Positions 1-64,000 of a stretch of DNA of 64,000 nucleotides are shown in pieces. Both the position numbers and the translations under genes were made by a program. The notes beneath the pieces are model-generated. The model was given only the letters and a program-made list of their open reading frames with translations, made no database searches and had not been told where the DNA came from. The stretch's first letter is position 1, and every line of letters begins with the position of its first letter. Origin of the DNA: Amoebophrya sp. A120. Taxonomy: Eukaryota > Protista > Dinoflagellata. The DNA is taken from the NCBI GenBank assembly GCA_905178155.1, contig CAJINV010000009.1, positions 682,001 to 746,000 of the forward strand, given 5' to 3'.

Positions 1-1
1 G

Positions 2-184
2 GCAATTCCGAGTGAGAATCTGTCCGCGGTGATGATTTTGCGCGACAACCGGAGGCTGAATTTGGTGTTTCAAAATGTGGAAGAACAGGAGGAATTTGTT
101 ACGTGCATGCTGATGTTGATTGCGAAAGTGAAGGCAACATTGACATCAACGAGCGGGCAAGGACGGGGATTCATCGCGGCATGA
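2..184 (+). CDS. 3' end of a gene entering from the left edge; PH-like/ISP-type C-terminus (tentative)
   Basis: Frame 2 reads AIPSENLSAVMILRDNRRLNLVFQNVEEQEEFVTCMLMLIAKVK...* with TGA at 182-184. The pattern L-x-F-x3-EE-x2-F followed by a helix resembles the end of PH-fold domains. Confidence 0.55.
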   Translation, partial: AIPSENLSAVMILRDNRRLNLVFQNVEEQEEFVTCMLMLIAKVKATLTSTSGQGRGFIAA

Positions 185-1125
185 ATTATCATACTTACTT
201 AAATAATGAAGTAGTTGACGCTCCAAAGAAACAACATGACGCAATACGAACTATGAAAACTCCGGCTGTACGGCGCAGGCGCAAGGAAAGCTAAGCGTAG
301 ACATGTTTCGAAGATGTGGGCGGGGGGGGATGAAGGATGTGGTCTACTGATTGGGGGGGCAGGACCACGTGACCCGCGGACTTTTTCTTAGCGGTTCCGG
401 GTCACCTTTGTAGTTGTAGTTCACGTCGTTGTCATCACTTGTGTTTGATGAAAGAGAGTGAGAACATGAACAAGCAGCGAGGACCTGCGCACTTACCAAG
501 GTGCGTCCAATGAGTAAGTAAGTAGCTGCAGAAGTTGTGCTTCTGCCCGTGTTTGACGTCGTCAGTGAGGCCTTACTCAGCGATGCCGCGGCCAGGCCAG
601 CACCAGGACTCATCCTATCATGTTTTCGTCGGTTATTAAAGTGAAGTTGTTTTCAGTCATATTTATCCCAGCTGCGGTTTTTTAGTGCACGCGCAGCGGT
701 AGTTTGGAAGTAGCCGGTTTAGTAACGCGATAAAGTCAACTTCTGAGCTTGTCGTCGTGATTATACATATGTCAGCCAGTGTCAGACTCAGGCGCGTCCT
801 CACAATTATTATTTTGTTGCGTCACGGTTAGCAATGGATTCTAGCACACTGAATTGATCGTGTGAAATAGATTTGCGGTTTGTGTTAGCGCGAGCGACAA
901 GCACACACGACGAGACTAAGAGGGACGCTGTTGAGATTGTGAGCTGCAAGTCGATCTTTCACGCGAAGACTCGCATCGTTTTAATGTTGAAGCCGTTGAT
1001 GTCTTCCGTATTCTGTCTGAGGAGTTTTTCTGCTTTATCAGCGAAAGAGATCGGCAGCAGGCTTCGTTTTGATTAAAGAAAAAGTCAAGTATCTGTATCA
1101 TTATCACTTGAAGCGGCAGGGAAAA

Positions 1126-1503
1126 ATGACCAGCAACATTGCAGGACAAGATTTCTCGACGCTCCCACCGGTTCAAGCTGCCCTCGGCTCCCTTCCGGAA
1201 AATGCTACGAAGACCGCACTTATGGCGTTGCTTGGACCCGTTACAGCACTGCAACCTGCGTCGACGGCGATTGGCCTCCTTAAGCAGGCTGCGCTTGAAA
1301 ACCCTGAACAAGGAACCAGTCCTGGCGCAACCCTGTACGGACTCTTGTCTATCATAAAGACAAGCTTAGCTGGATTTGCAGTGGAAGCAGTCTTGAAGCA
1401 GAAAATTGTAAACCATGTCGGCGATGTCGTGTTCGCGGAAATTGCGCAAACAAGCGAAGCGCCGGCGGCGGTCGAAGAAGCCAAGACACAAACTATTCTC
1501 TGA
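1126..1503 (+). CDS. small hypothetical protein (~125 aa)
   Basis: ATG at 1126 after an A-run (gaaaaATG), within ORF 1069..1503. Protein-like helical composition; no recognisable motif. Confidence 0.55.
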   Translation: MTSNIAGQDFSTLPPVQAALGSLPENATKTALMALLGPVTALQPASTAIGLLKQAALENPEQGTSPGATLYGLLSIIKTSLAGFAVEAVLKQKIVNHVGDVVFAEIAQTSEAPAAVEEAKTQTIL

Positions 1504-1690
1504 AAATTAAGCATCCCCATCAATTTGTACTTGTGCTGCAAAATAAGAAACTCATATGCGCGGTAACAGAATAGAAGGAAAAATTACCGGGTAACTTTTA
1601 CTAGTTATTTTGTATAGCCGCTCGAAAGCAAATTCTAATTGATTCTGTGTCTTTGTCTCTGTCTGTCATGTAAAAAATAAAGAGGCATGG

Positions 1691-2866
1691 ATGGGGGTGG
1701 TAACTTTTCAAGGAATAAAAGTCAAACAGTTTCTAAGCGGAGACGACAGTGTAGGAGAGGCGCTAAAAAACAATTTGGCGCAAACAATAATGCCAAACTG
1801 GCCGCCGGGTACTGCACCTGGAGCGGGTGGTGGCGAAACCACCGGGAGCAGCTCCGTGCAACTGGCGCAAACGAGTGCTATTCATTCGAGCTCCACCTCC
1901 GCTGCGGAACTACCAACAACTTCCTCGGAGCAGCAGCAATCCTTTGCTGAAGCTGAAGGCGCTCGCTCTCCCAGTACTGCTGCTGCCAACGTCGCTGCCG
2001 AAATCGAGTCGTCCAGTACGATCGAGCTGAATAGCGCCCACGAACAAGCCCCCGATTATCATCATACGCAGGAATCGAAGCCGCAAGGTGGTCAGTACCT
2101 ACGAAAGGCGGACCCGTATGTGACGAATTCCAAGTCCAAGTTGACGAAGTTCCACAGTGACCATGAGATAGCTTCTCTGTCCGGCAGAACTCCCGTGTCC
2201 GCCAGCTCTGGTGCGAAAGTAACTGTCCCAGAACTATCGTTAGCCGGAAAAACCCCAGGAGCTGCATCGTTTCACGAATCTACTGCTTCATCGGGACTGA
2301 ACACCAACCAAAACTTCTTCAACTTCTCCACCCAGGACTTCTACCAGCCCTTCTTGGACCTCACCGAGTACTTGTCTAAGCAAATCCAACAGATCTCCGC
2401 GACCGTCGTTTTCCTGCTGCAGTATCACGAGAACTGGAAACTGCACTGCATGGCCTTGCTCCTCGTCATGTTGGCGGTGTTTTCCATTCTCGGACTTTAC
2501 TGCTACAAGTGGTCGACTGTGGCGTCGTCGCGTACTGGTAACCGCGGAAAGAACGCGAAAGGTGCAGCGGAGGACCACGACATTGAGAGCAACATGTTCG
2601 GCGGTTTTTCGGCGAAGCAGGGGACGAAATCGAAGGCTCCGCTCACGACCCCGATCGACCTGGACCACGATTGCACCGGATTGTTCCCCGAGAATGCGGC
2701 AACTGCGGAGGGCACGTCGTTCCAATCCCTCCGTTCCGCGGCGAGCTCTCTGTACAAGTACGGCACCTTTGCGGGGACGAAATTGCAGGAGCAGCTGTCC
2801 GGACGGAGCAGTACTGCTGGAACGGGATCGGCTGACTACGATTCCGAGGACGAAGAGGATTTCTGA
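1691..2866 (+). CDS. hypothetical Ser-rich membrane protein (391 aa)
   Basis: Long ORF with one hydrophobic segment (LHCMALLLVMLAVFSILGLYCY) and an acidic C-terminus, followed by an A-rich 3' region. Confidence 0.7.
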   Translation: MGVVTFQGIKVKQFLSGDDSVGEALKNNLAQTIMPNWPPGTAPGAGGGETTGSSSVQLAQTSAIHSSSTSAAELPTTSSEQQQSFAEAEGARSPSTAAANVAAEIESSSTIELNSAHEQAPDYHHTQESKPQGGQYLRKADPYVTNSKSKLTKFHSDHEIASLSGRTPVSASSGAKVTVPELSLAGKTPGAASFHESTASSGLNTNQNFFNFSTQDFYQPFLDLTEYLSKQIQQISATVVFLLQYHENWKLHCMALLLVMLAVFSILGLYCYKWSTVASSRTGNRGKNAKGAAEDHDIESNMFGGFSAKQGTKSKAPLTTPIDLDHDCTGLFPENAATAEGTSFQSLRSAASSLYKYGTFAGTKLQEQLSGRSSTAGTGSADYDSEDEEDF

Positions 2867-5645
2867 AGAATTAAATTGGTCGAAGAAAAAGACGTGAAGA
2901 AAAAAAGTAAAGCAAAAGAAAGCGAAGATAAAATTAAAGAAAAGCTGCACGAAAAGCTAGGAAAACGAAAAAAAGTAAAATTCAACTACTGAAGAAAGTA
3001 GAAAGCACTGCGAAAAAGCAAGTGCACTAGAAGAGAAAAATCAAACGTCAACAACCAGAAAAAAGAGTAGTAGAAAGAACGCGGATCTGCATCGACCAAA
3101 GCAGCCGTAAGAAGAAACCCCGAAGAGTACGCATTTGAAGAATTACAACAGCATTGAATGTATGAAGAAAACTACTACCCGAAAGCGAAATAGCCCGAAG
3201 CAAAACCTTCCACGACGACAGGAACAAAGTACATCAAGTTTCCCAGAGGCAGAACGCATACCCACCGGCTCCATCACATCGTCAATAGCTGCACTTTCAC
3301 TGACCCTGGTTCTCAAGATTCCCTTGGAAGCAAATATCTACCGCCGCGCTACACTCTGCAAAGCAAGTCCAAGTTGCCGAGACGACAGATAATTTTCCAG
3401 CAAGAAGAGACGATGAACAATTACAAAGAGCTGCAACTTTTACCCCTCGAGCTTTGATTTGTACCAACAGATGAGAACAAGAATAACTACTTCACGACTC
3501 AAACGTATGAAAATTGGTGACCCAGGATTACCTGCAAGAGCTCTCTGCAGGTACAGAGTTGAAGAATTTGGTTTAAGCAGCATGCGATCTAATTTGTGAC
3601 AGAAGCATCCAGGTGCTCACTTCTTGCTTTCGTGGAAACTACGAGCACGATGAAGCGGGATTTTCGAAAACCAAAAAAAAACAATTAACCAGGTAATTCT
3701 CACGGGCGGTATATTCGCAGAGTCGCCTCCTGTGATGAAGATCGCTTTCTCAGTACTACTACGAGGACAGTATCGTCGCCCCGGGGCGATTTGAAGGAGC
3801 AAGGTCTTGGACGAGTTTCGTACGGACAGAAGGCTAGGAGGTATACAAAATTCAAATTGATCCTTTGATGACAGATGAGTTCCTGCTACGCCACAACTGC
3901 CTTCCTTTATGTGTACAAAATGATACAAACGCTCACATTGAAAAGGATTCAGATTTTTTCACAATGTCTTTTACATGACCAGGTCTATCGATGCGACACC
4001 GAAGGACTACGAGAATCACAGCACTTCCGGTAGCTCTTCTGCTGATCGTTCTGCACCATTGCGAATTTTGTTTCAAGCGTGCCGATGTCGGGGCGTTGTC
4101 CCATCGCAATGTACAGGACCTTTCTCTATTGCAGGACGCCAGGTTGCTTTATACAGGTGACACGAAGCAGAAGCAGCACTGAGCGGTACTTTACCTTCTT
4201 TTCCTGATGAGAGAACATTTTTTTTTTTTAAACTTTTTGAGAAGTAGGAGACCACGCTTCAATAATCTTCTATAGGATTTCAAATAGTAGTAGACAGATG
4301 GCGACCGCCACCGCGACGGTGTCCGCGTCTGTATCTGCCTCCCAATTTTCTCACTGCAGATATGGAGCATTGCACCAGTACGAGTAGTTCACCGTAGCCC
4401 GAGGATATTAACGGTGAAGAAGCCTAACCGATCCGCTGGATGAACGAACAAGACACTACGACGTACGAACGTGCTGTTGTTGGTTTCTCTCTCAATTTCT
4501 GCGTAGAAAAATCTGGATGAGTCAATAATGCATTGAAGCGAAGGAAGCAAGAGCAACAGGATTCAGGTGGGACGAATCAGTACTATTTTTATAACTTTTC
4601 AGGTTAGAACCGGCGCCACTCTGGTAGCTCGCGCGGTTCGTCATTCTTGGCTCCCTTTCTTCTTGCTAGGAGGTTGCGGCTTCATCAGTTAATCTCCTGT
4701 GATACCAACGAGGACACGTTTCGCAGTTTGCTAGCTGTCGACTTCGTGGAGCGGAAAACGAAAAAGAGGAATACGACAATCAACGCAATAGCTGCAGATT
4801 TGTTTCATCTCGAGCAATCTAATTTCGAAAACAGCGAAGAATTACTGCAAACAAAACTCGATTTCCACCAACCCTCCAACCTCCAGCATTCTGTTCTTTC
4901 AAAGAGCAATTTGAAAACTTAACTTTTAATTGTTGAACCCCCAATTTACAACTGCAAAATGTGAATTTCGAGAGAATAGAGAAAAACTCATGTAACAACT
5001 AACAAAGTTTCACTTCTGTTTCGAAGAAAGTTTCCAACTAAAGAAAATCAAATATAAAGAAATTTCCATTTGATCTAAGATGCAGCGAAAGAAGAAGCGA
5101 CGCACCTGCTTGAGCCAATAAAATTTTGCGAGGGCAGGTCGAGGTGTGCCTACGACAACGCAGAGATAAATCTTGTTTGTCGCTGCGCTCTTGCAGCCTT
5201 TCTAGAAATTCTCGTGTGACCGCCTATCGGTGAAGCTCGCACTGACAGACGTTCTAAAAGAAAAATACTGCTTGGCGGCTGGTCTCAACAGTCACTGTTG
5301 GTTCACAAGTCTGAAAAATATGATTCAGCGAATGTGAAAATAAATGGCGATCCAAATACAATTTCACGACACCCGCTGCAGGTGGAAAAAAAAATCGATC
5401 GCGAATAATGCCTCGATCTATCATCAACACAGAGCTCAATCCTATGGTCAGCAGCCATTTTCGCTTGTTTGCTTTCGAGAATTGTTGGGACTTTTTGCCT
5501 GTGAATCGCAGGGAGTGTGACTTGATCGCTTAGGCTTACAGTGCCAGGAGTAGTAGATTTGTGTAGAAGCAGCAAACCAGCATAACCAAGTTTTCGCAAG
5601 AGCCGGGACGTATTTATTCGACATCTTCGAACAACATCATCAAAA

Positions 5646-7214
5646 ATGGGTAAAGCAGTCGGTCGTCGACAGAAGCAGAAGGGTGGACAGGGGTCGAAAT
5701 CCTCCAAAGGTTCGAAGCCCGGCGTGCGAAAACAGTCCGACGCCCCGGCAAGGGAGTTGAAGGGCCCAGTGTGGCGACACAAAGACAGCGACGCAAGCCA
5801 GGCGGCGCTGAAGCGAAATCTGCAGCTGAAGCGGTTGCTGCGGATCAAAAAGCCTACGGTCGCGGAGAAATGCGAGTTAGCCAACCTGTACGCTAATCAC
5901 AACGCTGTCAAGAAAGCTTGTGACTTGTACAAGGAGATTCTGGGCGACAAGCAGGTGGAGAAAAAATCAATTATCCCGGACGTGCAACTCACTACCGCGC
6001 GGGCACGATATGCCTGTCTCTTGCTGGATACGGAGCAGGCTGATGTTGCGCGGGAAGTGCTGAACGCCAATGGCGAAGTAATGGATGCAAAAGATGCGGC
6101 CGCGACGGAAGTTAAACAGGATGAGGGTTCCGATCGCAATGCTGCGGATGGTGAAAAACATGGAGAAAAAACCAACGCAGTCACTGTAAACGACGAAGAC
6201 ATCTCAGATTTTCCGCTCTGGGTCCAGGTCCGGCTAAAAATTTTGGAAAGGTTTGAAGAAGACAAAGAAGAACCTGAAGACGACGACGGTGCGGACTCGA
6301 CAGGCGAAAGTGCTGCTGTTCCAGCGGACAGGGACCAAGATCAGCAATCTGCTTCTCTATCTACGGCCGAAAGATTCCAGCTTCTGGTCGCCCACACCGC
6401 GCAGGCCTGGACTTTAGTCGCAATCGAGTACATCTCGCACGTCATCTTGGAGGAGACTGAGAGCTCAGCGCCTCTGACCGAGGCCATTGTGCAAGCAGCC
6501 CGCGTCAATCCGTTCGTGGCAGAGGTGCTGGCAGACAAGAGCGGAACCTTCCTGGAGGAGCTCTTTTCCTCAGATTCGTTCATCGAGAAAGTTGCGGGGA
6601 CTTGTTGTGCAGCAAAAAGTGGAAAATCTAGTGGCTCCTGCGGGAGCAAATCCTCGTCTTCCAGTGCCACTGTTGACACAGAGAAGAGTGCGGCTCTACC
6701 TTTTTCGATTGCGCATTTCGAAGCTGTCCTTGTGTATTTTCTGAATTGGGCACAGCTTGACGTTTGGAGCGACATCGACGGGTTTCCGGCGTTTATCCGG
6801 GGAGCCTTGCCCAGTTTGATAGAGATGGAGAAGGATCATGATGGAAGAAAAAACACCAAACCAGCAAAGGAACTACACGACGAGAAAAACGTAAAGAAAA
6901 TAAATGCACCAGAAGAAGACGACGAAAACAGCGACGATTCGGAATCTGCAATGAACGACTCCATCGAGTTTGCGAATTTCGAGACGACAAGCGGCCAGTA
7001 CCTAAACAAGGCACGGCAAAACCTGCTGAGCACCTGGCGCTCGTGCCGGCGAAAGAGTCAGGAGGCCGCTTTGGCTGATGCCGGTCGTGCGGAGTCCGGG
7101 GACGGGCTCGAGGAGGAGGATGAAGAAGAGTTGTCAGCTGCAGAGTTGGAAGACTATGAGCTCAGTGATATGAATATGATGCTCGAGGAAGAAGACTCTG
7201 ATGAAGATTTGTAA
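5646..7214 (+). CDS. hypothetical protein (522 aa) with basic N-terminus, possible TPR-like helices and acidic tail
   Basis: Long ORF. ELANLYAN...KACDLYKEIL and ARYACLLLD...AREVL resemble TPR helices. Confidence 0.75.
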   Translation: MGKAVGRRQKQKGGQGSKSSKGSKPGVRKQSDAPARELKGPVWRHKDSDASQAALKRNLQLKRLLRIKKPTVAEKCELANLYANHNAVKKACDLYKEILGDKQVEKKSIIPDVQLTTARARYACLLLDTEQADVAREVLNANGEVMDAKDAAATEVKQDEGSDRNAADGEKHGEKTNAVTVNDEDISDFPLWVQVRLKILERFEEDKEEPEDDDGADSTGESAAVPADRDQDQQSASLSTAERFQLLVAHTAQAWTLVAIEYISHVILEETESSAPLTEAIVQAARVNPFVAEVLADKSGTFLEELFSSDSFIEKVAGTCCAAKSGKSSGSCGSKSSSSSATVDTEKSAALPFSIAHFEAVLVYFLNWAQLDVWSDIDGFPAFIRGALPSLIEMEKDHDGRKNTKPAKELHDEKNVKKINAPEEDDENSDDSESAMNDSIEFANFETTSGQYLNKARQNLLSTWRSCRRKSQEAALADAGRAESGDGLEEEDEEELSAAELEDYELSDMNMMLEEEDSDEDL

Positions 7215-7966
7215 ATGCCGCGAGGAACAGCAGCTCGTCGAGCAAAAGTGAAAATCAACGAAACTATTGTGGAATTACTAGCACTTGCTCGTGGTCTTCG
7301 CCGATAACAAGTTTCGCGTGTGATTTTTTATGCTGCGGATTCATTGACGCAGATTCAGGTAGAACGAAGAGGAGCCGTTATTTGTTCTTGAGAGTATACG
7401 CGTACACCAAACTACAAAGTGGCTTGCGTGAGTGAGACCTTGGTGAGCCTGAGCGTCGATAGGAATCTGTACGAGGCGGGAACAATCAAATCTGCAAAGT
7501 GATACAAATCGCTGTCGTAATCTTAATTCGTCATCGCTTTCGTATTGGTCGTCTGGGCATCGATTGTGTCGACGCGACTTGTTCGTCGTGAAAAAGAGAC
7601 AAAGAAATCGAACAAACAAAAGAGTATGTCGTTAAAATTAGAAGCAAACTTGAACAGACCAAAGATTCGCCTTCTGTGCGCTGTTGACGACCATGACAAA
7701 TTTGGAATAGTGCATTACTCCCTGCCATCATAGGAGCGTTACGCCGACGAGAAAGTGAACACGGAAGTACTCTCCAATCTGTGAAGCAGAATTCCAGTAC
7801 GAAGACAACATACAGTGCCGCCCAACAAGTCGACCCCCTTTCTCGCAATAAAAAGCGCTGCACTTCTTGCTGGCAGAAGGAGTGTTGTTCTGTCATCTTC
7901 AATTACCCAAAGGAGAAAGAGAAAAGCGAGCAGCACCTGACGACCATACCTCCGCCAGGAGCGAAG

Positions 7967-10446
7967 ATGCCGGACAAGATCTCCCGCGACGAACAGCCGG
8001 CAATCCCGGCCGCCGCGGCGTCGAATCGCTTGAAGTACCACAACTTTTCCGCGGGCCCGAGTCGTTTGTTTGATGAGGTGATGGAAAAGGCGCACGAGAG
8101 CTTCTACCACTTCGACAAGACGCTGGACCGCTTCGGCCCGAACTTCATGGAGTTTTCGCACCGCGAGCCCTTCGGCGAGGTGCAGCAGGTCATGCTGGAG
8201 TACCAGAAACTGGTCAAGGAACTATTGAACGTCCCCGACAACTACCACATTCTGATGATGCCGGGCGGCGCGCACCAGCAGTTTTCCGCGGTGATGGTCA
8301 ACTTGTGCAAGAACAAGCCGAACGAGTCCCCGCCGCACTACGTCGACTCCGGGAACTGGTCGCGGAAGGCCGCCGCGATCGCGGAAGCCTACTGCAAAAC
8401 CGCTTACCCGGAGTGGTACGGACGGAGCGGAACTTCCAGTAAAATCTCTTGTTCCACCACGTCGAAGAAGAATGGTTCCAAAAGCAGTTGCAGTAGCAGC
8501 AGCAATCTCAATCTGCCGCGCTCCTCCTCCGCGACGTCTTTCTGCTCCACAACCACCGGCGGTTTCACCATGAGCCCATCCGACGAAGACTTCGCGACTT
8601 CGTCTTCCAAAGGGGACATGATGAAAGCCGAATCCTCCGGGATGAACATGAACAATCTCGCGACCAACAACAGTTCCTTCGAGGCCTCTCCGCCCTCCTC
8701 CACCCTGTTTCGCTCTTCTTCCATCGCCACCAGCACGGGGTCCCACAACGAGCCCTCGCCGATGCTGCCGAGTCGGGTTTTTTCGGAAACCAGTTCGGAC
8801 GCGGAGGAAGAGTTCTCGCCTGTTGTCCAGATGGTCGTCTTGGAGGAGGACAAGAACGTGGAGTCTTCAAAAATGCAGCCGAAAAATAACTTGATGAAGG
8901 CCAGTAGCAAAAGTAGTGTGATCTCCGACTTTTCCGAGCAGGTCCACGGCCCGCTGTTCTGCAACAAGGACCGCGGCTGCGTCAACAAAGTCACGGATTG
9001 GCAGGTCCGGGAGGACGCCGCGTACGTGTTTTGCTGTCTGAACGAGACCATCGAGGGGCTGGAGGTGTTCGAGGAACCGGATCTCGCGTTGATCGACCGC
9101 GCGCACATCCCGCTCGTCGCGGACGCGACCTCCACCCTCTTTTCGCGCCCCATCGACGTGTCCAAGTACGGCGTGCTCTTCGCCTCCGCGGGCAAGAACC
9201 TGGGCCCCACGGGGGTGTGCTTGGTGCTGGTACGTGATGATTTGCTGTCGGACAACTGCAAGATCGTCAACGGGGTTTTGGACTTCGGCGACGCGGTGAA
9301 GGAACAAGCCGGTTGTAGTTCTGGTGCGCAGAACGTTTCGGTTTCGGAGGAAAAAATCCTGGAGTTCACCTCGCTACCGATGATGGACTGGGGCAAGTAC
9401 GCGTTTTCGAAGCCTGTTCCGAACTATCAAGAGGAAAAATCCCCCCTCCCCATATCGAAACGAAGTTTCTGATGCTGGATTTCCGTACACAAATCAGATT
9501 TGTCTTGCAGTAGGGGGCTGCAGGCATATGTCAAGCCTCGGTCGAGAGGTTTTGACGTAGGCGCCTAGCATGACAAACGTGTATGCTCTAAGCCCAACAG
9601 CATCACAAACCGCCTGCAAAATGCAGGGGGCTCTCTGGACTTGCCTTCTTGCAAGACAGACAAGATTTGAGGTCACAAATGTGCGTCACAAATTTTCAGA
9701 CGGATGCGTTTTCAATATGGGGAGGGGGGATTTTTCTTTACGATACGAACATCTACAACACACCAGCGACGTACCCGCTGTACCTGGGCTACCTGACGTT
9801 GAAGACCACGCTGGAGAAGGGCGGTATGGTCGCGATGGAGGAGAAGGCGAAGCAAATTTCCGACAAGATTTACAACTTTCTGGACGACGAGTTCGAGTCG
9901 CACGGGTTCTACAAAGTCGTAGTCGACAAGAAGTTCGCCCACGATCGCAGCCGCATGAACATCTGCTTCAAAATCAATGAGTAAGCGAGGGAAAGGAAAG
10001 TTTGCTTGAAGAAAGACAATGAATTTGGCATTCAGATCCTTGGTGGTGCTGCATTGTTTCCGAGCAGTCTCGCACTGGCGCTCTTGGTCTTGCGTTGATA
10101 AACATTTTTGCACTTCATCAAGATGAGCAAAATCGCACCTCCACATCAAGTGTTGTATGTGCATCGTTCACATTGTTCGAAGTAACCAGGCAGCATCTAC
10201 TCAAATTCTAAGAGAAACTTTGGCTTTTTTTTTCCTCAGCACAACAGCACTGCTTTCCCGGCTGCGCGCGAGTTGGAAAAGGAGTTTCTCGAGTTCGCCG
10301 CGAACAAGTACAACGTGCATCAGCTCGCGGGACACCCGGCGGCTGGCGGCTTGCGCTTCACCACCTACAACGCGATCCCGGAGGCGAGTGTCGACGTCGC
10401 TTTGGGTGCACTGACCGAGTTTCGCAAGCTCCATGCCGCAGCTTAA
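7967..10446 (+). CDS. PSAT1: phosphoserine aminotransferase; exons 7967-9424, 9751-9980, 10248-10446 (~628 aa)
   Basis: Motifs NFSAGPS, FMEFSHR, GGAHQQF, NETIEG, DATS, SAGKNLGPTG (PLP lysine), YNTP, RSRMNI and GHPAAGGLRFTTYNA. Frame is restored by removing the introner 9425-9745 plus one TSD and the GT-AG intron 9981-10247. Confidence 0.93.
9425..9745. mobile_element. introner/MITE, family A (321 bp), TSD CGAAC
   Basis: TIR TATCAAGAGGAAAAATCCCCCCTCCCCATAT pairs with ATATGGGGAGGGGGGATTTTTCTTTACGATA. CGAAC at 9420-9424 and 9746-9750. Excision gives SKPVPN|IYNTP. Confidence 0.93.
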
Positions 10447-13157
10447 GGAGTAAAGGCGATTGATCGGGAAGATGCGGATATCACACGCCTTTCAAGGTGA
10501 GTTCGACTCGTATACGTCTCCTGTATTAATTATTTGTAAGATTGATGGTCTTGGTCGTTGCACTTGCAGATGTTGAAACAACGAATACAACGACAACGAC
10601 GAGTAAATAAAAGGCAAACTTTTTACACTGCTGTATGTACCGAATGCTAGTTGTCGTAGACCAGCGATTGCAATTGCACTCGCAAGTCGACGTGATCGTT
10701 TGGTTGTATTGTTTGATGTCAAGAACATGTTGATAACAGTTCGAATTACGCAGCCGTGTGAGCTTTTATTTTTATGTGTTTCCAGATCCAGCAGATTTTT
10801 ACTTTATTCTCAGTCTCATTCAGCAAACGAAGACTCGCGCTCAAGATGAAAAACGTGATGAATTAAATTCCTGACGCATACGCATTTTGATGAACCCAAC
10901 CCGCACCATCCGTTGTATTTGCAATTCGAGAGCTCGAGGACCAAGCTCATAATTCTAATTCTCAGTTTAGTTTCTTCATGAAGATGTGATTGTGATGTAG
11001 TACTATTTCACTATTCAGAGACGTCGGAGTCTCAATCGTCGTACAGCAATGTGATGTGTCCTCGTCGATGGAGGAGGACGGCACGATACACAGCATTGCA
11101 ATTTTGTAATTTTGACCCTAGATGAAGGGGCTTCAATTCATATCGCAGGTCAAGCGACACGAAAACGTGAAATAGTGCCAAGGTGGTGGTGATTTTGTAT
11201 TTCCGAAAATCGCTACTACTGTTTCAGTTTCTCAAACCGCTCCTCAATGAACTACTTCACTGATAAATTTACACTACTGGCAGTAAGTGACACAAGCGTA
11301 TTGCGACGCTATCCTAGGCGTGCACTAGTGGCAGTCGACGCAATATATTGTACTTATCATTTACGTTTACCCCCACGACCAAATAACTACATCTACATTA
11401 CCTTTCAGTCCGTACTTCTACCGATGCTACGCACTCTACCCGCTTGTCGCGTTGCGTTCTTGCAAATCGTCAGTTCGCATAGTTGTAGAACTTTCAGCTA
11501 TGCGTATAAAACCAACGGGCGCAGGAGCAAGCAAGCGACAGAGTGCCTTGTGAGAGCTACTTTTTGCAGTCACTTATCAGACCACTATTGAAAACGTGTT
11601 GGACGTCGACCGTGTATCCTAATCCTCCCTAGCTTGCTCAGTAAAATATTTTTCATTTGTCCCAACTTGAAAACGATTGCGAAGCTGCAGGTTGAAGTGA
11701 TAAGTTTACATCTATAATCAACATCTACTCCGAGTCCAAGAACGCAGAAGTACATGTAATATTCAAAGCAGCAGCTGCTAAATAAATTGATAGATTTGAC
11801 AAGGGACGACGAGCTCGTGCGCCATTGTCATCGGCGATGAGCACAATAGTGCCTTGTGCCTTGTCTGTATGTGGAGCTAGTCCTTGGGGTCGTATCACCG
11901 GCATTCTGGATGACTGGAGGACGACACTGCTCACATTTTGATTGCGAAAACGACGGACGAAGCACGCAGATAATGACTGAGCAAACAATATTGCCTCTAT
12001 GAATTTTTGTGAGAATGTATGACTCTAGCAGTACCAGAGGTGTTGAAGAGCGAGAGCTACTCGGATATCAACCTGTAGTTGATATGCTGACCGCTTCAGA
12101 CCCTCGTGTTGCTAGAGAAAATCAATTTTCCTGAAACCTAGTCCAGAGCTTTCTTTTCTACATTAGATGAAGCAACATCAGTGACTCATTATTGATACCG
12201 GTGAGCACCAAGAGATATCAATCTGCTTTACCTTTCCACCCTCGCAGACATTTTCCTGGAGCTGTCTTTTCGCTGAAAAATAAAAGGAAGCAAAGCTTCG
12301 AAAAAAAATCATACACGGAAGGGCTACCTTTACCGTTGGGCTTCGACGTGTCGTAGAGACTGGCTTGGGGACCCCACGGACGAATTTCAGTTTCCGCTAC
12401 AAATTGAGTTTCTGTTCAAAGGCATGCTGAAAGGTTTGCGAAATGAGAACAAGCTGTCCCTGTCGTGATCCTCATGCTTGCTAAAAATAAAAAAAGAGTG
12501 TGGGCGAAGAAAACGATGAAGATCATGCAGGAAAGTTTTGACTCGACGGAAATTTTTGCGATCACGACTATCTTGCTCCTTGTCAGCTTTCCAGATCCAG
12601 AGGACGCCAACGCAGCAACGCGATGATCATGAACAGTAAGTATCATAAACACCATCTGTATGTCCATCATGGTTGACATGCAAGTGCTATCTCCATCATG
12701 GACATGCAAAAAATGCATCCGTTTTCGCTTTGATGTGGCTCTTCATGAAGCTCCGATTGAGGCGATGCAACATTGCTATTTCAACATTTTACGAAAATTG
12801 CAGCCGCCGACAAGGATACAAGAGCCGCTCGCTCAAGAAGAACGCGCATTCTTTTTTTATGTCGTTCAAAAAGGATTGAGGCGTTGACAGTAGTCGTAGA
12901 GCTTAAAATTAGTTTTTACTTTTTGGACTTCGTGTTTGTCCACGAGGGCGTTCTTGAGTAGTTTTTACTTTTTGTAATTTCAGACTATGATTGAAGAATC
13001 AGAATGAGACCTGAACATTAAATTCGTATATTCCTCCTAGGCGGCTAGGGCGAACGCGAAGCAGCTAAGTAGCTATTTTATTTCGCAGGGCCCGGATAAA
13101 AGCAATTTGAATTACAATTTGGTATCACGCGTGCAACATTACCATAAGCACATCAAG

Positions 13158-16100
13158 ATGACGCCGTCCACGACAATGTCGCAGCGGACGAGAAGCAGGG
13201 TCGTTGCGCTAGCTGCGCTCTCAAGTGCTCTCCGCTTGGTTGCCGGGCAGGGACTTCCGGACTGGTTTCCGAGTCATCTGAAGGACGACTACATGGAATT
13301 GCTTTCTTCCGACGTGCTTGCAGAAGACTCCTGCGCGAAGCGGCTAGCGATGTACAAGGAGCTGTCACAAGTTGGTAAGTGAGAAAAAGACGTTTTTCGT
13401 TGAAATACGTTTACATTCATACGATGATTTTCTTCTACTTCTCAGTTTGGCTCATCAGCACCTCTTGTTAGCACCAGCAGAACATACAAGTGTAGAAGTA
13501 TGGTGCATGTTGGACCGCTTGTGCTTGACGTCCAGATCACCTTTTTGTCACTCGAATTAGTGTGCTTGGTGCTATGTCTCCTGCTCCTGAAATAACAGCG
13601 GAACCTCAAGTGGCGCAGATACGGTACTCCATTCTCGAGGACCTCGGGTTCTGCTCTCTGCGAGAGGAGGATTACCGCAAAGCCAGTGCCAACTTCCAAT
13701 CCGCGCTCTCTGAGGTGGAGACCTTTACCCGGGTTAGCGAAGTTAGCTTGATGAAAATGCCGTCGTTGCAACACTTCGCACCCCTGATATTCGAGCGCGA
13801 CGCCGCGACGTCCCTAAATTTGAAAAAATGGGGTGACGCCGCTATGATGTTGCGACGGGTGAACCTGGTCAAAGGTAAGTATTGAATTGTGTGACGCTTC
13901 GAGTTCTAGTAGCCTTCAAACCTATGGTCTATTGTGTAGGCAGAAGTGCAGAATTTCCGTGTGAGAACGCGTGTAACTACTGCTGTCAGATGCAGCTTTA
14001 TGAGATGTTGATGATTAGGGAGAAACAAGAATATGCGTCGACGAAATTTTCATATGCAGATCGCAACTTCGACAAGGAGATGAAGATGATTGCGCAGCAG
14101 CAAGGCATTGCCTCTAAAGAGGACATCAAAAAGGACTGGGACCGCGTGAAGCCGCGCGTGCTGCAGCAAATGAGCCAGCAGCCCGGCGCGACTGGGAACG
14201 TGGTTAAGTCGCACGTTGCGCGCGGAGAGCTGCTTGCCAACATCATCAACCGCATCGACGCCGCGTCGGGCGTAAACTCCTACCGAAAGAAAGCCATTTC
14301 CGACGCGAAGTTCGTTCCAGGGTTGCTGTCCCCCGATTTCACCTTTACAGCAGAGGACTCTTCACACTTCCTATTGGATGACCTGAAGGGTCTCAAGTGG
14401 CCATCGAAGGGCCTGGAGGGAAAGCAGACAAGCTTGGTACTTATGTATGGATACGTTCATTTTGATTTTTCCATGTTGATGCTCGAACTTAGTGTATGTT
14501 GATGCGCTAGTAGCAAGAACGCGAAGTAGCAAGTTGCTGCTGCATGATGACGCGATCTACTTGTTCATCAAGAGAAATAAGATACGAGGAAGATGGTTAC
14601 TTTCCCCCTTTCCGTTACTTCCAGGTTTCCCCCCGCACCGGAAAGGCCGGGGAGTGCGACGAGAAGGTGTGGCCGGAATTTTGTGAACTGCTCAAGAAGG
14701 CGAAGTACAGCTCCGACGTTTTTAGTAGCGTTTTCGGCGGCGTGAAGGTTCTCGGCGGCAAGGCGGGAAAAGAGCAGAACCACAAGCTGGAAGTGTGCGA
14801 GTCAAACGCGGTTTTGGGGTTGGTACTCTCCGAGAAGGACTTCAAGCTGCACTTTGAAGCGGATTCCGGCCGCGACGCGAAGACCGAGACGGTAGCGAAA
14901 GACACCCCGACGTTCGTGAACTTTTGTCGCCCGATTCGCGTGGAGCGCAGTTCGCCCGTGCTGTTCGCGCAGCTCTGGCACCCCGAGGTGGCACCGATCG
15001 AGCGGTCCACCATGATCCGCGCGACTGTCTCGGAGAAGGAAAAGCAGAACGATTTGGCGAAGTTGGTCAACAAGCAAAGCGACTACTGGGAGAAAACGAA
15101 GCGACAGTGGCAAACCAAGCACGCGAACCAGCATAGTATAGAAAACATCGACAGCCAGAAGAAGCAGAAGCTGCAGAAGGAGGCCGAAAAAAAGGCCGAA
15201 GAGACGGAGGAAATGAACGATATGGATGCGTCAGGATCGAAATCGTCAAAGTTGAAATAGTTCGCGATGCATAAAATGCAACGCAAAAATTGCCTCTATT
15301 GCAGAGGACGCAAGGGATGCAGATTGATTGTAAGCCTGTGCAGGGGTAGAAATTAAGCTGCTAAAGGAGCATGAGAAAAGGCGTCTTCCTTACCCAAACA
15401 GCATGAAAAACTGGATTTCAGTCCTACCCAGATTTGTCATGCGCCACTTAAAAACTAGGCGCCAACTGGTATCCGTTCCATGCATCACAAACCATTTCAA
15501 CTTAGACGATTTCAATCCTGACACTCCCATAAACGAGGAGGAGCGAAAGCGGGCCGTGAAGAAGCTCGAGGCCGAACGGGCGGAGAAGCTGAAGATCGAG
15601 CAGCAGAAGGCGGAGGAGCGAAAACAGAAGGCAGAGAAGATGGCGGCCAAGAAGAAGCAGGAGGAGCCCTGGAGAAATGTAAAGATCATGATGAAACCCA
15701 GGGGCGATACAGATTCTGACGCGAAGAAAGTCGAGACTACGGTAGAAGAATGTTGTTGCGCACGTTTCTGTAGAAGTTCAAGCTGTACTAGTACACAATA
15801 CCTCAGTGAAAGAAACACGATAGTGCTGGTTTTGTTCTATGCCTTCGTTTTCTATTTCTGGATCCTCTCCTCGTTGCGAAAGCGAACGTCACCAGACAAT
15901 GCGATAATTCCTCCCGATTTCACTTTCCAGAAACACTTGATAGACTTAGACCAAAACTAAAATTACAATACGCCATGAAAATAATTAACAAAATTATCAG
16001 CTGCAAGAAGAGATGAATGCCCTTGAATCGCTGAAGGAAGAGAAACGCGACCTCGACCGACAGCTCGAATTCGGCCACGCTTCCGAGCTGGTGAAGGACA

Positions 16101-16570
16101 TCAATGCGCTAGAGCGACGGGTCAAGGCCGCGGAGAAGCTCGCAAAGAAGGCCCACAAAAAGGCGGAGAAGAACAAAGACAAAGGCGGCGACAGCTCCAA
16201 GACAACGGAAGACAAAAAGACCTCAGACGAAAAGAAGGAGAAGAAGGAAGAGGACTCCAAACAGGAATCGTCAAAATCTCAATCGGATTCATCTCCAGCC
16301 AAAAAGGCAGACAAGGCCGAGAAGAAAAAGGAGCCGGAGGAAGAGAAACCGAAGGTCGAGGAGGAAAAAGCACCGAAAAAGTCTCAGAAAGAGGAAGCGA
16401 AGGATACGATCAAGGACATGAAGCAACAGCTAGAGGACTACACGAAGCAGAAGAACGAGGCAATCGCGAAGGAAAACTACAAGAAGGCAAAATCTTTGAA
16501 GAAGGAGATCGAGTTACTGGAGAAGAATATCAAGGAGATGGAAACCGTCGCGGAAAAGGACGAGCTGTGA
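13158..16570 (+). CDS. secretory-pathway protein: signal peptide, TPR-like region, divergent aspartyl/asparaginyl beta-hydroxylase-like domain, coiled coil, C-terminal KDEL (multi-exon)
   Basis: Hydrophobic N-terminus (VVALAALSSALRLVAG). Likely GT-AG introns at 13375-13598, 13875-14059, ~14440-14580 (boundaries uncertain) and 15679-16000, plus introner 15221-15531. FAQLWHPEV resembles the AspH C-terminal VDxWHP motif. Ends AEKDEL*. Confidence 0.7.
15221..15531. mobile_element. introner/MITE, family D (311 bp), TSD AACGA
   Basis: Imperfect TIR of ~52 bp: TATGGATGCGTCAGGATCGAAATCGTCAAAGTTGAAATAG vs reverse complement TATGGGAGTGTCAGGATTGAAATCGTCTAAGTTGAAATGG. AACGA at 15216-15220 and 15532-15536. 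Excision gives EEMNE|EERKRAVKK. Confidence 0.92.
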
Positions 16571-17463
16571 ATGACGGAAGTGTACTAGCAGTTCAGTATA
16601 TCACTTGATGTACTGCCTTCGTTGAGGAGAAACAAGACCAACCGGGTGAAATGAACCTGTGTGGCCGCGAAGCTGTTTCTTGGTATCCAAACACGTAAAA
16701 TGAAAATGAAAACTCAACTTTCGTAGTTGTGAAAAAGCACGTGGAAAAAATGTATATACGCACACCCATCCAAGTTCTTGCTGGCAAGTTTCACAAACAT
16801 GAGACCCAATAAACCGACGACAATTTTTCGACCCTCCCCCAGAGTAAGCACTACCCCTTGTGTCGCTCCAGCTTTTCGGAAAGTTGCACGAGAAGTACCT
16901 CGGATGTGACACACAAAAACCTACCCACATACAGGATATTAAAGCTCGTCTCTAACTACAAACGACCGGAATAAAGAAAAAGTAGATCTAGAAGCGAAAA
17001 GATCGAAGGAAAGGAGCTGCCCATGACGTGCACTATTTTGTCGCGAATAGTGTCACCAGTGTGGTGCTTCTGATATTGGCAGCCACGGTGGGGACGAAAG
17101 TCCATCTGGATCTGAGTCGTCTCGTCTTGCTGAGAAACAAGAAGTCGCCGCTCGCCTTCTTCTGCTGTATTTGAGCGACGGAGAGAGCAACTACAAGAGC
17201 GGAAAATACGTGATGAATTATAAAGCATCCATTCTAGTATGTATATGCTTCATCTAACGCAATTACACTCGTCTTTGTCAGTTACACGCGGTCATAGATC
17301 GCATCCTCTATATTTATGATTGCCTGGACAGGTAAAGAATAGATCAAAACGCAGGAGCAGGCACTAGAGCTAGCAATAAAGCTGTAAAGTTCATCAATGC
17401 TCTTGTTGATGTGAATTTGATTTTCAAAGCGCCTCGTAATTATTTGTTAGAAGTAGGCCAAAC

Positions 17464-18921
17464 ATGGGAAACTCCCCTCCAGGCGGCTCCACCTTGCCCG
17501 GCTCCGTCTCTTCGCGACCCGGAGGTGCAAGCAGCTCCTCCTGGCCTGACGACATCTACAGAGTCGCGAGTCCGAATTCCGAGAGAAGGAATGCAACCAG
17601 TTCTGGTTCAACACCCGGCACAAAAAACGTTTCTGCGTCACCCTTGACCGGAACCACAACAGCGGCAGCCGCAACTGCTTCTGCCACAAGCGCGTCGTCC
17701 CCAAACCAGCTTCTTCGCTCGCTGCAAGAATCCCTACTGTCGACCCAGTCGAGGCAAACCGTCGGCATGCTTTCGAAGGGGTCGGACCTCTGTCTCCGCG
17801 GGCACCGCGCAATCAGCAAGATCCAGCTGTTGCAGCAAGTGCTTTATGGACCGGAGCTGCGGCAGTTCGAAGGCTGTGTGGATGTGCTCGAGAGGCTTGT
17901 GCAAGAACTGTCAGAGAAACAGAAGAAAAAGTTCCAATTACCTGAGGACCAGTGGGCCAATCCGGGGCTATCTCTCTTCGCCAAAGTGAACTTCTTGCAC
18001 TTCCGCTGCAAAGTCTTGCAATACTTGGCCGACGATGCGGAAGTAGTCTGGGAGCTGCTGCTTCACTTTCCGACGATCGCGGAGACGGTTGCGTCGTCCA
18101 GGATGCCGTCGCTGTCCCTGCTTCAGTTCGCTAGTTTGCACAAAATTGGGTCGGAGGTGTCGATCATAAACTGCCTAAATGAGAAGCAGATCTCGCTCGT
18201 CCGGTTCTACCACTTGATAAAGCACCTGGGGAAGCACCTTGCCTTTGGCGCTTGCGAACAAACAAAACTGAACAAAACACGGCTGGAGAACTTGGTTTGG
18301 CTCCTCCGTTTTGGCGTAGACGTCGAGCTGTGCAAGCCAGTGGCAAACCAACTCGTGAAGCAGTGTCTCGTCGAGTACTGCAGCAAGAACCAAAATTATT
18401 CCGCCACGACCGCGCCAGGTGGCAGAGGTAGATCGGCAACTGGAGCTGCTGATACAGATGACCTTGGATCGTTCTTCTGGGAGAAGGGTCTCCTCTCGAA
18501 TGGCCATCTCCTGAACCATTTTTGTGACGGCGCGTTGTCTCTCACTGCCACGACGTTCGAAGATTTCGACTGTTCTCTGGCAGAGAGTGACCTGAAAACG
18601 GTAGTAGAGCAGGTCGATACTTTTGGCGAGACAAATACAACTTCCATTGCACCTACACCAACCAGTGGAGCTGCTGCATTCTTGCAGTCCTCGCCGCAGC
18701 CAACAATAGCAGGAGCGAACGCGAGAGGTGGAAACAGCTCAAGCTCCCTCGCGGCGCTGTTGCGGCAAGAACGGGCCAGATCGTATCTGAAAATATCGGC
18801 GGATCAGCAGAGACGAGTGAATAAAAACGCGAACGAACAAGAAGTGCACTCTGAGTCTACTCTACTTCCTCCAAAATCGCAAAACAAAATGTTTATCAGC
18901 CCGCCATTCAAGTTGTCGTAG
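17464..18921 (+). CDS. hypothetical protein (485 aa)
   Basis: Long ORF starting MGNSP (possible myristoylation), with Ser-rich ends and a helical core. No family recognised. Confidence 0.7.
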   Translation: MGNSPPGGSTLPGSVSSRPGGASSSSWPDDIYRVASPNSERRNATSSGSTPGTKNVSASPLTGTTTAAAATASATSASSPNQLLRSLQESLLSTQSRQTVGMLSKGSDLCLRGHRAISKIQLLQQVLYGPELRQFEGCVDVLERLVQELSEKQKKKFQLPEDQWANPGLSLFAKVNFLHFRCKVLQYLADDAEVVWELLLHFPTIAETVASSRMPSLSLLQFASLHKIGSEVSIINCLNEKQISLVRFYHLIKHLGKHLAFGACEQTKLNKTRLENLVWLLRFGVDVELCKPVANQLVKQCLVEYCSKNQNYSATTAPGGRGRSATGAADTDDLGSFFWEKGLLSNGHLLNHFCDGALSLTATTFEDFDCSLAESDLKTVVEQVDTFGETNTTSIAPTPTSGAAAFLQSSPQPTIAGANARGGNSSSSLAALLRQERARSYLKISADQQRRVNKNANEQEVHSESTLLPPKSQNKMFISPPFKLS

Positions 18922-20023
18922 GTGGCAGCAGCTGTTTGTTGCTTCGTTGTTTCTGTCTGCGCTTGGACAGTGCAACTAAGTACAGAAGGACGCAGGGTGG
19001 TCCGAGGGAATGACGTAAGTACTAACTAGTAGCAGGCCCCAATCGGCCTCTGCGAGTCGTTTCTTAGTTGAGGAGCTGAGAATACAGAGTGACATTCAAG
19101 CAAACGTCTTCTATTTTCCGTCCGTAGGGGCAAGTCCTTGGCTGTTTGGGCCAGCAATGAGCATTACAGTGTGGGAAATGTGACCCTCAAGAATGATGTC
19201 TTGGAGGCGTGGTCAGTTGCATATGTTCATCTTCGCTAGGACGAGTTGCAAGAGTTGATAAGCGAATTTTTTCCTCTGGAATGCGAACCACAGGCACAAA
19301 CACAGATGAGAAAAAGAAATAAGATAGAAGATCACATACTGCAACTCGTGATGCAACACACACGTCAGCGCGAGATAATGTTAATGGTGATACACTTTTA
19401 CAGAAATGACAATGAGTCCAAGTGATAGTGGTCCTTCTGTGATTGTGTCCGCGGTTCACGTTCAGCATGGTGTAGCAGAAATAGTCGATCAACTACAATG
19501 CATGATGTTTACAACAAAGCCCGAAAAGATAGAAAAGGTCCGCTAGAAGTAGAAGCGTAGCCTACAGCCTGTTTAGCTCGCCTTCTATTTTTTTTAGATC
19601 TCGTTCTTGCTCGTGACAGCGAGCCGATAAAGCGAAAGCCAGAAGATCTCGTTGATAGACCTCAAGCCAAGATGAAAAAGCATGGTCCGATCTTAGACAA
19701 CCACTCTATGAAGCAATTCTTGGTCTTGATGTTGCTGGATCCTCCATTCGGATACGAATTTTGATCATTTGCAACATTTTATTGAAGATGAAGCTATATC
19801 CACCAAACCTTTTTTTTCTCAGTGGATATCCTGGTTTGCGGCGACACTCGTGAACAGTTTGATCAGTTGTGAAAAGTTTCGTACCGCCGTACCATAGAAG
19901 TGACGCTGCTGTATTTCAGTTGACGTCGTCGTCTCTATTTTTTTTTTGGCGCCGACGTGAGACCAAAGATCGCTCGACTTTGGTGAGAGCATCGATCGAT
20001 CATTCAAAGACAAGACTACAATC

Positions 20024-20427
20024 ATGGCGACAGCACAAAATCCGGGCACGGTTGTGCAGCACGCGGGCACAGTAATCCCGATGGCTTTGGTAAACAAGTG
20101 TATCGGACAGCCAATATGGGTGATAATGCGGGGCGACAAAGAATTGGTAGGCACGCTGCGAGGGTTCGACGACTTTGTAAATCTGGTGCTCGACGACGTG
20201 AAAGAGTACTTTATTTTTCTTTGTTCATTTTCATATTATTTTGCTCTACTCATGATTTCTCTTTGTTTGATGCGTTTGCGTTTCCTTGCAAAATGAAATG
20301 TTATTATTTGAAAAAAATCAGGTACACTTTCACTCCACAAGGGCGAAAAGAAACCAGAATACCTTCAATTTTGCTCAACGGAAATAATGTCACGATGCTT
20401 GTCCCTGGTGGCGAGCCAGTTCCATGA
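20024..20427 (+). CDS. LSM5: U6 snRNA-associated Sm-like protein LSm5; exons 20024-20205 and 20322-20427
   Basis: Sm1 and Sm2 motifs [43 protein letters not shown]|YTFTPQG...[15 protein letters not shown], joined across GT-AG intron 20206-20321. Confidence 0.95.
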
Positions 20428-21091
20428 GCTGGGAAATGTATCAACATTCGTGAACGTAAGAAGTATTTACGCAGAAAATCAAAATGTGCCCTGAAAAAAC
20501 GACGTGCGTCTTCATCTTCGACGGCCTTAAAATCCACCTCCGCGAGTATCTCTTTTGTTCTAAATCTGAGGGGGAGTAGTCGGCTAACGTTGGCACCCTT
20601 GGGTGCTGCAAGTACTGGAACAGCAAAGTCTATGGCGACATCCTTTTCTCCACATGAAGTGGCGGGTCTTGAGCCAGTCTCGCAGGCACCTCCCTTCCTG
20701 AAAATGGCGCTACAAAACAGAGTGGCCGCTGCCTTTCTCGATCGCCTGATAATCTTGAGAGACAACGAGCGACCAAATGTAGCTCCAGAAGATGTCTCGG
20801 ACGTGCGTGTTTCTACTTGAGAGGCAAATTCACAAAGGCGTGGCTGTCGTAGGGTGAGATCATTCCTCGTCCTTCTACAACTGAGCGTCGTTTCCATATG
20901 CTAGCAGATCGTTTTTGACGGTTTTGGTGTCGTTGTTCTTCCTTTTTGGAAAAGCTTCAGATTGCAACGCTCGTCGCTTTCTTAGGCCCAATGCTGCGGT
21001 TTCTTGTCTGCATTGGAAAAGCTGTAGTTTGAATAGAGATTGAAATACCTCCTCATCAGCTGATATTGAATACGACGCAGAATCGATCAAA

Positions 21092-24000
21092 ATGATGTCG
21101 TGGTTGTTCTCCTCCTCCTCCTCGGAGGAAAAGAATCCGAAACCGGAAAATCCGAACCCTTCGGAGGAGCATCAAAAAATTGCACCAGTGAAACCCGTTT
21201 CTCCGGTTGTTCCGATGACACAGTACGGCTACCTTGCCCCTCCGGCACTTCCTCTCTCCGCCACTGGCCGCCCAGCGCCACCCCAGCCGCAAATTTACTT
21301 TGCACGACACCGACGGAGGACTACACCACAATTCGCGACGAGGTACAGCAGAAATCCGGCGAAGCGAGCGACTTTAGCGAATTCCACGGAACAGACTCGC
21401 TCTCCGCGGGGGCCCGATGGCCGGCTGCACTTCGAGAAGAATATTGATAACGACGCAGAGCCAAAACGCGGGGCAGAAGTCGAAGATGAGCTTGAGCCCA
21501 GTTATGATCGAAATCCTGGCGGCGGCAAGAACGCGGATCGCATCCGCATGCAGAACCTCCAGGATCTGGTCGCCTACACCGAGAACAAAAAGCCGCTGGA
21601 ATTCTATTCCACCATCTCGGCTGCGCAGTATTCGCAGGCACCAGAAGTTCGTGGAGGCATCAAGCCCTTGGACCTAGACATCCTGGGACATGTGGTCCCG
21701 GATACGAGCGTCACCGGCGGGTCAGGCTCGATGAAGCAGCGGAGAACCAAAAACTTCCCTCGCGAGGCCGCGGCAGGAGCCGCAGCATCTTTATCTCCCG
21801 AACGCGGAGCTGTTGCGGACCTTGGTCCAGGAAGAGCTACTTCGCTCACGAATTATGGAGCGACCGATATTTTCTCCAAAAGAAATCAGAATGAAGACCA
21901 AGACGGCACCAGATCACCAGTTGCCGACTCCTCCGTCTCTCCAACCAGATCGAGCCCGCCAGTGTCGTTCTCGGGTCGAGGGGTGGCGTCGCCGAAAAGC
22001 TACCGGGGCTTGAATTTCACAGGACGTGAGTCGGCTTTTGCGGAGAGCCATCAAGACACCAGGATTTCCTCCAGGGGACAGAATGATAATGAATCGTCAA
22101 GCAGAACCGGAACTACAGGGTGGGATCGCTCCCTCCAGGATCAAATTCGGCGGCTCAACGCACGGCACGGGGAGGAGCCGTCGAATACAGCAGCAGCAGC
22201 AGCAGATCAACTGCAACGGGAATTCAGCCCTTTTCGGCCACCACAGCGAGGTGCCTATCATCCACCGTCTTTGTCGCTGCCGTACCCGCGCACCGCCTTC
22301 GCGCAGAACAATCGAAATGCGCAGAACCCAGAGTTTTCCTTTTCGTTCAATTCAGCCAGATCTTCAGGCGGTTCGCGTTCGGCAAGGACGACCTCGCAGC
22401 AGAACTCGACGAGGGTGGTCGACCCCAGCTTCTATTGCGTGGATTCATTCACTGCCGTGACAACGCCCGCGACAGCATCTAGCGCCGTCGTGTCTGCCAC
22501 GAGCCGTCTTCTTGGAGGTTTCGCCGGCTGTGACTACCAGCAACCAGACACAAGTGGGTCACTTTTGTTCTATTCGCCCAATAACCGGAGCGGAGCGAGA
22601 GACGGATCATACAGTGATTACCGTGCTGCGAAGATTACTGCAGGACCAGTCGACGTTCACCAGCCCAAGTACGCATCGAACTCGCTTCAATTCGATTTTC
22701 CTATGTTTTCCGTACCAACGCCGGGCGCAAGCAGCTGCACAAATAATTTGGTTACTCCAGTTTCAGCTCCTGCGCGTATGCCCGGCACATTGCCATGGAG
22801 CTTGCCAGACTCCGGCTTTGCAGGAGCTCGCCCGCAAGTTTCAAATTTTGTCACGCAAGAGCCAGAGCAAACGCCCATATCCGCCCCGGCGCGTGTTACG
22901 GTGCCTTCTTCTGATCTCCGGTTTTCTCGCGGAGTGAAAGCGGCAGCTGTAGCAGCGAAAGCGCTCCAAGACGAACAGCAAGAAAGTTTGCTGCTGCAAT
23001 TCCATTCCGTCGACCAAGGATACGAAGTGCAACAAAGCCGCGAAGGGATTAGCAGTCGCGGCGACCACCTCGTCCCTGAGCAAAAAGGCCGTGTGCTGCA
23101 GGATATCGCGTCCCTGTCTCCATCAGTTTGCGCGGACAAGATACAACCGAGATCCCCTAAGCCGGGCTCGGCGAAAAAGCTTCACGCGGAGCTTCTTGCT
23201 TCTCTCAAAAATATCGCAGGAGCCGCTGAAGAATTGGATCTGCTGCAAAGCAGCGTCCTGACGAATCTGGAACGCGAAATCTCCTTCCGCCACGGCAGCA
23301 GTGCCCTCGACGATTTTCTACTACATGAGGACCCCTCAAAACTCAGCCCAATCACCGCGATTCCGCCCGACGAAAGTGCCACCAACGAAGAATTCACGCC
23401 CCTGACCGGAGGAGCGTCAGCGCCAGCTGGAGCAGCAGGAGCAGCTGTGGCGTCGTTCAATACCTATGGTCCTGCCCCGGGGGCTGTACTCGGAGAGGCA
23501 GCACCTGCTGCACCAAAGGTACAAGGGAACGAACAAGCTGGGCCGGCCGATCTGAAAGACGTACGGAATGAGGCTGCTCATCGCGGAACAGGAAACAGCA
23601 GGTCAATTGTTGATGGAAACAAGCGAGGAGCTGGTCGCCTGGAGCTGCGCGGAGGTGACAAAGGCAAACAAGAAGATGATCCGTTTGCAACAAAACAGAT
23701 CATTGACGCGGCGGAGTTGCGGGCCCGTCTTCGCGAGCAAAGTGCAGCGTCGCAGGCCTCTGGCGTGGCCAGCGGTTCTGCAGCTTCTCCCTCTACGGCG
23801 CAACCTGTCACTCATGACCCGAACAAGACCGAATTAGCTACACAGCGGGGTCGCGAGGACCAGTCGACAATTTTGTCGACGCAAATTCAGTCTGAGCCGC
23901 CGACGAGGATTGCTGAGGGCGGAGCGCTACAGCTGCAAAGGCGACGAGGAAGTGAAGATCAGGCACAACAGGAAGAGTGTCGCGATGTCGAAGAGGTGCA

Positions 24001-26191
24001 GCGAGAAATTATCCAGCGAAAGTATCCTGAGTAAAAACGTACCCACACCATAGTCAAGATGGGGAATCGGCTAGACAAATCCACAAGTTTTGGCTGTTTT
24101 GCATGACAGATTTGGACTCGTATTGTAGTGCTGTTTGAGCTAGCTCAGGAGCATCACAGAACTAGCATACCATGCTGATTGGAGCATGACAAATTGCAAA
24201 ACATGACTATAAAATGCTTCTCATGGGGCTCCGCATGACAAACATTTTCAGCATGCAGATTTGCATTACAGCTATGGGGTGGGTACGTTTTTACTCAGGA
24301 TAGAAAGCAGCAGCTCATCAGCAAAGCGGAGGAGGAGCTCAGGGCGATCGAACTGCTGTACGAACACCTCCTGCACCGACAGCCATCAAAACCGCCTTCT
24401 AGTCAAGCAGCCGGAGAAGTAGCCTCCAAGCCTGTGTCAACCAACAAGGGCAGCGAAGCAAGCACTGCTTTTGCACTGAAACACGAAACGCGAAATATTA
24501 AAAGCGACTACACTACAGACACCGCAGCTAGTACTTCGCCACTTATCGAGGAGAAGCACCGCGCGGTCTCGCCTCTGCTGGCTGCGATAGTGGACAGAAT
24601 GGTAAAAACAAGGGATGAGCAGGGAGGAAGTTCAGCATCGTCTTCGAAGGTCGGTAACGGAAGCCGAGAAAAAACCGGAAACCTCGCGCACGACTTCGCA
24701 TTTCATTTACTGCAGAAGCGCGCAGAAAAAATCGCATCGCTCTCACCGCGCGGGCGAGTGTCGGGCTCCTCGGATGGGACGAAAACGAAAAACAAAAAGC
24801 CGAATCCAGCTGCCGAGCAGCAAGCTTCCTTCGCGGAGTGGCAGCGGTCGTGGTTAGAAAAGCGCGAGGAAAAGTTGCAGTTTCTGAAAGAACTACAGCA
24901 TGACGAGACAATTCACAAGCACGCGGGCCACGGATTCTACGTCACGCCACAGTCGGAACGGATTTTGGCGGAAAAGGAAGATCGGATAAGAACCACGGTA
25001 GCCGAACCAGCCACAGAGCAGGATATGAACGCTGAGCCTCTTGAAGGGTACAAGTCTCCCGTGAAGGATCACGCTCATGTGAGTGCAAAGTACTGGGCGA
25101 AGCGGCAGCACGACGTGCACAGCGCGAAAAAAGTCGTGGGGCGGCTGAAGACTTTGAGGAATAACCGGAAAAACAATCAGAACAACCTCGGATCTACAGC
25201 AGGCCGGGTTTTGAACCTAACAGAGAAGGAAATCCGGGATGAGGAGAAGCACCCAAAATACAAAGCCAAAGACGGAGGCCCCATCAACGAAGCGCTTCTG
25301 CGGCTCGCGCAACCGCGGAAGGTGGAGCCCGGGCTGCAGGAACTGGAAAAACACAGCGAAGTGGAGCTCCGCGCGCGCACCGCCGCGCGCAAGCTGCTCG
25401 AGAAGAAGACGAACGTGAGTGATCGCGTCTCCGAACTCTACCAGCTTGGCGTGCAGCGGGTTTCGTCGAGTTCGTCTGGACCCGATGGTCCACCGGGGAA
25501 TAAAACTGCACCAACAAAGAGCGCGCAGCCGGCCCCTTCGACGTCGTCTTCCAAGATGAACTTGAATTCGATGAAAATTCTGCAAGCGGTGGCAGCGAGA
25601 AAGAAGCAAGCCCAGGAAGAGCTATTGCTTCAGCAATCAGTGCTTGAAGCAGAAGTTGCGTCAAAGAACCGCGTTCCGGAAATTCGAAACAAAACTGGAG
25701 TGGAGTCGAGTGCAGCGAGTACCACGGCCGACAGAAATCCGCCGAGCAGCCGAGAAGTTCCCGGACCAAAAGATGAAGGCGAAGCATCACCATCAACGGT
25801 TTTTGAAAAAACTGCAGAAAAGATGAAGGGTGAGAGTGGACCTTCAGCTGCACCACATCAGCAGCGTGGTTCAGAACAAAAAGTAAAGAAGCTGCAAGAC
25901 GTTCCTGCCGGCGCAGTGGCGGTTGTGGTTGATGCGTCCGACGCTGAGGGGAAGCCAAAGTCTGACGCGTCTGAAACTGCAAGTAGCAGATCGTCGAAAG
26001 GTCGCAAGAAACTACCGACGCCGCGGAGCATTCAAGCGATGGCGCGGATGCACCAAGTCGCAGAGGAGTGGAAGCGTCGGCGTGAGGAGAAGCATTTGCA
26101 GGCCAAGTTGCAGCGGGAGGAGGAACTACTGAAGGAATGCACCTTTGCACCAACTTTGCACTCCAAGAACTCCTGGAAACGCGCCACCTGA
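21092..26191 (+). CDS. large low-complexity/coiled-coil protein (~1600 aa); exons 21092-24022 and 24308-26191
   Basis: ORFs 21092..24034 and 24434..26191 are in the same frame and join (IIQRK|QQLISKAEEELR) when introner 24023-24302 plus one TSD is removed. C-terminal ELLKECTFAP motif. Confidence 0.75.
24023..24302. mobile_element. introner/MITE (280 bp), TSD GAAAG
   Basis: 31-bp TIR with one mismatch (TATCCTGAGTAAAAACGTACCCAC[A/C]CCATAG). GAAAG at 24018-24022 and 24303-24307. Confidence 0.95.
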
Positions 26192-27217
26192 GCCGGACGT
26201 GCGGGTTGGTCTTTTCGAATAAAGTTACGCTCTTGATTCCAAGCCGTAGGATCTCCGCAGGCTCTATAGCTCGGACACTGCTTCCGCTTCTCACAACCAA
26301 CACGAGTACGTACTTGGAGTTTTTGCAGCGCGTTTTCGGTTTTGAGTCGCCGACCTTCGCAAGAACCCCTCGCACCTCAAAACCATTCCAAGAATGGAGT
26401 GCTGTTTCGCACTGCTGGGGACGTACGGAAAAGATCATGCACTCGGGAGGTCTGCTTCGTCCTAGACAAATGATGAGCACAACCACGACGAGACCAGGAA
26501 TTTGATTTGGAATTATGTTTATGATGGAGGTCAAGTAAGCTCCCGCCGCCGCTGCGTAGGCAGCGAGTCAAATCATTCAACATCTCGTCATGTGTTCGAC
26601 TACTCTACTGCCCCTATTAATGAGCGATCAACTGTTGTGTGAAAGTAGCATGCTGACTTCATGGAAAACCAGCACAGGCAGAGTACATCAGCATCGCAAC
26701 TACGCTGTCGGTTCATTGTTATGCTCAATCTTGTGAATGTGTATGTGATGTGGCCTGCAGGAGCATCAGCATCACTCAACAATTGCAAACGAAGATCCAG
26801 AAAATTACTCACCAAGAAGAAAATTGGCACGCCAACTACGTATGCCAGAGCAAGCAAGAACTTTAGTAGATTGGAGCGACGAGAGTTGTTCTAGTAGAAG
26901 CACTCTGGTTCTTTGATTCACACAGGACCTCAAACTTCCTATAACTTCCTCAAGATTTCCCCCTGATGAACTATCTCCACACCCTAGCTACCCCTAGATT
27001 TTTACCCCATGAAAGTTGTTTCGCTCCTCTATCATGATGTCCTTACGTAGTGAAAATTATATTCACGGAGTTTATTTGAAACGAGTCAAAGAAGTTCGCT
27101 TTATCAATTTGTATCTGAGAAAAAACAAAAAGACATCTTCCTTCGCTTCCACCTAGTCTCACTTTCAAGACAAATATACATTGAACCTTCTTGGTGCAGC
27201 TGGTGGACCTGGACAAG

Positions 27218-30200
27218 ATGTGGCCGTTTCGCAGGGGAAACAAGGAGGACGGTGGGGGGAAGAAGGCGTGGAAGGCCATATGGATTGCAAAAGTGTCTGG
27301 GTCTGGAAGATTGCAACTTGTCGTGCTAAATCCGAATCATGCAAAAATCTGTGTTGCATGATTACCAAAAGAGGTCCACTTTTGAACAAGTTTAAAGGCA
27401 GTTTCTCATGCAGAATAGGCATAAAAGAGACCTCACAGCCTCTGTCATGCTAGGTCCCGCATTCCAAACCTCAAGGGTCATGGAAAACCTGCATGACTGC
27501 CCCCTTCATCCTAAGTGCCATCAGCCATGGTATCTGGAAAACCTGCATGACAAGTTCACATTCTTCCAGACCCAGACATTTTTACATTTGATAGGCCAAG
27601 CTGGACGACAATCCAATGACCATGTACTACAACAAGGAGTTGAAATGCTGGGTCGAAAAGGGCAAGGAGGAGGAAATGCGAAAGAAACTGGAGCAGACCG
27701 CCGCCCCGCCGCCGACGGCTGCACAGCTAAGGGTGCCACCAGGCGGCGGTCCGCCGGGCGCGGGCAGCTCAAGAGTAGACGATGCAAGAGACGACGATGA
27801 CGATATCCTGGGAAAAATGCTCCGCGCCCCAACCCGGTCTCTGCCCGGCCGCGCCGGCGCGAGTCAGGCGAGCCGCCGAACGACACAGGGAGGCATTGGA
27901 GGCGGCCTCATCCCGGGGATCCCGGGCGCGAATCACATCAGCATGCCGAGCCTGATTCCCACGCCCGGGTCCCTATCCGCGGGAGGATCGCAGCCGGTAT
28001 TTGATAGTCTTTTGCTCATGTACATGCTTGTTTTTTTTCCCCATTTCTCCGCTTCTCAGCTTGCTGGTACCAAGCAAGATCGCGTTGATGCAAATGAATA
28101 GCAAGAATTAACCAAACTCCACACACAGGATCTGCACGCGGGCAACGATATACTTCCCGCAGCAACCGGCGGTCCTTCAATACCAACGCCCGTGCCTGTC
28201 CAGCCCTCGGTGTCGGACCCGACCCAAACGGCAGGAGCAGCCCGGCCCGCCGTTGGGGGTGGGCGCAGCTGGCAGGACGACGAGGACGAGGATGAAGACC
28301 TGCTAGGCTTGAAAGTCACGAAGAAAAAGGACACGCCGCGCCTAGTCGTCACGCCGCCGGTCACGCACGCAGAACCACGTGCACAAGAGCAAGGGCTCGC
28401 TCCGCCGCTAGAAACGACTTCTGCAGCTGCAACTTCACAATCACACGAAGTAAATCAGTACAAGCCTGCAGCTTTGCCGCCCACGGTGTCCCCCAGTCCA
28501 TCGGAGCAAGAAATGCAGACCAACAATGCGGACCCATTCGGCTCCTTTGGCGGGCAAAGTCCCAGCGGTGGAAAGACCGCGGGAGAACAAACTCCTCCTG
28601 GATACGAGGCCTACACCGCTGGTGCAGCAGCTTCTTCGTTCGCAGATTCATCGCAACAAGAACAGGGTCACGTGTTACCCGCAGCGGGGCACTTTCCACC
28701 ACAGCCTGTGATGAATGACCTGTTCGATCCACCGGCGCCAACCGTAGGTGTCACGACATCATACGACGGCAACATACCACAAACTGCTGAACAAGTTCCA
28801 ACTTCCCAGTTCCGGCCTCCACCGCGTGACCACCGCGACGATCTGCAATCAGCACCTGACGCATTGCAGGATCCACCAGCACAGCGATCTTCTTATGAGG
28901 AAGGCTATGAAAACCTGCAGGAGCATTCAGAACAGGTTGCGGGGCGGGCGGAACAGCTGGAGCCGATAACATTTGGACCACCTCCTGCGCAGTCAACTAC
29001 GGAAGGTGAAGAGGAGGACGGGGATCCTCTTGAGCACGACCAGACTGCTGCAGCCCCCGTACAAGGAGAGCAAATTATACAAGACGACCCACACGACTCT
29101 GACTCAGCACGACCAAGCGAGGCGGCGTTTTCCGCGAGACGAGTTCCGCCCCCCGACGGCTATGCCTCCTCCAGCACCTCCGGGGCAGCAAAGTCAAAAT
29201 CTCGATCACCAGCAGAGATGAAGCCCTCGGACATCGAGCTAACGCAGGACGGCGAGAATTTTTTGGCTGATGTCGGCGATGACGAGATCGATAAGTACAC
29301 CGTGGACGAGAACCACGAAGTGCGATTACGCGCCGCAACGGAGCCCACGGGGGCAGCTTCTGGATCGCACGGAGAACAAACGTCAGCACAGCAAGCGATG
29401 CAGCAACCGATTTCGATCTCGGTCACAGGCCTTGAGCACCAAATCATACATCCCTCGTCCAGTGGTAGCTCCTCGTCCTCTGCTCTGTTAAACAACAACG
29501 ACCAGCACAACAACATCGTTCCAAACAGGGGAGGACAGAATGTCCTCGACTTCACCGATCTGGACATCACAGCGTCCAATTACGGCTCGAAAAAGTCCAC
29601 CAGTTCCAAGCTGAACCAGTTGGAAGCGATTCCTGACGACGAACTGGAGGAAAGGGTGAAGTCCCTTCTCGCGGAGGACCGGAGTCGTGACGGCACTATG
29701 TTGTGCAAAAGTATCGTACTCGTACTAATTGCAAATGCGCATGACAAATCTGCCTTCTAAGGTAAAACAGCATTACAAATCCCATTTTTCTTCTTGCCAA
29801 AATTTGTAATGCAATTTATACTAGTACGATACTTTTGCAATGCATAGGCACCGATCACAAACAAAATCTGTACCAGAAGCAAAACGCACTCCACACCTAC
29901 AGCAGTTCGGTGTACTACAAACCCGGAGGAGGTGGTGGAGCTACTGGTGGGTTGAACAGCGCCACCCTCGCGTCCGGCGTGATTAATATAAATAACGTCC
30001 CGGGCTCGCTCACGTTGAACCAGGACCACCTCAGCGACTTGCTCCGCGCGCCGCCAAACACCACCGATCTGGCTTCGATCAACTACAATTCCAAGAATTT
30101 ACTCTCCTCAGCTTCCGGAGCGGGAAATGCGACTTCATCCTCAGCCGTGCTCGAGGCGGGAAGAGATGGCGCCGTCGAAGGAGGCATCGTCTCGAGCAAT

Positions 30201-32588
30201 TCCGCAGTCGTGACGAACGAAGAGCTTATGGCTGGTATGATCAGCAAGATGGGCGCCAACGTTGCCAGTGTGAACAACATGGACGGTATGAAACTGCTCG
30301 AAGCCTTCGACGAAGCAACCCGGAAGCTGGAAACGCTTTCGATCTGCAGCGACCCAATACCGGACCAGAGTCCGCTGCTGGAATCGCCAGACATGGACGA
30401 TGATGAGGTATGTTGATTCTTGTGCCGCGTTCGTGCGTCTTAGGCGTGCTAAGTTGTTAGTAGTAAAAATCTTCTTCTGTGACAATGTAGTTCAAGAAGG
30501 CATGATAATTGCCATTGGCTGTAGCTCGTTTATGTCGACGACGTCCCTTTTCGATTCCCGGACGAGGACAACTAGTATACGTTGTATAACAGCCTTCCAG
30601 CAGCAGCACCACTCGAAGGAATTTGGCTATTTCACCTCGAAAATAAAGTAGGAGTTTCAATAAACGTGATTTCAGCTCCCGCCCGACCACGACTGGTTGG
30701 CTCAGGCGGACCACCCCGACCCAGATTTGCTCGACGACGACGCGAACGATGGGTATTCCGACGGGGACTCGGTCCTGTCCGAAGCGGAGTACCTCGGCCA
30801 GGAGCAAACCGACCCGCGGCAGTATTTGAATTCGGTAGACCTGCAGGAGCTGCAGCGCGCGCTGAAGAAGGCCTGCCAGCTCCTGCACAAGAAGGACGCG
30901 CAAATCCTCGAACTCCAAACGTACACGAAGCAACTCTGCGAGAAGTTTGAGAAGCAGCAGCAGGACGTGATGAGCCTGCTAGAGAAAAACGTGGAAAAGG
31001 AGCGAAACTTGCTACAGCAAGTTCAGGAGCAGGAGCAAAAGTTTCGGGACCGCGTGCAAAAATTCCAGGCGGAAGCCGCGGAGCTGCGGAAGGAGCTCTA
31101 CGTCCACGACGAAGCAGCCTACAAGGACGACGCTGCACTGCTCTCCGGAATCGAGAAAAGCTCCGCCTCTGGCTCGGGAATGGAAGACGATGATCAGCTT
31201 GTTGCGGATGGGGAGGAAAGAAAAGACGAGACGAGGAGAGCAGGGGCCGTTACTAGTCAGGTACGTGAGAACTTCATCTTTTTTTCGTCGTAGCATGAGC
31301 ATGACAGTGCGCAGCACCAGCTGCGTCCTAGGTACACTCGCCAGAAAGGATTTTTTCGCCGAAGATTTGCGCTCCCTCTCCTTTTCGAAAACAAAATCAA
31401 AACTGTACTCTCAATGCTCCTCCTCGACGTCATGATCGAATTGTTGAGCTGCAAGATATGCTATACTGTGTGACACTAACCTCTCAACCGAACAGACCGA
31501 CGCTCCACCTTCGTTATCAACAAACGCCGTTCAATTGTCCGCCAAGGAACAGGAGCAGTTGGATCGCTTACTCTTGTTCGTCAGCAAGGCCAATCTGCAA
31601 GAGGCCAAGAAACTGCACCGCACGGTAGACCTGCTGTCCTGTTACGGGGACAAACTCGGATTCGAACCGCTGGTGCTACAGATCCTCACCTCCTGGTGCC
31701 AATTCGTCGGGCCGTTCAGAAAAATGAAAGCCTTCTTCGTGGACTTTGGCTGCGTCGAAGCGTGTTGGGAAACCATGGACAAGTTCAGGTACTACACAAT
31801 AAACATTCTGATTTTGTCCATGACCATGACAATGACAAGACCAAGAGCTCTGGACATGATATTTTTCTGCCCGTACTTTTCAAGCGTTGCGGCTACGCTG
31901 CCGAAGACTCTTGTTTGCCACCAACTTTTAAACGCTAAGATCCACTCAACACCTACTCTGTTGTTTTCTCAGGTCCAACACTTTGATTGTCGGTCTTTGT
32001 CTGGAAGTTCTGTGGCATTTGAGCTATGGTCAGGAGGGACAAGCCCGGTTTCCGACGCAGCCCGTGGAGCGGTTACTGCAGATAGGGTTTCGCTACGTTG
32101 TTGACAAAGAGGTAAACAAAGAGCAGGCGCCAGGGCAGGCACCGTCACAAGACACTGAGAAGATCCACCAAGTAGACGAGACGGCTACGCAACACGCTAC
32201 CTCCCCGCAGATCGATGCTGCCGATCTCGCGCGCATCTGCAAGGCCGTTGTTGGCACCCTGGCGAACCTCCTGCAGGCCGGCGACATGGCTCTACTGTCG
32301 ACGTTTTTGGAACACGGAGGGATTTCGTTTCTCGAAAAAGTACTACAGCTGATCAAGGCTGCGGACTTCCTGCGTGCGGGGGGACACCATGGGAAGAGCA
32401 AAGTCATCGCCGAACAGGTTCAGACGATCACCCAGAGCGCGTTCCACTGTCTCTACCTGGTCTCATTACCAGTGCAGCTCCGGCTCCTCGTCATACAGCA
32501 GAACGGGCCCTCGCTGGTGCAAGGCAGAGCCGAAAAGTGGGCTTCGTGGTGCGCCGAGCTTTACCGGGCGACGACAAGAAGTGTATAG
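27218..32588 (+). CDS. multi-exon protein (~1360 aa): Sec16-C-like motif, Pro-rich linker, coiled coil, ARM-like C-terminus
   Basis: Exons 27218-27278, 27599-27996, 28129-29696, 29852-30407, 30676-31260, 31496-31788 and 31973-32588 join in frame (two introners, four GT-AG introns). Start and end are uncertain. Confidence 0.7.
27279..27593. mobile_element. introner/MITE, family B (315 bp), TSD GGCCA
   Basis: 32-bp TIR TATGGATTGCAAAAGTGTCTGGGTCTGGAAGA vs reverse complement TATCAAATGTAAAAATGTCTGGGTCTGGAAGA. GGCCA at 27274-27278 and 27594-27598. Excision gives KKAWKA|KLDDNPMTMYY. Confidence 0.92.
29697..29846. mobile_element. introner/MITE (150 bp), TSD GGCAC
   Basis: 28-bp TIR TATGTTGTGCAAAAGTATCGTACTCGTA vs reverse complement TATGCATTGCAAAAGTATCGTACTAGTA. 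GGCAC at 29692-29696 and 29847-29851. Excision gives RDGT|DHKQNLY. Confidence 0.92.
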
Positions 32589-33661
32589 GATCTTCGAAGT
32601 ACGCAGCTCATCTTCCGGCCGACGACGAGAAGCAGATCGACCCGGCGTACACGAGTTGAGGCATTGTCGTCGGTCATGTTTGAATACTTACGGCGACAAA
32701 ACAGTGCTCGTCCAGCGCCGCTGGTGCCTTCGAGCACGACCACCGGCGCGGCTGTTCATTTTAATCAGCCCGAATGAACACGAAAAGGACTTTTCAGGGT
32801 GCTGATGTATTCTTGTTGATTCAAAATCACAAGAACATAAACATTGACAAACGAAATAAACGACACTGAGAACTCTCTGAAACGAAGCGACCCTATGGCT
32901 ATCAAGAAGTTGTCAGATTTCTCGCTGCTCGTTGTAGCGAAGTGGTTGTATCAAATATCACGACGAAATCGACGCTTGTTTCGACATGTTGAAGCACAAC
33001 TATGAAAGTACCCATGTTTATGCTTTTTTTTCGCTCGGCCTCGGTCAGACGACAACGAACTAGCTACCGGCCGTTCCTCATCTAAAGGTAAAGATAGACA
33101 ACATTCCGTACTCTCCCGGTTTTCATGTTCGGTTTTGCTTTATGACGTATTGGTTTTGGTATGGCTGCGCGCAGCATACTGCTGTCGGTGCGGCCAGGCA
33201 TTCGCTTATTTTTTTTGAAGGATTGCGTTCTACACCCGTGACCACGAAGTGTCTTTTTTTCTCGTGTGCTGTTGAATAGCTCTGTTTTGGTTTTCTTTGC
33301 AACTAGCAATTTCCATATCATTTTTTTTCAGTTCTACTTATTGGTGAAATCTGATTTCGGTTCCCTGTTGGTATATTTTTGCTGCATGATTCGGTGTGAT
33401 CATTATCTTATGTGGTGACCGTACTATACGCTCTGCGAGTGCTTCTAGTGCGAGCTGTTATGCATATGCTTATGTTCTTGTACTTCTATCCGTACTGTAA
33501 TAATCCTCGATACACTTCTTGCAGTCGTGCTTGGTGGCGTGGATGACGCCTTGACTCTTGCTCTTCTGATCTGCCGTTGCTGCCCGTAATTGATTTTTTT
33601 CTGTATCTTCCGCTTGCTGTCGTTAAGTCTGCGCATGAGCTAACTTTATTCCACCCCGAAA

Positions 33662-35545
33662 ATGATCCCAACGCGGTCAGGAAGCCCGAAAACTAATATG
33701 AATTCGCTGAACCCGGCAACAATGAACAGCCAGCACCACCTTCTACTTACGGAGCAGGACCAGCAAGGTGTTGTTGACGATGCAAATCTGCACAACAACA
33801 TGCAGCAGCAAATCCCGCACCAGCTCCTCGCCCAAAACCAAAATCGGGACCACGGCGCCAGCGCGAGTCGACCTCCGGGCCCGCGGTCGGAGGTAACTTT
33901 TTCATCCGTGTCCTCAGACGATAGCTTACCGCTCGGGTGCGAGCACAACGAGTACTTCTGGATCAAGAGGTACCGAGCCTTGAAGCGACGCGTCTCCGCC
34001 AACAAAGTGCGGCAGACCGGAGAAAATCTGCAGGAAGCCCCCATTTTGGAGGAAGAGGAGGAAGGAGTACTTGCACTAGTTTTCTAACTTTGTTCTATGA
34101 AGATTAGTCGTAGTTCTTTTGCGCTGCTAGTGCTACAGAACAATAGTTTGATTTTGTCGAGCTCGCTGCCAAGGCTTACCTGCGCGTCTTGTTCCTCTTC
34201 GACGGACCGTAAATCAAAATGATTCGCAGCAGGAATCGTACACGTATCGTGAATTGTGAATACCAATATACCCGTACTACCATACTAGGCCGGCAGCCCG
34301 CTAGGCGGCGGCGTCGCAGCGGCACCGGACCAACTGACAAACAATTTGCTCCCGAACCGCTTGAAGCGACTGCCTTGTACCCGCTTCTACATGGAGGAAT
34401 CGAGGCAGGATCCCTTTACCGACTTCGTGCACTCGGAATTCCTCGCAGCAGTTGTCTCGTCGGCGGCAGATCTTCATCAGAGTGCAGCGCAGCAGACAAG
34501 TCCACCGAGCATGAATCTCCTGGGGTGTGGGATGGCCAACAAAAGCCGCATGGCGCTGCTGCGCACCCAGGACTCGTTGCTCATTTCCGCGGTAAGTTCC
34601 CGCTGGTTCGTCGTGGACGTGTTTAGTGGAATCGTGCCCACCGGCGCCGCTGTAACCCTGCAGCAACAGCTATGACAGTGCACAACTGCAGCTCCACATC
34701 CCCCTCTCATTCAAAACACACACGAACTTGCCGCTTGCTGTTTGGCAGTGTAGCCACTGCCGCAGGGTTTGCAAGGCAAGTCCCTGGATCTACTTGCCAA
34801 ACCGCGCTACCGTTCATCGTTCACGGAGTTGTATTCTTACGGAAAGCTCAGTCAGATGTCTTCCGTTGCAGTTGATTGTGTCGCTGTTAATCATGCGCGT
34901 CGAATGAGAGGGATGGGCGAAGAAATATTTGTGCACTCGGCCCATAACACCAGAGCGGCGGCGCGGGCAAAAAGAAGCTGCTCGTCGGCGTTACCCGGTC
35001 CCCGCAGCAGCAGCCCTGCGACCTGTTGGACACAAAGCTGGTCACGCTCGGTGAGGAGCTGTTCACATCACACTCCGCGGGCGTTGGGAGCAGCTCCAGC
35101 TCGACCTCGCGGGTCAAATTGCTCGTCACGCCCGCGCTCGAATCGCCACAGACCAGCAAGTACGTGCCGGGGGACATCACTGTCTTCGTGAACGACCAAA
35201 AAGTGGCGGAGAAAATTGAACACGTATCAACTGTAAAAATGTCTGGGTCTGGAAGAGTTCATGTTTGTCATGCTTGTCTGGCATGACTCTTAAATCTGTC
35301 ATGCACGTTACCCAAGATCTGCGCTTTTCTGTGATGCAGAAGCGCAGTCTGTCATGCAGAATAGGCAACACCTAGGAGCTCAGAAACTTGTCATGCTGAG
35401 CCAGCATTTGTAGCCTCATCATGAGGATGAGAGGCTACCCAGCATCACAAGTTCCCAGACCCAGACATTTTTACACTTGATAACACGGATTCAGTTGCGA
35501 TCAGGAGCTTTTCGGGCTGGCGGTGGTATCCAGGTCGAACAGTAT
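33662..35545 (+). CDS. multi-exon hypothetical protein, possibly with a SPRY/neuralized-like beta domain; 3' end unresolved
   Basis: Gln-rich first ORF, probable GT-AG intron 34592-34765, and segments KKLLVGVTRSP and GDITVFVNDQKVAEKIEH|GFSCDQELFGLAVVS joined across introner 35225-35482. Exon model is incomplete. Confidence 0.45.
35225..35482. mobile_element. introner/MITE, family B (258 bp), TSD ACACG
   Basis: TIR TATCAACTGTAAAAATGTCTGGGTCTGG pairs with CCAGACCCAGACATTTTTACACTTGATA. ACACG at 35220-35224 and 35483-35487. Confidence 0.93.
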
Positions 35546-36983
35546 GTGTCCTGATATGATACTGTTGTGTAATAAAAAAGAGCTACAGTTTCAGTTTGAG
35601 TCGAGCTCTTGTGCTCGTTCCATGAAGATGCATTTGCAAGATGTCGCCACTACGTACTGGAGTGACCATAGAGAAGTACAGAGGGAACGGGAAGCTTTGA
35701 GATGCTGTTGCTCCTCCCGAACTTCCCAGTTAGAAATCTGCAGTAGCTGCTGCATAAAGTTAAAGATGTGCATCCAAGATGAAGGAACAGGAAGAGAGTT
35801 TCAGAACAGTGCATCTTCAGGACAGAAGTTCTGACTGCGATACTTCTGGCAGGGGACCCTATCAGACGTTAAGCTCGTGGAGTACTGAAACCTTGGACCA
35901 CCGACGGAGATCTTCACAAACCCTTCTGCCCGACGAGAGCGACTACCTGCTGCGCTTTTTTCTTTTGGTGTTTCCACCCCTGAAGTGGTTTCAAAGTACC
36001 GACCAGGTCGGTCCTGGACAAGAAGATACTTACTTAATTTACTTTTAATTATAATTATCGAGCGAGAATAAAGCCTTTCACGGACGACCATCAACATTAC
36101 TGGCAATCAAGACAAATAAACTAGAACTGTACGTGCTAATCGTAAAGCGGGGAGGGAAACAGGCCTCGTCCGTTCCTATTGTCTTTGCAAAATCGCGGTT
36201 GCACAAACAAGTAAAAGTAGAAAAACACTTTGCTATATTTTGACGAATGTACAATTTATGGTACGCACACGCACTACTTTCTCGTTGACGTCTTTTGTGT
36301 TTCCCTTTGCAGATGAAATGAGTTTTTGAACATGTAGTTGGACTTCATCAATTTCAATGTCAAGACTTTATGAAGAATTCTCCGTGTTTGATTCCATATT
36401 TGTTGCTTCTGTCGACCGGTCCAAGCAGGACTGACAAGAGAGCAGCGTTTGTATTTGGACATTCATTCCTGTACAAAAAATGCAGAAAAGCGTTAAGATG
36501 AAATATAATATTCAAGAACTGGATGATGATCGCCAAACCCAAAGCTAATTGCGATGGAACGAGGACAGTGAGTGTGCCCCGAAGCGGGTACAGTCGTACA
36601 CTGTTATTTGTGTTTGCGTGTTTCCTCTCTTTGGTTTGTTTCTCTCCGTGCTGAAACAACTTTTCCCTGACTCGTCGTAGAAGTCGATCGTATCTTCCAG
36701 CATCGTCGTTAAAAACTCGTGCTCTTCGAAATTTTGCATGGGTGTTAGAGCAACCACAAGACAGCTCGAAGATGAAAAGCTTGCTGGGTCGCAAGAATTG
36801 ACAGTTCGCTGAGATACAAGGATACAACTACAAGAGATTCGATCGTCAGAAAGAATTCGGGCTGTATTCAACATCGAATCGCTGCTCGCTGGTCGTTTCT
36901 CATCTCCTTCGTGATCGTGTCCAAGAAACGTATTCTTTCATCCGGTTTATCGCCATCCCAATCCTATTCCGAAATTAATCGCA

Positions 36984-37617
36984 TCCACCCGAGTGTAGTC
37001 AGCCGGACCATTTTTAGAAGACGTTGCGAGGTGGGCGGAGAGGCATCACGCGTGCAGTGGAACGAGAGGAAGGCCAGCGCTCAACTGTGTGATGTTCGTC
37101 GTATACTGTCCTGCTAATCCTGGCAGTAGCATTCATCAGGTGTGTGGGTTCTAAACAACTTACTTGTTCCTCGGCGTTACTACGCCTGCTACACCCTTTT
37201 TCACGGTTGATATGTGGATAGATATTTTAAAGTTTGGTCTCCGCTTGTGGAAGACCGGCGATTCGCGCCTGAAAATGCACGTGTAGCTGCGCGTTACTCT
37301 TCCAGTTCGTGCGGACTCCTGGTGTTGCTCCCACCGTTGGGAGTATAAGAAAGAAGAACATAAGGACGTCGGGTTTTCGAGAGCTTTACATTATTCGACT
37401 CCCTTCCACTTTTTGGTCCTTTTGGTGCGTTCACGCACATCCAGGATTTTTGTGGTCGGGGGCCCGCCGAAGTTTTGCGCGCGGGTTTAGCCCTCTTCTA
37501 CCCCCCGTAAAAAGGCACGTCTTCGGACCCTTCAGGTCGCTGCCCCTCCGCCCGCGTTGCGCCCGCGCTTCGCCATACGATACGATACGATACTATGTAG
37601 GTTATCTCTCTCTCTCT
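36984..37617 (+). mobile_element. 634-bp retroposon-like insertion (SINE-like, or 3' end of a truncated LINE)
   Basis: Perfect 20-bp direct repeat CTATTCCGAAATTAATCGCA at 36964-36983 and 37618-37637. The 3' end has (TACGA)3 followed by a (TC)n tail. Confidence 0.75.
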
Positions 37618-37876
37618 CTATTCCGAAATTAATCGCAGAAGAATTGTGAGCCCTCTATTAACATGTTCTACTGCAATTTCTTTTTTCTTCTTCAGAAAAG
37701 CAGTTTTTCGCGTGTCAAATCGACCAGCACAAAGACAAATATAAACTGTATTCGACAGGAATAAATGTGAAGAACATGACGCGTAAGGGATGTCTCAAAC
37801 ATCTCAGTACAGTCCACAGCCAGTACCATCAAGTATACAAACAGACTCATGAAAGGTCAGAAAAAATAGTAGTGGA

Positions 37877-40800
37877 ATGATGACAGTGTGCAAAACGGGA
37901 GGCGCCATGTTGACGCTGCGTGGCCGAGTAGGTGCACACCGAGGCTTGCCAGTATTTTCAGCGGTGCCCTCCCCTTTTGGTCGTACGCCCCGTGTGTTGC
38001 GGAGGTCCACTGCGAGTACGTTTGCCGGCGTGGTAGAGCTTTTGATTCTCTGCGCAGCACTTGCGTTCTTCCTGGTCCTTCCCCCCGGGAGTGGCACTGT
38101 CAATGTCATTTTACTGCAGAAACTGGTGCTGCAGCTGCCGATGTCGGCGCTATTAGCTTGTCCTGTGGATGCAGTGCGAGCACCAGATGAAGTGCAGCAA
38201 GTTGACGCCGTGAAGATGAAGAACGAAGATGAGGAGGAGCTGTTGAAAGCAAAGAGTGCAGCTGTTACATCCGACCATACGGCCATCGGCACTAGCGGAA
38301 TCAGTTTCATCGAGAAAGAAGAAAAGCAACAAGAGAGGCAGCAAACCACTCGAGTTTCGAAAAGACGAAACAGGCACAAACGCCGTCGTCGGATACGAAA
38401 AAAAATAGCGAAGCAAGGCGAGGAGAAAATAGAAGCCAAGAAAGAGAAACTGGCGCTGAGACTCGTGCATGAGAAACAGCATGAGGGGCGAAGGGAAGGA
38501 AGAACAGGAAGAACAACCACCGGGGTTCTTGTACAGCGCAACAAGCTCGCACTGCGACAACGTGAGCGGCTGCGAAGGTTGAAGCTGCATGTTTTGGAGC
38601 AGAGGAGGGAGAGCGCGAGGACACTGGCGACGATCCAACGAAGGACACAGAAAGAGGCACAAAGGCGACTGCGGAAGCAAGCAATCCTGTTGAAGAACAA
38701 GCAAAAAAGAAAAAACATGAAGAAAGAGGAGCACCAGCACCAGCGCGAACAAGAAAAGGAAAATCACAAAAAGGCGCAACTGAAGAAAGCGAGAAAAGAA
38801 AGCACTGCGCGGATAGCAGCACAGGAGCAGAAGATGAAAAAAACAGGACGAGAAAATGTGTTGCAGGAACAGGAACGCGAATTCCAGCAGGAAGAGAAAG
38901 AACAAGTAGGACTGCCGGATGTTAGTGATTTTCTTAAACTGGGCGAAATGCCGCAATTCCCCGACATCCACCAAATGAACGACCAGGCGACGCTTGATCC
39001 TCATGAGTGGTTCAAACACGTAGACGACCCCGACAACGAACTTAAGACTGGCGAGTTTTTCAGTTGGCAAGATGACGGTGCCCATTGGGAATGGTTTCCA
39101 TATCCCCATCAGGTGCATGACTATGAAGATTTCACCCCGACGTTTGACACAGACCACATTACCTCTGATGACGACCACTACTCCATCGAAAACTTCAAAA
39201 AGAAACTTCACGGCAAAGAGATGGATTTTGGCGAGTTCATCAAGTTTATGACCCACGGGCAGTGTGACGTCGCTGGGGTGGGTATGCAAGAAAAATCAAT
39301 CTGTGCTAGTGCTGTTGTAGAAAGAAGAAGTACCTGGCATGTAAGTACCAAGCCTAGTAAATATTTTTTTTACATGCTTCTACTCTTTCTGCTGATGCAT
39401 TTTTGGAGTGTCATCCATGATTGAAGAAGACGCACCCCTCCGCACGTCGACGTCGCTCCCTAGTGTAGGATAAATGATGACGATGATCATAATACTTACT
39501 TATGTAGTGAGGTAAAGTGGGTTTTCATGTCGTCCTTCTGTCTGAGCATGACTGACGTCGTCGTGTCAGACATACTCACAATGCGTTTTCTTCACCGAAA
39601 AACAATACACTCGCACATGTTTTTTTCTTGGATAGTAGAGTACGACCCTCCTGGCTGTGACGACGCGGAATTCACGTACGACAACCCAAACTCGGCCTAT
39701 GGGGCTATTGGTGCGGGGTGTATGGGTGTCACGGAGGACCACAATCCCCCCATTGGCGAGGCTTGTCCGACACAGCTCACCGATCCTCAGCGCGACGAGT
39801 ATGCGGAAGACGGTACGTACGCTGGCGCGCACATGAGCCTGCTTGAGTCGCTGGGAATCGATCGCGTCGTCGACGATAAAAACCTCGGAGACGAGAAGGA
39901 GGGAAAGTGCAACATGGAAGATCTGAAGAATCTGTTCGAGAAGATGACGAGCGACGACGAAGCGCTGGTAAATATCCAGGATCAGGAAAGCGAAGCAGAC
40001 CATCAGGTCGAAGTTCGCGAAGACGCCCTCAAGCACGGAAATGCCCACTTGTCGCTGGGCGACGTGACGGCAGCACAGATCATGCACAATGCGGACGTGA
40101 ACGGCAATCCCACAAAGGATGGCCAATACCACGTCGACCAATTCGAGATGCAGGATTACATGTTGAACCTATCCAGGAAAAAACACCCGTCCCCATCCAA
40201 TTTGTCATGCAGAACATGCATAAACATAAACTCCCGCGCTTGTCATGCAAGAAATGGATGGGGATGGGTGTTTCTTCCTGGATAGAACCACGCGTCCAAG
40301 GATGAGTGCGAGGCTGTTGGCGGAAGCGACTACTGGCTTGTATGGGAGTGCCAGAATCGAAATTGACAAAGTTGAAATAAGGGTGCCTCTATTGCAGAGG
40401 AGGCAAGGGAGGCAGATTATAGTCCTGGCACGGGGAGGATGCTGATGCAAGAGGATGCAAGGAAGGCCCTTTGCCCTAAACAGCCCGACAGATTCGCTTC
40501 CGGTGCGGGAGAAATTTATGATCTGTGTGTCCAACTACTGGCAGCGATTTTTTATGCTTTACACATTTTTCAACTTTGTGGATTTCGATCCTGAAACTGC
40601 CATAGCAGGTCGTGAACAAATACAGGCAATCGTCGGAGTACACGGAATACATGGAGGAATACAACGAAAACCTGAACACCGCTTACAAGTCTGCAAGAGA
40701 ACCACAGTGGACAGGTGGACTGAAAGTGCCTTTTGTCGATTACAGTTGGTTAGCCACGGACGAGTCGCTACAACCCGGTCAGCAGGTGGGAATGCTTAAC

Positions 40801-43800
40801 CAAGGACACTTCAGCACGACCGGCACCGATGACCAAAATCCCATGCCTGACTACCACGACATCCTGATGGACTCACTCGGGGATGATGCGGAGCATCCCG
40901 TCCACGCGGAGGACGTTGGCATCGACTTCAAATCGAAGCCAGGTGACGGTACGGATCAGGTCGACCCGTACCAGATGACCAAAGATCTCTTCGAGCAGTC
41001 AAATCAAAACGGCGGAACGGAGATGCACGGCTGGGAGCTAGCCACGCAAACTCGAGCCCACGACGACTACGAGGAGTTGACAGATGAGTTGACAGGGGTG
41101 AACGCGGCAGACACAGAAGATAAATTCAAAGCATTTTTCAACGACCACGACTCGTCGCATCACATGGCGCTGTACCGGACGCTCGGGGGACAAGGGCAAC
41201 CAAGCGAGCACAACGTCGACGTTCTGTGGGACAAGTTGCAAGCAAAGGCGACTAGTAGTGAAAGTGTGGAAGATGTCGTTGGTCATTACATGTCCCCTCT
41301 CCTCAATCATGACAATGTGGATGACCTCCTCCATGTGGAAGGCGACGATCCGGAGGAAAGCCATGGCGTGCTTTCGCCTACCGTACCGCCGGGTGACGCG
41401 GTGCATGAAAGCATAGAACCTGCGCAAGCGGCGCCGACAGACGGGATTGCAGGCACCGGGATCTCGACGTGGACTGCCGGGGAATTGCTGGCTGTTGGTG
41501 CGACTGTTGGGGGTACTTTCTACTTAAAAAGCCAAGCAAAACGGAAAGCCAAGGCAGCGGCCTTGGAACAAAAAGCCTACGATGCCGAGATGAAGAAACT
41601 GCATACCGTGGCTGTACAGGAAGAGGAGGAACGCGTGAAAGCCGCTGCGGAGCAGGAGGCCGCCAGGTATGCGGCGTCCCCCGAGGGAATTGCTGCGCGG
41701 CTATCGAAAGGAGAAACCCCCCCTCCCCATAGCGGAAACGAAATTTGTGATGCTGTATTTGAGGTCACAAATCGACTTGTCATGCTAGAAGGCCAAGAGC
41801 CGCAGCAGTGGCCTCTTTTGCAGGCAATTTGTCATGCTGTTTCCCACTCTCAGCTGCCTCCTATCATGCTGAAGATGCAAGGCTTCCCCACGCCACCCAG
41901 CACTACAGTCCGCGTCTTTTCCCGTGTAGCATGACAAAGCTGATTTGTGACAACAAATCTGCATCACAGATTTCCGCTTTGATATGGGGAGGGGGGATTT
42001 TTCCTTTTGATAGCGGCAGAAGGCGGAGGACGAGGAGAGGTTATCCAGGAAAAAACACCCATCCCCATCCAATTTGTCATGCAAGACATGCATAAAAAAA
42101 GTCCACTCCACTATTTGTCATGCAAAACATGGATGGGGATGGGTGTTTTTTCCTGGATAGAGGTGGCGAAAAGCGCACGAGGCAATGCAGGAGAAATTCA
42201 AACCGCAGGCACGCGATGCGGCCTTGGAGGACCTCCGGAATCACAATTCCCCGGGCGCTTTTCTTCCTGCAGCGGAACAAGAAGATCGGCGCGCTGCCGC
42301 GCCTCTTTCAGTTGCAGATGAGTGGGGAACCGACGACGACGACGAGCGGCTTGCGAACAAGAAGAAACGGGAGCTGGACAAGCAGTTGATGGCGAAGCGA
42401 AAAGAGAAGGAAAAACGCGAGGGCGGGCGTGGTCGCTCAACGAGGGCAGACAAGATAGAGAAGCGTCGGCGTCACCGGAACAAGAATCGTAAACGTAGCG
42501 AATACGAAGAAGGCGACTACGCGGCCGCCAGCGCTGCATCTAGTACCTCGTCTTCGCTGCAAGTGGCAGAAGTGCCCAAGGACAAGGACGCGAAACATGT
42601 TATTGGTTCTGCAGCGGTATTGAGCCAGCGGGGGGTGGAGACTGACGATGAAGAAAATCGAGCCTCTGCTCCTATAGTTCCCGAAGAAGAAGGAGATTAT
42701 TTGAAAACGACCTACAACACGGGCGGAAGGACTGAGGCAGTCGAAGACCTCAAGACGAAGCGCAGCGGCCACTTCAGTCATAATCTAGCGCTTGATGACC
42801 ACGGGAGCGAAGCTGCAGACGCGAAACAACAAAATGCTGGCGCAACGAAGCAGCCACCGAATTTATCACCTGTTCCTCTGACCGATAAAGCGGAACACGA
42901 ACAAATGATAAGGGCTCCCAACTACATCTTCGAAGACAAAAATTCGCTGGTGGACGAAGGCGACGAGTTACGAGAAACAGCAGACGAAGTTGACGGTGGA
43001 GAGGAGAGCAGCGACGACCAGGGCGATGAGGGCGACGAGCAGGAGTTTTCCTCGGAAGACGACGACGACTTTCCTAAGAACACCAACGGTCAAGAAATAG
43101 ACCCATCATCTGAAGAGGAAGAGCTGCAGGAAGCCGAAGTTGCAGAAGTAGACGACGTGTTTGATGTCGAAAACGAAAAAAGAACGCCAACAGCAAAAAC
43201 CGGTGAAAACAACAAGAGTGCTGCTGCTGCTGCTGCACTGCTTTTCTCGACGTCCGCCTCGCAAAAGCTGGAGTTTTTGGATGATGTCAAAGTACCACCA
43301 CCAGCTTCCGAGGGCGGAAAAAGCGGTGGCTTTCGTCTCACAAGTCGCGCGCCAGGGACGGACAAATCCGGCTCAGAAGTGCACGCGCTTCCAGCCGATG
43401 AAGATGAAAGTGAAAATACTGACACGACGGTCATCAAAAGTAGGATGGGCAAATCAATGACGAACAGTGTAGGAGCTGAGGCAGGAGGAGCTGCTCGTAG
43501 TTCATCCTCAAGAGCAGAAACTAATGCAGCGGCATCTACTTATCGGTCCTCCACGGCAACAAGTCGCCCGGCTGGGGCGTCACTGCGTGGATCGAGTCGG
43601 GCCATGAAAATGCGCGACGTGGTCCTCGCGTCTTCAAATGTCGTGCAAGCACCAAACGCAAACGACGCTGCGCTCGGGGAATCCAGTTCCGAAGGAGAGG
43701 ATGAGGCTGAGGAGGACGAGCAAGATGAACAGTATGAAAGACTTGCTGGTGCCGGCAGATCGTCCCATACCCGTAGCTTCCAAAACGATGGAGACCGGCC

Positions 43801-45841
43801 GAGGCACTACGAAAGGTTTGGCATCGCGTTAGAACAAGATGAACCCGCGATTGTTGATAGCACCAGCTTCCACCTGCCCGCAAGATCCAGCACAGGAAAA
43901 ATTGCTACCTTCTTCGTCTTGCTCGTGCTCTTAGGAGGTCTTCTTGCAGTGTACTTTACGGACTTCGACCTTCGCGGAAGTGGGGCGCGATTGGTTATGC
44001 GGCTACAGGCGTTGCGGCTGCGCACCCTCGCACAGCCAGCCTTGGAGGGGGACAACAACAACATCACCGCGGACGAGTATCTTCCGGTAGCAGAATCCGG
44101 AGCTTCTCCCCAGTGCGCACAAGACGGGCGACTTGTAGTAGCTGGGGCGCTCCTCGACCAAGACGGTCGGGGACAACTACCTGCGTCCCGGAAAGTTCGA
44201 TTTGCGAGGTTTATCGCCAAGGGAATCAGCTTTGTCCGCGAATCCGTTTGTTCTTTCGCAGCTGGCGGCGTAGCCAGCGCGGGCGAGGAGGAGGAGGGGG
44301 CGATAGTTGGGTTATTAGCTGCGGCCCCTGGTGGTCGTGCAGATACAACCACTTCTACTGGGGCAGCCACAGATGGCATCATCGACGGAGAGAACTCCAT
44401 GCCGCGTTTGGAGGTCGGCGTTCCGCAGAATCATGTCAACGGAGCTGCTGATGTCCCCCCGGAGACTGTTGGTGCTGCTATAGGAGGTGCTGCACCCGGA
44501 ACCATAAACAGAAGCGGTGCAGCAGTGCCAGCGCATTTGCTGTCCGCAGTTTCCACTTCTAACCACCGCCCTACTGGCCGCCGTTTTGTCGCTGGGGCGA
44601 TCCCACGACTGAATCGCCCCCGAGCACCGGGGCGTGCCGCGAACGCCGAGCCCATCAATATCCGCCCGGCCGCAACATCAACATCTAGTACGAACTACGG
44701 CGGTGGCACGGGAGGAACTTTCGGCGACGATATTGTACTACCTGCCGGCGGCGCTGCGCACGCACACGCTAGAGGCGGTGTTCGGTTCTACCCCCGGGCG
44801 GCGCGTGGGAGAATTGCGTACAGGAACAATCAGCATGCGCTTCACGACCGCGTGAATCCCAACCGAAATACTCGAGCAGTGCCAGCTGGTTCCCCGATAG
44901 CAGGAACGCAGGAGCCAGCACAGCAAAACAGCGCGACCTCGTCTCACAATCATGGACGACAGCACAATGATCCTCCACTACAACAAGCGAATGAGTCGCG
45001 ACAGCTACGGGGACGGGTGGTAGGAAGCTACGTCAACCCTTCTGCTGCTGCAGCTGCCGTGCAACAAGAGCAGAGTCGACGAGGTCGCTTCCGACCACAA
45101 CAAGCACCTCCGCGGCGGCCATTGGTTATCGCTGAAAGAGGAGTACACGGCCGGCAGCGGCTTGTGGCAAATAACAACCAGCGGCTGTATAATGCGACGA
45201 GAGGGGCGACGAGTAGGAGTAATCCAAGCGCCGATTTCCAGAACGAAGCGATGTGCACCTCCGCTGCAGCAGGTGACCACGAGGACGAGGAGGACGAAGT
45301 TGCAAGAAACATCGCCGTCGAAAATAACTTTGTCACAGAGGACGACGATGAAGATGCATACGATGAAGTTGAAGACGAGGAAAACTCTCTACTTCTCGGA
45401 GTCGGAGATGAGCGCGATTATTTGTATGGCTACGAGGCAGGAGAGCTGGAGGATTATCAGTACGCAGATGAGGAGGACCTTGTGTTCGATGCGGGGCGTG
45501 ACGACGAGTTGCAGTTGGACTTGCAAGATGATCAAGTAAACCAGCATTGGAACGTCGGTATAATTGGAGGCGCCGGGCGGCAAAACCACGCACCAGACAC
45601 AGCGGGCTACGAAAATGGACGCGGACACGCGGCAGGGGGTCGTCGTGATGAAGAAGCTGATGGAGATGACCAAGAGGTGGAAGACGAATTTCTAGAAGAG
45701 GGCCCCGACCCCGAGCAGCAACATCAAGCAGAGGGTGCAACCGGCGTGCTACAGCGAGATGAACAAGATCATGAACGGAGCTCGGGACGACTCGATCGGC
45801 GCGCAGCCAAGAACGTCGATCGGCAAAACCGCTCTTCCTGA
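37877..45841 (+). CDS. very large acidic membrane protein (~2260 aa); exons 37877-39281, 39639-40169, 40290-40339, 40609-41701, 42018-42041, 42165-45841
   Basis: Four long ORFs and two micro-exons join in one frame (6780 nt total) after removing five introners. Hydrophobic segments near the N-terminus, at ~41480-41525 and at ~43900-43960. Start codon uncertain. Confidence 0.7.
39283..39634. mobile_element. decayed introner (352 bp), now a GT-AG intron 39282-39638
   Basis: TATGCAAGAAAAATCAATCTGTGCTAGTG vs reverse complement TATCCAAGAAAAAAACATGTGCGAGTG. Imperfect TSD GTGGG/GTAGA. Confidence 0.75.
40170..40284. mobile_element. introner/MITE, family C (115 bp), TSD GAACC
   Basis: 30-bp TIR TATCCAGGAAAAAACACCCGTCCCCATCCA with 2 mismatches. 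GAACC at 40165-40169 and 40285-40289. Excision gives YMLNH|ASKDEC. Confidence 0.94.
40341..40604. mobile_element. introner, family D (264 bp), now a GT-AG intron 40340-40608
   Basis: TATGGGAGTGCCAGAATCGAAATTGACAAAGTTGAAA vs reverse complement TATGGCAGTTTCAGGATCGAAATCCACAAAGTTGAAA. Shares internal TGCCTCTATTGCAGAGG with the 15221 copy. Imperfect TSD GCTTG/GCAGG. Confidence 0.88.
41702..42012. mobile_element. introner/MITE, family A (311 bp), TSD GCGGC
   Basis: TIR TATCGAAAGGAGAAACCCCCCCTCCCCATA pairs with TATGGGGAGGGGGGATTTTTCCTTTTGATA, with imperfect pairing extending ~85 bp. GCGGC at 41697-41701 and 42013-42017. Confidence 0.93.
42042..42159. mobile_element. introner/MITE, family C (118 bp), TSD GAGGT
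   Basis: Perfect 30-bp TIR TATCCAGGAAAAAACACCCATCCCCATCCA. GAGGT at 42037-42041 and 42160-42164. Excision gives EDEER|WRKAHEAMQEK. Confidence 0.96.
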
Positions 45842-46544
45842 AGGACGGGGCGGAAGTCTTTGCAAGAAGAAGTAGAAGCTCTACTTCTTCTCTTCTTGCT
45901 TTTGATGTACTAGTACCGTGGTCATGCTGCAGGTGCACGTTCACTGAACGCAAAAGAAAGCGAATACTTCGAGCTTTCCAGGAAAGGTTTTGAATGATGA
46001 AACTAGGAAAACCACAAAAATTTTATTTACTTCTTTACAGTACTTTATGCTTATGCACCTAAGTGGAAATGCTAGAGGTTGAGAATAACCTTAACCACAT
46101 GCATTCGCAGTTCTGATTTTACTCTCGCTATTCTAAACTAATGACAGGAATCTAACTTTGAAATGTGAAGAGCAACAAATGATGTACAAAATGTATAAGG
46201 CAAACCAAAAACGACCATGTATGAAATGAAAAGCCAACCCCAGCAACGATTTTTTCCCCTGTTTATGGAGCGCGCCGTGCATGCGCTTTTCCTTCTTTCA
46301 AGCCGAAAGAACCTTCTCACTTCCACCAAGAGAACGAGAAGTCTCGACGAGTCACTAATTTTGATGTATGTTGATACTATCTAGTTTATTGCCAACTCAG
46401 AGATTGAAATTAATAGCAATAGCAGTGGGCCAGGCCGTCAAAGTACGCAAAACAAATTAAAAAGCTGACTGTATATGAATGTACAAAGTTTGAAATAATC
46501 GCGCGCGAGTTTGCTTTTGTGTATTATATTGCGATGCATCGAGG

Positions 46545-48874
46545 TTGCACTAGTCCGGCGGGTCTTCCGGGGAGAGGAAGTCCCCGAGGCCTGGGGCCGG
46601 GCGGTGCTCACGATGCTTCACAAAAAAGGGGACAAGAGTCAGGCGCGGAACTACAGGCCGATCGCTCTGCTAACGTTTGGCGAGAAGCTTCTCGGCCTAA
46701 TAATCCTCAAGCGGATCGAAACCGAAGCCGCGGCCACGATCGACAAACGGCAAAAGGGGTGCACGCGTGGGCTCAGTTGCAGGCACGGGGTCTTCCAGAT
46801 CCTGCGCGACATGGAAAAATGCAAAAGGGAAGGGCGGCAGGTGTTTCTCGTCTTCGCTGACTTCCTGAAGGCGTTTGACAGTCTAAGCTGGGCGGTCATG
46901 TATAAGGTACTCCGGCGCCAGGGGCTGCCTGACTACATCGGCAATGTCGTGCGCAGCATGTACGATGGTCGGGCTACAGTCTGCATCCGGCTGGCGCGGG
47001 GCCGGCACACCAAGCACATCAAGCAGCGCGCAGGCATAAGGCAGGGCAGTTCGCTGTCCCCGCTCGTGTTTGCGATCGTGCTTGACTTCGCAATCGCTCA
47101 GTTTGCTGAAGTGATGAAAGAGGAAAAGTGCTGGTCCACCGCGCAGGCCCGGGGGTTTGCCATGGGGCTGCTCGGGTTTGTTGACGACCTTGTGGTAAAA
47201 ACGGGGCGCGAAGAAGACGCACAGTTCGCAGTCCGGGAGTTGGCAGGGGCGTGCCGGTTCGTCGGGCTGGAACTCAATGCGGACAAGGGGAAAACGGAGG
47301 TCATGGTCGTCAACCAACCGAGCAAGGAACGAAAATACGAATACGCAATGACAGAGCGGAGCGTCATACCCGAAGAGGAAGGGGTCGCAACCACCGAGGG
47401 AACACTGGTAGAGTGAGACGGGGTGGACCTGCGAAAAGAATACAGGGATGCAGCGGCACAAGTGTGCACCCGCCGCATGGGGGATTTGAGCCCGACCCAC
47501 TTGTTGATATGGGACAGCGGTCACTACAACGTGGTCAAGTTCAAGGCCTCCGGCTGGGTGATTCTGGATAACGGGAAGGCGATGCGGCTTACCCGCCTGG
47601 GGCGCAGGGAGTACATCCTCGACAAGCACAACGAACACCGATGCCCAAAGTGTGGGGATGTGTTGGACGACGCAAAGGCTCTGAAATACCACTTGGCGAC
47701 CGGGTTCTGCAGAAAAGACAAAACGATCCACGAACAGAGAACCATACGGGTGGCCAGGGTGGTAGAGCAAAAGAAAAAAGGCGAAAGGGAATCCCCTGAG
47801 GCGGGGCCGGTCGACATCTGGCACGACGGGAAGCAGATCGCCTCGGTGGCGAGGTTTGTCTACCTGGGCACAGAAATAGACCGGAACGCAACCACTTCGT
47901 CGGAGACCCGACGGCGCTGCGCCATGGCCTTGAGCGTGGTGCGGTCGCTGTCAAAGATCTGGCGCGATAGGGAAATCCCGAAACACCTAAAAGCCGCCCT
48001 GTATAGATCGCTCTGCATCAGCGTGGCCCTCTACAATGCCGAAACTTGGGCGACAGCGGAAGCCGACGAGCAGACGCTCCGGAACTTCCAGAGGCAGGCG
48101 CTCAGGTTCATCCTCGGATACTGGGAGTGGCAGGAAGTGCCGCCAAAGGAAGAGATGCGCAAGGCATTGGGGGTGCAGACCATAGAAACCGAGCTTCGGG
48201 AAAAACGGATAGCGTGGATCGCCCATGCCGCTAGAGATCCGCACGGCGAGGGATCAATAACCCGCATCGAGGACGAGATCAAGGAAAAAACGAGATGGGG
48301 AAAGCTGGCGGCGGACGACCTTGACTACTACCGGGTCAAGGTCGCCGACCTGAAGGCGCAGCGGCCAACGGGGGCGGTGGTGCGAGAGATGATAGTGCGG
48401 CGCAGACCCTTCGCTACGGTGAAACGGGAACCAAAAAAGAAGGGCCCTGCACCGGGAAAACCGTCAAAGAGGTCCAGAGAGATGCAGGAAGAGAGGCGCC
48501 AGCGGTTGGAAAAACAGAGGGAAGAGCAGGCACAAGCTGCGCAGGCACTAGTAGACGCCCTGTCGGGAAAGCATTGGGAGCCATCGGGTAGCCGGGCGGG
48601 TTTTTGGGAGCTAGAAGAAGACCCGCAGTGCGTCTTCGAGGTCAGCGAGGTCTTCTTCTGCGAAAACACGGGGAAAGAGGAAGTAAATGTAGCCGGAGTG
48701 TGGTTCCAGAAGGAAGATGATGGCACATATATCCTCCGATAGGGAACGACTCCGAGAAGAAGGAAAAAACGAAGATGATAGAAATGCACGCACATCCACG
48801 ATTCAATCGATTATTTCAGACTACAAGGACTGCTTTTTACTGAAACCGGATAAGCGTATGAACTGAACTGAACT
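46545..48874 (+). mobile_element. 5'-truncated non-LTR retrotransposon (RTE-like LINE)
   Basis: 12-bp TSD GATGCATCGAGG at 46533-46544 and 48875-48886, and a (GAACT)3 3' tail. RT motifs are present but no upstream endonuclease domain. Confidence 0.92.
46547..48742 (+). pseudogene. reverse transcriptase ORF of the LINE, 5'-truncated, with an in-frame TGA at 47414-47416
   Basis: Motifs KKGDK..NYRPIALL, DFLKAFDSL, GIRQGSSLSP, FVDD, GLELN..KTEVM, FVYLG and ALYNAETW. ORFs 46511..47416 and 47423..48742 share a frame. Confidence 0.9.
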
Positions 48875-49439
48875 GATGCATCGAGGAGTGTTGATGACCA
48901 CGATAAACTACCAAGCAAACTACGAAACATTTGTTGATTCCTGCTATCGGGGCCGCTTTTGATAAAGCAGGGTAAAAATGTAGCCTATTCGTGGGGCAGC
49001 TGCAGAGATGAGAAAATTGCAAGGATAAACAAAGTCTCACCAGTTTTGGTCTGCACTCTGTATTTTTTTTGTGCCGTGCCGGTGAAAGCCGCAATGGTTC
49101 ATTCGCTGTCGAAGTGTTGTCTTTTTGAAGATGTTCTTTAATTTTGCGTATCCACTTTGGGAGCCAAAGCCGCCGGAAGTTTGCCTTGTTGCAAGAGACC
49201 GAACACGATCATGCGCACGCTTCGAGATCATCGACGAACACAGTTGTCACGAGGACTTGTATTTGGAAGGCGGAGCCCACAGACTAAAGTGATTCAACTA
49301 AGGAATAGAAGGGTAGTGTCGGCATAATAAACTAAAAGTGTAGCTGCACTCATCTAAGCTAGGATCAAAGACAAAGGATATATGAAGATGAGGGAGTGAG
49401 AGAGCAGACAGAACTACAAGCAGAACGCCCGTACAAAAG

Positions 49440-51227
49440 ATGGGCTTTTTTCCGACAGACTTCCGCCGCCGCCTCGCCGTTGAGCAAACGATTTTTGTGC
49501 AGTCCGGTGTGCCGTTTTCCGTCTTAGCTTGTTGCTTGTCCTCATTTCTTTTCCGTAAGTCTGAGCGGTTGCGCTCGTTGCTTTCGGCACTGAGTACTGG
49601 TCTTCTTGGGAACAACTACTGCCATGATGAACACTTTGGTCGACGTAATGACCGCAGTGATAGTTGTGCAGACGGAGCAGCTATCTTCCAGCGACTATTC
49701 GCGGCTGGCTTCCCGCTGCTCGTATATTTCGGCGGATACCTCATTCTGTTCCAGAAGCTGTTTCGTGAGAAGCTTTTGGGCCACCTACCGCCGCAGTTTT
49801 CCGGCGATGCCGCTCGAGCGGGGTGGCGCGACTTCGAACGGTACCGCCTGGCAGCGGAATATTTCTACATGAAAATCGTATTTGATGAAGATCATGACAA
49901 TGACGACCCAGCAACATGTGAAGTTGAGAACTACCTCTTCGCCTGTCATCCGCACGGATTTTTTGTGTTTTCTGCCCTGTTTGCTTTGAGCACGAATGGG
50001 GCACTGGAGTTACGACCCAGTACCGAGCTGGACGGTTCGACGTCTCCATCAAACAAGGGAAACGAATCAGCAGGAATAAAATTGGAAGAGCCGACGGAAC
50101 GGAAAACACTCGTCACGGTTTCGCAGACTCCAAGAGCCCCGGCAAAAAACGCAAATCCCTCCGTCAAGGACAACATTCTGCATCAAATCCGCCACAACTT
50201 TCGCTTCGCGGTGGCGGACTTTCCGTTTGTGGTTCCGGGCATGCGAGAGTACGGACTTTTCACCGGCGCCATTTCTCCAACCGTCGCGGCCATCCGACAC
50301 AATCTGAGCAAAGCTTCGAAGGCCCGCTCCGTGGGACTCGTAATCGGCGGCGCGCAGGAGGCACTTTTAGCCGGACTGGGCGACGACAAAATGCGGCTCA
50401 TCGTGAAGGACCGCTTTGGCTTCGTGCGGGAGGCGCTGCGGGCGCGCGTGAAAATCGTGCCAGTGCTACACTTCGGGGAGAATGCGCTGTGGGAACAGAT
50501 ATTTTGTGGCACGAGTGCACCACCACCAGCACCTGCAGCAAGAATTGGTGCCGGCGTCGAGGCTCCTCCTTCATCTCCCTCCGGTGGTGGAGGTGCTACG
50601 GACCACGATGCGTCAGCGTCGCCACCAGCACCTTCAGTCTCCTCGTTTGTGGAGTCGTTCGTCCGCAAGCTGCAACTCTGGCAGCTGAATACTCTTGGGA
50701 TTGTCGTCCCGCTCTTCTGGCCCGGTCAGTTTCAGTTGGGTTTCGCCCCAAAGAAGGGACGCAAGCTCGTCACGGTGTTCGGAAAACCCTTTGACCCGTG
50801 GGCTTATCTTCGCCTGCAGGGGAAAGTTAAAAGCGCTCCGACGGCCACGGAAGCCGTGCCTTTGGGTGCTGAAAAAGATACAGGTACAGCTGGGGTTGAA
50901 AACACAGATCTCCAAAGGCGAGAACAAACTCATGAGTTAGAAAGAAAAACGAACGCAGCAGAAGAATCCTCGACGGTGCCTGTGGTGACAAACGAGATGA
51001 CGGCAGTTGCGCACGAGGGATATTTGGAGCATCTGCGACAGTTACACTCAAAAACGGCACCTTTGTATGGGGAGAAATGCGATCAAGTGCTCGAGTTTCT
51101 TTCTTCGGAGGAAGCGAAGGCCGCGATGTATCAAGCTCACGGCTATATTGGTGGTGGTGGACAGAATTATACTACGAGCACGAAACCAGGCACAGAGTAC
51201 CAGAAGCACAGGCAGAGCAAGCTTTGA
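49440..51227 (+). CDS. DGAT2: diacylglycerol O-acyltransferase 2 (DAGAT family)
   Basis: YLFACHPHG catalytic motif, PGMREY, VIGGAQEAL, RFGFVREALR..VKIVPVLHFGEN and VTVFGKP. Confidence 0.88.
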   Translation: MGFFPTDFRRRLAVEQTIFVQSGVPFSVLACCLSSFLFRKSERLRSLLSALSTGLLGNNYCHDEHFGRRNDRSDSCADGAAIFQRLFAAGFPLLVYFGGYLILFQKLFREKLLGHLPPQFSGDAARAGWRDFERYRLAAEYFYMKIVFDEDHDNDDPATCEVENYLFACHPHGFFVFSALFALSTNGALELRPSTELDGSTSPSNKGNESAGIKLEEPTERKTLVTVSQTPRAPAKNANPSVKDNILHQIRHNFRFAVADFPFVVPGMREYGLFTGAISPTVAAIRHNLSKASKARSVGLVIGGAQEALLAGLGDDKMRLIVKDRFGFVREALRARVKIVPVLHFGENALWEQIFCGTSAPPPAPAARIGAGVEAPPSSPSGGGGATDHDASASPPAPSVSSFVESFVRKLQLWQLNTLGIVVPLFWPGQFQLGFAPKKGRKLVTVFGKPFDPWAYLRLQGKVKSAPTATEAVPLGAEKDTGTAGVENTDLQRREQTHELERKTNAAEESSTVPVVTNEMTAVAHEGYLEHLRQLHSKTAPLYGEKCDQVLEFLSSEEAKAAMYQAHGYIGGGGQNYTTSTKPGTEYQKHRQSKL

Positions 51228-52027
51228 GCTAGACAAAAAGAAAAAAATCAACTTGGTCAAAAAGATCATATTCGCACTCGGCATTAGAAACTACAAAAGG
51301 AGCGAGAACTACTCACTAGTACCGCAAGATGAAAGAGTCCAAAAACGAACGCAGACTGATGTCATCATGTATGATCTTGAGAAGATAGAACCTGACTCAG
51401 TTGTCATGGTCCAGAGTCATCTGCGTTGTCGTATCAGCCAGTCTTTTCGAAGCTGAGCATCATACGTTGATCTTGCGTTTGAGCTGTGACGCCAGCTTTC
51501 AAAAAAGCTTTGGCGTGGAGTCTAGCGATGATTTTCATGTTCATATTTTTTTTTTTTTCTTGTGTACTACGTACTGTACTACTCGAGAAGCCTTTTGCTT
51601 TTCCAATGGTGAAGCGATCTCGATTTCTATCCGCCTCTTCTTTGCTATTGTTGCATTTTTCTTGATAAAAGCACCAGCGGAGCCGATCATAAAAAATTAA
51701 CACTTGGCAAAGATGTAGATGGTGGAGCCTCGTTTTTCGCTCTTGCTTTCAGTTGTACTTTTTTGACATAATTCCGACGCTTGTGCATCAACTTGCTACG
51801 CTTATAGGTATCTGATATCTTTTCCAATCGCAGCTGCGATGTGATAGTATCTTTTTGAGACTACATGTTGTTTTTCAAGTGGTACTTACTCATTTTCGCA
51901 ATGGCGCAAGTCCAAGTGACAGAACAAATATAAAAAGCAGTTCTTCATCTCTGAGGCACAGGACCACCGTCGCAGTAAGTGTTAGGATAAGGATTGCAGC
52001 AGCACTACGTTCTAACAAACGAGCAAG

Positions 52028-53923
52028 ATGGACGTTCTCGAGGAGTGTACCCAGGAGCTGCGGGATATGGCCGAGGAGCGGGACTGGAACCAGTTTCACA
52101 CGCCGCGGAATATCCTCCTGGCCCTGGTCGGCGAGGTGGGCGAACTGGCGGAGCTGTTTCAGTGGCGGACGGACTTCACCTGCCAACGAAACCTCCCGGA
52201 GTGGAGCGACAAAGACCGTCAGAAGGTGCGGGACGAGGTGGCGGACGTGTTTGCGTACGTGGTCCGCTTTGCGGACTTGTGCGGCATTAACCTGTTGGCT
52301 GCGTTTCGAGAAAAGATGGTCAAGAACCGGGCGAAGTATCCGGTCGAGTTGTGCTATCCACAGTAAATTTCCCGTACACGTACACATGCGGTCTCTGCAT
52401 GAGAAAACTTGGCTTCGATCCTAGTTTAATAGCATGGCAAGTTTTACGCTTCAAATTGGTGAAATTTGTGATGCATGTTGTACATGTACGGGAAATTTTT
52501 TGTATTGCATATGTGCTACGGTAAAAGCACCAAGTACAACGAACTGGAGGCTGCCGAGCGACGGGTAGATAGATCACCGTCTGTTCTTGTCGAAAATCAA
52601 GCACTACAACCCCACACAGGAATAGGGCTTAAGCTTATAGTACCTCCGTCGAAAAATGATAATTATACGACGAGCCCTGCTGGCGTGCCAAACCCGCAAT
52701 CGAATGTGGCTGCTTCGTCCAGACAGCCCCCGAAACCCCCTACGGTGCAAAAACGGAAAAATAATCTGGAATCAAACAATTTCGGCGCACACCAGCTCGG
52801 CGGCGCCATGGCTATTCCAACAACATCAGGATCACCAGCAGCGAGTAGTGGCAAAATAAATGGGACGAATACCAACCCGAATAAAAGCATTACGTTCGAA
52901 GACATTTGCGCCACCAAATCCGCAAACAGGTCAAGCAACGTCAATGCGAATGGCACTTTCACCGGTGGCGGCAGTGCCACTGCGAGACCAGGTCATCAAA
53001 ACCCAAACACTTCTTTTCAGCCGCATCCCGGGGGAATTGTGGACCCCGGCTCCGCGACGACGGTGGCAGTGCGGTTCGGGGACGTAGCCGGTGCCGGGTA
53101 TTCTGCTTTTTCTGCCTCAAGTTCCTCGCCTCACACCGGAGGTCCTCCGCAGCACCTTGCTCCTCCCGGCGCCATGTTCAAGAATCAACGTGATCTGCAG
53201 ATGAAACCTTCCCCCCTTTCACGCGTGCCCGTCTTGCAACCACCGCCAAGCAACCGACTCGCAGGTAGAGGGCAGAATGCCGTGGGACGATCGTCCTCGT
53301 CCTCCTCATCCTCGGCGGGTGAGGCTTCTGGGGTGAACGGAACCGCCTCGCAAAAGGGCGCGGAGGAGTCATCTCGTCAATCCTCTTCTTCCCGGTCAGG
53401 AAACGAGGAATCAAGAGGGACAGGTGCTTGTTTGAAGAGCGGTGCAGCAGCAACGAGCACGGTTGGGCGTGCGGGCCGGGGTTCAGGGAGCTTCGGGCGG
53501 TTTGTGGAGCAGCGCCAGCAGAAGCAGCAGTTTCTGCCCGAGCCACCCCCACCCATGATAGTGCCTCCAGGACAAAGTGGAGCCACGGCACTTGAAACGC
53601 CCGTAATTGAACCGGTCAAAACGAATAACCCGTTTCTGGAGGATGTCACAGTTGAGGCATTTTCGAGCGACGAATTAGGTGTTGATCGGGGTCGGGGAGT
53701 GACGAAAAATTCCAGCACCTACAACATGGACAGGACGATCCACTGCGAGCAGGAGATTGAAGAAGGAACCACTGGTGCCAGTGGAGAAAAACGCCAGCGA
53801 ACGACAGTCACAAGACCGATTGCCCCAGCTAGTAGTGCTGTTGCCGCCCAGGATCTTCCCGGGTCTGTGTCGATGTATGGCGTGCCTGGGAGGGGGCCGT
53901 GCGGTCCGTCGTCGCAGGCCTAG
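52028..53923 (+). CDS. DCTPP1: dCTP pyrophosphatase 1 (MazG-like) with long low-complexity C-terminal extension; exons 52028-52354 and 52517-53923
   Basis: ERDWNQFHTPRNILLALVGEVGELAELFQW...DEVADV...KNRAKYPVELC|YGKSTKY. An upstream exon is possible. Confidence 0.88.
52355..52511. mobile_element. introner/MITE (157 bp), TSD TGTGC
   Basis: Imperfect TIR TATCCACAGTAAATTTCCCGTACACGTACA vs reverse complement TATGCAATACAAAAAATTTCCCGTACATGTACA. TGTGC at 52350-52354 and 52512-52516. Confidence 0.88.
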
Positions 53924-54530
53924 TAGAAGAGGATTCTGTCGTGGTGTGCTGTATCACTCGTGTGATTTTATGGATATGATTGTGCTGGTGGCCCCTGCAG
54001 CAGTCGCCGCTCCGCTGTATCAAATATTATTCGAGGATGAAGTAGAACAACAAAAGCGCATATGTTGTTCTTGATCTTGTTTTTTCGTTTTCATTTTGAT
54101 GTAAAGGTAAAGCGCTAGTAACGCTAAGGTGTGCGTGTCAAACTGAAGTAGTGTCTAGCTCTAGTGGTTTTCGAATAATCATTATTCCGCCATTGATTAA
54201 GAAACACAGAGAGCACACGGAGAATCACATTCGGGCTACCAAAAGTGAAGCGTTCATTTCTGGGCCTCCTCCCTCCGTTTTTCAAGTGTTCAGCTTAAGA
54301 TCATCCCTTTTCCAAACCAGCATCGAGAAGAGTGGTGAGTGTTTGCTTTCTGTCCGTGTCCGTTCAATATATGATAGCCGCGAAAATAAACAAAAGCACC
54401 GGGCATGTCAAGAGCAATTGTGGATTTTCGACTTGGTCTTGGTCGCGCAGCAACTAAGTACAGTGATTCATGATACGCATACCTTAGGAAATAGACAGGA
54501 GTTTCTCAACCGAGTACAAGACGCTCGAAG

Positions 54531-56462
54531 ATGTTCCCACGATCCCGGAAAGCCGTGTTTGTCACGCTAGAGTACGCAGACCCGATCTTTAGTGGCAATG
54601 GCGTGTATAGCCGGTCGATCGTGCAGGGTCTGCTGGCGAAAGGCTTTGACGTGCTCGTTCTTTGCGGCACCGACGGAGATGCCACCTCCAGCAGGTATGA
54701 TCCCTTTTCTCCGTGTGACCAAGAGGCTGGCCTCGTGGTTCCGGAAAACGGGAGCCGACGCCAACAGCAGAAGGACGTTGTTAGTACTAGAGACTCAAAC
54801 CCTATTAACCAGTCCGGGAGGCTGAAGGTCGTGGCTTTCCCGCTCAAAACGTGGAGGCGCTTGGACCGAGGGTCGGACTGGGAGGGGTTGTGCACCCACG
54901 TCGAGCACAACTTCGACCGAGTTTGTCAAGAAATCGATCTACTGTGTGGTACAAGCTGGCGCACTTCACCAACTACGCCGCCGGGGGAAGAACGAAATAC
55001 AGAGGCGGTAGCTGCAGATCAACATGATGCAGCTACCGCTAGTACGAAGAACACCGACGCACCGCTTCCGTACCTGATCGCTGTGGACTGGACGGGCGCA
55101 CACACGGCGGCGCGGTTGCAAGCAGCTCTGGCTGCGAAGCACGGCGGAAATGTGCTCGCAAAGCAGTTCCAGCAGTCGATCTTGTTTGTTTTTCGTATCT
55201 TCTGCGCTTCCACCTGTTTCGAGTTTTCCGCGGACGACCGGGCGTTTTACCGGTCGATGGAAACGAAGGCCGCTACCGAGTTCGCGGACAAAATAATTTG
55301 CTGTAGCACCATCGACTGCGAGCTACTGAAAACAAGTTTGGGCATAATTGACGCTTTCGCGTCCGAGAACGGCGAAGACGAAAAGATTGGTCCTGCCCCG
55401 CCAGCAGCAGCACCTATATTATCGCTGAATCCACCACTGCGAGAAGGCTTCGAGGAAAGTGTGAAGGCCGCAGTTGTTCCGGAAACGAAGCAGCCACCAG
55501 CTACGCGAAGCAAGCTGCTTTGCTGCTGCCGATTGTCTCCAGAAAAGCGGGTGGATTTTTTTGTGGACGTCTTGTGCACACAGAAAGTCCAGGACTTTCT
55601 TCGTCAAGTAAATGAAGTTCTTCCAGCTACACTAGAACACTCAGCACCAGAAAAATTGCAAGTAGACGACGCCTCTACAACTTCCACCATAATTACCCAA
55701 GCCGAAGGCCAAAGCGAACTTCTGGTTCTGTGCGAAGCAAAATATTCTTCTTCTTCTTCAAACCCGAGACGAGCAGTGGTCGTTCCTTACATTATCGGCT
55801 CCGCCAATACCCCTTGGGCACAGGAGCACGTGATCGACAGGTTACGAACCACCGGTGCCTATCGGCTCGTTTTCGAAACGCGCGGGACACCAACCGCCGC
55901 AGCGCCAGGTGATGGATCTGATGGACAAGCGCATCAACAAGAAAATGATCCCCGTCCAAAAATCATCATACGTGATTTCATGGCAGCTGACGAGCTGAGA
56001 GCGGTTTTCAAAGAAACAATTTTGAATTTCCATCCGGCCTTGTACGATTCCTACGCTATGACGATAGTGGAGGCAGCGGCTTGCGGGACGCCTAGTCTAC
56101 TGCACCGGGAGAACACGGTCGGCGCGGCTGACGTGTTGGGGGAAGAGGGTATCTATCGTGTCGGCATGACTGATTGCGAAGCTTGTGCAGATCGACTCAT
56201 TGAGATATTGAAGAATGAATTAGAGGTAGCTAAAACTACTAGTACTTCTGAGGAACAATTCGAAGGAATTGGAACTAGTACAACTAGCACGAAGAAGAAT
56301 TATGCACTGCCGAGTACAGATGTCGCTAGCTGCGCACAGCGAAAAGCCTTAGCATACAGTACTAGCGAGTTCTCTGCCAGTCTGGAAAATTTGATAGTCT
56401 CACCAGCTGCCAATGGGCGTGAACAACTGGACCCATTACAATTACGAGGTAAAGAGAAATGA
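54531..56462 (+). CDS. GT-B glycosyltransferase, family 4-like
   Basis: N-terminal FSGNGVYSRSIVQGL, CCRLSPEKRVD and FHPALYDSYAMTIVEAAACGTP (Glycos_transf_1 signature). Confidence 0.85.
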   Translation: MFPRSRKAVFVTLEYADPIFSGNGVYSRSIVQGLLAKGFDVLVLCGTDGDATSSRYDPFSPCDQEAGLVVPENGSRRQQQKDVVSTRDSNPINQSGRLKVVAFPLKTWRRLDRGSDWEGLCTHVEHNFDRVCQEIDLLCGTSWRTSPTTPPGEERNTEAVAADQHDAATASTKNTDAPLPYLIAVDWTGAHTAARLQAALAAKHGGNVLAKQFQQSILFVFRIFCASTCFEFSADDRAFYRSMETKAATEFADKIICCSTIDCELLKTSLGIIDAFASENGEDEKIGPAPPAAAPILSLNPPLREGFEESVKAAVVPETKQPPATRSKLLCCCRLSPEKRVDFFVDVLCTQKVQDFLRQVNEVLPATLEHSAPEKLQVDDASTTSTIITQAEGQSELLVLCEAKYSSSSSNPRRAVVVPYIIGSANTPWAQEHVIDRLRTTGAYRLVFETRGTPTAAAPGDGSDGQAHQQENDPRPKIIIRDFMAADELRAVFKETILNFHPALYDSYAMTIVEAAACGTPSLLHRENTVGAADVLGEEGIYRVGMTDCEACADRLIEILKNELEVAKTTSTSEEQFEGIGTSTTSTKKNYALPSTDVASCAQRKALAYSTSEFSASLENLIVSPAANGREQLDPLQLRGKEK

Positions 56463-56900
56463 AACAGCAATCACTTCTACGTTTCGCTGATGGTATGTTT
56501 TTCGTACTGTGAAAGTTGCCGACTCTGTGCTCGCGCTCGGTGTTGATGACTAAACGCACACAAACGCAAACCTGAGGCGTGAACGGAAATAAGATGCAAG
56601 CGACCAAGGTTTTTTTTTCCCAATGTTGATGGTGTAGCTTTGCATTTCTCTAGTTTTAAGCTAAATCTTCTTGAGAACGATCTGATCAGTGCTTGAGAGC
56701 AGGACAGGAGAGACAATCAATTTGATACTGAGAGAAACAAAATCCTCGACGAGAAAACTCAATCTTAAACACAGAAAGATTTTGATTCAAAGGAGTTTCC
56801 GGTCTTTGTCAGGGAATAGAGCGCACCCAACGTGAGCTACCAGCTTCCCATTTGGAGGCAGTGCGGACGAGCAGGCACAGGACGAGGCTGCCCTATTCAC

Positions 56901-58742
56901 ATGAAGAAAATTTCGACCGACGCAGCCGAGCTTGGCATTCGGCCATTGGGCCGATGCGTGGTCACTGGGGGGCGCGGCTGGGTCGGAAAGCGTTTGGTTC
57001 ACTATTTGCAAGAGAACGCTGCTGCATTTGGCGTGACAGAAATCATTTCCGCCGACATTGCGCCTTTGTCGTCTTCCAAAAGGTTGTCTACGACCCCTCG
57101 AGATGAAGAAGATCAAGATCGAAAGTGTGCAGAAGCGAAGATGAACAATCTTCAAGTGTCTATTTCAGCCGCGTCTAATAGCACGAACAACGAATTTCCG
57201 CACGTCCGAGAAGTGATTTGCGACGTATCAAATTCTGAAGCCGAGGTCACAGCGCAGCTTTTCACCGAAGACAAAGGGGAACGAGTAGACACCGTTTTCC
57301 ATCTGGCAGCCGTTATTGACCTTCGCACAGAAAAACAGTCCTACTTCGATCACTGTTTGCGCGTCAACTGTGTCGGGACGGAAAATGTTTACAAGGCCTT
57401 TTGCAGTAATGCGGTCAATAAAGCTGCAGGAAAGAGTTGTGTAAAGTCGTCCGCAACCGCACCAGCGAGAACCTCAAGCCCTGGGTGGTCTCCTGCGGGG
57501 ACAACGAGCACCGAGGACGTCGCCTTGGCTCTCAGCTCCGATCGAACAAGCTCCAGCACCTTTGAAGAAGTCTTAGAAGATGCAGGCTGCAGGATCCCTG
57601 TTGGAAAAGCTCGCATGATCCACGTAAGCTCTCACGATGCGACTTACAACTACGATGCCAAGCGGAATTCCAGTGCCAAACCATTTCTAAAAATGACGGC
57701 CTACGGTTCCTCGTTGCAGATAAACTCTCCCTGTCCCTACGCCCGAAGCAAAGCGCGAACTGAGAAAAGGCTACAGGACTTGCACGCTGGAGCGAACCAT
57801 GTGGTCGCTCACGTTAAACAAGAGAACAGTAACAGTGACCGGATTTCTTGCAGCGCCACCTCCTGCGTCGATGGTCATGTTGCGGAAGATCCACAAGAAC
57901 CCAGCAGCGCTAATGTCAACAACATCGACCTGATTTGCGTCCGCCCGACACACGTGTGCGATTTCGGAGAACAATTCTTGCTTGATCCGGTTGCGCGGGA
58001 CCTGAGCACTGTCCCTTTTCGCATTTCGTGCGCGCGAGACAAAAAGATGTCGTTCGTTTCAGTAGAAACGCTGGTCATTGCGCTGGTACAGGCGGCGAGG
58101 GTTGTGGATGCCGCTCGTGTAAACGATCGAGATGCAAAGGCTAGTGGTAGTGTGCTGACTTCTGCATCTCCAGCATTCCCGGTTTACTACGTGAAAGATT
58201 TGGACTGCAATTTCTTCGATTTTTACTTCCGCTACGCGCGGAAGCCGATGCAATTCTCCCCGGCAAGCAGCACGAGAAGCAGAAGACATGCGGCGAGAAT
58301 CCGAAGAAAATCTGCAAAATGTCAAATTTATCTCCCCGCACCGTTCCTCCTAGCCGTTGCCTGGTTAGCGGACGTAGTCTGGCTTGGCGTGTATTCTGTC
58401 TTTCGGGGACGCATATTTGAGCGCCATCCCTTTTTGGGCCTTCGGTACAACGGGGTCTGGTTGCCTTGCTCGGATATGATTTCCGATGATGCAGAAGCAA
58501 GGAGGAGACTCCAGTACAGAAGTAATCAGAAATTGGTTGAAATGGTAGGACTTTCGGACGATGATGGATGTTGTGAAGCAGATGACGATGCTCTTCTTGC
58601 AGCGCGTTTGATGAAGGGAGAGGGGCTAGCATATCAATCCACTTCAGAAATGAAAAAATCTAGCAAGGAGCTCGCTAAGAAACAAAAATGTAAAGCACTC
58701 GACCATGGCTATGGTAATCATGCCCAGAATCTGGCATTGTAG
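56901..58742 (+). CDS. 3-beta-hydroxysteroid dehydrogenase / NAD-dependent epimerase family (extended SDR)
   Basis: VVTGGRGWVG Rossmann motif, VFHLAA, VNCVGTENV, IHVSS, YARSK catalytic motif and VRP. First ATG at 56901, in ORF 56832..58742. Confidence 0.85.
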   Translation: MKKISTDAAELGIRPLGRCVVTGGRGWVGKRLVHYLQENAAAFGVTEIISADIAPLSSSKRLSTTPRDEEDQDRKCAEAKMNNLQVSISAASNSTNNEFPHVREVICDVSNSEAEVTAQLFTEDKGERVDTVFHLAAVIDLRTEKQSYFDHCLRVNCVGTENVYKAFCSNAVNKAAGKSCVKSSATAPARTSSPGWSPAGTTSTEDVALALSSDRTSSSTFEEVLEDAGCRIPVGKARMIHVSSHDATYNYDAKRNSSAKPFLKMTAYGSSLQINSPCPYARSKARTEKRLQDLHAGANHVVAHVKQENSNSDRISCSATSCVDGHVAEDPQEPSSANVNNIDLICVRPTHVCDFGEQFLLDPVARDLSTVPFRISCARDKKMSFVSVETLVIALVQAARVVDAARVNDRDAKASGSVLTSASPAFPVYYVKDLDCNFFDFYFRYARKPMQFSPASSTRSRRHAARIRRKSAKCQIYLPAPFLLAVAWLADVVWLGVYSVFRGRIFERHPFLGLRYNGVWLPCSDMISDDAEARRRLQYRSNQKLVEMVGLSDDDGCCEADDDALLAARLMKGEGLAYQSTSEMKKSSKELAKKQKCKALDHGYGNHAQNLAL

Positions 58743-59624
58743 GCAACAAGCATTGTCACTCCCTCGGCGCGTACTCACCTAAAGCTGGCGTCGCCGTCGC
58801 CATGCTGTTCCGTCTGTCTGAGAAGCGTCAGTGATAAGTGGAGTAACCATATTTTTGAATGATCTTCCGGTCCTCCTGCTGTTTCTATTCATGCGATCAC
58901 GCATTCATCTGATATCACTAGCACTCGCTGTCGCGCACCAGACGGACGGATATTTTCAGTTTTAGAGAATGTTTTGACAATTAACGACACTGAATAACGC
59001 CAAAAACACCTCAAGAGTAGCTCCGATCATTTTTTGAGAACTGGTCTTGGATCCCTTTCATCATTTGAAGATCTTTACAAAAGGTAAGACCCATGCTGGA
59101 CGACGTTGTCGTGGCCATCAGCATCACAAGAACCAAACGGCGCAGATCCTCCTGTGCATGCCGTCTTTGAATAACGTGGTCTTTTTCGTTTTCATTTCTA
59201 TCCCACGCAAGTTTCTTTGTGATCTGACATTTTAGTCCTAGAAATCGAAATACAGGCATTTTTCTATCACATACCCTCCTGACTGCCCCTCTATTCGTCT
59301 ATGAAGTTGAAGTTAGTACATGATTATGAAAAAATCCACACAGACACACATTCCCCTTACCAGCCAGCAAACATCAACTTGACAAGCGCGGTCAAGATCA
59401 TGAGCTATCCCCCGCCACGAAACAAGAACAGAAGCATGATTGCTAGGCAGAACTACAGAAACAGAGAACGCGTAAAAGATGCGACTCTCGACCCCAAACC
59501 ACGTTCTTTCCACCCTGTGGGGAAAATAAAGCCGAAAGTAGAATAGTCTACTAGTTCTCCCTCTGCCGTCTTAGCCTATCGGCATCAGAAAAGCAAACAA
59601 TATCGCACAACTTGATATCTCGTC

Positions 59625-62600
59625 ATGGCAACTTCTCGGAAAGCGAAATTTCGCAAGCTGGCGTCGGCTGACAGCCTGCACAATTCGAACACGAGTGGAG
59701 ATCTGGACATCAACATCGTGACACAGCAGCACCGGCGCGGCCACACAGCCAGTCCACCTCCTGGTGCTAACGGTGGTCACAATAACAATTCCGAAGATGA
59801 CTCCTCGGACGCCGAAGTTGATGGCGACGCGTACTCCTCAGAGGAGGACGAAGACTATTTGTCCAGCGAGTCCGAGTTTGTGCCGCAAGCGAACTACGCT
59901 GGCCTGGACGGAAACAAAGACGAGCTGGAGGATGATTTCGGTGCAATCCAGGACGACGATCTCGACTTCTCGTTCTCAACATCAAGGAACCCAATATTAA
60001 CTCGGAGGAGTGTCGGGCGAGGGAGCGTTGGGAGGAAACAAACCAGGAGGAAACGCTCGCGGTCATCTGGCGGCTTTATGTTTATTAACGGCCGCACTCA
60101 GCATGAAAGAGTCTTCGCGGGAGGAGCAGCAGAAGGTCAAGACGATAGTACCAGCGGTGAACAGCACCAGCGAGAGATGAAAACTCTGGAGCAGCAAAAA
60201 AAGGCAGAATTCCAGCAAAGCCAGAAGCAGCAGCAGTTTCAGGCGGCGGCGTCGCTGTTCAAGAACCTGAAGAACAAGGTCGCCGGTCACATTATTTGGA
60301 ACGCGTTTCAGGACCTGTTTGTCAAGAACCGATCGAAATTCGATCCACGAAAGCTCGCAGCCCACAAACTGAAGGACGAAATCGCGATCGTGGATACCTG
60401 GGTCGAGCAGGGGCGAAAGGAACGGTGGGCGGTGGAAGAGACGAGTCTGTCGAAGGAGAACCATACGACCACCATCTTGAAGGCAATTCTCGGCGGAAAG
60501 GGCGGCGGGAGGTTAGGCGTTGGCTTGGGGACTTCTAGTGCCGCCAGCGCACAGCATTTAGCCCAGCAACTTCTTGACATGTCCAGCACCTCCAACGCCG
60601 CGGCGATCGGCAGCAAGCAGAAGCAACAACGAACAAAAGAGAACTTTGGATCCGCTTCTGCTGCTGCGGATAGCAAAAACGTGGAAACGGAAATAGGCCT
60701 GCATTTGCTGCTCGGAAGCGGGGAGAAGGCTGTGGCGACCGTGAACGCGATCTTGCTGCAACTACACGCGGAGCTGGCGGATACGATCGCGCGAGCAGCG
60801 CTGCGAAATATCGAAGAAGTGGAGGGCCCAGCGTTGAGCAGTACTTATTTGACGCTAGTTTTGCGCGTTTATTTTTTTTTTTGGTTTCATGATCTTCCAC
60901 TTCTTACTTTTCTCGATTTGCAAAATAGTTTTTCGGAACAACGAACAAGTAAAGTGTTGCCGCCGCTTGCTGGTCGTCTCGCACTCCAATTAGGAGATGC
61001 AACGGCACGACTCGCAACCTCATTTGTCGACAGTCCTGACAGAAAAAATCCATTTGAATTCATAACATGCACACTTCAGCCGCGGAGCTTCAGCGCCAGC
61101 GCGACAACCGAACTTCCCGCTTCAAAATGGCGACTGCAGGAACCTCAGCTGCCACAGCAAAAGACGCAGTTGGTGCTGATGACCACGCAGAAAAGGTTGA
61201 TCAGGACGAAAACCCGGCAGGAGCTGCGGAACAGAACAAGGATGAGGATGAAGAGGAAGACTCCGCGTCTGACATAACAATTCCAGATAAAGAGAAAGAG
61301 CGGCTGGAGCGGGTCAGTAAAGTTGCCGAGGTCACGAACCCGCTCACCCTGGAAGTCGACGTCCCCACCTCGGTTTTGTCGTCAATTTCTGCGCTTGCCA
61401 GTATTTCTTCTGGTGGAACTGTGCCGAGCGGGACCGTTTTTGGTGACCATGATCCATTGACCAGCTCCTCCTCCCCAGCGACGCTTTACGACTTTTGCTC
61501 CTCACAGCTCGCGCTCCCAGCGGAAGGTGCAGGTGGCATCAACGACCAGCAGCCTGACGATTTTTTTGTGAGTAATTTTGTGCGGGCCATGGAGCGCAAC
61601 GCCAGCACAATGACAATGGATCGCAACGTGAGCGCGGTCACTGCCGGCACAGTGGGCGGCACAGCCAGCCTCGCAAGCGACGCAGCAGTCGCCTTTCCCC
61701 CACCACTGCCCTCTCCACTAGCTTCGACGGCCACTGTAGGAGGATCGTTAGGCGCGCAACTGCAAAAGGCCCAACGGCAACAGTTCTACCTCTTATCCGC
61801 TCTAGTATACGGCTCAGATGCTGGAGGTTCAGGGGTTGTTGACCAGAGCGGAGGTCCAGTTGTGAGCAGTGAAGGGGCAGCACCAGGAGCAGACTCTGAC
61901 CGAAACAATGTTGCATCTTCTCAAGCGAGAAAATCACCAGAGGTGTCGAGCGAACAAAGGCAGTTGTATTCGAGGCAGTTTCAAGCACTGGCGCAAGCGC
62001 GAATCAAGATTGTCAACGTGGACCCCGGATCCGCACACGAAATGCTGAAGAAGCGCAAGGTTTCGCATAAGCTGCGACAGGTTTTGGACCGGGTGCAGCA
62101 GCAGACGTTGCGGGAAAGGGAAAGACTCCGCGGCATACAGGAACTACTGAAAGCGATCGGCGGAGGAGGATCCGGACAACCACCCGCTCTTGAGGATGTT
62201 ACACCAGGAGAGACGAAGAAGAAAAAAAAGCGCAAATCAGAGAAGTCTCCAAAGAAGAAGAAGCGAGAACAGGCGGGAAAGACCGATGAAGATGATCAGG
62301 AAGAGCGCGGCGTCGATGAGGAAATTATTGAGCTGGAGGACGACGAGCAACTACCTGCTGCAACGCTTGACGCACCGCCCACGAACAACAGGGCGGATAA
62401 CGAGCCACGAACAACAACTATGGGAAATTCTACGGGTGCAGAGGACGCAAGCAAAGTAGCTGGAGAAGAAGATCCAGACTCACCTGCTCCTGCGCTGGAG
62501 GACATCGAGTTTTCGATCGAGGACGACGCACTGGACGAGTTGTCATCCTCTCTCGCATCAAGCGACAGCGAGGACGATGATGCCAACACGACCGGTGACG

Positions 62601-64000
62601 AGATGATGAAAACTTCCCGCAAAACCAAGTCCAAGAAAAACAAAAGAAAAACTAAAACTCCGAAGCAGTTCACGGGTTTGAGCAAAAAAACGAGGCTCGA
62701 AGACCTGCTTTTAGACGTTCAGCAGCAGCAGCAGTCATCGAGCGACATCTTTTGCCACCCTGTCAACAGTGACGGGAATCCTTTTGCGACGGGACCAGAT
62801 TTCGGGCCTTCAGACATCGATCTTCTCGGAGACGGCGGTGCGCAAGGTGGTAAGACAAAAAAGCAGAACTGGACGTCTCGGCTGAATTTGAACGAGTCCA
62901 AAGGCCTCTTATCCCATCCGACCTTTCGGCAATTGATGCACAACGAGACCCAGGATCAAGTGATTGAGTTGGTCGGAAGCACGTCGTTTCGACACAAGCA
63001 GGCGATCAAAGATTTCGAAAACAAGTCGATCGCGCACACGGAATACTGCGAATTTCGCACGCGGCAGCAGTGCGAGCACAACCGCGGGCCCGGGGTGGTG
63101 TGCAAAAAGATCCACTTCAAACGCGTGATCCGCCCCTGGACGGAGTTGGCACTGGGGGATTGCAGTTACTTGAACACCTGCAGGAAAATGAACACTTGCA
63201 AATACGTGCACTACACCCTGGATCTCACCTTCTCGCAGACGCAAGAAATCTCCAGCAAGCTGGGCCAGAACTTCGCCTCCAGCAACCAAAACGCCGCCAG
63301 AGGTGGGGGTGAGGGCGGAACAGCTAACGACGACAGTACTAACGCCAACAAAACCAACAACGCAAATGCGTTGTTGAATGTGGAAGCACAGGACGCGCGG
63401 AAAATCAACGAGTTGCAGATCCGCCACGCGCTCCCTTCGCAGTGGATCAATTGCGACGTGCGGTCGTTCGATTTTGGCATTCTGCACAACCAGGTGGATG
63501 TGATCATGGCGGACCCACCGTGGCACATCCACATGGAGCTTCCCTACGGCACGTTGACGGACGACGAGATGCGGTCCCTACCGATCGAGAAGGTGCACGA
63601 CAACGGCATGATTTTCCTGTGGGTGACCGGGCGCGCCGCGGAGCTGGCTCGGGATTGCATGAAAAAGTGGGGCTACAAGCGCGTCGAGGAGATCATCTGG
63701 GTGAAAACGAACCAGCTGCAGCGCGTGATTCGCACTGGGCGCACGGGCCACTGGCTAAACCACAGCAAGGAACACTGCATCGTGGGGATCAAGGGGAAGC
63801 CGCGCGGCATGAACCGCAATCTGGACTGCGACGTCATCGTGTCCGAGGTGCGCGAGACCTCGCGCAAGCCGGACGAAGTGTACAACCTGATCGAGCGTAT
63901 GTTCCCGACCTCCCTGAAACTCGAGATCTTTGGTCGCCCGCACAACGCGCACCGGAACTGGGTCACGTTGGGCAATCAGCTACTGGGTGTGCACTTGTGC
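59625..64000 (+). CDS. METTL3: mRNA m6A methyltransferase catalytic subunit (MT-A70), runs off the right edge; exons 59625-60840 and 61080-64000
   Basis: CCCH fingers (YCEFRTRQQC...CKKIHF, GDCSYLNTCRKMNTCKYVHY), DVIMADPPWHIHMELPYGT, IRTGRTGHWLNHSKEHC, RETSRKPDE and WVTLGNQL. Phase-compatible GT-AG intron 60841-61079. The long exon is absent from the ORF track because it has no stop in the window. Confidence 0.93.

What the first reader, a model, noticed from the sequence alone, without database searches (positions are those of the whole stretch)
9420..52516. Twelve TIR/5-bp-TSD introners inside coding sequence that must be removed, mostly without GT-AG ends
Seen: elements at 9425, 15221, 24023, 27279, 29697, 35225, 39283, 40170, 40341, 41702, 42042 and 52355 all begin TAT[C/G], end [C/G]ATA, have TIRs and are flanked by 5-bp duplications. 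All lie within genes; I found none intergenic. Each introduces a stop or frameshift, including those whose removed length is a multiple of 3. Deleting element plus one TSD restores the frame, and restores conserved motifs in PSAT (PN|IYNTP) and DCTPP1 (YPVELC|YGKSTKY). For the ten copies with perfect TSDs, no sliding register of precise excision gives GT-AG. Established: IR/DR-bounded non-canonical introners are reported from Amoebophrya, and to my knowledge their splicing mechanism and transposase are unresolved. Inference: the TIR hairpin, not splice dinucleotides, defines the boundaries, implying a relaxed spliceosome or a second excision pathway.
Basis: partly seen in the sequence, partly recalled or inferred. 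Interest (0 to 1): 0.9.

Follow-up and report, generated by a model that had tools for sequence, protein, structure and literature searches.

The report
Known Amoebophrya hairpin introners, RNA-confirmed
Twelve short transposon copies sit inside the protein-coding genes of a marine parasite, and five are seen cut out cleanly in public sequence that is likely RNA, two without normal splice signals; this class is already published, and the cut is likely positioned by the element's hairpin.

Summary
The twelve elements are real: TAT…ATA ends, 25–30-bp TIRs, 5-bp TSDs (10 perfect), all in + strand coding sequence, all giving a premature stop if kept. They are the published Amoebophrya A120 introner elements (PMC7789003: IR starts TAT, then an A run; 5-bp DRs). 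A window protein is 100% identical to an A120 protein. Contigs of probable RNA runs join 5 of the 9 laid elements by removing element+5 nt; 24023 and 40170 have no GT/GC-AG register. One reader claim fails: 42042 has a GT-AG register, and 27279 and 29697 have GC-AG. New here: at 24023 an in-frame GT-AG intron 3 nt shorter is available but unused. The two copies with decayed TSDs are cut GT-AG at one shared register (1 nt before TAT, 4 nt after ATA). In a related assembly, families sit in both orientations, 172/225 have exact 5-bp TSDs and 8/136 offer GT-AG. Best reading: a U1-less spliceosome guided by the TIR stem (inferred). Genome-wide drift to GT-AG was not supported. No transposase found. 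Known class; mechanism still open.

The parts
9425..9745 (+). Introner, 321 bp, TSD CGAAC, in phosphoserine aminotransferase; no GT/GC-AG register; family with 41702
15221..15531 (+). Introner, 311 bp, TSD AACGA; no GT/GC-AG register; family with 40341
24023..24302 (+). Introner, 280 bp, TSD GAAAG; 285 nt removed; no GT/GC-AG register; in-frame GT-AG option 24022-24303 unused
   Evidence: X3 record 9 and X8 record 12 join 24017|24303, 0 differences
27279..27593 (+). Introner, 315 bp, TSD GGCCA, about 19 codons after an ATG at 27218; GC-AG register possible; family with 35225
   Evidence: X3 record 10 resumes at 27593 with 349 nt upstream not listed (unresolved)
29697..29846 (+). Introner, 150 bp, TSD GGCAC; 155 nt removed; GC-AG register possible
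   Evidence: X3 record 10 and X8 record 14 join 29691|29847
35225..35482 (+). Introner, 258 bp, TSD ACACG; no GT/GC-AG register
   Evidence: laid, no join listed
39283..39634 (+). Decayed introner, 352 bp, TSD GTGGG/GTAGA; removed as GT-AG intron 39282-39638
   Evidence: X5, one contig, skips 357, GT..AG, 39 nt on the short side
40170..40284 (+). Introner, 115 bp, TSD GAACC; 120 nt removed; no GT/GC-AG register and no in-frame GT-AG within 30 nt; family with 42042
   Evidence: X3 and X4 (one sample) join 40164|40285
40341..40604 (+). Decayed introner, 264 bp, TSD GCTTG/GCAGG; removed as GT-AG intron 40340-40608
   Evidence: X3 and X4 join 40339|40609
41702..42012 (+). Introner, 311 bp, TSD GCGGC; no GT/GC-AG register of precise removal; followed by a 29-nt stretch before the next element
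   Evidence: laid, no join listed
42042..42159 (+). Introner, 118 bp, TSD GAGGT; has a GT-AG register (42040-42162)
   Evidence: X4 record 14 starts at 42159 with an 8-nt loose end equal to the upstream exon (weak)
52355..52511 (+). Introner, 157 bp, TSD TGTGC, in a dCTP pyrophosphatase (MazG-like) gene; no GT/GC-AG register
37853..45841 (+). Host open frame of 2267 codons that exists only after five elements are removed; no Pfam family on its pieces

Best explanation
These are non-autonomous TIR (MITE-like) transposon copies with 5-bp target duplications inside Amoebophrya exons; five are seen removed with one duplicate in likely-RNA contigs, probably by a U1-less spliceosome that the TIR hairpin likely positions 1 nt before TAT and 4 nt after ATA. 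Shown: anatomy, need for removal, element+5 nt joins in probable-RNA contigs, presence in DNA, both orientations. Inferred: DNA cut-and-paste spread by an unidentified transposase with a 5-nt staggered cut; spliceosomal chemistry; one fixed register for perfect-TSD copies, where cDNA cannot show the register. Because the TIR reads alike from either end, any insertion in either orientation and any phase leaves one target copy and the original protein. Old copies can gain GT and AG at that register and become ordinary introns (two cases here).
For: Joins removing element+5 nt at 24023, 29697 (two samples), 39283, 40170 and 40341 (one sample); the same runs skip ordinary GT-AG introns 27997-28128 and 30408-30675. 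At 24023 the GT-AG intron 24022-24303 is in frame, so nonsense decay would not remove its product, yet both contigs show the 285-nt removal. At 39283 and 40341 the joins fit registers 3-4 and 4-6; the only shared one is register 4, and it is GT-AG. I noted this expectation before laying. In both, the nearer AG of ATA|G is skipped, and all four TSD substitutions lie on the intron side and form GT or AG. All nine commonest A120 non-canonical pairs in PMC7789003 Table S4 are NT-NN, as N+TAT gives. In a related assembly: 172 of 225 TIR elements found without looking at flanks have an exact 5-bp TSD (4 bp: 2; 6 bp: 0); 61 of 76 with clear frames on both sides need one TSD copy kept (p 6e-17); 35225-like copies lie 15 sense and 16 antisense; only 8 of 136 perfect-TSD copies offer GT-AG in any register. 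PMC7789003 reports 83 of 89 spliceosomal proteins present and U1 not detected.
Against: The register is directly seen in only two copies, both GT-AG, which any spliceosome would cut there. In the related assembly the 30 imperfect-TSD copies show no clear drift to GT-AG at register 4: new right-side AG in 3, the reverse in 1; position-5 G 39 versus mirror C 35 among 136 perfect copies. That sample is biased to young copies. 42042 offers GT-AG at register 3, and 27279 and 29697 GC-AG at register 1, so sliding cannot be excluded. Table S4 pairs depend on how the aligner places ambiguous joins. All joins come from cDNA contigs that drop rare forms, three of them at depth 3.6-4.5 in one sample, and the RNA label of these runs is a guess. 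No lariat data. No transposase in the window.
Confidence: 0.6

Rival explanations
1. A second, non-spliceosomal pathway (hairpin-recognising nuclease plus RNA ligase, or a euglenid-like route giving circles) removes the non-canonical copies, while GT-AG copies pass to the spliceosome.
For: No dinucleotide need at 24023 and 40170; both orientations work; the stem hides any U-tract; euglenid TIR/TSD introns leave as circles by an unknown route (PMC11282704, section 6).
Against: The two decayed copies became GT-AG introns with the same net removal, which is simplest if one machine handles both. There is a 5'/3' asymmetry in gene orientation (TATC..CATA 39 versus TATG..GATA 18, p 0.008) that a symmetric stem cutter does not predict, though families are not independent.
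Confidence: 0.22
2. The spliceosome is relaxed and slides within the TSD to the best available dinucleotides; there is no fixed register.
For: 42042 (GT-AG, register 3) and 27279/29697 (GC-AG, register 1) offer better pairs off register 4; PMC7789003 Fig. 3 legend calls the splice sites variable relative to the hairpin.
Against: A dinucleotide-seeking machine should take the in-frame GT-AG at 24023 and the nearer TAG at 39283; the contigs show neither.
Confidence: 0.1
3. The joins are reverse-transcriptase template switches across a hairpin between direct repeats ('falsitrons').
For: Hairpin plus direct repeat is the recalled recipe; PMC8240250 (abstract only) shows cDNA-only false introns; PMC7789003 main text has no hit for template switching, lariat or RT-PCR.
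Against: Retention stops all 12 frames, yet the frames and conserved motifs are intact. The join at 39283 uses a 1-nt overlap at GT-AG and not the 2-nt shared TSD prefix.
Confidence: 0.04
4. The elements are cut out of the DNA (like ciliate IESs), or the host genes are pseudogenes.
For: TA-starting, transposon-derived, exon-interrupting inserts recall IESs (recalled).
Against: DNA-like runs carry them: X1 contigs run from unique flanks about 25 nt into elements at depth 41-47 (its joint table showed 15 of 610 rows); X6 contigs cross exon-element borders at 39283, 40170 and 40341 with no joined form. Host genes are covered by spliced contigs.
Confidence: 0.04

Closest known systems
Amoebophrya A120 introner elements (Farhat et al. 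2021, PMC7789003; read: passages, sections 11 and 12, supplement passages and part 3)
   Same: IR starting TAT, about seven variable nt, then three or more A; 3-5-nt DRs (5 bp in Fig. S19 legend); hairpin; non-canonical ends confirmed by RNA-seq; no internal transposase. Window protein 100% identical over residues 400-574 to a protein labelled Amoebophrya sp. A120.
   Different: No difference in kind. The paper leaves the border position unknown or variable; this work points to one register and shows an unused in-frame GT-AG.
A120 introner families in Gozashti et al. 2025 (PMC12130899; read: passages, supplement file 8 parts 15-16, 32 of 58 A120 rows)
   Same: Mostly 'TIR DNA, superfamily Unknown', lengths about 150-320 bp, TIR about 30 bp, about half of annotated ends non-canonical.
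   Different: No sequence was seen, so window copies were not matched to named families. Family 38 has an LTR-related ORF inside TIRs, a transposase lead not tested here.
IS3EU DNA transposons (PMC12730594, passages)
   Same: TAY..RTA termini, TIR over 30 bp; three window copies begin TATGG.
   Different: IS3EU makes 6-bp TSDs; here 5 bp in 172 of 225 and 6 bp in none. No transposase seen.
Fritillaria borealis non-canonical introns and euglenid nonconventional introns (via review PMC11282704, section 6)
   Same: TIR- and TSD-bounded, MITE-derived introns without GT-AG.
   Different: Fritillaria favours AG-AC/AG-AT ends and uses its spliceosome; euglenid ones leave as circles. Neither pathway is shown for Amoebophrya.

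Membership tests
Amoebophrya A120 introner elements | IR begins TAT, variable stretch, then 3 or more A | tested here: met
   TAT at both ends in 12 of 12; the motif scan with the A run hit 9 of 12 5' ends and 9 of 12 3' ends
Amoebophrya A120 introner elements | 3-5-nt direct repeats at the exon/intron border | tested here: met
   10 exact, 2 with two differences
Amoebophrya A120 introner elements | Removed from RNA, often without GT-AG | tested here: met
   5 of 9 laid elements joined; 2 of the 5 lack any GT/GC-AG register
Amoebophrya A120 introner elements | Repeated in the genome | tested here: met
   four family pairs in the window; element bins at summed depth 4e3-1.6e5 against about 45 for flanks in X1, not a copy number; 39283 is near flank depth
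Amoebophrya A120 introner elements | Host is Amoebophrya | tested here: met
   P0001, 100% identity, labelled Amoebophrya sp. A120; next hit labelled A25
MITE (non-autonomous TIR transposon) | Short, TIRs, fixed-length TSD, no coding capacity | tested here: met
   115-352 bp; TSD 5 bp in 172 of 225 related copies
MITE (non-autonomous TIR transposon) | Autonomous partner with the same TIRs and a transposase | tested here: inconclusive
   no long TAT..ATA element in the window; no whole genome held
IS3EU | TAY..RTA termini | tested here: met
   TAT..ATA
IS3EU | 6-bp TSD | tested here: not met
   0 of 225 with 6 bp; not filed as IS3EU
IS3EU | IS3-like DDE transposase | not testable with these tools
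   no autonomous copy in hand
U2-type spliceosomal intron | GT/GC-AG ends | tested here: not met
   possible in 5 of 12, absent in 7 of 12
U2-type spliceosomal intron | Lariat excision, U2/U6 dependence | not testable with these tools
   no raw reads of this strain covered the host genes
Euglenid nonconventional intron | Excision as full-length circles | not testable with these tools
   needs RNase R or circular RT-PCR

The most novel reading that the evidence does not exclude
Amoebophrya non-canonical introners are not variably spliced: the TIR stem acts as a ruler that replaces U1 and AG scanning, fixing the cut 1 nt upstream of TAT and 4 nt downstream of ATA even when a proper GT-AG lies 3 nt away, so any insertion is protein-neutral and aged copies mature into ordinary GT-AG introns at that register.
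Probability: 0.45. Interest if true: 0.7.

Novelty: already known. Interest (0 to 1): 0.33.

Why it matters
The class is published, so the finding itself is ordinary for this genome. The open question is how tens of thousands of introns without GT-AG are spliced in an organism where U1 was not detected. The window offers named test cases: 24023 (unused in-frame GT-AG), 40170 (no canonical option) and 39283/40341 (converted to GT-AG at one register). If a stem sets the register, it would be a structure-guided form of spliceosomal site choice and a route from transposon to ordinary intron.

Tried and rejected
Whole-genome search for an autonomous copy: no genome held, and the records behind the loci are not searchable, so the transposase stays open. 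No long TAT..ATA element up to 25 kb in the window. One TIR pattern in viral contigs: 0 matches. Rfam on the window: 0. No join listed for 35225 or 41702: low cover, no evidence either way. Drift of TSDs toward GT-AG in the related assembly: not supported. The idea that TATG mimics a GTATG donor: rejected, since TATG is rarer at the 5' end (42 of 166) than at the 3' end (63 of 166). A branch-point-like peak 20-29 nt from the end is symmetric and comes from my search seed. Donor 6-mer counts by strand were uninformative. Nine loci from other assemblies held no element. Rows dropped: 17 of 225 with 3 or more TSD mismatches (some are mis-paired ends), 42 of 208 with unclear strand, 90 of 166 without clear frames on both sides. 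Literature: searches found no paper fixing the register or the pathway; Roy et al. 2023 Curr Biol is not held and figures of supplements could not be seen, so either may already say it. Earlier scan findings: none.
Full report
Observation. A scan for TAT..ATA with 5-bp flanking repeats and matching ends found nine elements at TIR identity of 18/30 or more, against none in 20 Markov-shuffled windows. A gapped score added 39283-39634, 40341-40604 and 52355-52511. Ten TSDs are exact and two differ at two bases. All fold into long hairpins (z -5.5 to -18.2). Four family pairs exist within the window: 9425/41702, 15221/40341, 27279/35225 and 40170/42042.

Genes. All hosts are on the + strand. Removing element plus 5 nt restores the frame, and retention gives a stop, in 12 of 12. 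Five removals rebuild one 2267-codon frame. The two halves of the PSAT gene match consecutive parts of solved PSATs. The predicted join is identical to public protein P0001 over 120 residues and has no indel against orthologues. P0001 is labelled Amoebophrya sp. A120.

Registers. 27279 and 29697 have GC-AG registers. Seven copies (9425, 15221, 24023, 35225, 40170, 41702, 52355) have neither.

RNA. Two lays covered nine elements. Contigs of runs guessed to be RNA join 24017|24303 and 29691|29847 in two samples with no differences. They join 39280|39638, 40164|40285 and 40339|40609 in one sample at depth 3.6-4.5. Each join removes element plus 5 nt. The same runs skip ordinary GT-AG introns, so they behave as spliced RNA. 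DNA-like runs X1 and X6 carry the elements at their borders. Contigs drop rare forms, so minor isoforms are not excluded.

What sets the cut. At 24023 the TSD GAAAG offers an in-frame GT-AG intron 3 nt shorter than precise removal; both contigs show precise removal, which has no canonical register. Where the TSD has decayed, the register can be read: 39283 fits registers 3-4 and 40341 fits 4-6, so the shared one is 4, from the last base of the left TSD to the fourth base of the right TSD. It is GT-AG in both, the nearer AG of ATA|G is passed over, and all four TSD substitutions are intron-side and build GT or AG. These two have the lowest TIR identity of the eleven scored (17 and 19 of 25), as older copies would. 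The nine commonest non-canonical pairs reported for A120 are all NT-NN (PMC7789003 Table S4), as N+TAT predicts, though aligner choice affects that table.

Wider sample. An 18-nt TIR seed gave 153 metagenome loci, 144 from one assembly (JACKZZ01 contigs), with the same families at about 82-95% identity. Of 225 TIR elements found without regard to flanks, 172 have exact 5-bp TSDs. Of 76 with clear frames on both sides, 61 need one TSD copy kept. Families lie in both orientations to the gene. Only 8 of 136 perfect-TSD copies offer GT-AG in any register, and G at TSD position 5 is not enriched (39 versus 35 mirror C). Against my reading, the 30 imperfect copies show no clear drift to GT-AG at register 4 (3 gains of right-side AG versus 1 reverse); the sample is biased to young copies and strand was inferred by a codon model. 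A 5'/3' asymmetry at position 4 (39 versus 18, p 0.008) is unexplained.

Mechanism. Spread by DNA cut-and-paste with a 5-nt stagger is inferred from TIRs and TSDs; the enzyme was not found. The termini resemble IS3EU (TAYGG..CCRTA) but that family makes 6-bp TSDs (PMC12730594), so it is a lead only. For removal I favour the resident spliceosome, guided by the stem at a fixed register (0.6): PMC7789003 reports nearly all spliceosomal proteins, no U1 and no minor spliceosome, and two copies have become GT-AG introns with the same net removal. A second pathway (0.22), sliding (0.1), cDNA artefact (0.04) and DNA excision or pseudogenes (0.04) are the rivals.

Known status. PMC7789003 section 11 describes A120 introner IRs as TAT, seven variable nt and an A run, with 3-5-nt DRs and 29,850 copies, and leaves the border position unknown. 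PMC12130899 lists 58 A120 families; the 32 rows I read are mostly TIR DNA of unknown superfamily. The finding is therefore already known. The register argument was not found, but Roy et al. 2023 and supplementary figures could not be read.

Verdict. Real, partly RNA-confirmed, already described; one sub-claim wrong; the mechanism remains open and is made somewhat more testable. Interest 0.33.

Noticed in passing
window 36964-37637: A 20-bp direct repeat (at 36964 and 37618) flanks a roughly 630-bp insert ending in (GATAC)n and (CT)n tracts, between genes. It is repeated in X1 (bins at depth 210-260 against about 45) and is 75-77% like L009/L010. It looks like a SINE-type retroposon with a long TSD.
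   Followed up: partly
window 46499-48742 (+): Reverse transcriptase frame (Pfam RVT_1, E 2.8e-24) with one in-frame stop at 47414-47416 and a C2H2-like motif downstream; likely a non-LTR retrotransposon remnant between genes.
   Followed up: no
window 42013-42041: Only 29 nt separate elements 41702 and 42042, leaving about 24 nt of exon; five elements sit within 2.9 kb of one gene.
   Followed up: partly
L075:1819-2098: A 24023-family copy with an 8-bp, not 5-bp, flanking duplication; a few others (L056:1804, L080:2389, L150:79) have good TIRs but no TSD.
   Followed up: no
related loci, 166 stranded copies: In gene orientation TATC..CATA outnumbers TATG..GATA 39 to 18, and departures from C/G at position 4 are 7 at the 3' end against 1 at the 5' end; unexplained.
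   Followed up: partly
run X9 on window 27289-27365: A raw RNA run that does not cover the host genes has reads of the 27279 family at 90-95% identity, so the family occurs in another strain and some copies are present in its RNA reads.
   Followed up: no
whole window: All identified genes and nearly all long frames are on the + strand (PSAT, DGAT-like 49392, dCTPase 52016, glycosyltransferase 54495, NAD-dependent epimerase-like 56820), as in the unidirectional clusters reported for Amoebophrya.
   Followed up: no

Follow-up and report, generated by a model that had tools for sequence, protein, structure and literature searches.

Introners of Amoebophrya sp. A120 were described by Farhat et al. 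(2021; PMC7789003) as introns with inverted repeats (IRs) starting with TAT and with direct repeats (DRs) of 3–5 nt at their borders, and 15% of the canonical introns of A120 were reported to carry the same combination. No autonomous element was reported for A120 in that paper. Among 22 of the 58 A120 rows of PMC12130899 (supplement 8), most introners are given as DNA elements with terminal inverted repeats (TIRs), superfamily unknown. The border position was stated to be unknown (Fig. 3 legend of PMC7789003), because perfect repeats hide it. The geometry is partly implicit in print: the IRs lie 1–5 nt from the splice sites (Fig. S23 legend), and all nine top non-canonical splice sites of A120 have a T at +2 (Table S4), a pattern that aligner preference could have produced. 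The text and supplement passages of the paper, with its figures represented by their legends, contain no register derived from mismatched DRs, no test of mismatch direction and no selection on the +2 T; the figures themselves may show the register described below. In the openly readable literature (subscription papers, e.g. Roy et al. 2023 and Henriet et al. 2019, lie outside this scope), no report was found that fixes the A120 register by mismatched repeats or describes selection on the +2 T. The element class is already known, and the register and the protected +2 T are the new detail.

Three further systems are comparable. In Symbiodinium, Polarella (class 14, with an AGGH target site duplication, TSD) and Florenciella, the intron likewise consists of a TIR element and one TSD copy, and the +1 base and the acceptor come from the target (10.1101/2020.10.14.339549, PMC9860276). 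These introners require a target giving G(H) or AG, whereas the target is unconstrained here and no conversion trend was seen in a relative. Boundary conversion with age, from GA to GC or GT, is described for introners of the Symbiodinium/Polarella type (same sources). The nonconventional and 'intermediate' introns of euglenids also have paired ends, cuts at a set distance from the stem and occasional canonical borders (PMC4770533, PMC12501133). A stem-plus-spacer code was shown in Euglena (PMC12501133), and a conversion hypothesis exists for the intermediate introns (PMC4770533). The euglenid signal is CAG/CTG pairing at +4 to +6 with a purine starting the next exon, whereas here a transposon TIR forms the stem and the +2 T is the candidate signal. 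The non-canonical introns of Fritillaria borealis are likewise TIR- and TSD-bearing and transposon-derived, and a modified U2 spliceosome acts on them (PMC11282704, PMC13326754). Their borders are mainly AG-AC or AG-AT and U1 is present; in A120 the borders are NT-NN and U1 is undetected.

The window analysed here is a 64-kb stretch of DNA, and the proteins encoded in it are 100% identical to Amoebophrya sp. A120 entries. A census made blind to the TSD identified 14 introners, ten with a perfect and four with an imperfect TSD (Table 1). The initial annotation had counted only two elements with imperfect TSDs, and the elements at 1494 and 34671 have to be added. The window elements have IRs starting with TAT followed by an A-run, a 5-nt TSD over the borders and repeated families. 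They resemble the published A120 introners (PMC7789003) in organism, in the TAT and A-run, in the IR with a DR of 3–5 nt and in the NT-xx top splice sites.

Table 1. Introners, focal introns and host reading frame in the window (positions in the window; 4|1, four bases of the left TSD exonic and one intronic).
Feature	Position	Strand	Remarks
GT-AG intron	39282..39638	+	last base of left TSD, introner 39283-39634, first 4 bases of right TSD
Left TSD GTGGG	39278..39282	+	4 bases exonic, 1 intronic
Right TSD GTAGA	39635..39639	+	4 bases intronic, 1 exonic
GT-AG intron	40340..40608	+	G, introner 40341-40604, GCAG
Left TSD GCTTG	40336..40340	+
Right TSD GCAGG	40605..40609	+
Introner 1494-1717, imperfect TSD CAAAC/AAAGT	intron 1493..1721	+	CT-AG at 4|1; register 4 alone reproduces P0003
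Introner 34671-34946, imperfect TSD ACAGC/ACACC	intron 34670..34950	+	CT-AC at 4|1; registers 4 or 5 reproduce P0004; no joint among the listed RNA joints
Introner, perfect TSD GAACC	40170..40284	+	RNA joint 40164>40285, skip 120, X3 and X4; CT-AC at 4|1
Introner, perfect TSD GGCCA	27279..27593	+	RNA joint, skip 320 (X3, X6); element+5 removed
Introner, perfect TSD GGCAC	29697..29846	+	RNA joint, skip 155 (X3, X6); element+5 removed
Introner, perfect TSD GCGGC	41702..42012	+	host gene; P0001 spans
Introner, perfect TSD GAGGT	42042..42159	+	host gene; P0001 spans
Introner, perfect TSD CGAAC	9425..9745	+
Introner, perfect TSD AACGA	15221..15531	+
Introner, perfect TSD GAAAG	24023..24302	+
Introner, perfect TSD ACACG	35225..35482	+
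Introner, perfect TSD TGTGC	52355..52511	+	TIR has indel
Host reading frame	37853..45841	+	2,267 codons stop to stop, five introners removed at 4|1

Several other features of the window were recorded. The introner at 52355 splits a MazG-like pyrophosphatase exon (PF12643, E 1e-9; 52112-52511). A repeat at 37114-37593 lacks TAT...ATA ends; parts of it are 75–84% like loci L009-L011 and L028 of the related assembly introduced below, and RNA contigs at a depth of about 500 pass over it, other letters lying in between. A lone TIR-like left end at 27804 (22/30) has no partner, lies within an RNA-covered exon and is probably due to chance. In the raw RNA reads of runs X9 and X10, only 2/30 and 4/30 bins were covered, all inside elements, and no exon junctions were seen. 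On 24000-43900 these reads fell on element interiors only (mainly the families of the elements at 24023 and 27279), with fixed differences, which suggests another strain sharing these element families. The TIR pattern had no match in viral contigs.

Both focal introns run from GT to AG, have the length of the element plus 5 nt (357 and 269 nt) and have TSD copies matching at three of five positions. The TSD pairs, the lengths and the in-frame peptides GVEYD and YWLVVNK had been claimed before, and a re-reading of the sequence and the frame agreed with all of them. Removal from the mRNA, also claimed earlier, was supported by RNA contig joints for five window elements. One contig of set X5 (depth 4.5) joins 39280 to 39638 (skip of 357 nt, GT..AG at cut +1, 1-base ambiguity), and one contig each in X3 and X4 joins 40339 to 40609 (skip of 269 nt, 2-base ambiguity). 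These are the predicted junctions 39281/39639 and 40339/40609, seen in a single sample (X3, X4 and X5 are one) at very low depth. The contig sets are presumed to be RNA, and ordinary GT-AG joints in X3 and X6 support this origin. X6 contigs bridge neither focal site. At this very low depth, no alternative joints were found among the RNA contigs at the focal introns, and the upstream AGs at 39634-39635 and 40604-40605, which had been named as possible competing junctions, were unused. The joints at both sites mean that the mRNAs carry GTGGA and GCTTG. Where the introns are spliced, they have the GT donor and the AG acceptor of canonical U2-type introns. Moreover, the database protein P0002 continues across intron 39282..39638.

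The element at 40341 belongs to the same family as that at 15221, with nine copies also among the listed loci of the related assembly; the element at 39283 matched the library arms only weakly (21/30). A distance of 0.7 kb separates the two GT-AG copies, which share one gene. At 40341, the TSD mismatches allow pairing between the right TSD and the left flank, and the predicted stem then spans both splice sites (folded segment 40330-40618).

With the five introners out, the host frame is a single ORF with the terminal stop alone. P0001 and P0002 each match part of it. The database models divide the gene: P0002 is partial and ends inside exon 39641-40168, and P0001 begins near 41.6 kb. RNA contigs bridge three of the five introners of the gene. 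No Pfam families were found in the scanned pieces of the frame, and orthologue searches with the gene returned A120 itself only, with neither focal site covered.

The register within the TSD had been proposed as 4|1, and all four mismatched TSDs intersect there, two by RNA and two by gene models. The joint 39280>39638 allows three or four bases of the left TSD to be kept, and the joint 40339>40609 allows four, five or six; hence, a shared register must be 4. The transcript-based models allow only register 4 at the CT-AG intron (P0003) and 4 or 5 at the CT-AC intron (P0004). The register is thus not confined to GT-AG introns. The A120 gene models rest on aligned transcripts, with no canonical-site predictor involved and EST2GENOME tried first (PMC7789003); at 1494, the P0003 model may have been drawn towards the AG. 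A second CAAAC was considered as the TSD of the element at 1494 and rejected, as element+5 at 4|1 alone reproduces P0003. The three RNA-joined elements with perfect TSDs (skips of 120, 155 and 320) hide the register; at joint 40164>40285, five bases are ambiguous, element+5 is removed and any register fits. A coding-constraint test of the register (codon score and stop codons) gave no signal in the related assembly (47/61 elements). The published AG shares per A120 family (24–34% in large families; PMC12130899) were rejected as evidence because, inside a perfect repeat, the annotated border can shift.

A larger sample came from a TIR pattern scan, which returned at least 161 stretches, equal to at least 150 loci; the matches listed were all from one other, related assembly. 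It has the same families, with up to 92.5% identity over 321 nt among the matches listed. We retained 141 listed loci (565 kb), in which element ends were set by TIR similarity with nearest-partner pairing and the TSD was left unused. They gave 413 unique elements, whose strand was assigned by a k-mer model trained on the element-masked window; a codon model concurred on 373 of them. Pairs with a TIR below 13/25 (eight of the 413) or with at least three TSD mismatches (16) were dropped as probable mis-pairings. One of the latter, L028 3093, reads GT-AG. After gapped and TAT-blind searches were added, the final set comprised 417 elements: 325 with a perfect TSD, 71 with one mismatch and 21 with two. 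The sample represents a relative and not A120, is centred on one family, is element-dense, has inferred strands and comes with no RNA of its own; fully TIR-decayed copies are invisible in it.

The initial annotation had also claimed that the terminal T of the element supplies the donor +2, and the related assembly supports a constraint on this T at the transcript 5' end. Because the two element ends form a palindrome, transposition and detection place the same constraint on each, and splicing is able to distinguish them. The first T was changed at the transcript 5' end in 1 of 416 listed elements and at the mirror 3' end in 13 of 416 (p=0.002; 417 minus one misregistered element). Stricter strand cut-offs gave 1 vs 11 of 334 and, for the best-oriented listed elements, 1 vs 9 of 290 (p=0.02). 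No matching 5' protection was seen at TIR positions 2–3 (12 vs 5), and the mutation spectrum was without strand bias (A>G 121 vs T>C 117). One further TIR position of the 30, position 23, was asymmetric (7 vs 20). The single changed 5' first T (L004 1359-1507) is a C preceded by G, i.e. a GC donor. None of the TSD positions departs from flank composition, and 63 of the 64 NT-NN boundary classes are present in the listed loci. In the spliceosome, the +2 U contacts the U6 catalytic core.

Our main reading, with a probability of roughly two in three, is that the focal introns are published A120 introners spliced at 4|1, that they are GT-AG by chance, and that the cuts are set by the terminal hairpin together with a required +2 U. 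GT-AG would be incidental because the hairpin and one U, rather than GT-AG, probably determine where the cuts fall. A non-autonomous TIR element would insert in an exon without target preference, probably by transposition, leaving the 5-nt duplication that is seen. The TIRs are predicted to pair in the pre-mRNA. The cuts would then lie 1 nt ahead of the stem (5') and 4 nt beyond it (3'), as RNA indicates for two introns and gene models for two more, and presumably in the rest; with this spacing, the element takes just one of the two TSD copies along. The first T of the element, intron +2, would be the sole base under splicing selection, as suggested by the asymmetry in the related assembly, and the +1 and -2/-1 bases would be whatever the target gave. 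The stem would measure the cuts, and a U2-type spliceosome would likely perform the chemistry. As copies age, TSD copies and TIRs would drift; about 1 copy in 40 reads GT-AG, by insertion at an AGG site or by drift, and GT-AG copies would form one of 64 boundary classes.

The most probable alternative, which we nevertheless consider unlikely, is selective conversion: GT-AG splices better, so that in old copies intronic mutations to +1 G and -2/-1 AG become fixed, after which the TIR decays. The window alone favours it. Here, TSD mismatches went five times towards GT/AG and once away, and all four focal mismatches lie at TSD positions 3–5. Two of the four imperfect copies are GT-AG (p=0.003 at a base rate of 2.2%, post hoc), and finding at least two GT-AG copies among 14 has p=0.037 (post hoc). 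An AG acceptor occurs in three of the four imperfect copies, compared with none of the ten perfect ones in the window (p=0.011) and 5 of 91 in the listed loci of the relative (p=0.0016, post hoc). Boundary conversion is, moreover, known from Symbiodinium (10.1101/2020.10.14.339549).

The larger sample did not show this trend. According to the initial annotation, a genome-wide table of TSD mismatches by position and base should reveal the selection, and the related assembly showed the random pattern that the annotation had named as refuting it. In that assembly, mismatches were spread evenly over positions 1–5 (25, 21, 19, 26 and 21; p=0.81; 408 listed elements), and among the 92 imperfect copies of the listed loci, 20 changes went towards GT/AG and 26 away from it. 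Among the listed copies, GT-AG borders occurred in one of the 92 imperfect ones (upper 95% limit about 6%) and nine of the 325 perfect ones; counted free of strand, the shares were 3/81 and 11/308. Only 1 of the 21 listed two-mismatch copies was GT-AG, and none of ten extra eroded copies with one or two mismatches was. The sole imperfect GT-AG copy listed from the relative (L023 282-591) shares its family with the element at 40341, a point in favour of conversion. In several copies, AG or AGG is confined to the exonic side, which speaks against it: in the relative, L015 607, and in the window, the copy at 34671, which is one mismatch from AG, with the AG on the exonic TSD copy. A25 and one other P0004 homologue are gapped at this site. 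TIR identity drops with any TSD mismatch (rho 0.26, listed loci), as age would give. Two-mismatch TSDs were about twice as frequent as expected under a single rate (21 vs 10.4; listed loci L001-L150), consistent with mixed element ages, and adjacent double mismatches were not enriched (7 of 21 listed).

Two further supports of conversion changed on inspection. All four focal mismatches had been called intronic; the sequence cannot show which copy changed, because, whatever the register, one copy of each TSD position is exonic and the other intronic. A neutral path model of the focal pair gave 8–32% to insertion as GT-AG, 19–52% to two intronic changes and 40–49% to one change of each kind, and 68–92% to at least one intronic change. 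Thus, change after insertion is probable, and selection for that change is not thereby shown. The TIRs of the focal copies had been described as eroded. Their identity is indeed lowered, but the erosion is mild: at 17/25 and 19/25 (gapless), they stand at the 8th and 24th percentile of 308 perfect-TSD relatives in the listed loci, and by gapped scores at the 14th and 33rd. Both introns are still predicted to fold end to end with paired ends (z -3.7 and -6.0), and this strong stem argues against decay following conversion. Four RNA-confirmed ordinary GT-AG introns at 27.9–32 kb lack both a TIR and an ATA at -7 to -5 and hence cannot be recognised as former introners, and a PWM scan for very old elements gave 22 candidates vs 13 in a shuffle, none of them GT-AG. 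As the test was run in a relative, conversion in A120 is weakened and not excluded. The excess of GT-AG and AG in the window has no account except chance, and the focal GT-AG pair is likely chance, because about 400 related copies show no trend towards GT-AG.

Less probable again is removal by a structure-guided nuclease and ligase outside the spliceosome, with the +2 T kept for another reason. There is no requirement for GT or AG, the predicted terminal stems are stable, and U1 is undetected in these genomes (PMC7789003). Such removal would parallel the nonconventional introns of euglenids, for which the machinery is unknown. However, the protected base is exactly intron +2, its lone exception is GC, which is a spliceosomal donor variant, and A120 has 83 of 89 spliceosomal proteins as well as U2, U4, U5 and U6 (PMC7789003). 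Least probable is that both elements hit xYAGG sites and were GT-AG from the start, with later changes in the exonic TSD copies: perfect AGG TSDs do occur at the rate expected from composition (8/308 vs 9.6, listed loci), DRs with IRs border 15% of canonical introns in A120 (PMC7789003) and the adjacent mismatches at 40341 could be a single event, but the neutral model weights this full history at only 8–32% per element, and positions 1–2 are without mismatch, although both copies are free to vary there.

Amoebophrya excises non-canonical introns by the tens of thousands with no U1 detected. Mismatched TSDs reveal at little cost where the border truly lies, and comparing the 5' with the 3' copy of a palindromic end separates splicing selection from the constraints of transposition. 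Conversion, if true, would show transposon introns becoming ordinary ones; the idea failed in the larger sample. If the main reading is true in A120, the rule for these introns would be a precise one: N-U, stem, 4 nt. Tentatively, and at somewhat less than even odds, A120 may have a spliceosome with a one-letter code, in which the hairpin measures both cuts and only the +2 U is checked, replacing U1 and AG recognition. Any exon position and orientation would then tolerate insertion, and ageing A120 copies may also be drawn towards AG or GT.
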